From Mobula birostris (taxonomy: Eukaryota), in the NCBI RefSeq assembly GCF_030028105.1, contig NC_092384.1, forward strand, positions 17,367,629 to 17,431,628: a DNA stretch of 64,000 nt, in the 5' to 3' direction. Positions 1 through 64,000 of the stretch are shown here, piece by piece. A program made the position numbers and the translations under genes. Under the pieces are notes generated by a model, which saw only the letters and a program-made list of their open reading frames with translations, did not search any database and was not told the DNA's origin. Position 1 is the first letter of the stretch, and every line of letters starts with the position of its first letter.

Positions 1-1600
1 CATCAACCTGGGGAAAATGATTAATGAAACACAAGAAGAGAAATGTTATCAGGTAGGGAAAATTTAATAAGTTTGAAGTGCTGGAAACCTGAAATAAAAC
101 AAAGAAATGGAAGACACAAAACTTTAGTTGATCAGGAACCACCAGTTAAAGAGAAGCAGTTAACGTTGCATTCTGGGGAATGGTCTTCAATCTGGAATGT
201 CAACTGGCTCTCTTTCCAAATATGTCGTCAGTAGCTACCGATTATTTTCTGTTTGGATTCCAAATGGGAGAAGGCAATACTTTTATCCGTTTTAGGTGTT
301 TCTTCCCAAAATGAGGATAATGATCATTCAGCATAGCATCGTGGACCAGAAGATGCCATGTGGAGTTTCGTTTAACATGTGGTTATCATTGTTCACCACA
401 TACTACAGCGTTTAGCTGCAAGTATATTCGATTCCATTGCAGGTTATGCACTGCTGTATGGATTTTCGTTGGGGATCAGGGTTAAAACTGCATATAATAT
501 TGCAAAGACCAGTTCAACAAAACATTACGTCGTTGCATTTTTTTATCTTGTTTACTATCCGTTGAGATCAAATGTAGCAGACATTACGAATTGATTTGAT
601 CACACACTGTACTTTCCCATTGTGCAGTAAACTGTGATTCCGTAAACTAGCATCTACTAGTTTCTCGCAATCTCAGATGTTTGTTTAATTATTCGCCAAA
701 CTATGTTACCTTCCACTGGGAAACATTACCGCTCACTTTCCAATGCAACCGCTTACGAACTGGTGTGGAATCTTGAAAGAACACAGGAAGCAGATGCAAC
801 GGGTACATTCAAATAAATCATGGATATATATTGAAAATAGTTTTAAATTTTTCTGCTACACTCCAAAGTTTTATGGAATAAAATAGATTCATAATATCTA
901 TGCTATGCGTGTACCCTGCTCTGAAACAAGACCAGTCACTGCATCTACCGGGTCTCCATTCTGACATCCAGCCAAATAATGAGTGTTACGCCCTTCAGAA
1001 AAGAAAACAAAAGGAAATAATTTGCATTGTAAACACTGAACATTATCCGTTTGATACCCATCGATTTAATCATCTAAGTGGAACTGCTGAAGTTATAGAT
1101 CTTTCAGAAATTATTTGCTGGTAACAGTCGTGGTAATATACTCTGTTCTGCATTCATCTGCTGCTATGCTCAAAGGGTTTTGTCTTTCAACGAGGCTGTA
1201 AAGTGATAATAGCATTACAGCGGCCGTACTGTATTTAAATATTGTCACCAATATGGAAATTAAGACCAATGAGCCGTACATAAGTTGGCTAATGTTCTTT
1301 ACACAATCAGAGGGACTTTAGATCAACGCCAAGTCTTTTAAGTCTCAAATTACGGATCTGCCATTTTACTGAAAAGGACATTTGAAGAACTCCAAAGGGA
1401 TATAGCAAAAATCGTGAATGAGATATGAAATACTTCCAGTGGACTGGTGAAATAGTTGAATTTTAAAATCCAGCTTGTATTGTGCCAGAATATTGTCACT
1501 GAAATCCGGCTTCGAAAATCGCGATTCATGTCCAATCATGCTGTAAACGTCATTTGCTGTTTTAAAGTTAAATATCATAATAGGAATCCTTAGTTTCATG
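1..1600 (+). repeat. Segmental duplication block A, copy 1 (others at ~26505-27345 and ~57700-59290)
   Basis: Collinear diverged identity, e.g. gattccattgcaggttat at ~430, ~26520 and ~58110; ggaagcagat at ~786, ~26850 and ~58475. Confidence 0.9.
949..992 (-). pseudogene. Paralog of the 44-nt cytoplasmic exon (copy 1), with no adjacent TM exon
   Basis: ttttcttttctgaag|GG CGT...GAC CCG|gtagat encodes (G)RNTHYLAGCQNGDP. Flanks 1-1600 are homologous to 57700-59290. Confidence 0.65.
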
Positions 1601-2269
1601 AGACCATGGATTTGCCATTCGCTTGGATAACATCCGTGGTGTGTTGGAAAGTTTCCTTCGGAAGATTCCAGGGCGCAGGGCTAAGCAAGTTTGTATGGAA
1701 GACCAGCAGTTTCCCATGCTGCCAGTCTCCCCTCTCCACGCCACAGATGTTGTCCAAGGGAATGGCATTAGGACCCATACAGCTTACAGCCATGAACGGA
1801 AAAGCGAAGCTGATATTATGCGCATTTATTCTACATTTCTATTCTTTCATAAACCTGTCGGCCTGCAGCAAAATGGTCGAAAATGACCTGACACTGCTAT
1901 ACGAACGATGATGCCCTGCAGATAGGCAACCCAGGGGCTGAACGAACTCCGCTTCTCCCTACAGAGATTTCACTGAAAGGTAAGCCCAAAGTTCACGATT
2001 TTGTAAACGTGGACTGCTTCCGCTACAACTACAGTTCGTATTTAACTTAGGAAAATCTATTTTCAGATTGCTTTCACAACATTTAGCAGTTCCCTCTGCT
2101 GCAATGGCGATCCTGAGATCACGGTTGCCGTACACCACTGCCATGGACCATATACGGATTACAGATGTTTATGTGCTTGTTGCCGTGAGGCAAATTAGTT
2201 TGTATAAGTTCTCAGGGCCCGAGATGGAGTGCTATCCGACCTTTTGGGAGGCTCGTGCATAGCTTGAAG

Positions 2270-2910
2270 GTGTCTTGATAGAGGTATTCAAAATATCCTG
2301 ACCCACGGGTGAGGGGCCGGAATGGATATGACAATTTTTTGCAGTTGTTCAAGAAACGCTCTAAGAATACGCCGCAATCTTTTAGGCTGGTGAGCCTGAC
2401 GCTTGTAAAGGGTAATTTGTTGGAAATATTCCAAAATATTCCAAATGACAGGATACATAACTATTTAGATAGGAGTAGGAATAGCCATCAAGATCATGTG
2501 CATGGTAAGCAGTGTCTGGCTTACCTTAAAGAGCTTTTCGAGGAGTTTACCATCTTGAAGGAAATACAGTAGATGTTGTCCACATGGCACACCCTTGGGC
2601 AAAGTCCGGAATGAGAGGCTGATGAAGATGGTTTGGTTGGCATTCAGGATGAATTAGTAAAATGTATTTAACATTGGCTTGGCGGGAAAGCCAGAGAGTG
2701 GTAGTGGACGTCTTCTCTCTGACTGGAGGCCTGCAACTGGAGGTGTGCCACGGGGATCGGTGCTGGTTACGTTGTCAGTTGTCCATCGATATTAATGATT
2801 TTTATGATAATGGATTAAGCTGGTTCAGGAAGTTTGTAGATCTGGACAGTGGGGAATATATGCAATGTGACATGGGACGGCTGTTAAAATGGGCTGTAAA
2901 ATGACAGCTG
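2270..2910 (+). mobile_element. Old CR1 LINE ORF2 fragment
   Basis: Degenerate RT-region sequence, e.g. WLTGRRQRVVVDG-like aacattggcttggcgggaaagccagagagtggtagtgga. Confidence 0.65.
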
Positions 2911-3378
2911 GAAATTATTCGCTTCCGAATTCCATTTGAGCGCAACTCTCTACTCTTTACATTCTAACCCTATCAAAATTCATCTCGATATTACGATTTC
3001 TATTTCTCTCCCTATTTTGAATGGGGAAGAGGGTATAGATTTTGAAAAAAAAATTGCAAATCACATTTGGATTGATAATTTGCAGCTCGTGCGACAAATA
3101 GATAAATTATATTGCTATTAATTCTTTTGCATCTGGGTGAGTTTGTAACCTTGGCATATCCTGTAAGAGAGTTGATAAAATTGTTCATGCTTTGCATCCT
3201 GTGTGATGGGAAATCGAGCTTTCCAGCGACAGCCACTCACATCAGTAACAAATTTATTTCAACATTTTGCTTGCCTGCATTTGACTCGTATCTCTCTCCA
3301 TCTCGGTTGCCCGAAGAAGATAATGGAGTCTTGGATCATGGGGAAGACTTGTGGATTGTAGTCTTTTTCAGAGGTCTG

Positions 3379-6017
3379 TTAGTTCATGTTATGTGTATTT
3401 TTGGTTACACTGTTTATATTGCTATTTAGCACGATTTTGACGTAGCACTTCGACGCGAATTGGTTCTGCGGCCTGCAGCGAAATTTTACACCGAACTCAA
3501 AGACACTGAACATTCCGAGAGTGTTTCAAGGACTCTGCTTTGATGTTTACTAGTCTGTGTGTTATTCGTTCCTTTTTGCCGTCTGCACTATCTGCTGTTT
3601 TATTCTCGTTGGTTGTCTGATTTTTTTTTAAAGTTTCCATGATGTTTCTTTTTTGCCTGGCTGCCTGCGGGAAAACAAATCTCAGGGTTGTATATTGCTT
3701 ACATAATTCATAGCAAATGTACGTTGATCTTGAATCGAACAAAAATAGTAACAACCTTCCTTCTTTGTTTTTCTTCGTTGTGTTGTTCCGTTCCAATCAT
3801 ATACCATCGGTCAATTATCACCCCCCTGGTTGCAACCGCAAACGCAAACCCCGACTTCTCGTCCTCTTGATTATATTTTAGCTCGTCTCCCTCTCTTGTT
3901 CGAACTCTAGCCGCTCCTGCAAAGACATTCTTGACTTCCAAACTGAAATTTGGTAGCTATGAATTCTATTCGCCTTACAATCAACATTGCAGTAAGATTT
4001 GCAGAAAACGGGGAGAGCAGGTGCGATTTTACGGCAAGAAAGGCTTTAACGCTTTTTTTTCTCCTAATAATTTCCTTCAGGGTTTGTTTATAAAAGTCCG
4101 ACTGATGAACTATTGTTTAATAGCTGGAAAACAACCGAAAAGAAACTGATGAACGAGACTGGTTTGAACAGTAAGTCCATTCCGTCGGACACCGTCATTC
4201 ACACGTCTCCGGTAAATGTGTGATTTTGGATTCTGAGCATTCATGAAACTGCACAAGGGAAGCGATATATGGTCGAGGAGTAGGCCTGTTACTTCAGCAA
4301 TTCTCATCTAATTCAAATGCTTGTTCATTTCGAGGCTGCATACCTTTTATGAAATAAAAACATAATACTAAATGTTACTTCATAAATTTATTCCAGCGAT
4401 GGATTTGTCGTTTTTTTTTTTGTACAATGTCGCCCCCATAGTACTCAGGTTCCTCGCTTGCTGCTCTGGCTAGTTCGCACGAAGAACTCGGCGAGAAGTA
4501 ACAACAAGTGTTGTCTCTGACAGAAAACGATTTCGGATGTAGGATAATAATCACAGAGAAGAGAGTGCTTAGAGTTGAAACTATACATTATTCAGTTTAA
4601 TGATTATGGTAACACAGATATTTAGGAGGTATTGCAAGAAAATCTATAAAGCGAGCATGGGGGACACCTCAACTGATAGAATGCAGTTCCGAGGCTCCAT
4701 TTTTAAGTCCAATCAGCACGAGCGGAACTGGGGGTAATGCTGCTATTTCAAATATCTCTTAAATTTGCACAAAGTAAAAGATGCAGAATCAATCTGAGCT
4801 AATGTTTAACCAGGTGCAGACAAAACAGGCATCGGAATGAATCATTTGTCTGACTCGGCAGCGCATACACGCTTACCCGTTTCTAATATGAGAATACAGA
4901 ATATTCTTCAAATCATCGTGGTCGGCGGTGAAACTCTACTGAATTTCTCGCGAAAGCACTAAAGACTCTGATTACCATGCGGATCACGCCCCTCTTGTGA
5001 GTTGTTATGCACCTGGAATTGCCACGATTTGGCGGGGACGTTGCGCTGTTTTCATTGACACGTTATCGCCATCATTGAATTGCATCTCCTGCCCTCTCCG
5101 AAATGAAATCTTGTATGCGTATCGAGCGTGAGGTTGTTCACAGTAACACACATTTAGTCCAGTGGATCCCACTGGATGTAATTAAGTTCGGGCTGTTGAG
5201 CAGATTGTCGAGGAGAGGATGAATCAATGGTCAGCTTCCATATGCTTCCTACGTTCATAGTCAATATTCTGATTTCCATGCCAATTACCACACCATTTTG
5301 TCCAGTTATGCATTGGGAATTTCCACGAATCGTTTGGGATGTTATGCTACTTTCATGGACACATTGTCGCCATCACTGAATTCCATCGTATGTCCTGTCA
5401 GAATTGAAATAGATTGCAGAAACACGTATTTTGTCCATTGGTGCAGCTGGATGTAATTGAGGTGGGGAAGTTGAGGAGGTTGGCCGGATGAGGACACCGA
5501 CGTAGTTAATTTTATCCTGCTGTTGATGTGGATGAAGTGTAAGGGGGAAAACAACAATTAATAAGAGACAGTTACCTTTCAAGTGATTTGAACTGCCTAA
5601 CACAGAAATGCGACTGCGGTTTTAAACACCGCTTCCAGTAGGTAAGTTTTCTGCCGAGACGGGTGGGGGGTGGGGAGAGATGGGGGACTGGTCTTCATCT
5701 TCAGATATTCCGTTTTTCGACACATAAATACCAAAGGTGACAGGACTGTGATTAATTTCCCATGAACCACCGTCTGTTCTCTATTAGTCGATTCCTCATG
5801 GCGTGTAGGAATTGAAAAGTAACTTGGACAGATCACTAACCATTTAAAAATAAGCTGGCTGAAAAATAATTACCTGGTTTAAACACTTGTGAGATTGTTG
5901 TGGTTGCTGTTAGGTGACAATTAAATAAGGTGGCGCATGCATCATTAATTGTAAATGCTTTGGAAATAGTCCCTGTATCTCTTTAGTTTGGCTTGCATAT
6001 ATATTGTTCATTGTTAA
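3379..6017 (-). pseudogene. Orphan cassette of small cytoplasmic-tail-like exons, copy 1
   Basis: Candidate exons: 5835-5759 (ICPSYFSIPTRHEESTNREQTVVHG), ~5519-5427 (..PHLNYIQL), an exon ending 4877 (..KNILYSHIRN), 4516-4445 (DNTCCYFSPSSSCELARAASEEP), 4248-4203 and 3465-3379 (NQFASKCYVKI...stop). Synonymous differences vs copy 2; some stops and frameshifts. Confidence 0.55.
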
Positions 6018-6480
6018 CTGGCCAGGAAAAACACAAAACAGTATAAGAAAAAAAATGTGCTTTTTAAGTACTTAATTTATCATTTTATTAATTCAAATGC
6101 TTGAATATTTCTGAAAATGTCAGAAAAATCGAGAGGTTTTCAACTGTTAAACACAGCTCTGGTTATGTCTATGGGCTGACTGTTTTCTAGATTTGTAATT
6201 TATGAGAACTTGTATGAGAAAAGTGTACTTTTGTGCACTTCACAACAAAATCCATTGTAACGTCGCGCTTTAAATGTCTTTACCTTCATTGGAAACATAT
6301 TCCCAAATGTTCTCAACAATGTCTTTCTATAAGCGAACAGAACAGGAACAGGCCACCGACCCACAATGCTGCGCCAAACCAGCTAAAAGGGAATCAAAAC
6401 ACACAACCACTAATCACAACCACCTGACCCATGTTAATCCTTACATCCATATGCCTATCCAAATGTCTGTTGAAATCTCC
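3380..6480 (+). repeat. Segmental duplication block B, copy 1 (copy 2 at ~27410-29430 plus ~31905-32230)
   Basis: Collinear identity, e.g. gaacgagactggtttgaacagtaag at 4151 and ~27524. Segment ~3480-4140 is present only in copy 1. Copy 2 is split by a CR1. Confidence 0.9.
4965..5520. repeat. Old two-unit tandem duplication (~275-300 bp unit); also at ~28340-28890
   Basis: ctgattaccatg/ctgatttccatg and tcgccatcattgaatt/tcgccatcactgaatt recur 301 bp apart; ggatgtaatt recurs 275 bp apart. Confidence 0.8.
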
Positions 6481-6720
6481 TATTGTACTTGCCGGTACGA
6501 GCATACCAGGCATCCACAACTCTCTAAGTAAAAGACTTGCCCACCTTGAACCTGCCCCCTGTCACGGTCAATGTGTGTCCTCTAGTATTAGACATGTCAA
6601 CTCTGGGTAACAGAAGCTCTCTGTAAACTTTATCTATGCCTCTCAATCTTGTAAATCTCTATTAGATCTCCCTTCAGCCTGCGACGCGCCAAAGAAAACA
6701 ACCCATGTTTAACAGCATGA
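6310..6720 (-). mobile_element. Old CR1 3' end, shared with ~32080-32470 (predates the duplication)
   Basis: CR1 3' UTR-type text (acaggcc..cccacaatgctgcgccaaaccagctaaaa) at the same junction in both block B copies. Confidence 0.65.
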
Positions 6721-6721
6721 T

Positions 6722-9700
6722 ACAGTTGTGCCGAACATGTCCTTAATTAAAAATGACTAGGCTTACCAAGAGCCCTCGATTTTAAAAAGCTCCATGAACC
6801 TATCTAAAATTCTCTTAAAAGACCCTACCGTATCCGACTCCACCACCTTTGCCGGCAGCCTGTTCCACGCACTCACCACTCTCCGAGAGAAATATTTACC
6901 CCTGACATCTCCTCTGTACGTACTCCACAGCACCCTAAACCTCTGTCCTCTTATGGAAACTATTTCAGCCCTGGTAGAAAGCCTCTGACTATCCACACAC
7001 TCAATGTCTCTCACCAACTTATACACCTCTATCAGGTCACCTCTTATCCTCCGTCGCTCCAAGGAGAAAAAAATTTGAGTTCAGTCAACCTATTCTCCTT
7101 AGGCATGCTTCCTAATCCAGGCAACATCCTAGTAAATATCCTCTGCACCCTTTCTATGGCTTCCACATCCTTCCTGTAGTGAGGCGACCAGAGCTGAGCA
7201 TTGTACTCCAAGTGTGGTCTGACCAGGGTCCTATATAGCTGCAACATTACCTCTTGGCTCCTAAATTCAATTCAGCGATTGATGAAGGCGAATGCACGGT
7301 ACGCCTTCTTAACCACAGAATCAACCTGCGCAGCTGATTTGAGTGTCCTATGGATTCGGACCCCAAGATCTCTCTGATCCTCCACACTGTCAAGAGCCTT
7401 ACCATTAATACTATATTCTGCCTCATATTTGACCTACCGAAATGAACTATTTCATGGTTATTTGGGGTGAACTGCATCTGCCTCTTCTCAGCCCAGTTTT
7501 GCATCCTCTCAATGTCCTGTTGTAACATCTGACAGCCCACCACACTATTCACAACACCTCCAACCTTTGTGTCAGCAGCAAACTTACTAACCGATCCCTC
7601 CACTTCTTCGTCCAGGTCATTTATAAAAATCACGACTTGTATGGGTCCCAGAACAGATCCCTGAGGCACTGCACTGGTGACCGAACTCCATGCAGAATAT
7701 AACCCGTCTACAACCACTCTTTGCCTTCTGTGGGCAAGCCAGTTCTGGATCCACAAGCAATGTTCCCTTGGATCCCATGCCTCCTTACTTTCTCAATAAG
7801 CTTTACATTGGGTACGTTATCAAAGGCCTTGATGAAATCCATATACACTACATCTGCTGAGTTTCCTTCATCAATGTGTTTTGTCACATTCTCAGAAAAT
7901 TCAATCAGGCTCGTAAGGCATGACGTGCCCTTGACAAAGCCATGCTGACTACTCTTAATCTAACTATACCTCTCCAAATTTTGAGATATCCTGCCTCTCA
8001 GGATCTCCTCCATCAACTTCCCAACCACTGAGGTAAGACTCATAGGTCTATAGTTTTCTGAGCTATCTCTACTCCATTTCTTGAATAAAAGAACAACATC
8101 CGCAATTCTCCACTTGCCGGTAACCTCTTCCGTCCCCCTTGATGATGCAAAGATCATCGTCAGAGGCTCGACAATCTCTCCCTCGCCTCCCACAGTTGCC
8201 TGGTGTACATTTCATCCGGTGCCAGCGACTTATCCAACTTGATGCTTTCCAAAAGCTCCAGCACATCCTCTTCCTGAATATCTACATGCTCAAGTTTTTC
8301 AGTCTGCTGCAAGCCATCACTACAATCACCAAAATCGTTTTCCATAGCGAATACTGAAGTAAAATATTCATGAGGTACCACTGCTCTTTCCTCCGGTTCC
8401 ATACACACATTCCCACTATCACACTTGATAGATCTTATTCTTTCACGTCATATCCTCTTGCTCTTCACATACTTGTAGAATGCCTTGGGTTTTTCCTTAA
8501 TCCTACCCGCCAAGGCCTTCTCAAGCCCCTTCTGGCTCTCCTAATTTCCTACATAAGCTCCTTCCTCTAACTCTTATAATCTCCCCGATCTCTGACGTTA
8601 CAGATCTCTCAAACTTTTGTCAACTTTTCTTTTCATCCTGAGTAGATTTATTACAGCCTTTGTAAACCACAGTTTCTGTACTCTCAGATTTTTTTTCTGT
8701 CTCATTGGAATGTATCCGTGCAGAACTCCACACAAATATCGCCTGAATATTTGCCAAATTTCTTCCGTACTTTTCCCTATGAACATCTTGTTTTCCAATT
8801 TAAGCATCCAATTTTCTTCCTAATACCCTCACAATTCCCCTTACTACAATGAAACTCTTTTCTAACTTGTCTGTGCCAATCTTTCTCCAATGCTGTTGTA
8901 AAGGAGATAGAATTATAATAACTGTCTCCAAAATGCTCTCCCACTGAGAGATCTGACACCTGACCAGGTTCATTTCCCAAGACCAAATCAAGTACAGTCT
9001 CTCCTGTTTACCTACATATTGTGTCAAGAAACCTTCTTGAACACACCTAACAAACTTCACCCCATCTAAACCCCTTGCTCTAGGGAGATGCCAATCGATA
9101 TTTGGGAAATTAAATCTCTCATTACGACAATTATGTTGTTATTACACTTTTCCAGAGTCTGTTTTACTATCTGCTCCTTGATATTCCTGTTACTATTGGG
9201 CGGCCTATAAAAAACACCCCAGTAAAGTTATTGACCTTTTCTTTGTTTCTCCACCCACAGAGACACCGTATATGCAATCCTGCTATGGTGTCCACCTTTT
9301 CTGCAGCCGTGACACTATCTCTGATCAACAATGCCACGCCCCTACCTCTTTTGCCTCCCTCCCTGTCCTTTCTGAAACATCTATAACCCGGCACTTAAAG
9401 TAACCATTCCTGTCCCTCTGCCATCCACATCATATCTCCAAGTACTGATCCACGCTTTCTGCTCATCAGCTTTGTTCACAACACACCTTGCGTTAAAATT
9501 GGCACATCTCAGATCTCCGTTCTGAGCGAGTACCTTCTTCATGAGCTGCCTGTCCTCCCTCTTGCACTGTCCACGAGCTTTCTCTATTTGTGAGCCAACA
9601 TCTTCTTCCCCAGTGACTCCAGTTCGGTTCCCACTCCCCAACAATTCTAGTTTAAACTCTCTCCAGTAGCATTAGCAATCCTCCCCGCCAGGATATTGGT

Positions 9701-11935
9701 TCCCCTGGGATTCAAGAGCGACCGGTCCTTTTTGTACAGGTCACACCTTCCCCAAAAGAGGTCCAAATGATCAAGGAATCTGAATCCCTGCCCCCTGCTC
9801 CAATCCCTCAGCCACCCATTTATCTTCCACCTCATTCTACTCCGGTTCTTACTGTCGCGTGGCACAGGCAGTAATCCCGAGATTACTACCTTTGCGGTCC
9901 CGGTTCTCAACTTTCTTCCTAACTCTCTATAAACTTTCTTCAGGACCTCTTCCCTTTTCCTACCTATGTCAATGCTACCAATATGTACCACGACCACTGG
10001 CTGTTTTCCCTCCCACTGCAGGGTATCTTGGACATGATCTGAAACATCCTGGACCCTGGCACCAGGGAGGCAAACTATCATCCGCGTTTCTTTCCTGCGT
10101 GCACAGAACCACCTGTCTGACCCCCTGACTATAGAGTCCCCTATCACTGCTGCCATCATCTTTCTTTCCCTACATTTCTGAACCACAGGATCAGACTCCG
10201 TGCCAGAGGCACGGCCACTGTTGCTTCCCCTAGGCAGGCTGTTCCCCACCCACTCCGCCCCCCCCCCCCCCCGCCCGCCAACAGTACTCAAGCAGGAGTA
10301 TTTATTGTCAAGGGATACAGCCACAGGTGTACTCTCCACTACCCGACTCTTCCCCTTCTCTTTCTTGACTGTGACCCACTTGTCTGTCTCCCGTGGCCCC
10401 GGTGTGACCATCTGCCTATGTCACAATGGGGGACGTTGATGTTGGACCCAAAGGCAAGACACGGACACTGAGGTACTAGGAACAGGACTTGACTAGAATA
10501 GGGGCGTGACAGGATACAGACAAGGAGCAGGGACAATAACGCACTTTTGGCTAGGACATGGACAAGACAGGGAACCCGGACAAGGAACTATGCACTAGGA
10601 GCCTGGGCTTGGGCTCCGAGCCAGAGAATGGACAGGGACCCAGAACCTGGGTCATGCCTCGGGCTCGGGCCCCAGAACCAGGCAAGGTCATGACATGACT
10701 ACAGGACAGAACGTCGCTGGGGACTAGATGCTTGCGAGTGCAGGCTGGGGTCTTGAGTTTAGAAGCATGAGGCTGTGGTCTTGGTCTTGAGGCTTGAGGC
10801 TTGAGGCTTGAGGTTACGGTCTTGAGGCTTGGAGGCAGTCTGGGATCTTGAGGCTTGAGATTGGAGGCAGGCTGGGGTCTTGAGGCTTGAGATTGGAGAC
10901 AGGATGGGGTCTTGAGGCTTGAGATTGGAGACAGGATGGGGTCTTGAGGCTTGAGATTGGAGACAGAATGGGGTCTTGAGGCTTGAGTTTGGAGACGGGC
11001 TGGGGTCTAGAGGCTTGATCTTGGAGATAGGCTGGGGTCTTGAGGCTGGAGGCTGCAGGCTGGGGTCTTGAGTCTAGGAATGCGGAATTTGATACCTCGG
11101 AGGCTGGAGCTCGGAGACAGACTGGGAACTGTAAATCAACATAGAGCCGGGACTTATCCTTCTAAAAGCCAGGACTCATTTTTAACACGACACTAACATT
11201 AGACTGGACATTACATAGACATAGAGCTGGGACTTATCCTTAGACAAGCCGGGACTTAACTTTATCTCCACACCAAGGTGGGACAGGCCCATCCGTCAGG
11301 TAACGGCAGAACGGCGCGACTTACACAACAGAGGCCAAGACAAGACAAGACAGGACCCCTGGCAGGGCAACGGGAAAACGGCATGACTGACCCCATGGAG
11401 GCGAGGACAAGACAATACAGATCCCCCGCAGGGCAACCGCAGAACGGTCTGATTTACCCCACGGAGGCGAGGACGAGAAGAGACAAACACCGAAGAACGA
11501 CAGACAGTTCCATACCTGCATCGGGGTCGATCCGAGTTGCAGTTCGGCCAGCAACTTCAGCTGGCTACGGAAACAGCCGGATCGCTACCTAGCTCGGAGT
11601 GGCTGCCAGCCACTCAGCTGGCCCGGGAAACAGACGAATCCATACGGCCTAAAGATGTCAAGTGGCCGCACTAGCCTTCCACTGTCAGGTTGCTCCCAAG
11701 AATTCTTGACAAGACAAACCAGCAGCCCACAGTTGTCCCCATGGCTACTTATATTCCAAGCCCCAAGATGGAAAACAGGTGCCTATGATTAGCTCAAACA
11801 AATCAAGGGAAAGCTGGAAGACCCGGAGTCCTAACTCCACAGACCGGAGCGTGAACCGGAATGCGGACTTCACGAACCGGACCATGATAGCCTATAGCTC
11901 CTTTCTGTCACCTCCCCGCTCTCCCTGACCAGGCA
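6722..11935 (-). mobile_element. Long CR1 LINE (ORF1 esterase plus decayed ORF2 EN/RT), interrupted by a solo LTR
   Basis: ORF2 fragments RRIRGDLIEVYK, YRTLVRPHLEY, VPQGSVLGP..KFAADTK, YRPMSLTSVVGKLME, LRCANFNAR. ORF1 9647-10411 with GDSIVRG..CLPGARV..VHIGSID. Confidence 0.92.
10419..11889 (-). mobile_element. Solo LTR (Gypsy-type) with internal ~32-bp tandem repeats
   Basis: Termini TGTCAC...CATGATA. Perfect 5-bp TSD GCCTA (10414-10418 / 11890-11894). CR1 ORF1 sequence resumes on the other side. Confidence 0.88.
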
Positions 11936-11949
11936 AGATATTCGAGCTG

Positions 11950-13690
11950 CATCTCCAGTTCCCTATACGACCTCTTTTTCTCTGAAGCAGTGATTCCCAC
12001 AAGTGGGGACTGTTACGTGTCCTAAGAGAGCTTATGGGGAAAATAAAAGCCGTCGGGTGAGGGGTTCATGATTATTGGCGGGAGGGGGGGGGGGCGGGGG
12101 GGCGGGGGGGCGTGGGGAACGGGTGGGTGGGTGGGTGTTAGGCGGCACTCCAACTTGAGGCACGAGAGCTGACCGACCGTTAGAGCAGACATTTCGCAAT
12201 GAAAGGATGAGGCCCTGGAGCACAGGAAATACCATCGCACTGCAGGTAGTGAACAGTCGTCCTCACAACGCTTCTGAAACTTAGCAATCTAATCCAAACT
12301 TACCAATCAAACAGATATTATTTAGAATGCAGAGATTAGCAACTACGATCCCCTTGACTCGCATATGGAGAGAGATCATACAACTTAATAGTTGGTAAGC
12401 CAAGTACACCCTCACAACTTTCTCTACTGATGTGCGGATAACAGATCGCGCAATGATGCAACGCTTGACTGCAACCAAACGGTGAATTGCAGTCAATTAG
12501 TGAACCTACCAACCCTGAAGATTTGTTTTACTGGTGTCAGCGTGTTGTAGATATGTGTTGCACTATGGGAGCTCCGGTATGCATACTATGTCTAAGAGGC
12601 GCGTTGGCAAGTTTGAAGGTATATTAATGGGGCGTTGGCAAGCATGAAATTGTTTTTTTGGTGGGGGGGGGTTAGGCTCAAATGCCTTGGAAACACTGGT
12701 CTAGAGTGGCATTAAACAGCTGCAGTAGAACAACAATCAGCTGCCTGAAAAGTCGGAGGATACGTTCTGAATTGATTAAATTTTGGTATCCTTACAGCTT
12801 TCATTGTGCTGTCCAGTTAAAGTGGCAAAATCGTTGAGGGCCAATGTAAGAAAGGTACTGAGGTAGAACATTGAATGCCTCACAGGCAGAAGTCCTACTT
12901 GCAAACTGGCTGGCCACATGCTCTCGAAGGCAAGCTGTTAAAGTGTAACTATAGTATGAAGTGCAGGGGAGATAGCTTCATGTACAATCAGGGTAACTGA
13001 GAGAATGACAGGAATTGCTATTAGCAATGTAGGAAATGTGTGTAATCGACAGAACTGGATCGGAAGGAGGTTAAAAAGGAGCTGACGAAAGAGTGAACCA
13101 GGATTCTCTAGAAGGAATTAATTCACACAACATTTTGAATTATTGTGTCATTATGTTGAAATTGTTGAACAATTAGCACAGAAACTGAATGATATTTATC
13201 CTGACTCTAAGTCAAATCCAAGTTACGTGTGTATTTAAATCGCATATTTGGCCCGTGTTATTTTAAAATGATAATGCTGATTCTTGCATTAATACTGTTA
13301 ATTACAGTAAATTGCATATTAACCGAGTATACATTCGCTTTGTTTGCAAAGATATTTTTTTTGTTTCCTTCATAGTTTTCAGTTGTGCATTCCATCCAGG
13401 AGATCCATAGAGTTTTCAGTTCAGACTTTCATGAATATGGGTGAAAAACCTGCATTTATGTCATGTGCCACCAGCACAATTTTGTAACTCTGTAAGGCAT
13501 GTGTATTTGTGCAATGCTAGTATTGCGTCTTTCATTGCGTTGTTCTTATTGAATGCAGGACATCATGTAATTTTATCGTTCTGGCAAAATCTGTTTTTGC
13601 AGGCCATATCTCGATAAGCGTACTCCAACGGTTTCTGAAAGCACTTGGATTTGAAAGGAACTACGTGTTTGTGAATATAATCCATAAAAA
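11950..13690 (+). repeat. Left arm of an old inverted duplication (right arm ~19200-22010)
   Basis: 12706-13560 matches the reverse complement of ~19250-20050. The hAT remnant and its flank are shared. Confidence 0.85.
11988..12698 (+). mobile_element. Internally deleted hAT-Charlie DNA transposon
   Basis: TIRs CAGTGATTCCCA...TTGGAAACACTG. Right flank GTCTAGAG fits the Charlie NTCTAGAN target; left flank ctctgaag is a diverged match. Confidence 0.75.
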
Positions 13691-13712
13691 TTATAAACGA
13701 ACAACAACTTTC

Positions 13713-16700
13713 TGTCATAAGAGGGCATTGGAAGCAGACCCAAATGCAAGACGCAGACACTAAAGTACTAGGAACAAGACTTGGTTTATCGAGATAGCAA
13801 GGTAAGTAAGGAAGAAACGACGCTGGACGCAAGACTTGGACGAGACTAGGATTCAGGGTCTGGGCTAGGACTTGACTAGAAGCACGTGACCCGTACGGGG
13901 AACAAGGAGCCTGGGACAACTGGGACCACGGAATTCCGGAACAAGAGCCTGGACAAGGTTCAACAAGAAAGCAAGAGGAGTCAGGAAGAAACGACGCTGG
14001 ACATGGACACAGGCCCTAGACGAGACAAGAACACCGGACCTGGGCTAGGACTAAGACTAAGAAAGCGGGACCGGAACAAGGAACTTTAAACTATGAGCCT
14101 GGGCTGGGACTCCGAGCAAGACACTGGACAGGTCCCGTAACATGGGTCTTGATTCGAGCTCGGACCCCGGATTAAGGCGAGAACAGGATGCGGCCAGGCT
14201 ACAGGACTAGACTTAGCTAGGCTTCAGCACTGGACATGGAACTCCTGCACAAGACGAGGCTCTTGGATTCTCCAGCACTGGACTAGGCGAGGTACTCCTC
14301 GGCTGATGAGGTACTACTGGGATGGGAGTTGTACTCCAGGGCAGGACGCTGGCTCTTGGACTAGGTGTGGCTCGGCTCTTGGACTCGGCTTGGTTAGGCT
14401 CTTGGGTGCGGAGCCGAGGCTCCTCCGTGGAGCGCAGGGCCTGGACACTTTCTAGTACGCAGGGCCGGGACCCTTTCTAGGATAGAAGGCCAGAATGTCT
14501 GCCGACGTAAACTGCCGAGGATTCGATTGGGGACGATACAGCACAGGACGAGGAATGTCCAGCACAGATCGAGGAATCTCCAGCACCAGGCTGGGCGAGG
14601 AACTCCTGGACTGGAAGAGGCCACGAAGCCTTGACTTGGACAGGGCTGGAACACGGCGTCTGGAACATGGAACACAGCTACACAGACACAGAGCTCGGAC
14701 CCCTCCTTAGGAACAGGACCTAGGGTCGGGACTCTTCTTTGACACGGACACTAAACACGGGGACGAAAGAGATAGTTCCACACTCAACGATAGATAGTTC
14801 CTTATCTTGGCCAGGCAAGGCTCCGGTCTTACTCCGGCGGTTGAACTTGCCAAGGATGCAGGCGAGTCTTCAGAAGGAATGAAAAGGGAACAGTCCAGCA
14901 GGGAATGCTCGGTTTGAGAGGTATTTATTTGCCAGCCCAAAACAAAAATCAGGTGTCTCTTTTAATGCACCCAATGGAACAACGGAAAACAGGAAAACCT
15001 GGAGTAAGGAATCGACGGACCAGACCGTGAACCGGAATGATGATTTCACGGATAGGATCATGATAGTGTCCCCTACTCTATGGGAGACTCCTGGCGAGCT
15101 AACAGGCATTCCTGGACTAAGGACGACCCGGGCAGGTGTTGGGGGGGGGGGGTGGTGCGGGTATCAAACAACAGGGAACGCAGGATGGCAAGAGTTGAAC
15201 GACAGTGTCTGCGTCGCTAGGTCCATGAGGGGCTGGACTGTTCTGTCATAAGAGGGCGTTGGCAGCGGACCCAAATGCAAGACACGGACACTGAACTACT
15301 AGGAACAGGACTACGTTTATCGAGATAGCAAGGTCAGTAAAGAAGAAACGACGCTGGCTGTTGACACAGGCCTTGGACGAGAATAGGATTCAGGGCCTGG
15401 GCTAGGACTTGGACTGGAAACATGGGACCCGGACGGGGAACTAGGAACGAGGAGCCTGGAGTAGGAACATGGAACTTCGGAACCTGAGTCTGGACAAGGT
15501 TTATCAAGAAAGCAGGAGGTGTCAGGAAGAAACGACGCTGGACATTGACACAAGCCCTGAACAAGAAAAGGACACAGGGCGTGGGCTACGACTAAGACTA
15601 GCAAAGCAGGACTAGGAAAAGGAACTTGGAACTAGGAGCCTGGGCTCGAGCTCCGTGCCAGAGACTGGAAAGGTACCCGAAACCTGGGTGTTGACTCGGG
15701 CTCGGACTCCAGATCTAGGCGAGTACAAGACGTGGTTAGGCTACAGGACTGGACGTAGCTTGGCTACAGGACTGGACGTGGAACTCCTGTACAGGAAGAG
15801 GCACCTGGACAGGACGAGAACACAAAGATCGACTTGGACAGGATGATGTTTTTGGACGTGGCTTGGACTAGACGAGGTTCTTGGAGGTGTCTTGGATTAG
15901 ACGAGGTTTTTGGACGTGGCCTGGACTAGACAAGGTTCTTGGACGTGGCTTGGACTAGACGAGTTTACTGTACGTGGCTTGGACTATGGACTCCTGGACT
16001 GGACGCTGACTCCTGGACTGGACGAGAGAACTCCGGCACAGGACGAGGAACTCCAGCACAGGACGAAGGAACTCCAGCACAGTACGAGAAATATCCAGCA
16101 CAGGGCGAGGATTCTCCAGCACTGGGCTGGACGAGGTACTCCTGGGCTGGGCGAGGTAGTCCAGGGCAGGACGTGGCTCTTGGACTAGAATTGGCTCGGC
16201 CCTTGATTCGGTTTGATTAGGCTCTTGGGTCCAGAGCCGGGACTCCTGCATGGAGCGCAGGGCCGGGAAACTTTCTAGGACGAACGGCCGGAATACTTTC
16301 GCAGGGCCGGGACCCTTTCTTGGAAGCAGGGCAGGGACCATTTCTAGGACAGAAAACCAGAATAACTCCCGAGGTAAACTGTCGAGGGTTCGGAAGGCGA
16401 CGATCCAGCCCAGGACGAGGAATCCCCTGCGCCGGTCTGGGCGAGGAACTCCTGGAATAGAGGAAGAACATGGACTGGAAGAGACTTTGAAGTCTTGACT
16501 TGGAGAGAACTGGAACACGGCGCCTGGAACTCGGAACACAGGAACACAGAGCACAGAGCCGGGTCCCTCCTTGGGAACCGGACCTAGGGCCGAGCCTCTT
16601 CTTTGACCGGGACACTAAATACGGGGACAGAAAAAAGATAGTTACAAACTCGGCGATAGATGGTTTCTTATCTTAGCGTGGCAAAGCTCGGGTCTCACTC

Positions 16701-18776
16701 CAGCGGTTGAAATTGACAAGGATGCAGGCGAAGCTTCAGAAGGAAGCGGAAGCCAACAGTCAAGCAGGGAATCCTTGGTTTGAGAGGTATGTATGTGCCA
16801 GCCCAAAATGAGAATTAGTTGCCTCAGTCAAGGCACCCTATGGAACAAGGTAAAACTGGAAAACCCGGAATAAGGAATCACCGGACCGGACCGGGACCTG
16901 AATGCGAATTTACGAACCGGACCATGAGAGTACCCCCTACTCTATGGGAGCCTCCTGGCGACCTAACAGGCTTTCCTGGACTAAGAACGACCCTGGCAAG
17001 TGGGGGGCGGGGAGTATTCAACAGGAGGGAACCCAGGATGGCGAGAGTTATACTACAGTCCCTGCGTCGCTGGGTCCAAGTACGGCTGGACTGTTTTGTC
17101 ATAAGAGGGCGTTGGGAGCGGACCCAAAGACAACACACAGACACCGAAGTACTGTGAATAGTTCTACGTTGATCGAGATACCAAGGTAAGTAAGGAAGAA
17201 TCGACGCTGGACGTTGACACAGGCCTTGGGAGACACTAGGATTCAGGGCCTGGGCTAGGACTTGGACTAGAAACACGGGACCTGCACGGGGAACGAGGAA
17301 CGAGGAGCCTGTAGTAGGAACACAGAATTCGGGAACCTGAACCTGGACAAGGTTTATCAAAAAAGCAAGGGGAGTCAGGAAGAAATGACGCTGGACATTG
17401 ACACAGGCCCTGGACGAGAAAAGGACACGGGGCTTGGGCTACGACTAAGACTAGCAAAGTGAGACCAGGACAAGGAACTTGGAACTAGGAGCCTGGGCTC
17501 GAGCTCCGTGCCAGAGACTGGAAAGGTACCCGAAACCTGGGTCTTGACTCGGCCTCCGACCCCGGATCTAGGCGAGGACAAGACGTGGCTACAGGACTGG
17601 ACGTGGCTAGGCTATAGGACTGGACGTGGACTGGGCACATGGACAGGACACGAACACAAAGCTTTGACTTCGGCAGGATGAGGTTCTTGGACGTGGCTTG
17701 GACTAGACGAGGTTCTTGAACGTGGATTGCACTAGACGAGGAACTTGGAGGAGTCATGGACTAGTCAAGATTCTTGGACGTGGCTTGGGCTAGGGGCCCT
17801 TGGACTGGACGAGAGACTCCTGGACTTGACGAGAGACTCCTGGACTGGACGAAAAATTCCTGAACTGGACGAGAGACCTCCAGCACAGGATGAGGGAACG
17901 GCAGCACAGGACGAGGGAACTCAACCACAGGACGAGGGATCTCCAGAACAGGACGAGGAATTTCCAGCATTGGGCTGGACGAGATATTCCTGGGCTGGGC
18001 TAGGTACTCCAGGACAGGACGAGGTACTCTAGGGAAGGACTTGGCTCTTGGACTAGGTTTGGCTCGGCTCTTGGACTCGGCTTGGTTAGCCTCTTGTGTA
18101 CGGAGCCGGAAATCCTCCCTGGAGCGCAGGGCCAGAACAATTTCTAGGACGCAAGGCCGGGACCCTTACGAGGACACAAGGCCAGGATGACTGCCGAGGT
18201 AAAGTGCCGGGGATTTGGATGGGGACGATCCTGCACAGGACGAGGAATCTCCCGCAGAGGACGAGGAATTTCCAGCACCGGACTGGGCGAGGAACTCCTG
18301 GGCTGGGCGACGAACTCATAGACTGGAAGAGGCCACGAAGCCTTGACATGGACAGGACTAGAGAACGGCGCCTGGAACTTGGAACACAGGAACACAGAAA
18401 ACAGAGTCAGGACCCTCCTTGGTAACAGGACCAAGGGCCGAGACTGTTCTTTGACACAGACACTAAACACGGGGACACAACGAGATAGTTCCAAACTCAA
18501 CGATAGATAGCTCCTTATCTTGACGTGGCAAGACTCCGGTCTCACTCCGGCGGTTGAACTTGACAAGGATGCGGGCGAGGCTTCATAAGGAAGGGTAAGG
18601 AAACAGTCCAGCAGGGAATTCTTGGTTTGAGGGGTAATTATGTGCCAGCCCAAAACGAAAATTAGGTGCCTCAATTAAGGCACCCAAAGGAACAACTGAA
18701 ACAGGAAAACCCGGAATAACGCATCGACGGAGCAGACCCTGAACCGGAATGCGGACTATACGAACCGGACAAGAAC
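13713..18776 (-). mobile_element. Tandem non-autonomous Gypsy-type array LTR-int-LTR-int-LTR
   Basis: LTRs at 13713-15065, 15244-16929 and 17097-~18776. Internal spacers 15066-15243 and 16930-17096 each carry a PBS-like 12-mer, a gag-start-like (A/T)TGGACC(T/C)AGCG and PPT agagtagggg(g)tac. Confidence 0.85.
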
Positions 18777-18825
18777 CTCAGTTTGTATACTGTATACATT
18801 CTCTGAGATTAAAAAGAACCATTGA

Positions 18826-18960
18826 ACCAGCAAATAATAAACACAGGATATTCTGGAGATGCTGAAGTCTCGTGTAACAAACACAAAATACCGGTGGATA
18901 TATATATGCAGATGAATAAACAGCCGTGTTTTGGGTCGGGACCCTTCATAAGTCTCAGGG
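18826..18960. mobile_element. Degenerate Penelope-derived repeat
   Basis: ttctggagatgctg...cgtgttttgggtcgggacccttcataag resembles the gacgtttcgggccgagacccttcgtcag motif. Confidence 0.45.
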
Positions 18961-19199
18961 AATGGAAAGCAATGTTCCCTCTTTTTGTTTTTACAGCTGC
19001 GTGGACCAACCATTGCTCTGAACAAGAAGTTTGTACCACCTGGCCTGAAAAAGGATTATGTACGGCCTGGCGGTTTATTAATTATGAGCTACCCACGGTC
19101 ATTCTGAGTTTATTGTAACAATCTGTCGCATTATTGCAACTTGAAACTCTGAGTATGTAACTACGTTGAAGCTCTAAAATGCTTCACAGTAAGAATTAT

Positions 19200-22100
19200 A
19201 GTAGACTTATTAATTAGAGAGTTTATGGATTGTATTGACAAACACAGTGAAAAGCGAACCATTAGCTTTGCACAAATACACATGCCTTCCAGAGTCACAG
19301 GGCTGTGCTAGTGGCACATGACATGAATGGCAACCATACTCACGAGAGCCTGAAATGAAAACTCAATGGACATCCTTGTTAAAATGCACAACTGGGAAAA
19401 AAAATTGAAGGAAACAAAAGAGGTAACTTTGCAAGCAAAGCGAAGCTTTTCTCGATTATTAAGCAATTTTTGTTATTATCAGTAATAAATGCAAAGATCT
19501 GCATTATTATTTTAAAATACACATAGAAATTGACTTTGACTTTGGCCTGATACCAACAAGAGTCAGGCTAAAAATCAACCAGATTCTGTACTAATGCTTT
19601 AAACAATTTCAACATAGTGACACAATAATTCAACATTTTTGTGTGAATTAATTCTTTCTATGGAATCCTGATCCACTCTTTCATCAGCTCCTTTTTAACT
19701 TCTTTCCAATCCAACACAGCGGATCTCAAGCACTTCCTACATTGGTAACAGCAATTCATGTCTTTCTCAGTTACCCCTCTTGTTCATGAAGCTATCTTCT
19801 CTGCACCTCACACTCCAGTTACAAGTTGACAACTTGCCTTGTAGAGCACTTACCCAGCCAGTTTGCAAGCAGGACTTCTGGCTGTGTGGTATTTCAATGT
19901 TTTACCTCAGTACTTTGCCTTTATTAGCCTTCAACAATTTTGCCACTGGAACTCGGAAGCTCAATCAAAGCTGTAAGCAGCATCATGTAATAATGTCAAA
20001 CAGTTTTTCAAACGGCTGATTGTAGTTCTACGGTAACTATTTAAAGCGACTCTAGTACCCCACAACATTTTTTTTAGCCCTACCCCCTTCCAACGCACTT
20101 TCATACTTGGAAACGGCTGCTACAGCACCGCCATACTTGCTAACGCCCAGTTAAGCATAACATGCTTCCCTGCGCCCCCCACAGTGCAAACATTTCCTAA
20201 GCTAAGGTAGTAAGCTAACACAAGAAAAGTGATTCTGTTTTAAGCTTACACAGTACCTGCCCGCTGTACAGCTGCTTCAATATCAAAGGAATATTTGAGT
20301 TTGATGGGGTTTTGCAAATATTCAAATATCTGGTTGTGAAAGCAAACGCCTTAAGTTATCACGTGTAACAATGCCGAAGCGGTTTTTGTATTTTTTGCGA
20401 GTACGTATTTCGCTGCCTCTTTCAACAAAGTAGGAGAATGGAAAAGCAATGAACAACAGTTTGCCGTTTCTCCAAAGACCAGGAAACTTCGTATAACAAT
20501 ACAACGCTTTTTGCCTAGATTAAACTGAAATGTTCATCCTGAAGTTTCATATTTAGAATGTTCATTTTGCCACACAGATCGGTGAGGTGTGCCACATCTT
20601 AACGTAGAAATTCAATCTGGTTTCCCAAGCTCCTGTGAACTTTAAGTAAAAATTCAACCACAGTGTCAAATCTATCGCAGAAATGGCTGAAGCAGAACCC
20701 TCTTCACAGCCAACGCACCTCAGTGTGAAAAACAAGCATTCAAATTCTTCATCGTTATTTTGGCATCACTTGTAAAATATTCTGCGATTTCATGGCTGAG
20801 TTTTAATTTTGTTGATAGCAGATATTACAAGAATCATGCTTGGGGAAAATCGCTGGCTGAAGTTTTCGGCAACGAGATGTTGATGATAAATTACATAATA
20901 AATTGCAAACAGACTTCTAATTTATTTTTTCATAAATGCCACTAAACTATCATGGCGACCTGTCATATATGGTGCTCCGTCTTTCGTGCAAGAGATTATG
21001 TTCCTAATCGGAAAAATTTTATCATCAATATATATATTGACTTGTCATAGATTACTCTCTCTCTGTTGAGATTTACTTTTAAATTTTTACATAAGAGAAC
21101 GTTCATAGTCTTTTCCATTTTTGAGAAAACGTACAGTAGCCACTAGCAATGCCTCGATGTCTCGCTAAATTAACGATCAAACTGCCTATCGTATGATGGC
21201 GACGGCAGCGAGTTGACGCGGATGGAACCATGGTAACAGCACGCATGGAAAAATGAGGGAAAGATGAAGAACATCACTAGTGCGAAAATTACGTTTGCAA
21301 GGATTCGGATTGAAATGTGAATGTTAGTCGGGATAGAACTGGTGTTCGGCAGGCGACTTTTATACTCTAGCAGTTAGCGCGACTGATCAGTCACTTAGGG
21401 TCTCATAGTCCCCAAAGATGGTTCTTGACTGCACATATGAAGCTGAGATCGTTTCAAATACCTCAAGAGGAATCCTCGGGGTTGACAGATTCACTGATTG
21501 GCTCTATTTCAATGTTTGGTTCCGGCCAGTGTTGTATCGTTGCGCGACCTGTTTCCAGTAGATCTCCAGAGAAGGCTGAAGGGATGTACTTAACTGAGGA
21601 ACTGTTAAATTGCATGAATTCGCTCCGTGCTGCGAGTCAAAGGAAACTGTCGGCGACCCTGGTTGGTAATGTATACATCCCCAATAACGTCTGTTTGATT
21701 GGTAAGGTCGGATCAGATTGCCGAGTTTCAGACGAGTTGTGACGACGAGACCTCACCACCTGCAGAGCGATGGTTCTTCATGTGTTCCAGTGCCTCATCC
21801 TTTTATTGAGAAGTGTCTGCTCCAAACGCCCGTGCCCTCTCGTGCAGCATGTTAGGGTGCAGCTTATCGTATTCCCAGAATCTTGGAAGCCCCCCGCAGC
21901 GACTTCTAATACCCCTAACGCCCCCTTAGGACACGTAACAGTCCCTTTAGGGTGCGGGACCGCCCCCGTTGAGAATCACTGTTTTAGAGTAAAGGAGGTC
22001 GTGTTTTCATGGAGTTACTTATCAACTTCGCTGTTCCTCGGGCTATTTACCCGAATTCGTAAATATGTTGAACAATTACTGAAACAAAGGAAACAGCTTG

Positions 22101-23050
22101 ACGAATTCAATAGGTCAGGCAGAAGGTGTGAGGACAACAGGATGTCTAATGTTTTGAGTTCGAGTTTTTGGACTTAGAATGTAGAGGAGAGATGCACAAT
22201 ATATAAATGTGAAAATGAGGTGTGTGTCAAGTAATAGGGGGAAACAAATTCGTGGGATGGAGTGGTGGAGTGTTTGCAAGCCTAGAGAGAAAAGCTTGAT
22301 CCAATTTATTCATTGCAGAATCCTGCAAAACTTGTGAAAATTGTCGAGAAAAACATGATTTATTAAGATAGGTTGAAGGATACATATTGGACAGTTAATA
22401 GGTGATATCGTTATCATGCAAGAAAAAAAATATACCATGGTATCAATGCCGCTCCGCCGGTAGTGCAAATCTACATTGATTTAAGATATTTAGTGAAAGG
22501 TACCTTTCGTGTAAGCACACTTTCCCTAATTCGCCAAAACATTTTAGCCGAGATTTAGTCCTCATTTCCTGAAGTCAGATTTTCAGTTCTCTGTAAAACA
22601 AAGCGAGAAGCCAAGGTTCAAAATCATGTCTGATGCTTAGCGAATTGTTCTTCAACAAATTGACTTTTGGATGTGGAAATTATTTGGTAGTAGTGGGAGT
22701 GTTTCTAAATAGCTTGCAGCAACTCCAAGCGATAGAATTTAGTAGTACCGTCGTAACAGCGTAGTAATTAGAGATGGCGCCCTTTCCAGGCAGTGCCGAT
22801 GACAGAAAACACTTGAATGGGATAATTCATAGGGATTTACAATTTTATGTTAATCTCTGTACTGTACAAATATTTTAGAATATTGAACCCGTTATCGTTT
22901 CAATCATTATCTTATTTATCTTCTTTCTTCCATTGTCTATTCTGATCTATCACTTCGGATAAATAGAACGCAGACGTGCTTTTATATTATTATTAGAAAG
23001 CTCCCTTCATTTTTATTTTTGTGTAGGGCATTCTGTAGTGCTGGACAATA
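19200..23050 (+). repeat. Segmental duplication block D (paralog ~43250-44700; partial third copy ~40065-40270)
   Basis: Shared ggctgtgctagtggca...gcctgaaatgaaaactc (19300-19370 vs 43335-43425) and gagaagccaaggttcaaaat (~22605 vs ~44210). Confidence 0.85.
20050..21981 (-). mobile_element. Decayed hAT-Charlie transposon with transposase remnants
   Basis: TIR CAGTGATTCTCAA at 21981. Minus-strand peptides DGAPYMTGRHDSLVAF (~20980-20930) and FHTEVRWL (~20730-20710) are Charlie/ZBED5-type motifs. Confidence 0.85.
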
Positions 23051-23529
23051 ATGATAAAGGGTTAAAACGACGTTGGGGTGAGCGGAAAAAAAGAATTATC
23101 GAAAATAAGACCAGCCCTTCATACTTGTTTGCAGCATTTGTTAGCTGTTGTTCCTTTGTCAGACAGAGAAATTACAAACGGCTGGTTGTGCTTTTTAATG
23201 GGTTGGTTAAGAAATTAACAAGGAAGATATGAGTACAAAGATCCTGTCAACTAAGAATAAGATAGGACATGGTGGACCTTTACACGAATGTGCGCATGGA
23301 AGCAGTATGTACAAGGGAAGAAATCGATAAGGTTGGAGATGGGAAGTGACCTGGGTGAACAAAGTAAATGAATCATTGGCAAAGATAAATCTATCCAAGC
23401 CATCCATCTGACAGTCAAATCTTGAAGAAGCATTTGGGCAAAAGGGATCACGGGTAGATGGAAAACGAACTTATTGATACAAACAGATCAGCCACCATCT
23501 TGTAAACCGAAGAGGTTTGAGTTCAACAC

Positions 23530-24550
23530 TCTTGTTTTCAAGGGTGCACTTTTGTATTATATTTGGAATTTTCTCTGGATTGCTGGAATTGTTTAAGAAT
23601 AGGTTTCTGTTGCGTTATCAAACTGAAGATTTATTTCACTGCTGGTATTCCCTTTACCTACCAGCTAACTCACCTTCGTTAGTCCCGCACCTCATCCACC
23701 AACCACAGCAACATGAAAAGAGAATCATAGAAATCTACAGCATACTATAGCCCCTTAGGTCCACAATCTTGTGCCCACCATGTAACCTACTCCAGAAACT
23801 GGCAAGAATTTCCCTACCGCACAGCCTTCTATTTTCATAATTCTGATGAAAGACAATATTTTATGATAAACACGTGCTCACCTTGCTCTACCACACATTT
23901 AGTTGAATCAGTATTGATGCGTCAATTTGTTGACTATTGGTGAAGGAAGTGCTGGCCATACTTCAGCTTCATTTTGCTCCGCTGAGCAATTGTTAGTTGT
24001 TTATGGACGTTGATCTGTGTCTTTAGCACCATATTCTCAGCGATTACACACCTGGAAACATGACACCCACAAAGCTCTACTTTCCAACGTCTGTTTGCTT
24101 TTGATCAAATGTTAAGATTAGCATAATGTGACCATATGCTTTCTTACTCTGCTTCAATGCAGGCTAGGACAAGTACATAGGGAGGCATGGATATTCTTGC
24201 CTGTTGGCTGCGCTGAGATTTCTGTTACGTTATCACATGTAACTCCATGTGATACGGGAGTTGTATTTTACAGCTAATTATAAACCGTGAATGAACATGA
24301 AAAGCAAGAGTTTTAACTAACTGAAAAATAAAACCTTTAGGGTAAACTTTCATCATACAACCTTTACTTATCAAAATTCAAACAGAGAAGTTGCGAATGC
24401 GCTTTCTGTTTCCCTTGGTTGAACATTGACTTAATTGAGCAAAAATAGCTTTTTTTATTCGGTGGATTTCCCTGCCTAAAAAAATTCTCTCGGCGATGAT
24501 GGCGAATCTCTGAATTTTTATATTTATCATCTGAGGTCTGTGGTGCTGAA
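23530..24550 (+). repeat. Segmental duplication block E (paralogs ~48650-49150 and ~53180-53480)
   Basis: Shared tagtcccgcacct, agcaccatattct, aatgtgaccat and aaaccgtgaatg motifs in collinear order. Confidence 0.8.
23674..23712 (-). pseudogene. Paralogous 39-nt exon (G)CCGWWMRCGTNE with broken acceptor
   Basis: Strong donor GAAG|gtgagt. Acceptor reads ttttcat instead of ttttcag. Confidence 0.45.
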
Positions 24551-24554
24551 ATTA

Positions 24555-26500
24555 TTAATTTGCCCTTCCCCAATTAAAAACGTTACTGTCCTGTCTGATT
24601 CTATCCTTTTCCATGATAATGCTAAAGGCCAGGGAGAGGTGTTCACTGTCCCCCAGATCCTCACCCACTGAGAGATCTGTGACCTGACCCGGTTCATTAC
24701 CTACAACTAGATCTAGCATGGCATCCCCACTAGTCGGCCTGTCCACATACTGTGACAGGAATCCGTCCTGGACACACTTAAAAAACTCTGCCCCATCCTA
24801 GCCCTTGGAACTAAACAGGTGCCAATCAATATTAGGGAAGTTAAATTCACCCATGATAACAACCCTGTTATTTTTGCACCTTTCCAAAATCTGCCTCCCA
24901 ATCTGCTCCTCCGTATCTCCGCTGCTACCAGGGGGCCTGTAGTATACCCCCAATAGAGTAACTGCTCCCTTCCTGCTCCTGACTTCCACCCATACTGAAT
25001 CAAAAGAGGATCCTGCTACATTAGCCACCCTTTCTATAGCTGTAATAGTATCCATGACCAGTAATGCCACAACTCCTCCCCTTTTTCCGCCCTCTCTATC
25101 CCTTTTAAAGCACTGAAATCCAGGAATATTGAGAATCCATTCCTGCCCTGGTGCCAGCCGAGTCTCTGTAATGGCTACTATATCATAATTCAATGTATGT
25201 ATCCAAACTCTCTGTTCATCACCTTTGTTCCTGTCATGGTCCGGTCCGTGAAGTCCGTATTACGGTTCACGGTCCGGTCCAGGGACCCTTGCTCCAGGTT
25301 TTCCTGTCTACCCTGTTTCTGTTCTTGTTGAGCTCGAATTGAGTCAGCCGGTGCTCGTTAGGGCTGGCTGCATAAATACCTTCAGAGAATGGGGCGTGGT
25401 GCTGGATTGTTCTTGTCCTTACTCCTTGTATCCCTTCCCCTGCCTTCTGTTTCCTGGCCCGAAGCCCTGCCTTGTCTTGCCGGTAATTCTAGCCTCGCCT
25501 GAAGTTCTCGTCTCGCCTTGCATTACCTGAAGCCTTGCCTTGTCTTGCTGGTAACTCTTGCCTCGTCTCGCCTGCAGTCTTGCCCTGGAGCCACCCAGTA
25601 CCTAGCTCTCTTCCTGTCCCTTGCCTCCGCCCAGGTAAGCCAGGCTGCCTTGCCGTTACCTGCGGTTTGTTCTGTCCCTTGCCTCCGTCGGATAAGCCAG
25701 GCCGTATTGCCGTTACCTACGGTTGGTTCTGTCCCTTCCCGTCCCTTGCCTCTGTCGGGTAAGCCAGGCCGTCTTGCCGTTACCCACTGTTGTTTCTGTC
25801 CCTTCCTGTCCCTTGCCGCCGTCGTATGGAGTACCGCACCCTGCCCAGCAGTACCGCGCCCTACCCAGATGAACCGCACCCTGCCCAGCTGTACCGCGCC
25901 CAGCCCAGGTGTACGCCCTGCCCAGGTTTACCGTGCCCTGCCCAGGAGGATCCTGCCTAGCCTCAACCCTGAAGACTCCAGCCTCCTGCCTAGCTTCAAA
26001 CCTGAATAGTCCAGCCTCCTGCCTAGCCGCAAGCCTGAAGACTCCAGCCACATGCCTCCTGCCAAGCATCGCCTCCAGCCTCCTGCCTCCTGCCAAGCCT
26101 CGCCTCCAGCCTCCTGCCTCCTGCAGATCCTCGCCTCTAGCCTCAAGCGTGAAGACTCCAGCCTCCTGCCTCCTGCCAAGCCTCGCCTCTAGCCTGAAGA
26201 CTCCAGCCTCGTCCTGCCTGCCAGCCTAGCCTCGTCCTTGCCTAGTGCTGGGGTCCGAGCCAGAGGCAAGACCCAGGTACTGGGTCCTTGTCCAGTCTCT
26301 AGCTCGGAGTCCAAGCCCGGGCTCCTAGCTCTCTTGTCCAGTCCTGCTCCCGTTTCCTGTTTTTCCTGTCCATGTCCTTGTCATCGCCCTGTATCCTAGT
26401 CCTGTCCCTAGTACTTCAGTGTCTGTGTCTTGCACTTGGGTCCGTTCCCAGCCACCTCCCTATGACAGTTCCTGAATATCCAAGCTCTCAGTTCAGCATC
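24555..26500 (-). mobile_element. CR1 endonuclease-region fragment interrupted by a solo LTR
   Basis: YDIVAITETRL..REGGKRGGVVALL..GVYYRPP..MGEFNFPNIDW; LDLVVGNEPGQV. Confidence 0.85.
25232..26467 (+). mobile_element. Solo LTR (Gypsy-type) with internal tandem repeats
   Basis: TGTCATGG...TATGACA. Perfect 5-bp TSD GTTCC. TATA-like ataaata at 25372-25378. Confidence 0.9.
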
Positions 26501-27033
26501 TTTTTTTGCAAGTATACTCGATTCCATTGCAGGTTATGCACTGCTGCATAGATCTTCATTGCGGATCGGGGTTTAAACTGTCTATAATATTGCAAAAACC
26601 ATTTCAACAAAACGAGACTTCGTTACATTTTTACCTTGCCTACTGTCCGTCTGTTCAAGTGTAACATACATTACAAATTGATTTGTGCCATACTGCACTT
26701 CCCCATTTTCTAATACACTGTGACTCAGATTTGTATTTAATTATTCGCCTTGCGAAAAATGATTAGCAACTTAACTTCCATTATTAAATGTTACCTTTCA
26801 CCTTCCAATGCAAGCTGTTATAACTGATGTGGAAACTTGAAAGGATACAGGAAGCAGATTCAACGGGAACATTAGAATAAATCTTAGAGATATACTTGAA
26901 AATAGAGATTTGACAGGGAGAATAAATCTTATTTTCCCTACTCCGTTCCAAAGTATTATGGAATAAAATACATTCATAATATCTTTGATATGCGAATATC
27001 CCGCTCTTAAACAGGACGAGTCTCTTCACCTAC

Positions 27034-27077
27034 TGGGTCTTCCTTCTGACATCCCACCACAGAATTTGATTTAGCCC
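27034..27077 (-). pseudogene. Paralog of the 44-nt cytoplasmic exon (copy 2), with no adjacent TM exon
   Basis: tttgttttccgtag|GG GCT...GAC CCA|gtaggt encodes (G)AKSNSVVGCQKEDP. Flanks 26505-27345 are homologous to 58100-58960. Confidence 0.65.
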
Positions 27078-27414
27078 CTACGGAAAACAAATTTAGAAGA
27101 AGTGATTTGCATTGTTTGAACATTATTTGAAAAATTGAACATTTTTCGTTTAATACCAATCGAATTAATCGTCGAAGTGGACTGCTGAAGGTACGGATCT
27201 TTCAGAAAGCATTTGGTTGTAACTAATATATTGTGTTCTGCACTAACCTGGTACGATGGTCAAAAGGCTTTGTCTTTCAGCGAAGCTGTAAAGTCACAAT
27301 AGCATATCAGTGGCAATACCGCATTTAAAAATGGTAACCAAAATTGAAATTAGTTATTTAATTAAATTAATTAAATGGATTTGGATTCTCTTTTGGAGGA
27401 CTCTCGAGTTCATG

Positions 27415-29314
27415 TTACATCTTTTTCAGTTTCCTCGTTATGCCATTTTTGTTGCTATTTTGCACGGTTTTGATGGAGCACCTCGATGCGAATTGGTTCT
27501 GCGGATTGGTTCTGCGAATTTAAGAACGAGACTGGTTTGAACAGTAAGTACATTCCCTCGTAATTTACACGTCTCGGTACCATACGTGATTTTGGATTCT
27601 GAACGTTGTTGAAACTGCACAAGGGAAAGGACGTATGATCGAGCAGTAGGCCTATTATTTCAGCTATTTTATTCTAATTTAAATGCTTGATAATCAGGAG
27701 GTTGTATACATTTTATGAAATAAAGCATAATAATATGAAAACTTCATAAATTTATTCTAGCGATAGAGTGCAGTCTGTATTTATTTTACAAAGTCGACCC
27801 CATATTACTTAGGTTCCTCACTCGCTGCTCTGGCCAGCTCGCACGAAGAACTCGGCGACAAGCAACAGTAAGTGTTGTCTCTGATAGAAAAAGGATTCCG
27901 GATATAGGATGTTAATCACAATAAAGAGAGAGCCTAGAGTTGATTCCGTACGTTATTCAGTTTAATGATGATGGTAACACAGAGATTCGGGAAGTATTGC
28001 GACAAAATCTATAAAAGGGTGCATCGAGGAAGCCTCAACTGATTGACTGCAGTTCCGAGGCTCCATTTTCATGCAATCAGCCCAAACGGAACTGGGGTAA
28101 TGCTGCTATTTCAAACATCTCTTAAATTTCCACAAAGTAAAAGGAAGACAATAGGAGAATCCTTCGGAGGTAATATTTTACCAGATACAGACCAAAATAA
28201 AAACATTGGAATGACTATCACACACCATGTGTCTGACCTGGCAGCATCGTTACCCGATCTTACACTGACAATACTGAATATACTTCAAGGCATCGTGGCT
28301 GGCGGTTAACTATGCTGAGCTTCCTGCGAAAGGAGTCAAGTCTCTGATTACCATGTCGATCGCCTCCACATTTTGAGCAGTGAAGTATCCGGAATTGCCA
28401 CGAATCGGCGGGGACCTTATGCTGCTTTCATTGACGCTTTATCGCCATCATTGAATTGCATCTCCTGCCAGAACAGAAATAAAATGGTGTATGCGCTTCG
28501 AGCGTGAAGTTGTTCATAGTAACACATACTATGTCCATTGGATCCCACTGGATGTAATTAAGGTCTGGTTCTTGAGGAGTTTGTTCGGGAGATGATGAAT
28601 CAATTCCGGGCTGCCATTTGTTTGCTACGAACAGAGTCAAGATTCTGATTACCGTGCCAATCCCCACGCCATTTTACCCAGTTATGCACCCGGAATTCCC
28701 ACGAGTCGTTGGAATGTTAAGCTACTTTCATAGACATTTTGTCGCCATCATTGAATTCCATCTTCTGTCCTCTGGGAATTGAAATCGTTCATAGTAACCT
28801 ATAGTTTGTCCATTGGATCCAGCTGAATGTCATCGAGGTGGGGAATTTGAGGTCGGGCTGGAAGTGGACACCCACATTGCTGATCTTATCCTGCTGTGGG
28901 TCATGATGAATTGTAAGAGAAAATTCAAATGAAAGACAGCTCTACTTCACCTTTCAGGTCATTTAAGTTGTATAATCTAGAAATGTCACTGTGGCTACAG
29001 CGGCTGCAGTAGATAAGTTTTCTACAGAGACTGGGGAGGCTGAATTTCAAATGTTTAACTTCTCGATATATAAGTACCAAAGATGACAGTACTGTGACTT
29101 ATCCCCCATGAACCACTGTTTGTTCTCCATTAGAATGTTCTTCATGGCGTGTAGGAATGGAACAGTAACTTGGACCGATCTCTGAGCACTTAAAAAAGTT
29201 GGCTGAAAAAATTGCCTCGTTTGAGCACTTGTAAGATGACATTAATTGGAAATGCTTTAGAGATAGTCCCTGTATCTCTGTAGTTTCACCGGCATAGATT
29301 TTCTTCATTGTTAA
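27415..29314 (-). pseudogene. Orphan cassette of small cytoplasmic-tail-like exons, copy 2
   Basis: Candidate exons: 29181-29105 (IGPSYCSIPTRHEEHSNGEQTVVHG), ..PDLNYIQW at 28562-28545, an exon ending 28254 (GG|gtaacg), 27880-27809 (DNTYCCLSPSSSCELARAASEEP), 27614-27569 and 27498-27415 (NQFASRCSIKT...stop). Confidence 0.55.
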
Positions 29315-29429
29315 CTGGCGTGGAAAAGCACATGCAAGTCTAAGAAAATTTGTGTTTTTAAGTATTTACTTTATCGGTTTATGAATTCACATGACTGAAT
29401 ATTTCTGATAACGTCAGAAAAATCAAGAT

Positions 29430-31913
29430 AGAACATGGAACATAGAACATAGAGTAGTACAGCACAGTACAGGCCCTTCGGCTCACAATGTTGTGCCGAC
29501 ACTCAAACTCTGCCTCCCATATAAGCCCCCACCTTAGATTCCTCCATATACCTGTCTAGTAGACTTTTAAACTTCACTAGTGTATCTGCCTCCACCACTG
29601 ACTCAGGCAGTGCATTCCACGCACCAACCACTCTCTGAGTAAAAAACCTTCCTCTAATATCCCCCTTGAACTTCCCACCCCTTACCTTAAAGCCATGTCC
29701 TCTTGTATTGAACAGTGGTGCCCTGGGGAAGAGGCGCTGGCTATCCACTCTATCTATTCCTCTTATTAACTTGTACACCTCTATCACGTCTCCTTTCATC
29801 CTCCTTCTCTCCAAAGAGTAAAGCCCTAGCTCCCTTAATCTCTGATCATAATGTATACATTCTAAACCAGGCAGCATCCTGGTAAATCTCCTCTGTACCC
29901 TTTCCAATGCTTCCACATCCTTCCTATAGTGAGGTGACCAGAACTGGAGACAGTACTCCAAGTGTGGCCTAACCAGAGTTTTATAGAGCTGCATCATTAC
30001 ATCGCGACTCTTAACCTCTATCCCTCGACTTATGAAAGATAACACCCCATAGGCTTTCTTAACTACCCTATACACCTGTGAGGCAACTCTCAGGGATCTG
30101 TGGACATGTACCCCGAAATCTCTCTGCTCCTCCACACTACCAAGTATCCTGCCTTTTACTTTGTACTCTACCTTGGAGTTTGTCCTTCCAAAGTGTATCA
30201 CTTCACACTTCTCCGGGTTGAACTCCATCTGTCACTTCTCAGCCCACTTCTGCATCCTATCAATGTCTCTCGGCAATCTTTGACAATTCTCTACACTATC
30301 TACAACACCACCAACCTTTATGTCGTCTGCAAACTTGCCAACCCACCCTTCTGTCCCAGAACAGATCATTGTGGGACACCACTAGTTACAATCCTCCAAT
30401 CTGAATGCACTCCCTCCAGCACCACCCTCTGCCTTCTGCAGGCAAGCCAATTCTGAATCCACCTGGCTAAACTTCCCTGGATCCCATGCCTTCTAACTTT
30501 CTGAATAATCCTACCGTGTGGAACCTTGTCAAATGCCTTACTAAAATCCATATAGATCACATCCACTGCACTGCCGTTATCTATATACCTGGTCACCTCC
30601 TCAAAGAACTCTATCAGGCTTGTTAGACACGAACTGCCCTTCACAAAGCCATGCTGACTGTCCCTGATCAGACCATGATTCTCTAAATGCCTATAGATTC
30701 TATCTCTAAGAATCTTTTCCAACAGCTTTCCCACCACAAACGTAAGGCTCACTGGTCTATAATTACCCGGACTATTCCTACTACCCTTTTTGAACAAGGG
30801 AACAACATTCGCCTCCCTCCAATCCTCCGGTACCATTCCCGTGGACAACGAGGACATAAAGATCCTAGCCACAGGCTCAGCAATCTCTTCTCTCGCCTCG
30901 TGGAGCAGCCTGGAGAATATTCCCTCAGGCCTCGTGGACTTATCTGTCCTAATTTATTTTAGCAACTCCAACACCCCCTCTCACTTAATATCAGCATGCT
31001 CCAGAACATCAACCTTACTCATATTGTCCTCACCATCATCAAGTTCCCTCTCATTGGTGAATACCGAAGAGAAGTATTCATTGAGGACCTCGCTCACTTC
31101 CACAGCCTCCAGGCACATCTTCCCACCTTTATCTCTAATTGGTCCTACCTTCACTCCTGTCATCCTTTTTTTCTTCACATAATTGAAGAATGCCTTGGGG
31201 TTTTCCTTTATCCTACTCGCCAAGGCCTTCTCATGCCCTCTTCTTGCTCTTCTCAGCCCCTTCTTAAGCTCCTTTCTTGCTTCCCTATATTCCTCAATAG
31301 ACCCATCTGATCCTTGCTTCCTAAACCTCATGTATGCTTACTAGATTTTCCTCCTCACTTGTTGCCCATGGTTCCTTTACCCTACCATTCTTTATCTTCC
31401 TCACCGGGACAAATTTATCCCTTACATCCCGCAAGAGATCTCTAAACATCGACCACATGTCCATAGTACATTTCCCTGCAAAAACATCATCCCAATTCAC
31501 ACCCACAAGTTCTAGCCTTATAGCCTCATAATTTGCCTTTCCCCAATTAAAAATTTTCCTGTCCTCTTTGATTCTGTCCTTTTCCTTGATAATTATAAAG
31601 TCCAGGGAGCGGTGGTCACTGTCCCCCAGATGCTCACCCACTGAGAGATCTGTGACCTGACCCGGTTCATTACCTAGTACTAGATCTACTATGGCATTCC
31701 CCCGGTTGGCCTGTCCACATACTATGACAGGAATCCATCCTGGACACACTTAACAAATTCTTCCCCATCTAAATCCTTGTAACTAATCAGGTGCCAATCA
31801 ATATTAGGGAAGTTAAAGTCACCCATGATAACAACCCTGTTATTTTTGCACCTTTCCAAAATCTGCCTCCCAATCTGCTCCTCTGTATCTCTGCTGCTAC
31901 CAGATGTTTCCAA
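29430..31913 (-). mobile_element. 5'-truncated CR1 LINE (ORF2 RT and 3' tail)
   Basis: ORFs 29503-30228 and 30366-30872 with NYRPVSLT..YMDFSKAFDKVPH..SGVPQ. catagaa-type tail. Splits block B copy 2. Confidence 0.92.
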
Positions 31914-33459
31914 CTGTTAAGCATGGCTCTCGTTAGGTCTACTGACTGTGAATCTAGATTTCTAAAGTGTGAGACGCTTTGTTCCACTGCACGAGGTAAT
32001 CCATTTTAACGTTGCGCCTTTAAATGTCTCTGCCTTCATTGAAAAAACATATTCCAAAATATTTATAGCATTGTCTTTCTATAAGAGAACAGCACATCAA
32101 CAGGCCATGCTAGCCACAATGCTGCTCCAAACCAGCTAAAAAGCAAACCAAAACACCCAAACACTAATCGCACCCAGCTAAGTAATTTCTATATTCCATC
32201 AGTTTCCTTATATCCAGGTGCCTATCCAAGCTTTTATTAAAAAACCCTGTTGTTCTTGCTGCTACCACCATGGCTTTCCAAGCATCCACGACTCTCTGAG
32301 TAAAAAAGCGTTCCTCTCACATCTCCTTTCAACCCACCTCCTCTAACCTTCAGTTTCATTTCACCTTTCAATCTTGGGCAACAGATACTCTCTGTGCACT
32401 ATCTATGCCTCTCTTATTCATGTAAACCTCTCGCAGATCCGACGCCCGAAAGAGAAAAAAAACAAGTTTATCCAGCTTCTCGTGATAGTATAAACATTTC
32501 TCTGAATTTTCGTTATTCTTTTGCTGAGAAAATATGAAGCTGTGTTGGACTGAAAAATTAATGCTGCCGTTTGATACCGTTGGGCAGCAGTGACAGGCAT
32601 ATCCCTGCAGGCTCGGTTCCATCGGCTGAGAGAGAAATCGTCTTAACACTTCAAGTTGATTGTTTTTCACTCGGCCATGAACAGCAATGATTCGTATTTT
32701 CCCCTGTTTGGAGAAAGGTCCTGACGGGCGAAGGCTTCCTCATGCTTTTTGCTTAACTTCGGCTCACAAACATCCACAATACGGTTTTCCATTAATTACA
32801 CTGCTTTCCATTAACCACCTAATATGATATTCGATAAACGCATAGAGGCATGATCCTCCTTCCCCTTTCAATTGTCTTTAAATGCATGGTGCAAATATTT
32901 TGATTAAAAAGCAACTCTCGACATTGTCTCATCATGCCATTTTTGTACCTGTTCCTTACCCCATTAACACTGCTTTTAATATAAGATGTATGAGTACAGC
33001 ACAGGAATAGGACCTTCGACAAGGCAGTTTGTCGCGAAAACGATGTCAAATTAAACTGAATCTTTGCTAGCTGATTATGCTCTATATCCCATAATTCACT
33101 ACACATTCGAGTGTCCATTCATAAGTCTCTTTCCTACAGTATCTTCTTCTGCTATTACCTTCTTTAATATACAAGGATGTTCGTTCAATTCCTGCGAATA
33201 AGTGCGTCTAGATCCCGGCTCTGCTATATTTTATGCGAATTGAAATTTTTTGTAACAATTTGGTACGTGTTTCTCCGAGTCCGTATGAAGAAAATTTATA
33301 TCGTTTAAATGAATGGGCAGGACTTTCAACTAACTCTCAAATGCATTTTCTCCCTCGTCTTAGTCTGGAACACGTTAAAGTCATCAAATGAAAATCTAGT
33401 TCTCAGTGCCCTGAAGCGGATATTTCATGTAATCTATGAATTCTGTTATGACTTGCACC

Positions 33460-34090
33460 ATCTAGAAAATTACACGGCTTCCAGGAAGGAGCTCAAGAAT
33501 AAAATTAGGAGAGATAGAGGGAGGCATGAGAACGCTTTCGCAAGCAGGATTAAGTAAAATCTCTAGGCATTCTACAAGTATGTGAAGAGCAGGAGGTTGA
33601 ATCGTGAGGGAATGGGACCAATCAGGAGTGAGAGTGGAAACAAGTGCATGGAGCCGGAGGAGATAGCGGAGGTACTTAATGAATTATTTGTTTCAGAATT
33701 TGCCAGTAAAAAGGACCTTGGCAATTGTGGGGATGACTTACAGCGGACTGGAACGCCTGAGTGTATAGACATTAAGAAAGAGGATGTGCTGGAGGTTTTG
33801 AAAGGTATTATGAATAGGGACGCCAGAAATACCGGAGAATTCGAAGGTTGCAAATGTCCTTTCCTTCTTGGAAAAAGTGAGTAGAGATAACCCAGGAAAT
33901 TAAAGACCAGTGAATCCTACTTCGGGGTGGTCCAGTTGTTGGAGAGGATCCTCAGAGGCAAAGTCTGTGAGCATTTGGAGTGACATGATTTGATTAGGGA
34001 CAGTCAGCATTGCTTTGGCTTCGTCAAGGCCAGGGCATGCTTTACGAACCTGATTTGAGGATGTAACAAAACACATTGATGAAGGTAGAA
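33460..34090 (+). mobile_element. CR1 ORF2 fragment
   Basis: GPIRSESGNKCMEPEEIAEVLNELFVSEF; cagcattgctttg..atgctttacgaacctgatt. Confidence 0.75.
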
Positions 34091-34489
34091 TTGAGTCGAA
34101 TTGAATTGAATTGAATTTAGTATTTAAATACAGGCGTATTTCCGTCTAAACGTGCAAAGTGTAATTCATACCAATTTATAATAAATAGTATGTACAACAG
34201 GCTAGTCAATAGAACATAGAACGACAGTTGTGTCAACATGAGTTAAGCAGTTTGATGACCTGGTGGAAGAAGCTGTACTGGAGCCATTTGGTCCCGGCTT
34301 TTATGCTGCGGTACTGTGTCTCCGATGGCAGCAGTTTGTGCCAAAGCTTTCTTTACGACACTATTTATCTCTGACGCCACTTTCAACAAATTATGCAGCT
34401 GTATTCCCAGATCACTTTGTTCTATCACACTCCCCAATGCCCTGCCATTCACCGTGTAAGAGCTACTCTGGTTGGCCCCACCGAAATGC

Positions 34490-37400
34490 AACATATAACC
34501 ATATAACAATTACAGCACGGAAACAGGCCATCTCGGTCCTTCTAGTCCGTGCCGAACTCTTACCCTCATCTAGTCCCACCGGCCTGCACTCAGCTCATAA
34601 CCCTCCATTTCCTTCCTGTCCATATATCTATCCAAATTAACTTTAAATGACAACATCGAACTTGCCTCAACCACTTCTGCTGGAAGCTGGTTCCACACAG
34701 CCACCACTCTCTGAGTAAAGGAGTTCCCCCTCACGTTACCCCTAAACTTTTGCCCTTTAACTCTCAACTCATGTCCTCTTGTTTGAATCTCCCCCATTCT
34801 CAATGGAAAAACCTTATCCAGGTCAATTCTATCAACCTCCCTCATAATTTTAAACACCTCTATCAAGACCCCCCTCAACCTTCTATGTTTCAAAGAATAA
34901 AGACCTAACTTGTTCAACCTTTCTCTGTAACTTAGGAGATGAAATCCAGGCAACATTTTCGTAAACCTCCTCTGTACTGACTCAATTTTAGTGATATCTT
35001 TCCTATAATTCGGTGACCAGAACCGTACACAATACTCCAAATTTGGCCTTACCAATGCCAACATTACATCCCAACTCCTATACTCAGTGCTCCGATTAAT
35101 AAAGGCCAGCATACCAAAAGCTTTCTTCACCACCCTATCCGCATGAGATTGCACCTTCAGGGAACTATGCACCATTATTCCTAGATCCCTCTGTTCTACA
35201 GCATTCTTCAATGACCTACCATTTACCATGTATGCCCTATTTTGATTAGTCCTACCAAAATATAGCACCTCACATTTTTCAGCATTAAACTCTATCTGCC
35301 ATCTTTTAGCGCACTCATCTAACTGGCCTAAATCTCTCTGCAAGCTTTGGAAACCTACTTCATTATCCACAACGTCACCTATCTTAGCATTAACTGCATA
35401 CTTACTAATCCAATTTACCGCCCCATCATCCAGATCATTAATATATATATGACATACAACATCGGACCTAGTACAGATCCCTGAGGCACACTGCTATACA
35501 CCGTCCTCCAATCTGACACACAGTTATCCACCACCACTCTCTGGCGTCTCCCGTCTAGCCACTGCTGAATCCATTTTACTACTCGATATTAATGCCTAAT
35601 GATTGAACCTTCCAAACTAACCTTCCGCGTGGAACCTTGTCAAAGGCCTTACTGAAGTCCATATAGACAACATCCACCGCTTTACCCTTGTCAACTTTCT
35701 TCGTAACCTCATCAAAAGATTCAGTAAGATTTGTCCAACATGACCTTCCACGCACAAATCCATGTTGACTGTTCCTAATCTGACCCTGTCTATCCAGATA
35801 ATTATATATACCACCTCTACGAATACTTTCCACCAATGTACCCACCACTGACGTCAAACTCACAGGCCGACAATTGCTAGGTTTACTCGTAGAACCGTTT
35901 TTAAACAATGGAACCACATGAGCAATGCGCCAATCCCCGGCACCATCTCCGTTTCTAATTACATTTGAAATATTTCTGTCAAAATCTACCCCATCTCTTT
36001 TGGCTCCGCGCATAGCCGTCCACTCTGATTCTCTAAAGGACCAATTTTATCCCTCACTATCCTTTTGCTATTAGCATAACTGTAGAAACCTTTTGGATTT
36101 ATTTTCACATTACTTGCCAAAGCAGCCTCATATCTCCTTTTAGCTTTTCTAATTTCTTTCTTAAGATTCTTTTTACATTCTTTATATTCCTCGAGCACCT
36201 CATTAACTCCAAGCTGCCTATATTTATTGAAGATCCCTCTCTTTTTCTGAACCAAAGTTACAATATCCCTTGAGAACCATGGCTCTGTCATGGTCCGGAT
36301 CGGGGTCTCCTAAGATTTACTTTGTTTATGCTACGATCATGACCGTTGACTCCTGTTTACCTTTGGTTCCCTGTTTTCCCGTGTCCCTCGGCCTTGGTGA
36401 TTAGAGGCAATTTACTCTTGGCTGAACCGGTAGTTTATAGTCTCCGACTTTCAGCTGTTCGTGGCGAGAGCGTCTGCAGAATCACCAAAGGTACAGCGTG
36501 CCAATGTCATCTGGCCGGAACAAGCCAAGTCTCTGCCCGAAGCGAGTGCCGGTAATTCGCCTTTCCTCACTGGAGCACCCCTGTCAAGTTACCTCGCCAA
36601 AGCGAGCCTGTAAAGTTTCCTCACCGAGGTGGGTCCGTCAGGTAACCCGCCGGAGGGAATCAAGAACCGCTGTCAACTGTTCTCTGACCGAGTCCAGAGC
36701 GCGCCACTACGCTGAGGCTCCAAGTCAAGTCCTGGCTCCGGGGGCATTCAAGTACCGATTCAAGTCCCCTCTTGCAGCATCCACGTACCGAGTCAAGTTC
36801 CGTCCCTGGCGGCATCCACCTACCGAGTCAAGTCCCGTATCTGGAGGCATCGAAGTTCCGAGTCAAGTCCGGGCTCTGGCGACATCCAAGTTCCGAGTCA
36901 AGTCCTGGACCTGGCGGCTTCCCAGTTCTGAGTCAAGTCCTGGCCCTGGTGGTCTGTGATCCCTGTCCTACCCCCTGTCTGAATCCCTTCTCTGCCCCTC
37001 TCGCCTCCAGCCCTCGTCTGCAGCCCTCGCCTGCACCTCGGTCTAGTTCTATCGCTGGAGCTAGATAGGTACTGTCTGGTATTCTTTCGTGTTCGTCTTG
37101 TCTTGTCCTCGCCTCCGTGGGGTAAGTCAGGAAGTCTTGCCGATGCCCCGCGGGGGGTCATGTCTTGTCATGTCTTGTTCTCGCCTCCGTGGGGTAAGTC
37201 AGTCGGTCTTCCCGTTGAGTCATGAGTTCCGGCACTATGTCCTGTACCCAAGGATGCGTCCTGACTCTGTGTTCTTTGTATGTGTTCATGATTCCATGTA
37301 CCTGCTCTCCCGAGACCGAGGCTCTGTTTTTCCATGTTCCACCTCTCCCTAGCCCATGTCATGTTCATGCCTGGTTCTGGGGTCCGAACCCGAGGCATGA

Positions 37401-37910
37401 CCCAGGGACTGGGTCCTTGACCCGTCCCTGGCTCGGAGTCCATACCGTAGCTTCTTCACGTCGCCTCTAGTTCTGGGATCCTTTTCCGAATCCTACCCCA
37501 GACACTCGTCCCAGCCTAGTCGTATTCCTGAGTCCTTGTCCAGTTCGCTATTCCTGCTTCTGCTTTGCTCTCCTGGTATCAAACAATAAACTCAATTTAC
37601 TTAACCTCACAAGATGTGTCTTGCATTTGGGTCCACCCTTGCTGTCAATTTCCCCCATTGTGACAGGCTGTCTCAAACTTTTAACCTTTCCTTTCAACCT
37701 AACAGGAGCATACAGATCCTGCACCGTCAAAATTTCACCTTTATATGACCTCCATTTCTCTATTACATCTTTCCCATAAAACAAGTTGTCCCAATCCACT
37801 CCTTCTAAATCCTTTCGCATCTCCTCAAAGTTAGCTTTTCACCAATCAAAAATCTCAATCCTAGCTTCAGTCCTATCCTTCTCCATAATTATATTGAAAC
37901 TAATGGTATT
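34490..37910 (-). mobile_element. CR1 LINE ORF2 with (AACCATAT)n tail, interrupted by a solo LTR
   Basis: ORFs 34570-35370 and 35579-36013 (RPVSLTSVVG..YMDFSKAFDKVP). Confidence 0.9.
36286..37665 (+). mobile_element. Solo LTR (Gypsy-type)
   Basis: TGTCATGG...TGTGACA. TSD GGCTC/GGCTG (4/5). AATAAA near 37585. Confidence 0.85.
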
Positions 37911-38379
37911 GTGCTCATTACATTACATTTGATACTCGTCTACAGTGAATCGCAACTGCCATTTTCCGACTAATTTTTCCTGCTCACGCAGATCCCTCCG
38001 CAGCCAGGAAATCTTTCCTCGCTGTCCACTATATCCATAATGTTGTTGTAATCCGCAAATCTGCTGATCTAGTTATTGATATTATCACCCAGATCGAAAT
38101 ATGGATGACAGGCAGCAACGGACCCTGCGCAGATCCCTGCAGCATGCCTGATCAGAGAGGCAAATATACAATGTTATTTTTTGGCTTCTTCCACAAAGTC
38201 TATGACGAACCCAATTTACTACCTCAGCTTGAATGCCAAGCGAATGAACCTTCCCGACCAGCCTCCCATGCAGGCTTTTTCAAATGCCTTCATAAAGTCG
38301 ATGTTGACAACATGCGCTGACTTCTATGTCCGGTCCCTGGGAATATCTTCCAATAAATTTCCCCAACTGCTGTCAAGCT

Positions 38380-40060
38380 CGTTGTTGTTGTTCAGTCGTT
38401 TCGTCGATACCGACTCCTCGTGACCTCGTGGACTCCTGCACACCAAGCCTTCTTGTTGGAAACTGCCTCGCTAAGATTCCCCAAGGTCATACGCATGATC
38501 TGAGTAATATTATCTATCCATTGTAGCCTCTGTCCCGTCTACTTACTTCTTTTACCTACTGTTTTACCTCACATGACAGACTTCTCCAAGGAATCCCGTC
38601 TACTCATGATTGGTCAAAATATGTGAACTTTTGTCTCATAATCAAGCCTCCTCATGTGCAGTCTGGCTGTATTTCTTCAAATATTGTCTTGTAGGTTCTT
38701 CTTGCCGTCTAACGAACTCTTAACACTTTCCTCCAGCAGCCAAGTTCAAAGGTGTTTATTCTTTTGTATTTAGCCTTACTCATAGCCAGTTCTCACAGTC
38801 ATACGTCGCAACTGGAAATACTATAGACTTGACAATATGGATTTTCATAGACAATGTTAGACCTCCGCTCTTCAGTATTTTATCTAAGTTTGCTATTGCT
38901 GCCCTCCCCAGAAGTAAGCGCCGTTTAAATTTGTGGCTGCAGTCACCATTTATAGAAACATTAGATCTGAGGAAGACAAAATCCGTCACTGTTTCCACTT
39001 CCTTTCCATTTATTAACTTCCTCGCTGTCTACTACACCCATAATCCTGGTGTTATCCGCAAATTTCCTGATCTACTTATTCACATTATTTTCCAGATGGT
39101 TAACATTAATGATAGACAGGAACGGACCCTGCACAGCTCCCTGCGGCATATCACTCGTCCTCCGACCAGAGAAGCAACCATACAATGTTATTTTTTGGCT
39201 TCTCCCACAAAGTCTATGGCTAATCAAATTTTCTACCTCACTTTGAATACCAAGAGACTGAATCTTCTTGAGCAACCTCCCATGTGGGCCTTGACAAATG
39301 TCTTACTAAATTCGTTGTTGGCAACATGCACTGTCTTCTCTTCAAACAATTTCCTGGCTCGAAAAACTCTATAAGATTGGTTAGATATGATCTATCATGC
39401 ACGAAGCCATGCAGACTCTCCTTATCAGTCCATGTCTATCTACAGTCCCTTAGAATAGCTTCCAATACTTTCCTGCTCTTGCTGTCAACCTCGTTGTTAC
39501 TCAGTCGTTAAGTCGAGTCAGACTCTTCGTCATCTCATGGACTCCTGCACACCAAGTCTTCTTGTTGGAAACCATCTCTCTAAGTTCCCCCGAATGTCAT
39601 ATGCATTTCATGTGTATTAGTATCTGTCCATTGTAGCCTCTGTTGCCCTCTCCTCCTCTTACCCTCTGGTTTACCTCACATGACAGTGTTCTCCAAGGAA
39701 TCCTGTCTCCTCATGATGTAGCCAAAATATATCAACTTTTGTCTCATAATGAAGCATCGCTGTCCAACGAAGTCTTTACACTTTCCTTCAGCGTCCAAGT
39801 CAAAGGTATAGATTCTATTGTATTCACCCTGACTAATAGTCCAGCTCTCACAGCCATTCAGCACAACTCGAAATACCACAGACTGGACTATACGGATTTT
39901 CATAGACAAGGTTATATCTCTGCTCTTCAAAATTTTTTCTAAATTTGTCATTGCTGCCCTCCTGAGAAGTAAGCGCTGTTTAATTGAATGGCAGCAGTTA
40001 CCATCTATAGAAATCTTTGAACGGAGGAAAACAAAATCCGTCACTGTTTCCAATTGTTTT
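38380..40060 (-). mobile_element. Two RTE-clade (BovB-like) 3' fragments (~38380-39010, ~39480-40060) alternating with old CR1 fragments
   Basis: METVTDFVFLRSNVSINGDCSHKFKRRLLLGRAAIANLDKILKS...SIVFPVATYDCENW, and a second copy ..KQRLLLRRAAMTNLEKILKSRDITLSMKIRIVQSVVF..GCESWT. Confidence 0.8.
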
Positions 40061-40269
40061 CCATTTATTGTTTTGTTTTGAGCTGGAGACTCGAGACTTA
40101 GAGTGTAGGGAAGATGCGCAATATATAAATATAAAAAGGAGGTGTGCGACCGGTGATAGATGGAACCAGGCTCGCGGCATGGAGTGGTGGAGTGTTTGAA
40201 ATTGGAGCGAGAAAAGTTTGGTCGAATTTGCTCATTGCGGAATCCTGTAAAAACATATAATAACGGTCG

Positions 40270-40447
40270 AGGCAGGTTCGATGTTGTCATTTAAAGTTAA
40301 ATTGGATAGCTATATGGACAGCAAACGAATGGAGGGTTATGGGCTGAGTGCAGGTCGGTGGGATTAGGCGAGAGTAAGTGCTCGGCACGGACTAGAATGG
40401 CCGAGAAGGCCTGTTTCCGTGCTGTAGTTATTACATGGTTATATGGT
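40270..40447 (+). mobile_element. CR1 3' end fragment
   Basis: ggagggttatgggctgagtgcaggtcggtggga...cctgtttccgtgctgta..atggttatatggtta. Confidence 0.75.
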
Positions 40448-40469
40448 TACCACGGAATTAATAAGGCTG

Positions 40470-42900
40470 ATCGACATAGTCTTGGGTTTCTTCACATTGA
40501 GCGAAATCCTGTCACAATGGGGCGCTAGGAACGGACCCAAATGCAATACACAGACACTGAAGTACAAGGAACAGGACTTGACTAGAGTAAGGACGTGACA
40601 GGGTGGGGTCTTGGTCTTGTGGCCTGCAGGCAGGGGTCTTGAGGCTTGAGTTCGGAGACAGGCTTGGAGTCTTGAGGCTTCAGGCTTGGAGGCAGGCTTG
40701 GGGTCATGAAGCTTGAGGCTTGGAGGCAGCCTTAAGGTCTTGAGGCATGAGGCTTGGAGGCTGGCCTGGGGTCTTGAGGCTTGAGGTTTGGAGGCAGGCT
40801 TAGGGTCTTGAGACTTGAGGCTTGGAGGAAGGCTTGGGGTCTTGGTCTTGAGGCCTGCAAGTTGGGGTCTTGGTCTTGAGGCCTGCAGGCAGGGATCTTG
40901 AGGCTTAAGCTTGGAGACAGGCTTGGGGTCTTGAGGCTTAAGCTTGGAGACAGGCTTGGGGGTCTTGAGGCTTGAGACTTGGAGGCAGGCTTGGGGTCTT
41001 GAGGCGTCAGGTTTGGAGGCAGGCTTGGCGTGATGAGGTTTGAGGCTTGGAGGAAGGCTTGGGGTCTTGGTCTGGAGACCTGCAGGTTCTGGTCTTGGTC
41101 TTGAGGCCTGCAGACTGGGGTCTTGGTCTTGAAATGCGGAGACTTGTGTATGGACTCTGAGACAGAGACTGGGCAAGGACCCAGAACCTGGGACTTAACT
41201 CCCGCTCTGACTCCAGAATAGGTGAGGACAAGACGAGGCCACATGGCTTGGGTGAGGAACTCCTGGTTAGGGTGAGACACAAGGACAGGTAAAGGCACAT
41301 GGACTGGACTAGGCACAGAGTGGGCGAGGGCCTTCAGGAACACGGAGCCTTGGACTAGAAGAGACAGGAGCACGGACCACAGAGCCGGGACTCCTCTTTG
41401 GGAACAGGACTTAGGGCCGGGACTCACAAACATAACACAGAGCCGGGACACCTCCTTGGTAACAGGAGGTAGCCCGGGACTCACACACATAGCACATAGC
41501 CGGGACCCCTCCTTACGAAAAGGACGTAGGGCCGGGACTCATACATTGAACACTGAACATGAAGAGACAGATTCCAACACAAGGTGGCGGCAAAAGGCTG
41601 GACCCACTTAGCGAAGGCGTAGACAAAGAGAGACAATTTCAGACAACGAAAGACGGTTCCTTATCTTGAGCTAACAAGGCTCCAGCCTTGTTCCGACGGT
41701 AAGAATTCAGTGATATAGACGGGGTATCCAAGCTAAGTGAGCAGGCAAAGATCAGGCGAGGTATCCAGGCATAGAGTCAGGCAAGGTGGGGGGGGGGGGG
41801 ATACAAGGAGGGGAACACAACAGTCCAGCAGGGAATCTCTGGTTTGCAGAGGTATTTCTGTCTCAGTCCCAAAACGAGAAACATGTGCCCACAACAGAAA
41901 ATGGGGAAAACCAGAAACCCTGGAACAAGGAAACATGGACCGGACCGTGAACCGGAACACAGACTTCACGGACCGGGCCATGACAAATCCAGCTTTTGCA
42001 TTTTTTATTTTCACTTTGATAGAAGCTTCCTCAGATCCTCCTTACTTTTGCCATTGGAGTAGTAGCATCTGCATATCTGAGTTGTTCATATTTTGTCCGT
42101 CACTTTTGATTCCAACATTTGTGTTCTCCAGACCAGCATTCCTCGTGATGTATTCAGCATATAGATTAAATAAGTAGAGTGACAGTACGCAGCCTTGTCA
42201 TGCTCCCTTCCCAATCTTGAACCGGTTTTTTGTTCCGTGTTCATTTCTAACTATTGCATCTTGATCTTCGGACAAGTTTATCATAAGCCAGATCAGATGT
42301 CCAGGTATCCCCATTTCTTTAAAGATTTGCTATAGTTTATTATGGACTACACTGTCGACGGCTTTAGAGTAGTCAATAAAACATAGATAAATACTTCTTT
42401 TTCTGAAATTCCCTCGATTTTTTCCATTATCGAGCGTAGATTATTTGGTGTCTGGTGCCGCTGCATCTTCTAAAACCATATATTACTGAAGTCCTGCTTA
42501 CATGATCTTTCGCATTAAGATACTAGCATTGGAAATTAGTGAAATTGTCTGGTAATTTGAACATTACCTTACATTTTGCTTCTTGGTAATTGGGATATGA
42601 ATTGATCTTCTCCAGTTTACAGGCCATTGCTGATTTTTACCGATCTGCTGGCAAATTGCATGCAACACTTTTACACAACATCTCCTTTTAACATTTTAAA
42701 CTATTCAACAAGAATCCTGTCACATCCTGTAGCTTTATTATTGTCAATGTTTCTCTTATCACACACTCGACTTCAATTTCCAGATTGTTCGGCTCCAAAT
42801 CGATGAGGAAGTCATTGCAGGTGCCTTCACCGTTTGCATCTTTCCTGTACCATTTTTCTATGAGTTCCAGTCGTTTCTTTATGACTGAATTGTGGAGCAG
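40470..42900 (-). mobile_element. RTE/BovB-like RT remnant interrupted by a solo LTR
   Basis: The reverse complement of ~42150-42230 reads as RTE RT (ttcaagattgggaagggagcatgacaaggctgcgtactgtcactctacttatttaatctatatgctgaatacatc). Sequence is continuous across the LTR TSD. Confidence 0.7.
40510..41985 (-). mobile_element. Solo LTR (Gypsy-type) with internal tandem repeats
   Basis: TGTCAC...CATGACA. Perfect 5-bp TSD AATCC. Confidence 0.92.
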
Positions 42901-43395
42901 ACCTAGTCCTGGACCTGAACCCTAGTACCCAGGAGGCAACATCATCGGAAAATGTCGTTCTCGTCCACAGAACCTCCTTCCTGTTCTCCTCAAGAATCCC
43001 CTATATCCACAGCTCGCCTCTTCTCCCCTCCCCACACCGCACCTGCCAACTTCCTTTTTAGTCGCACAGTCAGGCTCAGTGCCAAAGACCTGACCGCTGT
43101 CAATTTCCTCTGATAGGTCATTCTTCGAACGGCATCTCAAGTGGGATACCAGCTGTTGAGGGGAATAGCCGCAAGTTTCTCGGCGCTGACTGTTTCCATC
43201 CTTCCCCTTCCTGACTATCACCTAAATGTAAACCTCAAATACACATTCTGCCATAACAATAATATTACTTGTTTCGTGCTTTCAATGAGAACCACACAAT
43301 GAAAGACGCACCTTCAGTAATACACAAATATACATGATTTGCAGAGCCACAAGGCTGTGCTAGTGGCAAAAGACATGAATGACAAGTCCATTGAC

Positions 43396-43452
43396 CAAAT
43401 TCAGAAAAGCCTGAAATGAAAACTCGATGGACATCCTGATTAGAATGCACAA
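43396..43452 (-). pseudogene. Candidate 57-nt phase 1-1 exon (V)VHSNQDVHRVFISGFSEF
   Basis: Acceptor ccttctattttttcag; weak donor gtcaat. Paralogs at 19344-19391 (minus, CGA>TGA stop) and 13383-13440 (plus, inverted copy). Confidence 0.4.
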
Positions 43453-44829
43453 CTGAAAAAATAGAAGGATACAAGAGAAACAGCATAACAATCAAAACGC
43501 AGGCAACGTATATTAATGAGAAATTTGGGTAATTAACTGAAATTCTTGTTTTTATGCAACAATGAGCATTATTATTTTAAAATAACACGATCTTAACATA
43601 TTATTTAAATACATAGACGTAAATTTTAGAGTAAAATATACCGTGTTTGCGTGGAATTACTAAACAACTCCGTCGTTCCTCCGAATCCTTGAACATGAGA
43701 AATAATAATTGAAATAAAAGGAAACTACTCGACGAATTCGGTGGGCCAGGCAGTGCGGGTGAAGGCATGCGGGTGTTTAAAGTTTTGAGCTGGAGACCCG
43801 GCACTTCGAGTGTAGGGAAGGTGCGCAATATATAAATATGAAAAAGGTGTGTGACCGGTGATAGATGGAACCAAGCTCGCGGGATGGAGTGGTGGAGTGT
43901 TTGCAAGCGGAGCGAGAAAAAAATTGATCGAATTTGCTCATTGCGGAATCCTGTAAAAGCGTATAATAACGGTTGAGTCAAATATGCTTTACTAAGTGGA
44001 ATAAAGGATATATATTGAACAGTTAATGGGAGATATCGTTATCATCCTAGAAAACGATACCATAGGATTAATGCTGTTCAGTCGGCAGTGCAAGGCGACC
44101 TTTATTTAAGATGTTTAGTGAAACGTATTTTGCGTGTAATGTATCATCAGTGATTCGCCGAAGCATTTTTAACCGAGATTTCGTCCTCCAATACTGAAAT
44201 GAACCGAAGTGAGAAGCCAAGGTTCAAAATTACGTCTGATGTTTAGCGAATAAGATATCGTTTATCGACAAACGAATAGCATATCATTTATTGCATGTTT
44301 TGTTAGTGGAGGAGTGTTTCTAAATAGATTGCAACAATTCAAAGAAATAGAATTGGGAGGCGGGGCGGTGTCGATTTATTGGCGTAACAGCGTAGCAGTT
44401 CGAGATGCCGCCATCTTCAGGCCGTCGCAGTGACAGAATGGACTTGATTGGAATTTACAGAGGAATTTACGACTTTACAGATATTTAAAATCCCTGAAAC
44501 CGTTATCATTTATAGAATTATTGTATTTATTGTCTGTCTTCATTAGTCTGTACTGAAATATTTTTTCAGATAAAATTTAGTACACACGTGGTATTGCATC
44601 AGTATTAGCGAGTGTGTTTTTTTTTTGCACAGGGCATTCTCCACTGCGAGCAAATAATGATACATTTGAAACAATGTTGAGCTGAGCTGAAACTAAATAC
44701 GACCTGAAAAAGCACTTTGGAGGATATCACCAGCGCCTCACACTCGCTTGAGAAACTTGTCTACTCTTGTGACATTGCCCTTCGGAGAAATAACAAACGG
44801 CCATTTGCATTTTTTTATGAGTAGATGCA

Positions 44830-47800
44830 GTAAGATGGTGCCATTAATTGGCGACGCTTCGCGTGCTCTCCCGAGCAAGCTGCCCTCCACACTATCCTAT
44901 ACCGGAGAAACCATTATAAACCTTCAACCTGCTACACCTAGGTCGATCAACAACACCCGGGCGAAGCTACTAACCCAGCTGGAGATCACCGCGCCAGAAT
45001 TGTTTCTTAAACGCCGGACCGCACCTGGACCCGACCAGCGAGGCCCGGTCCGAAACCCACCACGTACCCGGAGACCCGCGGACTGCTACCATGCCGGAGT
45101 GCTTGGAGACACGGCCCATTCCAACCAGTACCTCTCCAGAGCAGGCGACCACACAGAGGTGACGTCGGAGAACTCAAGGTGCCCCAGACCCTTCCCGTAG
45201 CGACCACTGTAAAGCCCCGTTGGTGGACATCAACAGCTGCCAGAAGTGAGGCTTCGCCCCCGACCTCGGAAATCGAGCCCGAGGCTCGGCTCGAGCGGGG
45301 GCCTCCGCAACCCTGACTCAGCTTACGGACTTGTTTCAGCCAACAGCCCGGCCCTCCGGGATTAAGTATCGGCTTCGCGACCCGACCCAGTCGACGGTCC
45401 GGGCCCCCGGCAACTTGAAGTGGCAGCGGAGCCTCGTCCGTCACTCGGCCCGACCCGGAGCGCCCGACAACGCGACCCGCCGATCAATCCCCGCGGGACG
45501 CGTCCACCGACCTCAAAAAGCAGACAACACACTGCATCGATGGAAACCTGGAAAAATGCACTATTTACTGAGGAAGCGTGGGAAAAGAGCTGGGCTGCTG
45601 GTCAGACTGAAGATGAGGGGCTTCAGGTTGGCTATGCCAACCAACCTACTAGCTATTGTGCAAGCCATAGAGAACAAGGTGGATGATTTTAAAGGGAGAT
45701 TCACCTACTGCGGGGAGAGGCAGAACTGCTGTGTATTCTGTTTCACCGAGACCTTGCTCTCCCTTGCCACCCCCGACTGTGCCATCCGACTTTCGATCGG
45801 ATTTTCGATCCATTGGATGGACCGCATGACGTGTTCGGGCAAGACGAGGGGAGGTGGTGTCTACCTACTGATCAACACTGCGTGGTATTCGGACACTGTG
45901 GCACTGACAAATCCCAGACCGGACCTGGAACACCTGTCGGTGAAGTGTCGTCCCTACTATCTGCCATGAGGATTCACCTCGGTCATAGTGACAGTGGTCT
46001 ACATTCCACCCCACCCCCCGCCCCCCCGGGCGGTCGTGGAGTGTGCTCTGAACATACTGTATGCCAACATCAGTGAACTTGAGACCAGGTATCCGGAGGC
46101 TTTGCTCATTACAGCCGGGGAGTTTAACAAGGCCAACCTCAGAAAGGCGCTACCAAAGTTATATCGACATGTCTCCTGCCCCACCACAGGCCCGAATGTA
46201 CTTGACCACTGCTACAGAGCAGCCAAGGATGCCTACCGTTCCGTCCACGACCTTACTTCGGAAAATCGGACCATCAGGCCGTACTCCTCCTCCCGGCTGG
46301 CAAACAGAAACTAAAGCGGGAGTTCACGGTGTCAAAAGTATTGTCGCGTTGGACGGAGGAAACGGATGAGGTCCTCCGTGACTGCTTTGAATCGGTGGAC
46401 TAGTTAGTATTCCAGGACTCGGCAGCTAAGTTCGATGAGTATGCCTTATCTGTCACGGACTTTATTTGGAAATGCACGGAGGACTGTGTGTCTCGCAAGA
46501 CGATCCGGGTATTCCCTAACCGGAAACCTTGGATGAATTATGAGGTCAAGTCCCATTTGAAGGCTAGAGCTGCGGCTTTTAGGTCCGGGGATACCAGTCG
46601 CTACACGGAATCCAGGCGTGAACTCTAGAAAGCCACTAAGGGCACCAAGAGGCAATATCGAGCCAAGTTGGAAGTCCAGGCTAACCAGAGGGATGCCAGT
46701 AGACTATGGCAGGGTCTAAATGATATCACTGGGGGCAAAGAAAAGGCTGGGAATATCAATAACTGTGGCGCTTCTCTTCCTGACGAACTTAACGTGTTCT
46801 ACGCAAGATTCGAACGGAAGAGGAGCGTCTTGTTCCCTCCGGATCGGCCATACCTGGTGGCATCGAGATTCAGCGACACCTAGGAGGACGTTAGAAGGTC
46901 CTTACTGAGGATAGATCCAAGGAAGGCGACGGACCCAGATGACGTCCCCTGACGGGTTCTCCGGGCCTGTGCAAGCGAGCTAGCTGGAGTGTTAGCTGAC
47001 ATCTTCTACTGCTCCTTGCTTCAGTCTAAGATCCCCTCGTGTTTTAAGAAGGCAACGATAATCCCAGTGCCGAAGAAGAGCAAGGTGGCATGCCTGAATG
47101 ACTATCGACCTGTGGCTCTAGCATCAATTACTATGAAGTGCTTCGAGCGATTGGTTATGGCACACATCAACCACAGCCTAGCGGTCAACCTCGACGCTTT
47201 GCAATTCGCCTACTGGAGCAACAGGTCAACGGCAGATGCCATCTCTCTGGCCCTACATTCCCCCTTAGAACATCTGGAGAATAAATAGGCATACGTAAGG
47301 CTCCTTTTCATTGACTACAGCTCAGCCTTTAATACCATCATTCCAAATAAACTGATTGCTAAGCTCCGGAACCTTTGCTTTAGCACTCAGATCTGCAGCT
47401 GGATCTTCAACATCCTCACAGACAAGACCCAGGCTGTGAAAATAGGGGACAGGCTCTCCTCTACAATAACTCTGAGCACCGGTGCACCAGAAGGCTGTGT
47501 ACTGAGGCCCCTGCTGTACTCACTGTACACCCATGATTGTGTAGCAAGTTTCCATTGAATTCAATATATAAGTTTGCTGATGACACGACAATTGTAGGCC
47601 GTATCTCGGGTAATGATGAGTTTGAGTACAGAGAGGAAATTAAGAACCTGGTGGCATGGTGCGAAGACAATAACGTATCCCTCAACGTCAGCAAGACGAA
47701 GGAATTGGTTGTTGACTTCAGAAGGAGTAGCGCACCGCACGACCTAATTTACATTGTTGGTGCGCAAGTGGAACAGGTCAAAAGATTTAAGTTCCTCCGG

Positions 47801-48460
47801 GTCAATATCACAAATGACCTGACTTGGTCCAACCAAGCAGAGTCCTCTGCCAATTAGGCCCAACAGCGCCTTTACTTTCTGAGAAAACCAAAGAAATTTG
47901 ACCTGTCCCCTAAAACCCTCACTAATTTTTATAGGTGCAGCGTAGAAAGCATTCTTCTGGGGTGCATCACAACCTGGTATGGAAGTTGTCCTGTCCAAGA
48001 CTAGAAGAAGCTGCAGAAGATCGTGAACACATCGCACAAACCAATCTCCCGTCCTTGCACTCACTTTAAACCGCACGCTGCCAGAGCAGTGCTGCCAGGA
48101 TAATCAAGGACACGACCAACCCAGCCAACACACATTTCCTCCCTCTTCCCTCCGGGAGAAGGCTCAGGAGCTTGAAGACTCGTACGGCCAGATTTGGGAA
48201 CAGCATCTTTCCAACTGTGATAAGACTGCTGAACGGATCCTAGACCGGATCCGGGTCGTACCCTCCAAATATCCGGACCTGCCTCTCGGTTTTGTTGCAC
48301 TACCTTACTTTCCATTTTTCTATTTTCTATTTATGATTTATAATTTAAATTTTTAATATTTGCTATCGATTTGTAATGCAGGGAGAAGGAAGCGCAGAAT
48401 GAAATATCGCTGTGATGATTGTACATTCTAGTATCAATTGTTTGGCCACAATAAAGTATC
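44830..48460 (+). mobile_element. Near full-length Rex1/Babar LINE, decayed
   Basis: RKRGKRAG leader; EN motifs CVFCFTET and GKTRGGGV; RT motifs [37 protein letters not shown] and YKFADDTTIVG; 3' AATAAA tail at ~48450. 5' boundary uncertain. Confidence 0.88.
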
Positions 48461-48791
48461 AATAAGAAAGATAAGAGTACATGAACAAGATATTATTACT
48501 TGAAAGTAATTATCAAAGCAATATTTAAAAGTGGAGAAATCGACGAGATTTGAGATGTGAAGTGACCGAGGAGAAGAAAATGAATGGATGATTCTCAAAG
48601 GTACCTCTGTCCCAGCCAGTATATCCGGCAGAACAGGTCTGAGCGGCCCACTCTTGTTTCAAAGCGTGTACGTTTCTATTATTTTGCGTATTTCTCTGGA
48701 TTGCCGAAACTCTTTCAGGAATAGATTGTCGTTTGATTTATCAGACAGAGGATTTATTTCACTGCCGATGTTTTCGGTACCTATTCCCTAC

Positions 48792-48830
48792 CTTCTTTAG
48801 TCCCGCACCTTATCCACCAACTACGCTGAC
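48792..48830 (-). pseudogene. Candidate 39-nt phase 1-1 exon (G)QRSWWIRCGTKE
   Basis: gttgttcatcag|...GAA G|gtaggg. Same-length paralog at 23674-23712. Confidence 0.45.
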
Positions 48831-49252
48831 CTGATGAACAACGATAATATATTATTATAACAGGATGATCAGCCTGTTGTGTCACACATACATCTACCTG
48901 AACCGGAATTAATGTGTCCATTTAAGGACTACGGGCCAAATAAATGCTGGGCATATTTCAGATTTATTTTACTATATTGGGATATTGGCCAGTTATTAAT
49001 CGCTGAGGAATCTGTCCAAAGCACCATATTCTTCGAGAGTACACTTCTAGACAAGTGATTCCTATATAAATCTACTTATCACCGTCTACGTTTTTAGTCA
49101 AATGTTATGATTAGGCTAAACCTGATTTCCTTTAATGTGACCATGTGCGTATGTCCACTGTTTCAATGTGGGCTGGGACAGGCACACAGGTTGCTATGTT
49201 TTTTGTCTTGCCTTTTTGTTGCCCTGGCTGTTGCGATAGTGCAGCTGTATTT

Positions 49253-52200
49253 AACCATATAACATATAACCATATAACAATTACAGCACGGAAACAGGCC
49301 ATCTCGGCCCTTCTAGTCCGTGCCCGACGCTTACTCTCACCAAGTCCCATCTACCTGCACTCAGCCCATAACCTTCCATTCCCGTCCATATACCTATCCA
49401 TTTTTCTTTTAATTGATTAAATCGAACCTGCCTCTGCCACTTCTGCTGGCAGCTGGTTCCACACAGCTGCCACTCTCTGAGTAAAGAAATTCCCCCTCGT
49501 GTTACCCCTAAACTTTTGCCCCATAACTCTCATCTCATGTCCTCTTGTTTGAATCTCCCCTACTCTCAATGGAAAGAGGCTAACCACGTCAACTCTATCT
49601 ATCCCCTTATAATTTTAAATACCTCTATCAAGTCCCGCCTCAATCTTCTATGCTCCAAAGAATAAATACCTAACTTGTTCAACCTTTCTCTGTAACTTAG
49701 GTGCTGAAACCCAGGGAACAATCTAGTAACTCGCCTGTGTACTCTCTCTATGTTGTTGACATCTTTCCTATAATTCGGTGACCAGAACTGCACACAATTC
49801 TCCAAATTTGTCCTCAGCAATGCCTTGTACTATTTCAACATTACATCCCAACTTCTATACTCAATGCTCTGATTTATAAAGGCCAGCATACCAAAAGCTT
49901 TCTTCATCACCCTATCCACATGAGATTGCACCTTCAGGGAAATATGCACCATTATTCCTAGATCACTCTGATCTACTGCATTCCGCAATGCCCTACAATT
50001 TACCATGTATGTCCTATGGTGATTAGTCCTACCAAAATGTAGCACCTCAGACTTATGAGCATTAATTCTGATTTGAAGGAGAATGGACGTGAAAGCATAG
50101 AAGAACATCTGGAGAAATTTCTGAAACGGTCGTTCACTGCTGCCGTTACTGTGTGGTCGGGAATCTTTCGGAGGGTAGGTTTCAAAATCGCCGGCCTTGC
50201 CTGCTTTTGGCGACCGAGAAGGAGGTCGAATCGTTCCGCAGAGATGCCGCTCAGTACTCGGTGTTCGGAGAGTTGATCAGAGCTTGAAGTTTTCGGATGA
50301 TCAGAGTTCGATTATGGTCAGCATGGCAGGGAGAGTTTTTCTTCCTTCCTTCTCCCGCCTGCGCGAGATGTGGGACATTTGAGACTCTTTGAACTTTACT
50401 GTGCACGTGGACTTTCTTCATCAAGTTATAGTATTGTTACACTGTTTGTCATTATATGTATAATTATGTAGTTTTGTTAGTTTTTTCATTCTTGCTTTGT
50501 CCTGTGTTTTGTGATAGCCCACTGGAGGAAATAATGTAATATTTCTTAATGCATGCATTACTAAATGACAATAAAAAGGGGACTACGTGTCTTCATAATC
50601 TAAACTCCATATGCCATCTTTCAGCCCACTATTCTTACTGGCCTAAATCACTCTGCAAGCTTTGAAAACCGACTTCATTATCCACAACGCCACCTATCTT
50701 AGTACCATCCGCATACGTACTAATGCAATTTACCACCCCGTCATCCAGATTATTAATGTATATAACAAACAACATTGGGCCCAGTACAGCTCCTTGAGAC
50801 ACACCACTAGTCACCGGCCTCCAAACTGACAAACAGTTATCCACCACCACTCTCTGGCATCTCACATCCAGCCACTGTTGAATCCATTTTACTACTTCAA
50901 TATTAATACCTAACGATTGAACCGTCCTAACTACCTTCCATGTGGGACCTTGTCAAAGGCCTTACTGAAGTCCATATAGACAAATTCCCCCGATTTACCC
51001 TCGTCAGTTTTCCAAGCCACCTCTTCAAAATTTCAATAATGTTTGTCAACATGACCGTCCACGCATAAATCCATGTTGACTGTTTCTATTCAGACCCAGT
51101 CTGTCCAGATAATTATATATACCATCTATAAGAATACTTTCCATTAATTTTCCCACCACTGACGTCAAACCTACAGGCAGATAATTGCTAGGTTTACTCT
51201 TAGAACCCCTTTTAAACGATGGAAACACATGAGCATTATACCAGTCGTTCGGCACCATCCCTGTTTCTAATGTCATTTGAAATACATCTGTCAGAGCCCC
51301 TGATATTTCTACACTAACTTCCCTCAAGGTCCTGAGGAATATCTTGTCAGGACCCGGAGACTTATCCACTTTTATATTCCTTAAAAGCGCCAGTACTTCC
51401 TCTTCTTTAATCATCATAGTTTCCATAACTACCTACTTGTTTCCCTTACGTTACACAAGTCAATGACCTTCTCCTTAATGAATACCGAAGAAAAGAAATT
51501 GTCCAAGATCTCCCACATCTCTTTTGGCTCTGCACATAGCTGTCCACTCTGATCCTCTAAGAGACGAATTTTATCCCTCACTATCCTTTTCCTATTAATA
51601 TAACTGCAGAAACTCTTTGGATTTATTTTCATCTTACATGCCAAAGCAACCTTATACCTTCTTTCTTCTTTTCTAATTTCTTTCTTAAGATTCTTTTTAC
51701 ATTCTTTATATTCCTCGAGCACCTCACTTAGTCCAAACTGACTATATTTATCGTAGCTCTCTCTCTTTTCGAACCAAGTTTCTAATATCCCTTGAAAGCC
51801 ATAGCTCTCTCAAACTTTTACTCTTTCCTTTCAACCTAACAGGAACCTAAAAACTCTGTAGCCTCAAAGCTTCACCTTTAAATGATCTCTATTTCTCAAT
51901 TGCATCCTTCCATTAAAACAAATTGTCCCATCCACTCCTTCTGAGTCCTTTCGCATCTACTCAAAGTTATCCTTTCTCTAATCAAAAATCTCAACCCTGG
52001 GTCCAGTCCTATCCTTCTCCATAATTATATTGAAACTAATGAAATTGTGATCAGTGGACCCAAAGTGCTCCCCAACACATACCTCCGTCACCTGTCGTAT
52101 CTCATTCCCTAACAGGAGATTCAACACTGCCCCTTCTCTAGTTGGTACCTCTGTGTATTGCTGCAAAAAACTGTCTAGCACACATTTTCCAAACTCCAAA

Positions 52201-53180
52201 CCATCCAGCCCTTTTTCAGCAACACACATCAAAGTTGCTGGTGAACGCAGCAGGGCAGGCAGCATTTCTAGGAAGAGGTGCAGTCGACGTTTCAGGCCGA
52301 GACCCTTCGTCCTGGCCTGCTGCGTTCACCAGCAACTTTGATATGTGTTGCTTGAATTTCCAGCATCTGCAGAATTTCTGTTGTCAGCCCTTTTACAGAA
52401 TGGGTTTCCCAGTCTAGGTGGGGAAAATTAAAATCTTCCACAATCACAACCTTGTGCATACTACAAATATCTGCTGCCTCCTTAACAATTTGCTCCTCCA
52501 ATTCTCGCTCCCCATTATCTGGTCTATCATGCACCCTGTAAGCTTTACTATACCTTTCCCATTCCTCAATTCCATCCAAATAACCTCCCTAGACGAGCCC
52601 TCTAATCTATCCTGCTAAAGCACCGCTGTAATATTTTCTCTGACAAGCAATGCAACACCTCCCCGTCTTACTCCTCCGATGCTATCACACCTGAAGCAAC
52701 GAATTCCAGGAATATTTAGTTGCCAATCACACCCCTCCTGCTACCATGTTTCACTAATAGCTACAACATCATATTTCCAGGTATCTATCCATGCTCTAAG
52801 CTCATCCACCTTTTTTACAATGCTCCTAACATTAAAATAGAGGCATAAAAGTAACTCTCCACATCTTACTTTCTGTTTATCCCTCATGGTGCAAACAACT
52901 TTATTATCTTTTTCTTCCTTCTACCCTATATCTTCGGTCAGTGCGCTCCCCTTCTCTGTCTCCTGCCTACCCCCCCCCCCCCACCAAACGCAATGCCTAC
53001 TAGCTTTCTCTATTTGTGAATTAACCTTCTCTCTCCTAGTCGCTTCAATTTGACTTCCACCCCCAAACATTCTCGTTTAAATTCTCCCCAGTAGCTTTCG
53101 CAAATCTCCCCGCCAGGATATTGGTCCCCCTCGGATTCAAGTGCAACCTGTCCTTTTTATACAGGTCACACCTGCCCCAA
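49253..53180 (-). mobile_element. CR1 LINE (ORF1 3' end, ORF2 fragments, tail) with nested insertions
   Basis: RRLRRDLIEVFK, GVSQGAVLGP..YADGTK, NYLPVGLTSVVGKLME, EDFNFPHLDW, WGRCDLYKKDRLHLNPRG. (AACCATAT)n tail. Confidence 0.88.
52217..52384. mobile_element. Palindromic Penelope-derived short insertion
   Basis: ~40-bp inverted arms (aacacacatcaaagttgctggtgaacgcagcagg / cctgctgcgttcaccagcaactttgatatgtgtt). Flanking direct repeat cagccctttt. Confidence 0.7.
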
Positions 53181-53316
53181 AAGCTAATTTTACAGCTAAT
53201 TTTCAGCAGCAAACCGTGAATGTATATGAAAGAGAAGAGCACTGATTTTTTTATCATCAGACATTTACTGATCAATATTCAAACACAGCGGTGTTATCGC
53301 GAGAACATGTTGCGAT

Positions 53317-53322
53317 TTTATT
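53317..53322 (-). promoter_or_regulatory. Candidate polyadenylation signal (AATAAA) of the receptor gene
   Basis: tttatt on the plus strand, about 480 nt downstream of the stop codon. Positional argument only. Confidence 0.3.
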
Positions 53323-53804
53323 CACATCTTCAAATCTATATTTCACTCGGTGGAACGTTGACATAAGTGAGCAAGAATAACTGCTCTGCTGGCGTTTTTT
53401 ACCCTGCAAATGAAGTTTCTCTCGCTGGTGGATGACGAATTTCTGATTTTTTTTTCATACTCTGAGGACTGCGGATGGAATATCTTGTTGGTGGGTCGGT
53501 ACTTTAGGCAAAGTAGGTTTGTATCATAGAATGATCGGGGACTGTTCAATGGTGATTCTCACGGGGTAGAAAAGATAGAGGCTTATTCCCCATCTCATTC
53601 TGTAGTTTCAGACTTTTATATTTTTTTTCCTGTGATAATCGCTTCCAACAAATCAAAGATGAAATTGATCTCTAATCTTCCTAACTTATACATGTGATAT
53701 CGATTAACAATCTTTGTCTGGATGCAAGAAATGAAAAGAAGCAATGCCTGGGGTCTGCACTGATTGATAGTCTATAGCTCTGCACTGCAGTTAGATTCTC
53801 AGCT

Positions 53805-53936
53805 TCACAGTTTCTTTGATGTATTCACATCAGAGTACAATGTATGTTGGTTTTGATGTGTGGATCCTGAGGTGTTCTTGGAATCGGGAAGCTGCAGAGC
53901 AGCGTAGGTCAATTTGTCAGCTCCATTTCTTTTAGT
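53805..53936 (-). CDS. Terminal cytoplasmic exon with ITIM (LTYAAL) and ITSM (TLYSDV)
   Basis: Acceptor gaaatattttcacag, phase 0, 43 codons plus TGA. LTYAAL at 53912-53895; TLYSDV at 53843-53826. Confidence 0.85.
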   Translation of the reverse strand, partial: TKRNGADKLTYAALQLPDSKNTSGSTHQNQHTLYSDVNTSKKL

Positions 53937-56900
53937 CTGTGAAAATATTTCAAAATCAGTGGTTAATCGAGAATCCCTTGAGTTGAGCAAATTGAATCAA
54001 AAATTGTAGGGTAACTTAGTGATGCACTCATAATTTATCAATTTTAGATTTCTGCCGTTTTGCACAGACTTTATGTCAACATTGTTTCAAACTTTGCCTT
54101 TTTATTCATACGGTATTTCAACTCCAAGAACCTGTGTTATCTCACTGAACAATCAGCTCTCTTCCCTTTCTTAACATGAACTTCAACAAAATCTAAATGG
54201 GAGAGTAGGTAACTCCTTGAAGCAGGAGGTATGGTTCAAAATATTTCGCTAACTCAAAATACAAGCACATCATTGTGTTATATGTATCCGATTGCTGCAA
54301 GCTGTTTAGTCTATAGACCTCACGGTGTTTCCTCAGTCACACCTGCCAACAGAACTCGAAATGCACACAGACACTGTCATCAGTGGATACCCAACAACTG
54401 ATAGAATGAACGTTGGCACTTTGTTCATTCCTGCGCTATGGTTACTGTTTTGTCACAGTTCGGTATTTCCAAGAAAAACACCAATGTTCGGTTGGATCAG
54501 TGTTCCTCTGTTATCAGTTATTTGTGTTCATTATGGAGCTGATAATGGGCGTTGGAAAGGATGTCTATTCCCAGATTCATGCTTTTTAGTCTTTCCTCGT
54601 TTGCAAATTACATATGAAATTAAATTCATGAAAGCAAGGGAAGAAAGATAATCTCGAGGGATTCTGCAGGAATGCAAAGAAAGATGCTGATGTAATTCAT
54701 TAGGTAAGGCAGCATGTACGAAGGTAAATAACCAGTCAATGTTTCTGGCCGAAACTCTTTATCAGGACGGCAAAAGAAGGAGTCAAAAGCTAGAATAAGA
54801 AGCTGGGGAAGGAATATAAGATAACAGCTGATAGGAGAAACCATGTGAGTAAAAAGGTGTGTGGATGATGTGGGGTGGACTGACGTAAAGCTGGGAGGTG
54901 ATGAGTGGAAAAGCAAAAGGGTGCAAGAAGAAATCTGATAGGAGGAGACCGTGGACCCTGGAAGAAATGGAAGACGGAGGGCGACCAGTGGAGGTGATGG
55001 GGAGCCACAATTCGGAATAGAGAACAAAGAGTAGGGGAATGATGAAATAAGTATCAAAAGTTAGAGAGATCAATGTTCATGACTTCTGGTGGGAGTTCAC
55101 AGGTTGGAGAAAAAATGTGATGATATTTCGAGGGTGTTCGTTCGTAAATGGTACAGTGACAAAGGTCTGCTCAGGTCTGTAAATTTAACCTCCTTTTGGA
55201 TAATGTATATATATATATACTGGAATCGGTTGTTAGGAATGAGATTAGGGAGTACCTCGAGGCATAACACAAGATAGGCCAAAGCCAGCATGGTTTCCCG
55301 AAAGGAAAATCCTGCTTGTTTGACCTACTGAAAATTTTTGAGGAAATTACAAGCCGGAAAGACAAAGGAGATGCGGTATATATGGTGTACCGGGATTTTC
55401 AGAAGGGCTTTGGCAAGATGCCCTGTATGAAGCTGCTTAGTATGATAAGAGCCCATGAAATCACAGCGAAGTTACAGGCATCGGTGAGGCACTGGCTGAT
55501 CGGCAGAAGACAGAGAGTGGAACAAAGTGCTCCTATTCTGGCTGGCTGCCGGTTACCAGCGGAATTCCATAGGGGCTGGTGCTGCGACCGCAGATTTTAT
55601 TATGTATTTTTATGAGTTGGACTACGGTATTAATAGATTTGTGGCTAAATTTGTTGATAATACAAACGTAGGTGGAGGAGCGGGAAGTGTTGAGGAAACA
55701 GAGAGCCTGCAGACAGACTCAGGCAGTTTGGGGGAATGGACAAAGAAGTAGCAAACATAATACAATGTTAGAATGTGTATGGTGATGCACTTTAGTGAAG
55801 AAATAAACGTGTAGCCTATTATTTAGATGGGGAGAGAATGCGAAATGCAGAAATCGAAAGGGACCTGGGCGTCCCTGTACAGGATACCCGAGAGGTTACC
55901 CTCCAGGTTGAGTCGGTGGTGAAGAACGCGAACGGAATGTCAGCATTCATTTCGAGAAATATAGAATATAAGAGCAAGGATGCGATGTTGCGACTCTATA
56001 AGGCACTCGTGAGACCGGACTTACAGTATTGTTTGCAATTTTGGGCTCCTTATTTTGGAAACGATATACTGACGTTGGAGAGAGTTCAGAGAAGATTCAG
56101 GAGAATGGTTCCAGGAATAAAAGTGCTGGCGTAACACCATTACGCAATTACGCAGCAGTAATCTAGGTTGAATTACCGTACCCGACTAAATGGTGTGTTT
56201 CTTCGTTTTCCCATGACCGTATGATTTTCTTTGGGAGCTCGGGTTTTCTCCCACATTGCAAAGACGTACGGATATGTTGGCTAATTGGTCACATGCGTAT
56301 AATTGGGCGGCACCAACCAGTTGGGTTGGACGGTTCTGTTACAGTATAACAATTACAGCACGGAAACAGGCCATCTCGGCCCTTCTTGCCGAACTCTTAC
56401 TCTCACCTAGTCCCACCGACCTGCACTCAGCCCATAACCCTCCATTCCTTTCCTGTCCCTAATATAACCATATAACCATAGATAAGCGTTATATCTCTGA
56501 GGCAAATTCATATGTTATTGATTGCAATCTCTCTGCTCTACCTGAGAATAGATAATGCGCTCTTCTTTTTGAAGACCTTTGCGAAATACTTTGCTCTGCC
56601 TCATATTTAGTGGAGCATATTCAGTCGTGTGCTCAACCGCAGCTTGTTCAGCCTGTGAGAAAAAAAAAACATATTTAATGCTGATAACTGATACAAAGGT
56701 CAGTGATCATGAACTAAGTTTGATTCGGAATACCGAATAATAGAAAAGGATTAAAAAATGGTTGGAATAACATTTTGTCCGCGTATAGTGATATTTTCCG
56801 TATGTTATAGCGGAAGTGGGATACCAAAACCATAATATGAGGAATTCTGCAGATGCTTGGAAATTCAAGTCATGACGAAGGGTCTCGGCCCGAAACGTCG

Positions 56901-59900
56901 ACTGTACCTCTTCCTAGAGATGCTGCCTGGCCTGCTGCGTTCACCAGCAACTTTGTTGCGTGTTACCAAAACCATTTCACGCTGGAAGTCGCTACGTTTA
57001 CTTTAGATTTCCAAACAACCACTTATAACCATCCTATCAATCGGATGGGTTTCTCAGGCCCGGCCATCTTTTTTTTTTTTACATCTCTTCTGTCATATCC
57101 CTTACGTCCCTCTAAGTTTTGTACATGGGCTTTATCTAATATGTTTCACTTACGCGCCCCGCCAAACTATTATAATTATTGGCATAACCAGATTTCGTAC
57201 CCAAGGTGCAATTAGAATCTGTGACCCTTCAAACTTGCATTATCTCGGTTGACAACATTGGAACAAATGGCAAAACCTGATGTACTGTTCCTGCCTGGCT
57301 TAACCGAGGTAGCAAATACGGGAGGGGCATCTTGCCAACTGTTGAGCTTATTAGTTTTGCTGGTGAATCAATAAAATTCGAATTGAAATAAGTAGAACAG
57401 TTGGACGTGCCAGTTACAGTAAATCGGTATAACAGCATTTGTTTTAGCTGAAATAAAGGCATAGCATTCTTGAGCAATAAAGCATCAGTAAAAAAAAACT
57501 TGAACGTTTCAGCTTCAACTTAGATATTACTTTCAGAAGCGCTCCTTAATTCAGGAAGTTCTACGAACGCTGATAGACATATGACAATCTTTTTTTGCTG
57601 ATAAGAAAACCTGCTGCACCTGTTATCGTTATGTAAAGTAAAAACATGCGCTAAAATTGGAAAGGTGATTAATGGAACACAAAAAGACGTTTCGAGTTCT
57701 AGTTAAATGGGTATACAACCGATAAAGATTTAATATATGCTAACGGAAGAATCCAGCTGGGACAAATTTAATAACATTGAATTGCTGGAACTCTGAAGTA
57801 AAACAAACAAATAAATCACACAGTAGATCAGGAAACATGAGAGCAAAGAGAAAAAAATAACGTTTATGTTGTTTTCTGGGCAGGGGTGTTCAATCTGAAA
57901 GGACAGCGTTTTCTCTTTCCCAGGATGTCCTTAAAGATTTTTAATTTTGGATTAAACCCAAAATGAGAGATGACAATACGTTTATAAGTTTCAGGCATTG
58001 TTTTCAAAATTGAGGAAGATAATCATTCAGCATAGCCTCGTGGAGTCGGAGGTACCTTGTGGAGTTTCGTTAACATGTGGTATCACTGCACGGTTAATTG
58101 GAAGCATATTCGATTCCATTGCAGGTTAATCAGTGCTGTGTAGATCTTTGTTGAGAATCGGAGTTAAAAAGTTCATATGATTTTCCAAAACAATATTTCG
58201 TTGCGCTTCGTTGCATTTTTAATTTTGCCTACTGTGCGTTCAAATTAAATGTAACACATATTGCGAAATGATTCATGCGGGTACTGTATTTCCCCATTGA
58301 TTACTACACCGCGATTCTCGTAAACCGACATTTGATATATACAATATCTCAGTCTTAGATTTGTATTTAATTCTACATCACACGACGTACGATTAACAGC
58401 CTACATTAGTATATACTACCGTTCATCTTAGTGCAACCGGTTGTGAACTGGTGTGGAATCCTGAAAGAAAAAAGGAAGCAGATGCAACAGGAAAATTCAA
58501 ATACAGCTTGAATATATACTTCAGAGTAAAGAGTTCTCAGAGAGATTCATTCTTCCTTCCCACGTTTCAAATGTTAGAACAAAATAAATTTGTAACATCT
58601 CTGCTATACGTATACGTCACTCTGAAAGTAGACGAGCCACTTCACCTACCGGCTCTTCATTCTGACATCTGTCCAAAGAACTTGTGCTAATCCCTTAAGA
58701 AAAATAAAATAAATTATTTGCATTGTAAAGATTGGACATTATTCGTTTGCTGCCAATCGGATTCATCGCATTAGAGGAACTGCTAAAAGTACGGATCTTT
58801 CAGAAAGCATGTTGTGGTATTGTTGTCTTAATACTGTGCATCAACATTATGGCACTATGTTCAAGAGTCTACGATATTTAACGAAGCTGAGAAGTGATAA
58901 TAGCATATGAGTGGCTATATTACATTTAAATACTGTCGCTAAAGTGTAAATTAAAACAAATGAGACATTGACGAGTTCGTCAGTTTTCTTCCCACAGTCA
59001 CAGTAAGCAATAGACCTACGCCAAGTTGCTTACGCTTCAAAATATAGATTTGCCATTGCATTCAAAACTACATTTGCGGTATTCCAAAGGGATATGACGG
59101 CATTTATGAGCAAGGTACAGCATGTAAATACAGCGCGTGGACTGGTAAAATTATTGGATTTTAAGGTCCAGCTTGTGCTGTGCCTGATGATCATCAATGT
59201 AATCAGGTTTTATCATTACAATCTATGACTAATCATGTAATGACATATATTCTTTTTGAAGTTCAATTTATTTAGAACATCTATTATGCACGAATCGCGG
59301 TGATATTTCTCAGCGATGAGGGCTCTTACCGTGCAATCTCTTTAACTTGATTTTCACCAAAACTATTATCAGAGCTAAAATTGCCGATCCGCCCACTGCA
59401 CATGCCAGAATAAATTTAGTTTCAACGCCTTGTGGATCAACGGGGGAAAAGAAGAAACAGTGAAGTATTTATACATCTAAAAAAATGCACACATGAGAAT
59501 CAACAATGCAAAATATTTTATAGGCTTCTTTCAAATTTCATTGCACAATATCGGAAAATATATCATAATACAGGAAATGTAAATTCCCACAGTTGTTATA
59601 TCACGATGAGATATAAAGTTTAAGTTTTGCTTTGTCATATTTTGGGCAAATGTTCAGAAGTGTGCAACCTTACAAATACTGCACGAATTCAATTTCTTAA
59701 TTCGTCCTACACAATTTAAACTAACGGAATAACACATTAGTGTTTGAACAGGTTTCACGTTGAATATTCTCTATCAAATACGAAGCTTCATAATTAGTCA
59801 TTCTTTCGTGTTTGTGTTGCTGTTCAGCTATTGCATTTACAAGGTCACATTGACCCCAGCACCATGAATTGTAAGCGCTTCCATCTTACATTGAGCGCAA

Positions 59901-60326
59901 AAGATTCTGAACATGCTGAAATCCAGAGAAACACTAAAAATCCTGGAAGAACACAGCCGATAAGGCAGATCTAAAGTTTCAACGTTTAAGGCAGAGGTCA
60001 AAATTCATAACTTCATCAAGACACCATCTTACCTTGCTCTTGGATGTAGCTGAAACTGGCAGGCACCGTGAGGGAGACATGCGACACCAGACAGGTGTAA
60101 ATATCTTTTCCCCAAGGAGACTGCGTGATTTCCAATAAACTAAATACTTCGTACAAGCCGTCCACGCTCCGGTTTGTCACACTTTCTATTCCAGTGCGAA
60201 TTTGCTTGTTATTTCTTTGCCAAACGATTTCTAATTTCTCCGGGTAGAAGGCAGCCGTTTTACAAAGGAGCTTTCGAGGAGACGAAAACCCTCCAACAGG
60301 AACGATTTCCAATGGAGTAGGAGGAA
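53805..60326 (-). CDS. Partial multi-exon gene: Ig-superfamily inhibitory receptor (C1-set domain, TM, ITIM+ITSM tail), SIRP-like; 5' exons not found in window
   Basis: Four GT-AG exons join in frame (phases 1-1, 1-1, 1-0, 0-stop): (V)PPTPLEIV...LLCKTAAFYPEKLEIVW...YTCLVSHVSL...QEQ G VETKFILACAVGGSAILALIIVLVKIKLKRLH G ISTSSLDRCQNEEP TKRNGADKLTYAALQL...HTLYSDVNTSKKL*. Confidence 0.85.
54650..55085. mobile_element. Old Penelope-derived repeat
   Basis: Minus strand gtcctgataaagagtttcggccagaaacattgactg is a degenerate form of the PLE ctgatgaagggtctcggcccgaaacgtcgactg motif. Confidence 0.5.
55200..56134 (+). mobile_element. CR1 ORF2 RT fragments
   Basis: KFVDNTNVGG; RLYKALVRPDLQYCLQFWAP..LERVQRRF. 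Confidence 0.8.
56150..56340 (+). mobile_element. V-SINE (HE1-like) fragment
   Basis: gagctcgggttttctcccacattgcaaagacgtacgg...ggctaattggtcac resembles the V-SINE central domain. Confidence 0.55.
56841..56964 (+). mobile_element. Penelope-derived repeat with a minimal hammerhead-ribozyme-like motif (56868-56903)
   Basis: AGTC-ATGACGA-A-GGG tctcgg CCC-GAAA-CG-TC-GACT. Core C3 is replaced by A. Confidence 0.6.
58650..58693 (-). CDS. Small cytoplasmic exon (44 nt, phase 1-0)
   Basis: Acceptor ttattttatttttcttaag, donor CCG|gtaggt. Encodes (G)ISTSSLDRCQNEEP. Bridges the TM phase to the terminal exon phase. Same length and splice sites in two paralogs. Confidence 0.75.
59330..59428 (-). CDS. Transmembrane exon (99 nt, phase 1-1)
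   Basis: Acceptor ttcttttcccccgttgatccacaag, donor G|gtaaga. Encodes VETKFILACAVGGSAILALIIVLVKIKLKRLH: uncharged hydrophobic span followed by a basic stop-transfer segment. Confidence 0.88.
60033..60326 (-). CDS. Ig C1-set domain exon (294 nt, phase 1-1)
   Basis: Acceptor tttgtttttactcaag, donor G|gtaaga. C1 motifs LLC, FYPxxLxIxW, DGLY and YTCLVSHxSL ([FY]xCx[VA]xH pattern). N-glycosylation sequon NRS. Confidence 0.93.
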
Positions 60327-60566
60327 CTTGAGTAAAAACAAACTTATTTTGAGTATTTTCGATCCATTTCAGTGCAGGTAGATTGCTTTATCTCCCAGAC
60401 AACTGGCATGACACTCAACTATAAAATTAGTTACCCGCCACTATTAACCAGTATTTAATAAATTCTTTCAATTTCACGTTCTGTTTATTGTTGCTCAACC
60501 GTACACACACATCACTAAGCGAAACATTGTTTTTTCTGGGGCCAAGTTGCGAAAGACAGTACAGTA

Positions 60567-61940
60567 CAGTGGCATGCAAAAGATTGGGCACCCCTGGTCA
60601 GAAATTCTGTCACTGTTAATAGCCAAGCGAAAAAAAGATGACCGTTTTTATCACCAGCTAAGAGTCCTTCAATTCTTGTTTGGGGGTTTTCGCCCATTCT
60701 TCCTTGCAGAAGGCTTCTAGTTCTGTGAGATTCTTGGACCTCTAGTATGCACTGCTCTTTTGAGGTCTATCCACAAGTTTTCGATGCTGTTTAGGTCGGG
60801 CGACTGTGAGCGCCATGGCAAAACCGTCAGCTTGCACCTCTTGAGGTAGTCCATTGCGAACGTTGAGGTGTGTTTAGGATTATTGTCCTGCTGTAGAAGC
60901 CATCCTCTTTTCATCTTTATCTTTTTTTTACAGACGGTATGATGTTTGCTTCGACAGTTTGCTAATATTTAATTGAATTCATTCTTCCCTCGACTAGTGC
61001 CATGAGCTGCAGCACAAGCCCAAAGCACGATCGATCCACCCCCGTGCTTAACAGTTGGAGAGGTGTTCTTTTCATGAAATTCTGCACCTTTTTTTCTCCA
61101 AACATACCTTTACTCATTACGGCCAAAAATTTATATTTTAACTTCATCAGTCCACAGGACTTGTTTCAAAAGTGCATCAGCCTTGTTTAGATGTTCCTTT
61201 GCAAACCTCTGACTGAAGTTTGTGGTGGGGACCCAAGATAGGTTTCCTTCTGATGTCTCCTCCATGAAGGTTATATTTGTGCGGGTGTCGCTGCACGGTA
61301 GAACAGTGCACCACCACTCCAGAGTCTGCTAAATCTTCCTGAAGGTCTTTTGCAGTTAAACGGGGATTTTGATTTGCTTTACTAGCAATCCTACAAGCTG
61401 TTCTCTCGGAAAGTTTTCTTGGTCTTCTAAACCTCAACTTGACCACCACCGTTCCTGTTAACTGCCATTTCTTAATTACATTGCCAACTGTGGAAACGGC
61501 TACCTGAAAACGCTTTGCTATCTTCTTATAGCCCTCTGCTGCTTTGTGGGCATCAGGCAGGTGCTTCGAGGAGCCCATGGCTACTGATTATTGGGACAAG
61601 GTTTGAGGAGTCAGAGTATTTATAAAGCTTTGAAATTTGCATAACCTGGCCTTTCCTAACGATAATTGAGAACAAGCCATCGCCCTAAAAAGCTAATTAA
61701 GGTCTGAGAACTTGGTAAAATTTCTTGTGGTGCCCAAACCTTTGTATGGTGCTCCTTTCCTTTATTTTAGCTCTAAAATTGTACAAATCAAAAATAATAC
61801 ACCAATCTTGCCTAAAATGTTGAAAAGAATGTTTCCTCTTTAACTTTATGACTTTTGGAGATCAGTTCATCTTCTGCGCACTTAACTATTCACAGCAACA
61901 GCAACTTTGACCGGGGTGCCCCAATATTTGCATGCCACTG
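60567..61940 (-). mobile_element. Tc1/mariner DNA transposon (decayed), in the intron upstream of the C1 exon
   Basis: TIR cagtggcatgcaaa..gggcaccc at both ends; TA on both flanks. Transposase fragments GYKKIAKRFQVAVSTV..RPRKLS, LQQDNNPKH, WRSQSPDLNSIENLW. Confidence 0.92.
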
Positions 61941-62849
61941 TATATATAGTCACACAGAACACATGGAGTTACCATCCAACAGAGACAGTCGCAAAATAAA
62001 CAAAATGAAATACAGTCAGTTTGGGAGACGGATGAAAGAGTTCAGAGAATACACCTCGACGGCGAAGCTTAGAGGTCCGAAGTCAGGAGGACGTTCTCTT
62101 TTGAATGGTATTTGAGCTTTAATGCACAGTTGGGTTTGCGCCGGGCGTTAGCTTTGAAAACCTGGGTACGTATGGATTTTTTTTTTCATTTCGTATCAAG
62201 ACTGAGCTACAAAACCCAAAATATCACATATTTCTATAGTACGAATGCACATGGAGATAAATATTCTGGCAGCTCAACTGCTCAGGGAGTGTTGCAGATC
62301 TTGCAGTTGAGCTCCATAGTCATAAACATCCAGTAATAGAGCTTTCCCCAGAATGTGAACCATTCCTCCAACAGTTCCCCGTGTTGAACGTGGCAAATCA
62401 TTGCCTCGTGAAACAACCAGGAAGGCAAATGCAAATCGATATTAAGCGCATTGATTCTATAGATTTATCTTTCTAAAGCGTGAAGACCTGCAGAAAAATG
62501 GTTGACAGTGAATTGGCACTGCTACAGGATTGCTTGTGGAAATAATACCTTGCATAGGGTCAAAAAGGAACTGAATAACTTCAATTTAACCATACTCAGA
62601 GCTTACTAAAACTTGAGCCCAATTGTAAGGTTCTGTAAAACATGGACTTCTTCCGCTACAGCTTTAGTCGGTGTCTAACAGGGGAGATTTAGTAGTTCCT
62701 CCTATACTTCTTCCTATAGATGCTGCCTGGCCTCTTGTGTTCCACCGGGATTTTGTTTGTTCTGCTTGAATTTCCAGCATCTGCAGATTTTCTCGTGCCT
62801 GACATTTTACTAGTTCGATTGCTTTCTCTGTTTATCACAGCAGTTAGGA

Positions 62850-64000
62850 TTTCGCTCTGTCTGCAGTAGCCACCCGGAGCTCACTGTTGCCCGACTCCCC
62901 GTAGATCTTCATGCCCTAACTAATCAAGAACCTATCAACTTCTGCTTTAAATATCCATAAAGACTTCGTTTCCATAGCTGCCTGCGGCAAAAAATTCCAT
63001 AGGTTTACCATTCTCTTTTTAAGGCCTTCCTCCTCATCTCCTCTATTCTGAAGCTGCAACCTCTGGTCTTAGACTTTCCTACCATAGGAACATCCTCTCC
63101 ACATCCACATTATCAAGTACTTTCACCTTTAAATAGGGTTCAATACAGTCGGCTCTTATTTTCTGAATTCCAGTGAAAACAGGCCAGAGCCATAAAAGAC
63201 TCTTCATTGGATTAGCTAATGAATTCTGGAATCATTGTGAAGAACCTCCTTTGAGCCCTCTCCAGTTTCGGCACATGCCTTCCAAGATAAGGGGCTTAAA
63301 ACTGCTCACAATACGCCGTGACACCTCACCAGTGCTTTATAAAGTCTTGATATTACATCATTGCTCTTATATTCCAGTCCTCTTGAAATTAATGCTATCA
63401 TTGCATTTGCTTTCCTGCCCACAGACTCAATCTGCAAATTAACCTGTATGGAATACTGCACACGGACTCCCAAGTCCCTTTGCACCTCAATGTTTTAGAT
63501 TTTCGTTCCAGTTAGAAAATAGTCAAACCTTTCATACCGTCCACCAAAGTGCATGACCACATACTTCTCGACACTGTATTCCATCCGCCATTTCATTGCC
63601 TATTCTCCTAGTCTGCATAAGTCCTTCTGTTGCCTCTCTATTTCCTAAAACCCACCTGCCTGTCCACCTATCTTCATATTGACTGCAGACTTTGCAACAA
63701 AGCCATCAATTCCATCATCCATATCACTGACACACAACCTTAAATGAATCAGTCACAACACAGATCCCTGTGGAACACCGTTCGTCACGGACAGCCAACC
63801 AGAAAATGCTTCCTTTATTCCCATTCTTTGTCCCTTACCAACCAGCCACTACTTTCTCCACCCTTGAATCTTTCCTGTGATACTTTGACCTTGTAGCTTG
63901 TTAAACAGCCTTTTGTGTGGTACGTTGTCAGAGGCCTTCTGAAAATCCAAGTACGCAACAATCGATTCTCCCTACCGTATCTGACCTGTTTTTCATTCCT
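62850..64000 (-). mobile_element. CR1 ORF2 3' region, running off the window end
   Basis: ggtcttagactt..cccaccataggaaacatcc, cagatccctgtggaacacc, aggccttctgaaaatccaagta are reverse-strand CR1 RT motifs. Confidence 0.8.

Follow-up and report, generated by a model that had tools for sequence, protein, structure and literature searches.

The window, that is, the whole analysed stretch of 64,000 nucleotides, is part of a tandem cluster of about 1 Mb on one Mobula birostris chromosome, the genes of which form a family of about 13 and encode non-rearranging V(J)-C1-TM-ITIM/ITSM receptors. Members with an inhibitory tail and members with a short tail coexist in the cluster, and some family members have lost the inhibitory tail. 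Within the window lie the live gene1, whose upstream neighbour is designated gene0, and two relics, psi2 and psi3, all on the minus strand (Table 1).

The exon model of gene1, with its AG and GT splice sites, exactly reproduces the M. birostris protein XP_072135230.1. The exons follow in the order leader, V, C1, TM, cyt1, cyt2 and cyt3, with the coding end at 53805, and the 3′UTR extends further below this position, with RNA contigs running past 53750. The only cytoplasmic joints of gene1 in the RNA contigs of three runs are those of TM to cyt1, cyt1 to cyt2 and cyt2 to cyt3, all of the GT..AG type. The 346-aa protein has one V-set and one C1-set domain according to Pfam; the V domain bears a J-like FGNGSGTKITV motif, and the TM segment is uncharged. 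Homologues of the 3′ flank blocks of gene1 are likewise located 3′ of cyt3 in gene2 and in an orphan copy. A preliminary description of this DNA had placed the start of the TM exon at 59428, the stop codon at 53805 and two further copies of cyt1 at 27077-27034 and 992-949, and all of these coordinates proved exact.

Table 1. Features of gene1 and of the relics psi2 and psi3 in the window. Positions preceded by w, and the negative position, are given in the numbering of the window.
Feature	Position	Strand	Remarks
gene1 C1-set Ig exon	60033..60326	-	Exact exon model; Pfam C1-set, E=6.9e-13; sole in-window match of the genome search
gene1 TM exon	59330..59428	-	Sole TM exon in the window; RNA joint 59329/30 to 58692/3 (X1, X4, X2)
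gene1 block A	57754..59329	-	TM-cyt1 intron, cyt1 and start of the next intron; block recurring in psi2 and psi3
gene1 cyt1 exon	58650..58693	-	44 nt, phase 1 to 0, within block A; RNA joints on both sides
gene1 cyt2 exon	56542..56652	-	RNA joints 56651 to 58649 and 53936 to 56542
gene1 cyt3, terminal coding exon	53805..53936	-	ITIM (LTYAAL), ITSM (TLYSDV), stop codon
gene1 3′ flank	43294..49226	-	D2 48496-49226, D 43294-44833; LINE-interrupted
psi2 5′ flank	27437..32439	-	E 27437-29428, E2 31902-32439; LINE inserted between them at ~29430-31900
psi2 deletion junction	27352..27437	-	85-bp gap; 5′ flank (= gene0 ~134518) abuts block A (= gene0 128085)
psi2 block A relic	26498..27352	-	81% to orphan copy w-108797, 66% to gene1; tree clade II
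psi2 cyt1 copy	27034-27077	-	Frame open, AG and GT kept; within psi2 block A relic
psi2 3′ flank relics	19242..24543	-	24409-24543 = 53341-53474; 23280-24215 = D2; 21982-23214 and 19242-19519 = D
LINE element	6790..9195	-	RT ORFs (Pfam RVT_1); between psi2 3′ side and psi3 5′ flank
psi3 5′ flank	3272..6711	-	90% to gene0 upstream region w134386-137839
psi3 V-C1 intron relic	1786..3274	-	~1.5 kb; 85% to gene0 w131206-132682; colinear with gene1 V-C1 intron
psi3 block A relic	1..1785	-	Matched segment -1241..1785; 93.8% to gene0 w125570-128608
psi3 cyt1 copy	949-992	-	Frame open, AG and GT kept; within psi3 block A relic

The coding content below gene1 is poor. A tblastn search with seven family proteins (word size 2, E ≤ 20) detected no V, C1, TM, cyt2 or cyt3 exon below position 53000, and the cyt1 copies are the sole coding remnants there; neither relic retains leader, V, C1 or TM. 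That the window holds a single C1 and a single TM exon, as had been described before, is borne out by the tblastn result and, for C1, by a search of the whole genome at the DNA level, in which this exon gave one in-window match. Nor do the units within the window have all their tail exons in open form, psi2 and psi3 keeping cyt1 alone.

The segments 3404-6668 and 19242-27352 are colinear, on the same strand, with 27437-32439 and 43294-58953 (65-82% identity, E-values down to 0). Blocks A, D and E recur in one and the same succession, all on the minus strand, as the preliminary description had it. Copies of block A are found at 26506-27352 and 50-1540, and those of block E at 27437-29428 and 4144-6134. 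Transposable elements were considered as a source of blocks A and E and rejected, as all their matches in the genome, including every copy of block A, fall within the cluster at 16.7-17.74 Mb of C19 and on two small contigs. In 11 family loci block E precedes the V exon by 0.6-1.9 kb and has the same orientation; on the evidence of this sequence comparison, it is the 5′ flank of every intact paralogue and not a part of the tail. The lengths of the units differ because of LINE insertions, and a copy related to the LINE between the relics is located at 29542-31899. With the ectodomain exons gone, the apparent period runs from block A, in the intron following TM, to block E of the next gene, and so gives the impression that the 3′ half of the gene is repeated.

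The psi3 relic runs from 6711 to 1 on the minus strand and extends past the window start. It matches gene0 in three colinear segments with 85-94% identity, and its block A is 94-95% identical to that of gene0 and 68% to that of gene1. The stretch 3272..6711 had previously been taken as the end of the second unit, whereas its 90% identity to gene0 identifies it as the psi3 5′ flank. The deletion junctions are base-precise, with leader and V lost at 3274 and C1 and TM lost at 1785/1786. It is somewhat striking that each deletion takes exactly one exon pair. When the deleted segments of gene0 were compared by blastn with positions 1-8000 and 26000-28000 of the window, nothing was found except a 68-bp flank match. 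Degenerate C1, TM or V exons were thus detected at the junctions by neither tblastn nor blastn. In the preliminary description, degenerate C1 and TM exons would have marked the copies as ordinary pseudogenes; while such exons are not found, the same conclusion follows from the 5′ flank and the relic of the intron. The psi3 relic probably represents a young copy of gene0 from which two clean deletions cut out leader with V and C1 with TM.

The psi2 relic, which spans 32439 to ~19240 on the minus strand, has E, A, D2 and D blocks that are colinear with the intact genes. Its 5′ flank shows 76% identity to the gene0 upstream region w135282-137796 and also matches the region upstream of gene1 at w73087-74892. 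At the junction the leader, V, the V-C1 intron, C1 and TM are all gone, and no homology to the gene0 stretch 128086-134517 is present in psi2. Between 24543 and 26498, LINE and other repeat sequences occupy the place of block B, cyt2 and cyt3, which psi2 lacks; a copy of the ITIM exon was sought in this unit, and none is present at the equivalent position. The closest relative of psi2, at 81% identity, is another relic, the orphan copy 135 kb downstream (w-108797). Here one deletion would have taken the leader through TM, and a second loss cyt2 and cyt3.

In a maximum-likelihood tree of 13 copies of block A, gene1 is placed in clade I and both psi2 and psi3 in clade II, each clade with 100/100 support, and psi3 is the sister of gene0, again with 100/100. 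By this phylogeny, the subfamily from which psi2 and psi3 derive is evidently not that of gene1 next to them.

Taken together, psi2 and psi3 are very probably decayed relics of whole paralogous genes, birth-and-death pseudogenes and not extra tails of gene1. Since a gene's 5′ flank stands at the head of each unit and psi3 keeps a relic of the V-C1 intron, their ancestors would have been whole genes which lost the ectodomain exons later. The relics are presumably non-functional and would be products of unequal crossing-over or duplication, with subsequent deletion; the earlier leaning towards decay over alternative tails was therefore right. The preliminary description had nevertheless assumed three serial copies of the 3′ half of the receptor, with the segment from the TM-cyt1 intron to the tail end duplicated twice in tandem without the ectodomain. 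The recurrence of A, D and E in the same order and strand next to one C1 and one TM exon agrees with such a scheme, which is however highly improbable, as the units begin with block E, a 5′ flank of intact genes, psi3 holds a relic of the V-C1 intron, and the block A copies of both relics fall in the other clade, that of psi3 being 94-95% identical to gene0. Moreover, the two units do not have the same junctions, and of the coding exons only cyt1 recurs in the window, cyt2 and cyt3 having no second copy.

The cyt1 copies could alternatively serve as alternative 3′ exons of gene1, giving short-tail isoforms without ITIM and ITSM, and both do keep the phase-1 frame, the AG acceptor and the GT donor. 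In the RNA, however, the TM exon joins 58693 alone among the joints and listed loose ends of four runs, and the contigs of run X1 contain 46% of the words of the gene1 tail including introns and 1% of those of psi2, although assembled contigs, on which these figures are based, drop rare isoforms. Nor do the copies appear to be conserved above the flanking intron: they match gene1 cyt1 in 31 and 32 of 44 nt (70-73%), compared with 66-68% for the intron, 44 nt being too short for dN/dS. Besides, psi2 is devoid of further tail exons and the cyt2 of psi3, beyond the window, has two stops. The alternative signalling tails proposed earlier thus find no support, with RNA contigs joining TM to the cyt1, cyt2 and cyt3 of gene1 only and psi2 both lacking cyt2 and cyt3 and being almost absent from the same RNA runs. 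The use of the cyt1 copies as alternative exons appears extremely unlikely, and it is just as hard to credit that, as their sequence might permit, the relic exons 32 and 58 kb downstream would occasionally act as terminal exons of gene1. An artefact of assembly is very unlikely as well. Mis-joins or collapses in a repetitive cluster could produce exon-lacking junctions from genes that are intact on the real chromosome, and the many paralogues at 80-95% identity, as well as the unplaced contigs C2919 and C4229 with their near-duplicate gene pieces, would be compatible with this. Yet the junctions are base-precise, the flanking kilobases diverge by 6-34% from every other copy, so that the junctions are not simple collapses, the window has no N runs, and three independent junctions would all need to be wrong.

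As probable internally deleted pseudogenes of a tandem multigene family, psi2 and psi3 are of a known and ordinary kind. Truncated pseudogenes occur in birth-and-death receptor clusters such as the human KIR cluster (KIR2DP1 and KIR3DP1), the LILR cluster (LILRP1/2) and the SIRP cluster. The KIR, LILR and SIRP clusters resemble the present one in being tandem Ig-superfamily families with unequal crossing-over, in which exon-deleted relics lie between live genes and inhibitory-tail members beside short-tail ones. In contrast, the host here is a batoid fish, the ectodomain is V(J)-C1 rather than of the C2 or I-set, and all ectodomain and TM exons have been deleted, leaving flanks, introns and one 44-nt exon. 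Turnover of tails has been described in KIR and Ly49 (PMC2213150). The arrangement envisaged in the preliminary description, serial cassettes with one partner exon set, is also distinct from that of the relics, which form units separated by the promoter-proximal flanks of dead genes, have incomplete sets of tail exons and, in the RNA contigs, are not spliced to shared exons. One set of variable exons with alternative constant or tail cassettes is the architecture of clustered protocadherins, UGT1A and the membrane and secreted tails of Ig heavy chains.

The NCBI pipeline, by automatic annotation, names the family proteins SIRP-alpha (PTPNS1). The two share an N-terminal V domain with a C1-set domain behind it, one TM and a tail with tyrosine-based inhibitory motifs, but the gene1 protein has one C1 domain instead of two and a J-like motif in V; its Pfam domains, a V-set and a C1-set one, depart from the V-C1-C1 composition of the SIRP family. 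NKp30 (NCR3) consists of one VJ-type V domain without any C domain, carries a charged residue in its TM and lacks an ITIM. Identity with NKp30 was rejected, as gene1 has a C1 exon, an uncharged TM and both ITIM and ITSM, and the 60 best matches that the V exon gave in the PDB do not include NKp30. What gene1, NKp30, UrIg and UrIg2 have in common is a V exon of the germline-joined VJ type, and in the latter two a C1 domain likewise comes next; the PDB matches of the C1 exon include UrIg2 (PDB 9dmx, E=3.5e-16). UrIg and UrIg2 are non-rearranging VJ-C1 genes of elasmobranchs, and the solved fragment of UrIg2, V-C1-C2-C3, dimerises and has C2-C3 domains resembling IgG Fc (PMC12227049, PMC10751288). 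The gene1 protein differs from UrIg2 in its V-C1-TM layout with an ITIM/ITSM tail and in that its gene is one of about 13 in the family. Literature searches on a description of the batoid family and on PRARP yielded nothing usable.

The supposed arrangement of one ectodomain with three tails would thus be corrected to the ordinary wreckage of birth and death among immune-receptor genes. For an inhibitory receptor of the V(J)-C1 type in the manta ray, the analysis provides a validated exon model together with the splice pattern, and block E, which marks gene starts across the cluster, should aid in annotating the other ~13 members and relics. If the relic exons were nevertheless used by gene1, an inhibitory receptor would have ITIM-less short-tailed isoforms, and dead paralogues would act as a source from which decoy or activating tails are drawn. 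As a separate finding, the multigene family that combines a germline-joined VJ with C1, TM and ITIM/ITSM is of some interest for the evolution of antigen receptors.

In a six-frame scan of the window a single C1-set exon stands out clearly, at ~60.0-60.4 kb of the minus strand. A search of the 4.0-Gb genome identifies 14 copies of it, of which 13 lie within ~1 Mb of C19 (NC_092384.1) and the last on an unplaced contig, C2919; the window holds just one of the 14. Among 1.8 billion representative proteins, a 346-aa protein is matched at 96% identity, the cluster of which includes M. birostris P0151 (XP_072135230.1), and P0151 is in turn matched residue for residue by the exon model of gene1, the expressed receptor gene of the window, with canonical AG/GT sites. 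The protein contains a V-set and a C1-set domain according to Pfam. RNA contigs assembled from two runs of organism A (X1, X4) and one of organism B (X2) hold exactly three joints in the gene1 tail, 59329/30 to 58692/3, 58649/50 to 56651/2 and 56542 to 53936, all of them GT..AG on the minus strand. The exon coordinates in the preliminary description (59428, 53805, 27077, 992, 949) are therefore accurate. Among the loose RNA ends listed none falls at the TM donor, and all lie within 56233-56996, in the cyt1-cyt2 intron, where 56233-56614 and 56806-56996 reach a word depth of 10^4-10^5 in all four RNA runs, which marks short SINE-like elements that are highly expressed or highly repeated.

Coordinates of gene1, block E and the psi3 pieces (window numbering; w, numbering carried past either window end)
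Feature	Position	Strand	Remark
gene1 leader exon	72344-72290	minus	past window end
gene1 V exon	72085-71780	minus	past window end
gene1 C1 exon	60326-60033	minus	exon model = P0151
gene1 TM exon	59428-59330	minus	exon model = P0151
gene1 cyt1 exon	58693-58650	minus	44 nt
gene1 cyt2 exon	56652-56542	minus	exon model = P0151
gene1 cyt3 exon	53936-53805	minus	ITIM LTYAAL, ITSM TLYSDV, stop
block E, gene1	w73087-74892		upstream of leader/V
block E, gene0	w135282-137796		upstream of leader/V
block E, gene2	w-64129..-60456		upstream of leader/V
psi3, 5′ flank	3272-6711		gene0 134386-137839, 90.1%
psi3, within V-C1 intron	1786-3274		gene0 131206-132682, 85.1%
psi3, tail	-1241..1785		gene0 125570-128608, 93.8%; starts 196 bp below gene0 TM exon

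The serial repeats reported earlier are real, as self-BLAST recovers a colinear same-strand chain that links 3404-6668 and 19242-27352, at 65-82% identity, to 27437-32439 and 43294-58953, and the post-TM intron block A (57754-59327) recurs at 26506-27352 and 50-1540. Below 53000, sensitive tblastn, first with peptides from V, C1, TM and tail and then with seven proteins of the family at full length, gives just two significant matches, both 44-nt cyt1 copies (27077-27034 and 992-949); it finds no second cyt2 or ITIM/ITSM exon in the window and, in agreement with the earlier claim, no C1 or TM exon besides those of gene1.

Block E occupies 27437-29428 and has a second copy at 4144-6134. When the blocks were searched against a 274-kb region comprising the window and 210 kb of flanking sequence, E was also found upstream of the leader and V exons in all three intact neighbouring genes, namely gene1, the upstream gene0 and the downstream gene2, and two genome searches combined show 11 E copies that have a V exon of like orientation 0.6-1.9 kb downstream. 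The block is thus a gene's 5′ flank and not the end of a cytoplasmic tail. Across the genome, E and A are confined to C19 16.7-17.74 Mb and two small contigs, C2919 and C4229, and therefore neither block is a transposable element.

The left end of the window, occupied by the relic psi3 (6711 to past the window start), aligns with gene0 in three colinear pieces, and at the junctions one gene0 segment changes to the other within a few bases. The gaps leave out gene0 132683-134385, with leader and V, and 128609-131205, with C1 and TM; window 1-8000 contains no match to either stretch. A weak colinearity also links the intron relic to the gene1 V-C1 intron. The three pieces and two gaps thus suggest that psi3 is a whole-gene copy of a gene0-like gene, which probably lost its four 5′ coding exons later by two deletions. 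Identity to gene0 is uneven among tail, 5′ flank and intron relic, perhaps because the tail underwent gene conversion or because the ancestry is mosaic. In the other relic, psi2 (32439 to ~19240), E consists of 27437-29428 and, beyond a LINE insertion, 31902-32439, and 85 bp separate it from the A copy (26498-27352); the ends correspond to gene0 ~134518 and 128085, so that a single gap appears to cover leader through TM. Below A, psi2 lacks block B as well as exons cyt2 and cyt3, and the next homologous stretch, 24409-24543, matches the gene1 3′UTR region 53341-53474 and is followed by blocks D2 and D.

In a maximum-likelihood tree, 13 copies of block A from the cluster fall into two clades, both supported at 100/100. 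Clade I contains gene1, gene2 and four other genes; in clade II psi2 stands with two relics and psi3 with gene0 (100/100), and another two genes complete the clade. The A block of psi3 is 95.1% identical to gene0 and 68.1% to gene1, that of psi2 81.1% to an orphan TM-bearing relic at w-108797 and 66.4% to gene1, and psi3 E is 90.3% identical to gene0. Since psi2 and psi3 belong to the other clade, the downstream units are not copies of the gene1 tail. The earlier observation thus holds in part: the repeats are real, and the proposed duplication of that tail without its ectodomain is refuted by the identity of E as 5′ flank, the V-C1 intron relic in psi3 and the A-block tree.

The same proposal had left the units as either dead relics or alternative tails, with a lean towards relics. 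The two cyt1 copies have open frames and retain their AG and GT; they are identical to gene1 cyt1 at 31/44 and 32/44 positions, the level of the surrounding intron, and downstream in psi2 nothing is able to complete a tail. In run X1, 46% of the words of gene1 53750-59450 are present in assembled contigs, introns included, and ~1% of those of the psi2 stretch 26400-29500. These data favour the dead-relic alternative and uphold the lean towards it; we conclude that psi2 and psi3 are very probably pseudogene debris, and rare use of their cyt1 copies as terminal exons is very improbable.

In gene0 (w128804-133653) the leader, V, C1 and TM exons are intact, and the TM segment has an Arg close to its start. 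There is a stop in the cyt2 exon (w125826-125951), and the ITIM tyrosine is gone from the distant cyt3-like exon (w85909-86046); conversion from an inhibitory to a short-tail, possibly activating-type, receptor may have occurred. Short tails are annotated for the M. hypostoma homologues P0003 and P0152. A further partial copy at w-107533..-114610 is an orphan TM, cyt1 and cyt3 unit with intact ITIM/ITSM and no V or C1 exon nearby, which together with its close relative at C19:17234257-17235875 groups with psi2 in the tree. Between psi3 and gene2, an inverted plus-strand fragment (w-17538..-9635) with block E, a leader and a V exon of which the first two-thirds remain is another rearranged relic. 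Mobile and repetitive sequences comprise several LINE copies with RT and GDSL-esterase ORF1 (6790-10420, 29542-31899, 34490-36290, 45250-48100, 49261-52600), a decayed Tc1/mariner transposase in the V-C1 intron, close to the C1 exon on its upstream side (60518-61587; HTH_Tnp_Tc3_2, E=4e-13), and a tandemly triplicated ~1.85-kb element with 58-70-bp internal repeats (13710-18776; 14222-16922 matches 16051-18770 at 77-82%), with a related stretch at 40442-41983 and similar sequence in the gene1 V-C1 intron (w64-66 kb). Two more large V/C1 exon arrays at C19 3.1-4.1 Mb and 12.6-13.07 Mb, with dozens of matches 30-45% identical to the gene1 receptor, may represent clusters of Ig light-chain or other antigen-receptor type.

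The gene1 receptor is similar to the elasmobranch non-rearranging VJ-C1 genes (PMC12227049, PMC10751288). Automatic annotation names it SIRP-alpha-like, yet it combines a VJ-type V domain with a single C1 domain; its architecture does not match UrIg/UrIg2 and its domain content is unlike that of NKp30. The KIR, LILR and SIRP clusters of Ig-superfamily receptors evolve by birth and death and include truncated pseudogenes. Tail turnover is documented for KIR and Ly49 (PMC2213150). The arrangement of gene1, psi2 and psi3, in itself an ordinary feature, matches such birth-and-death evolution.
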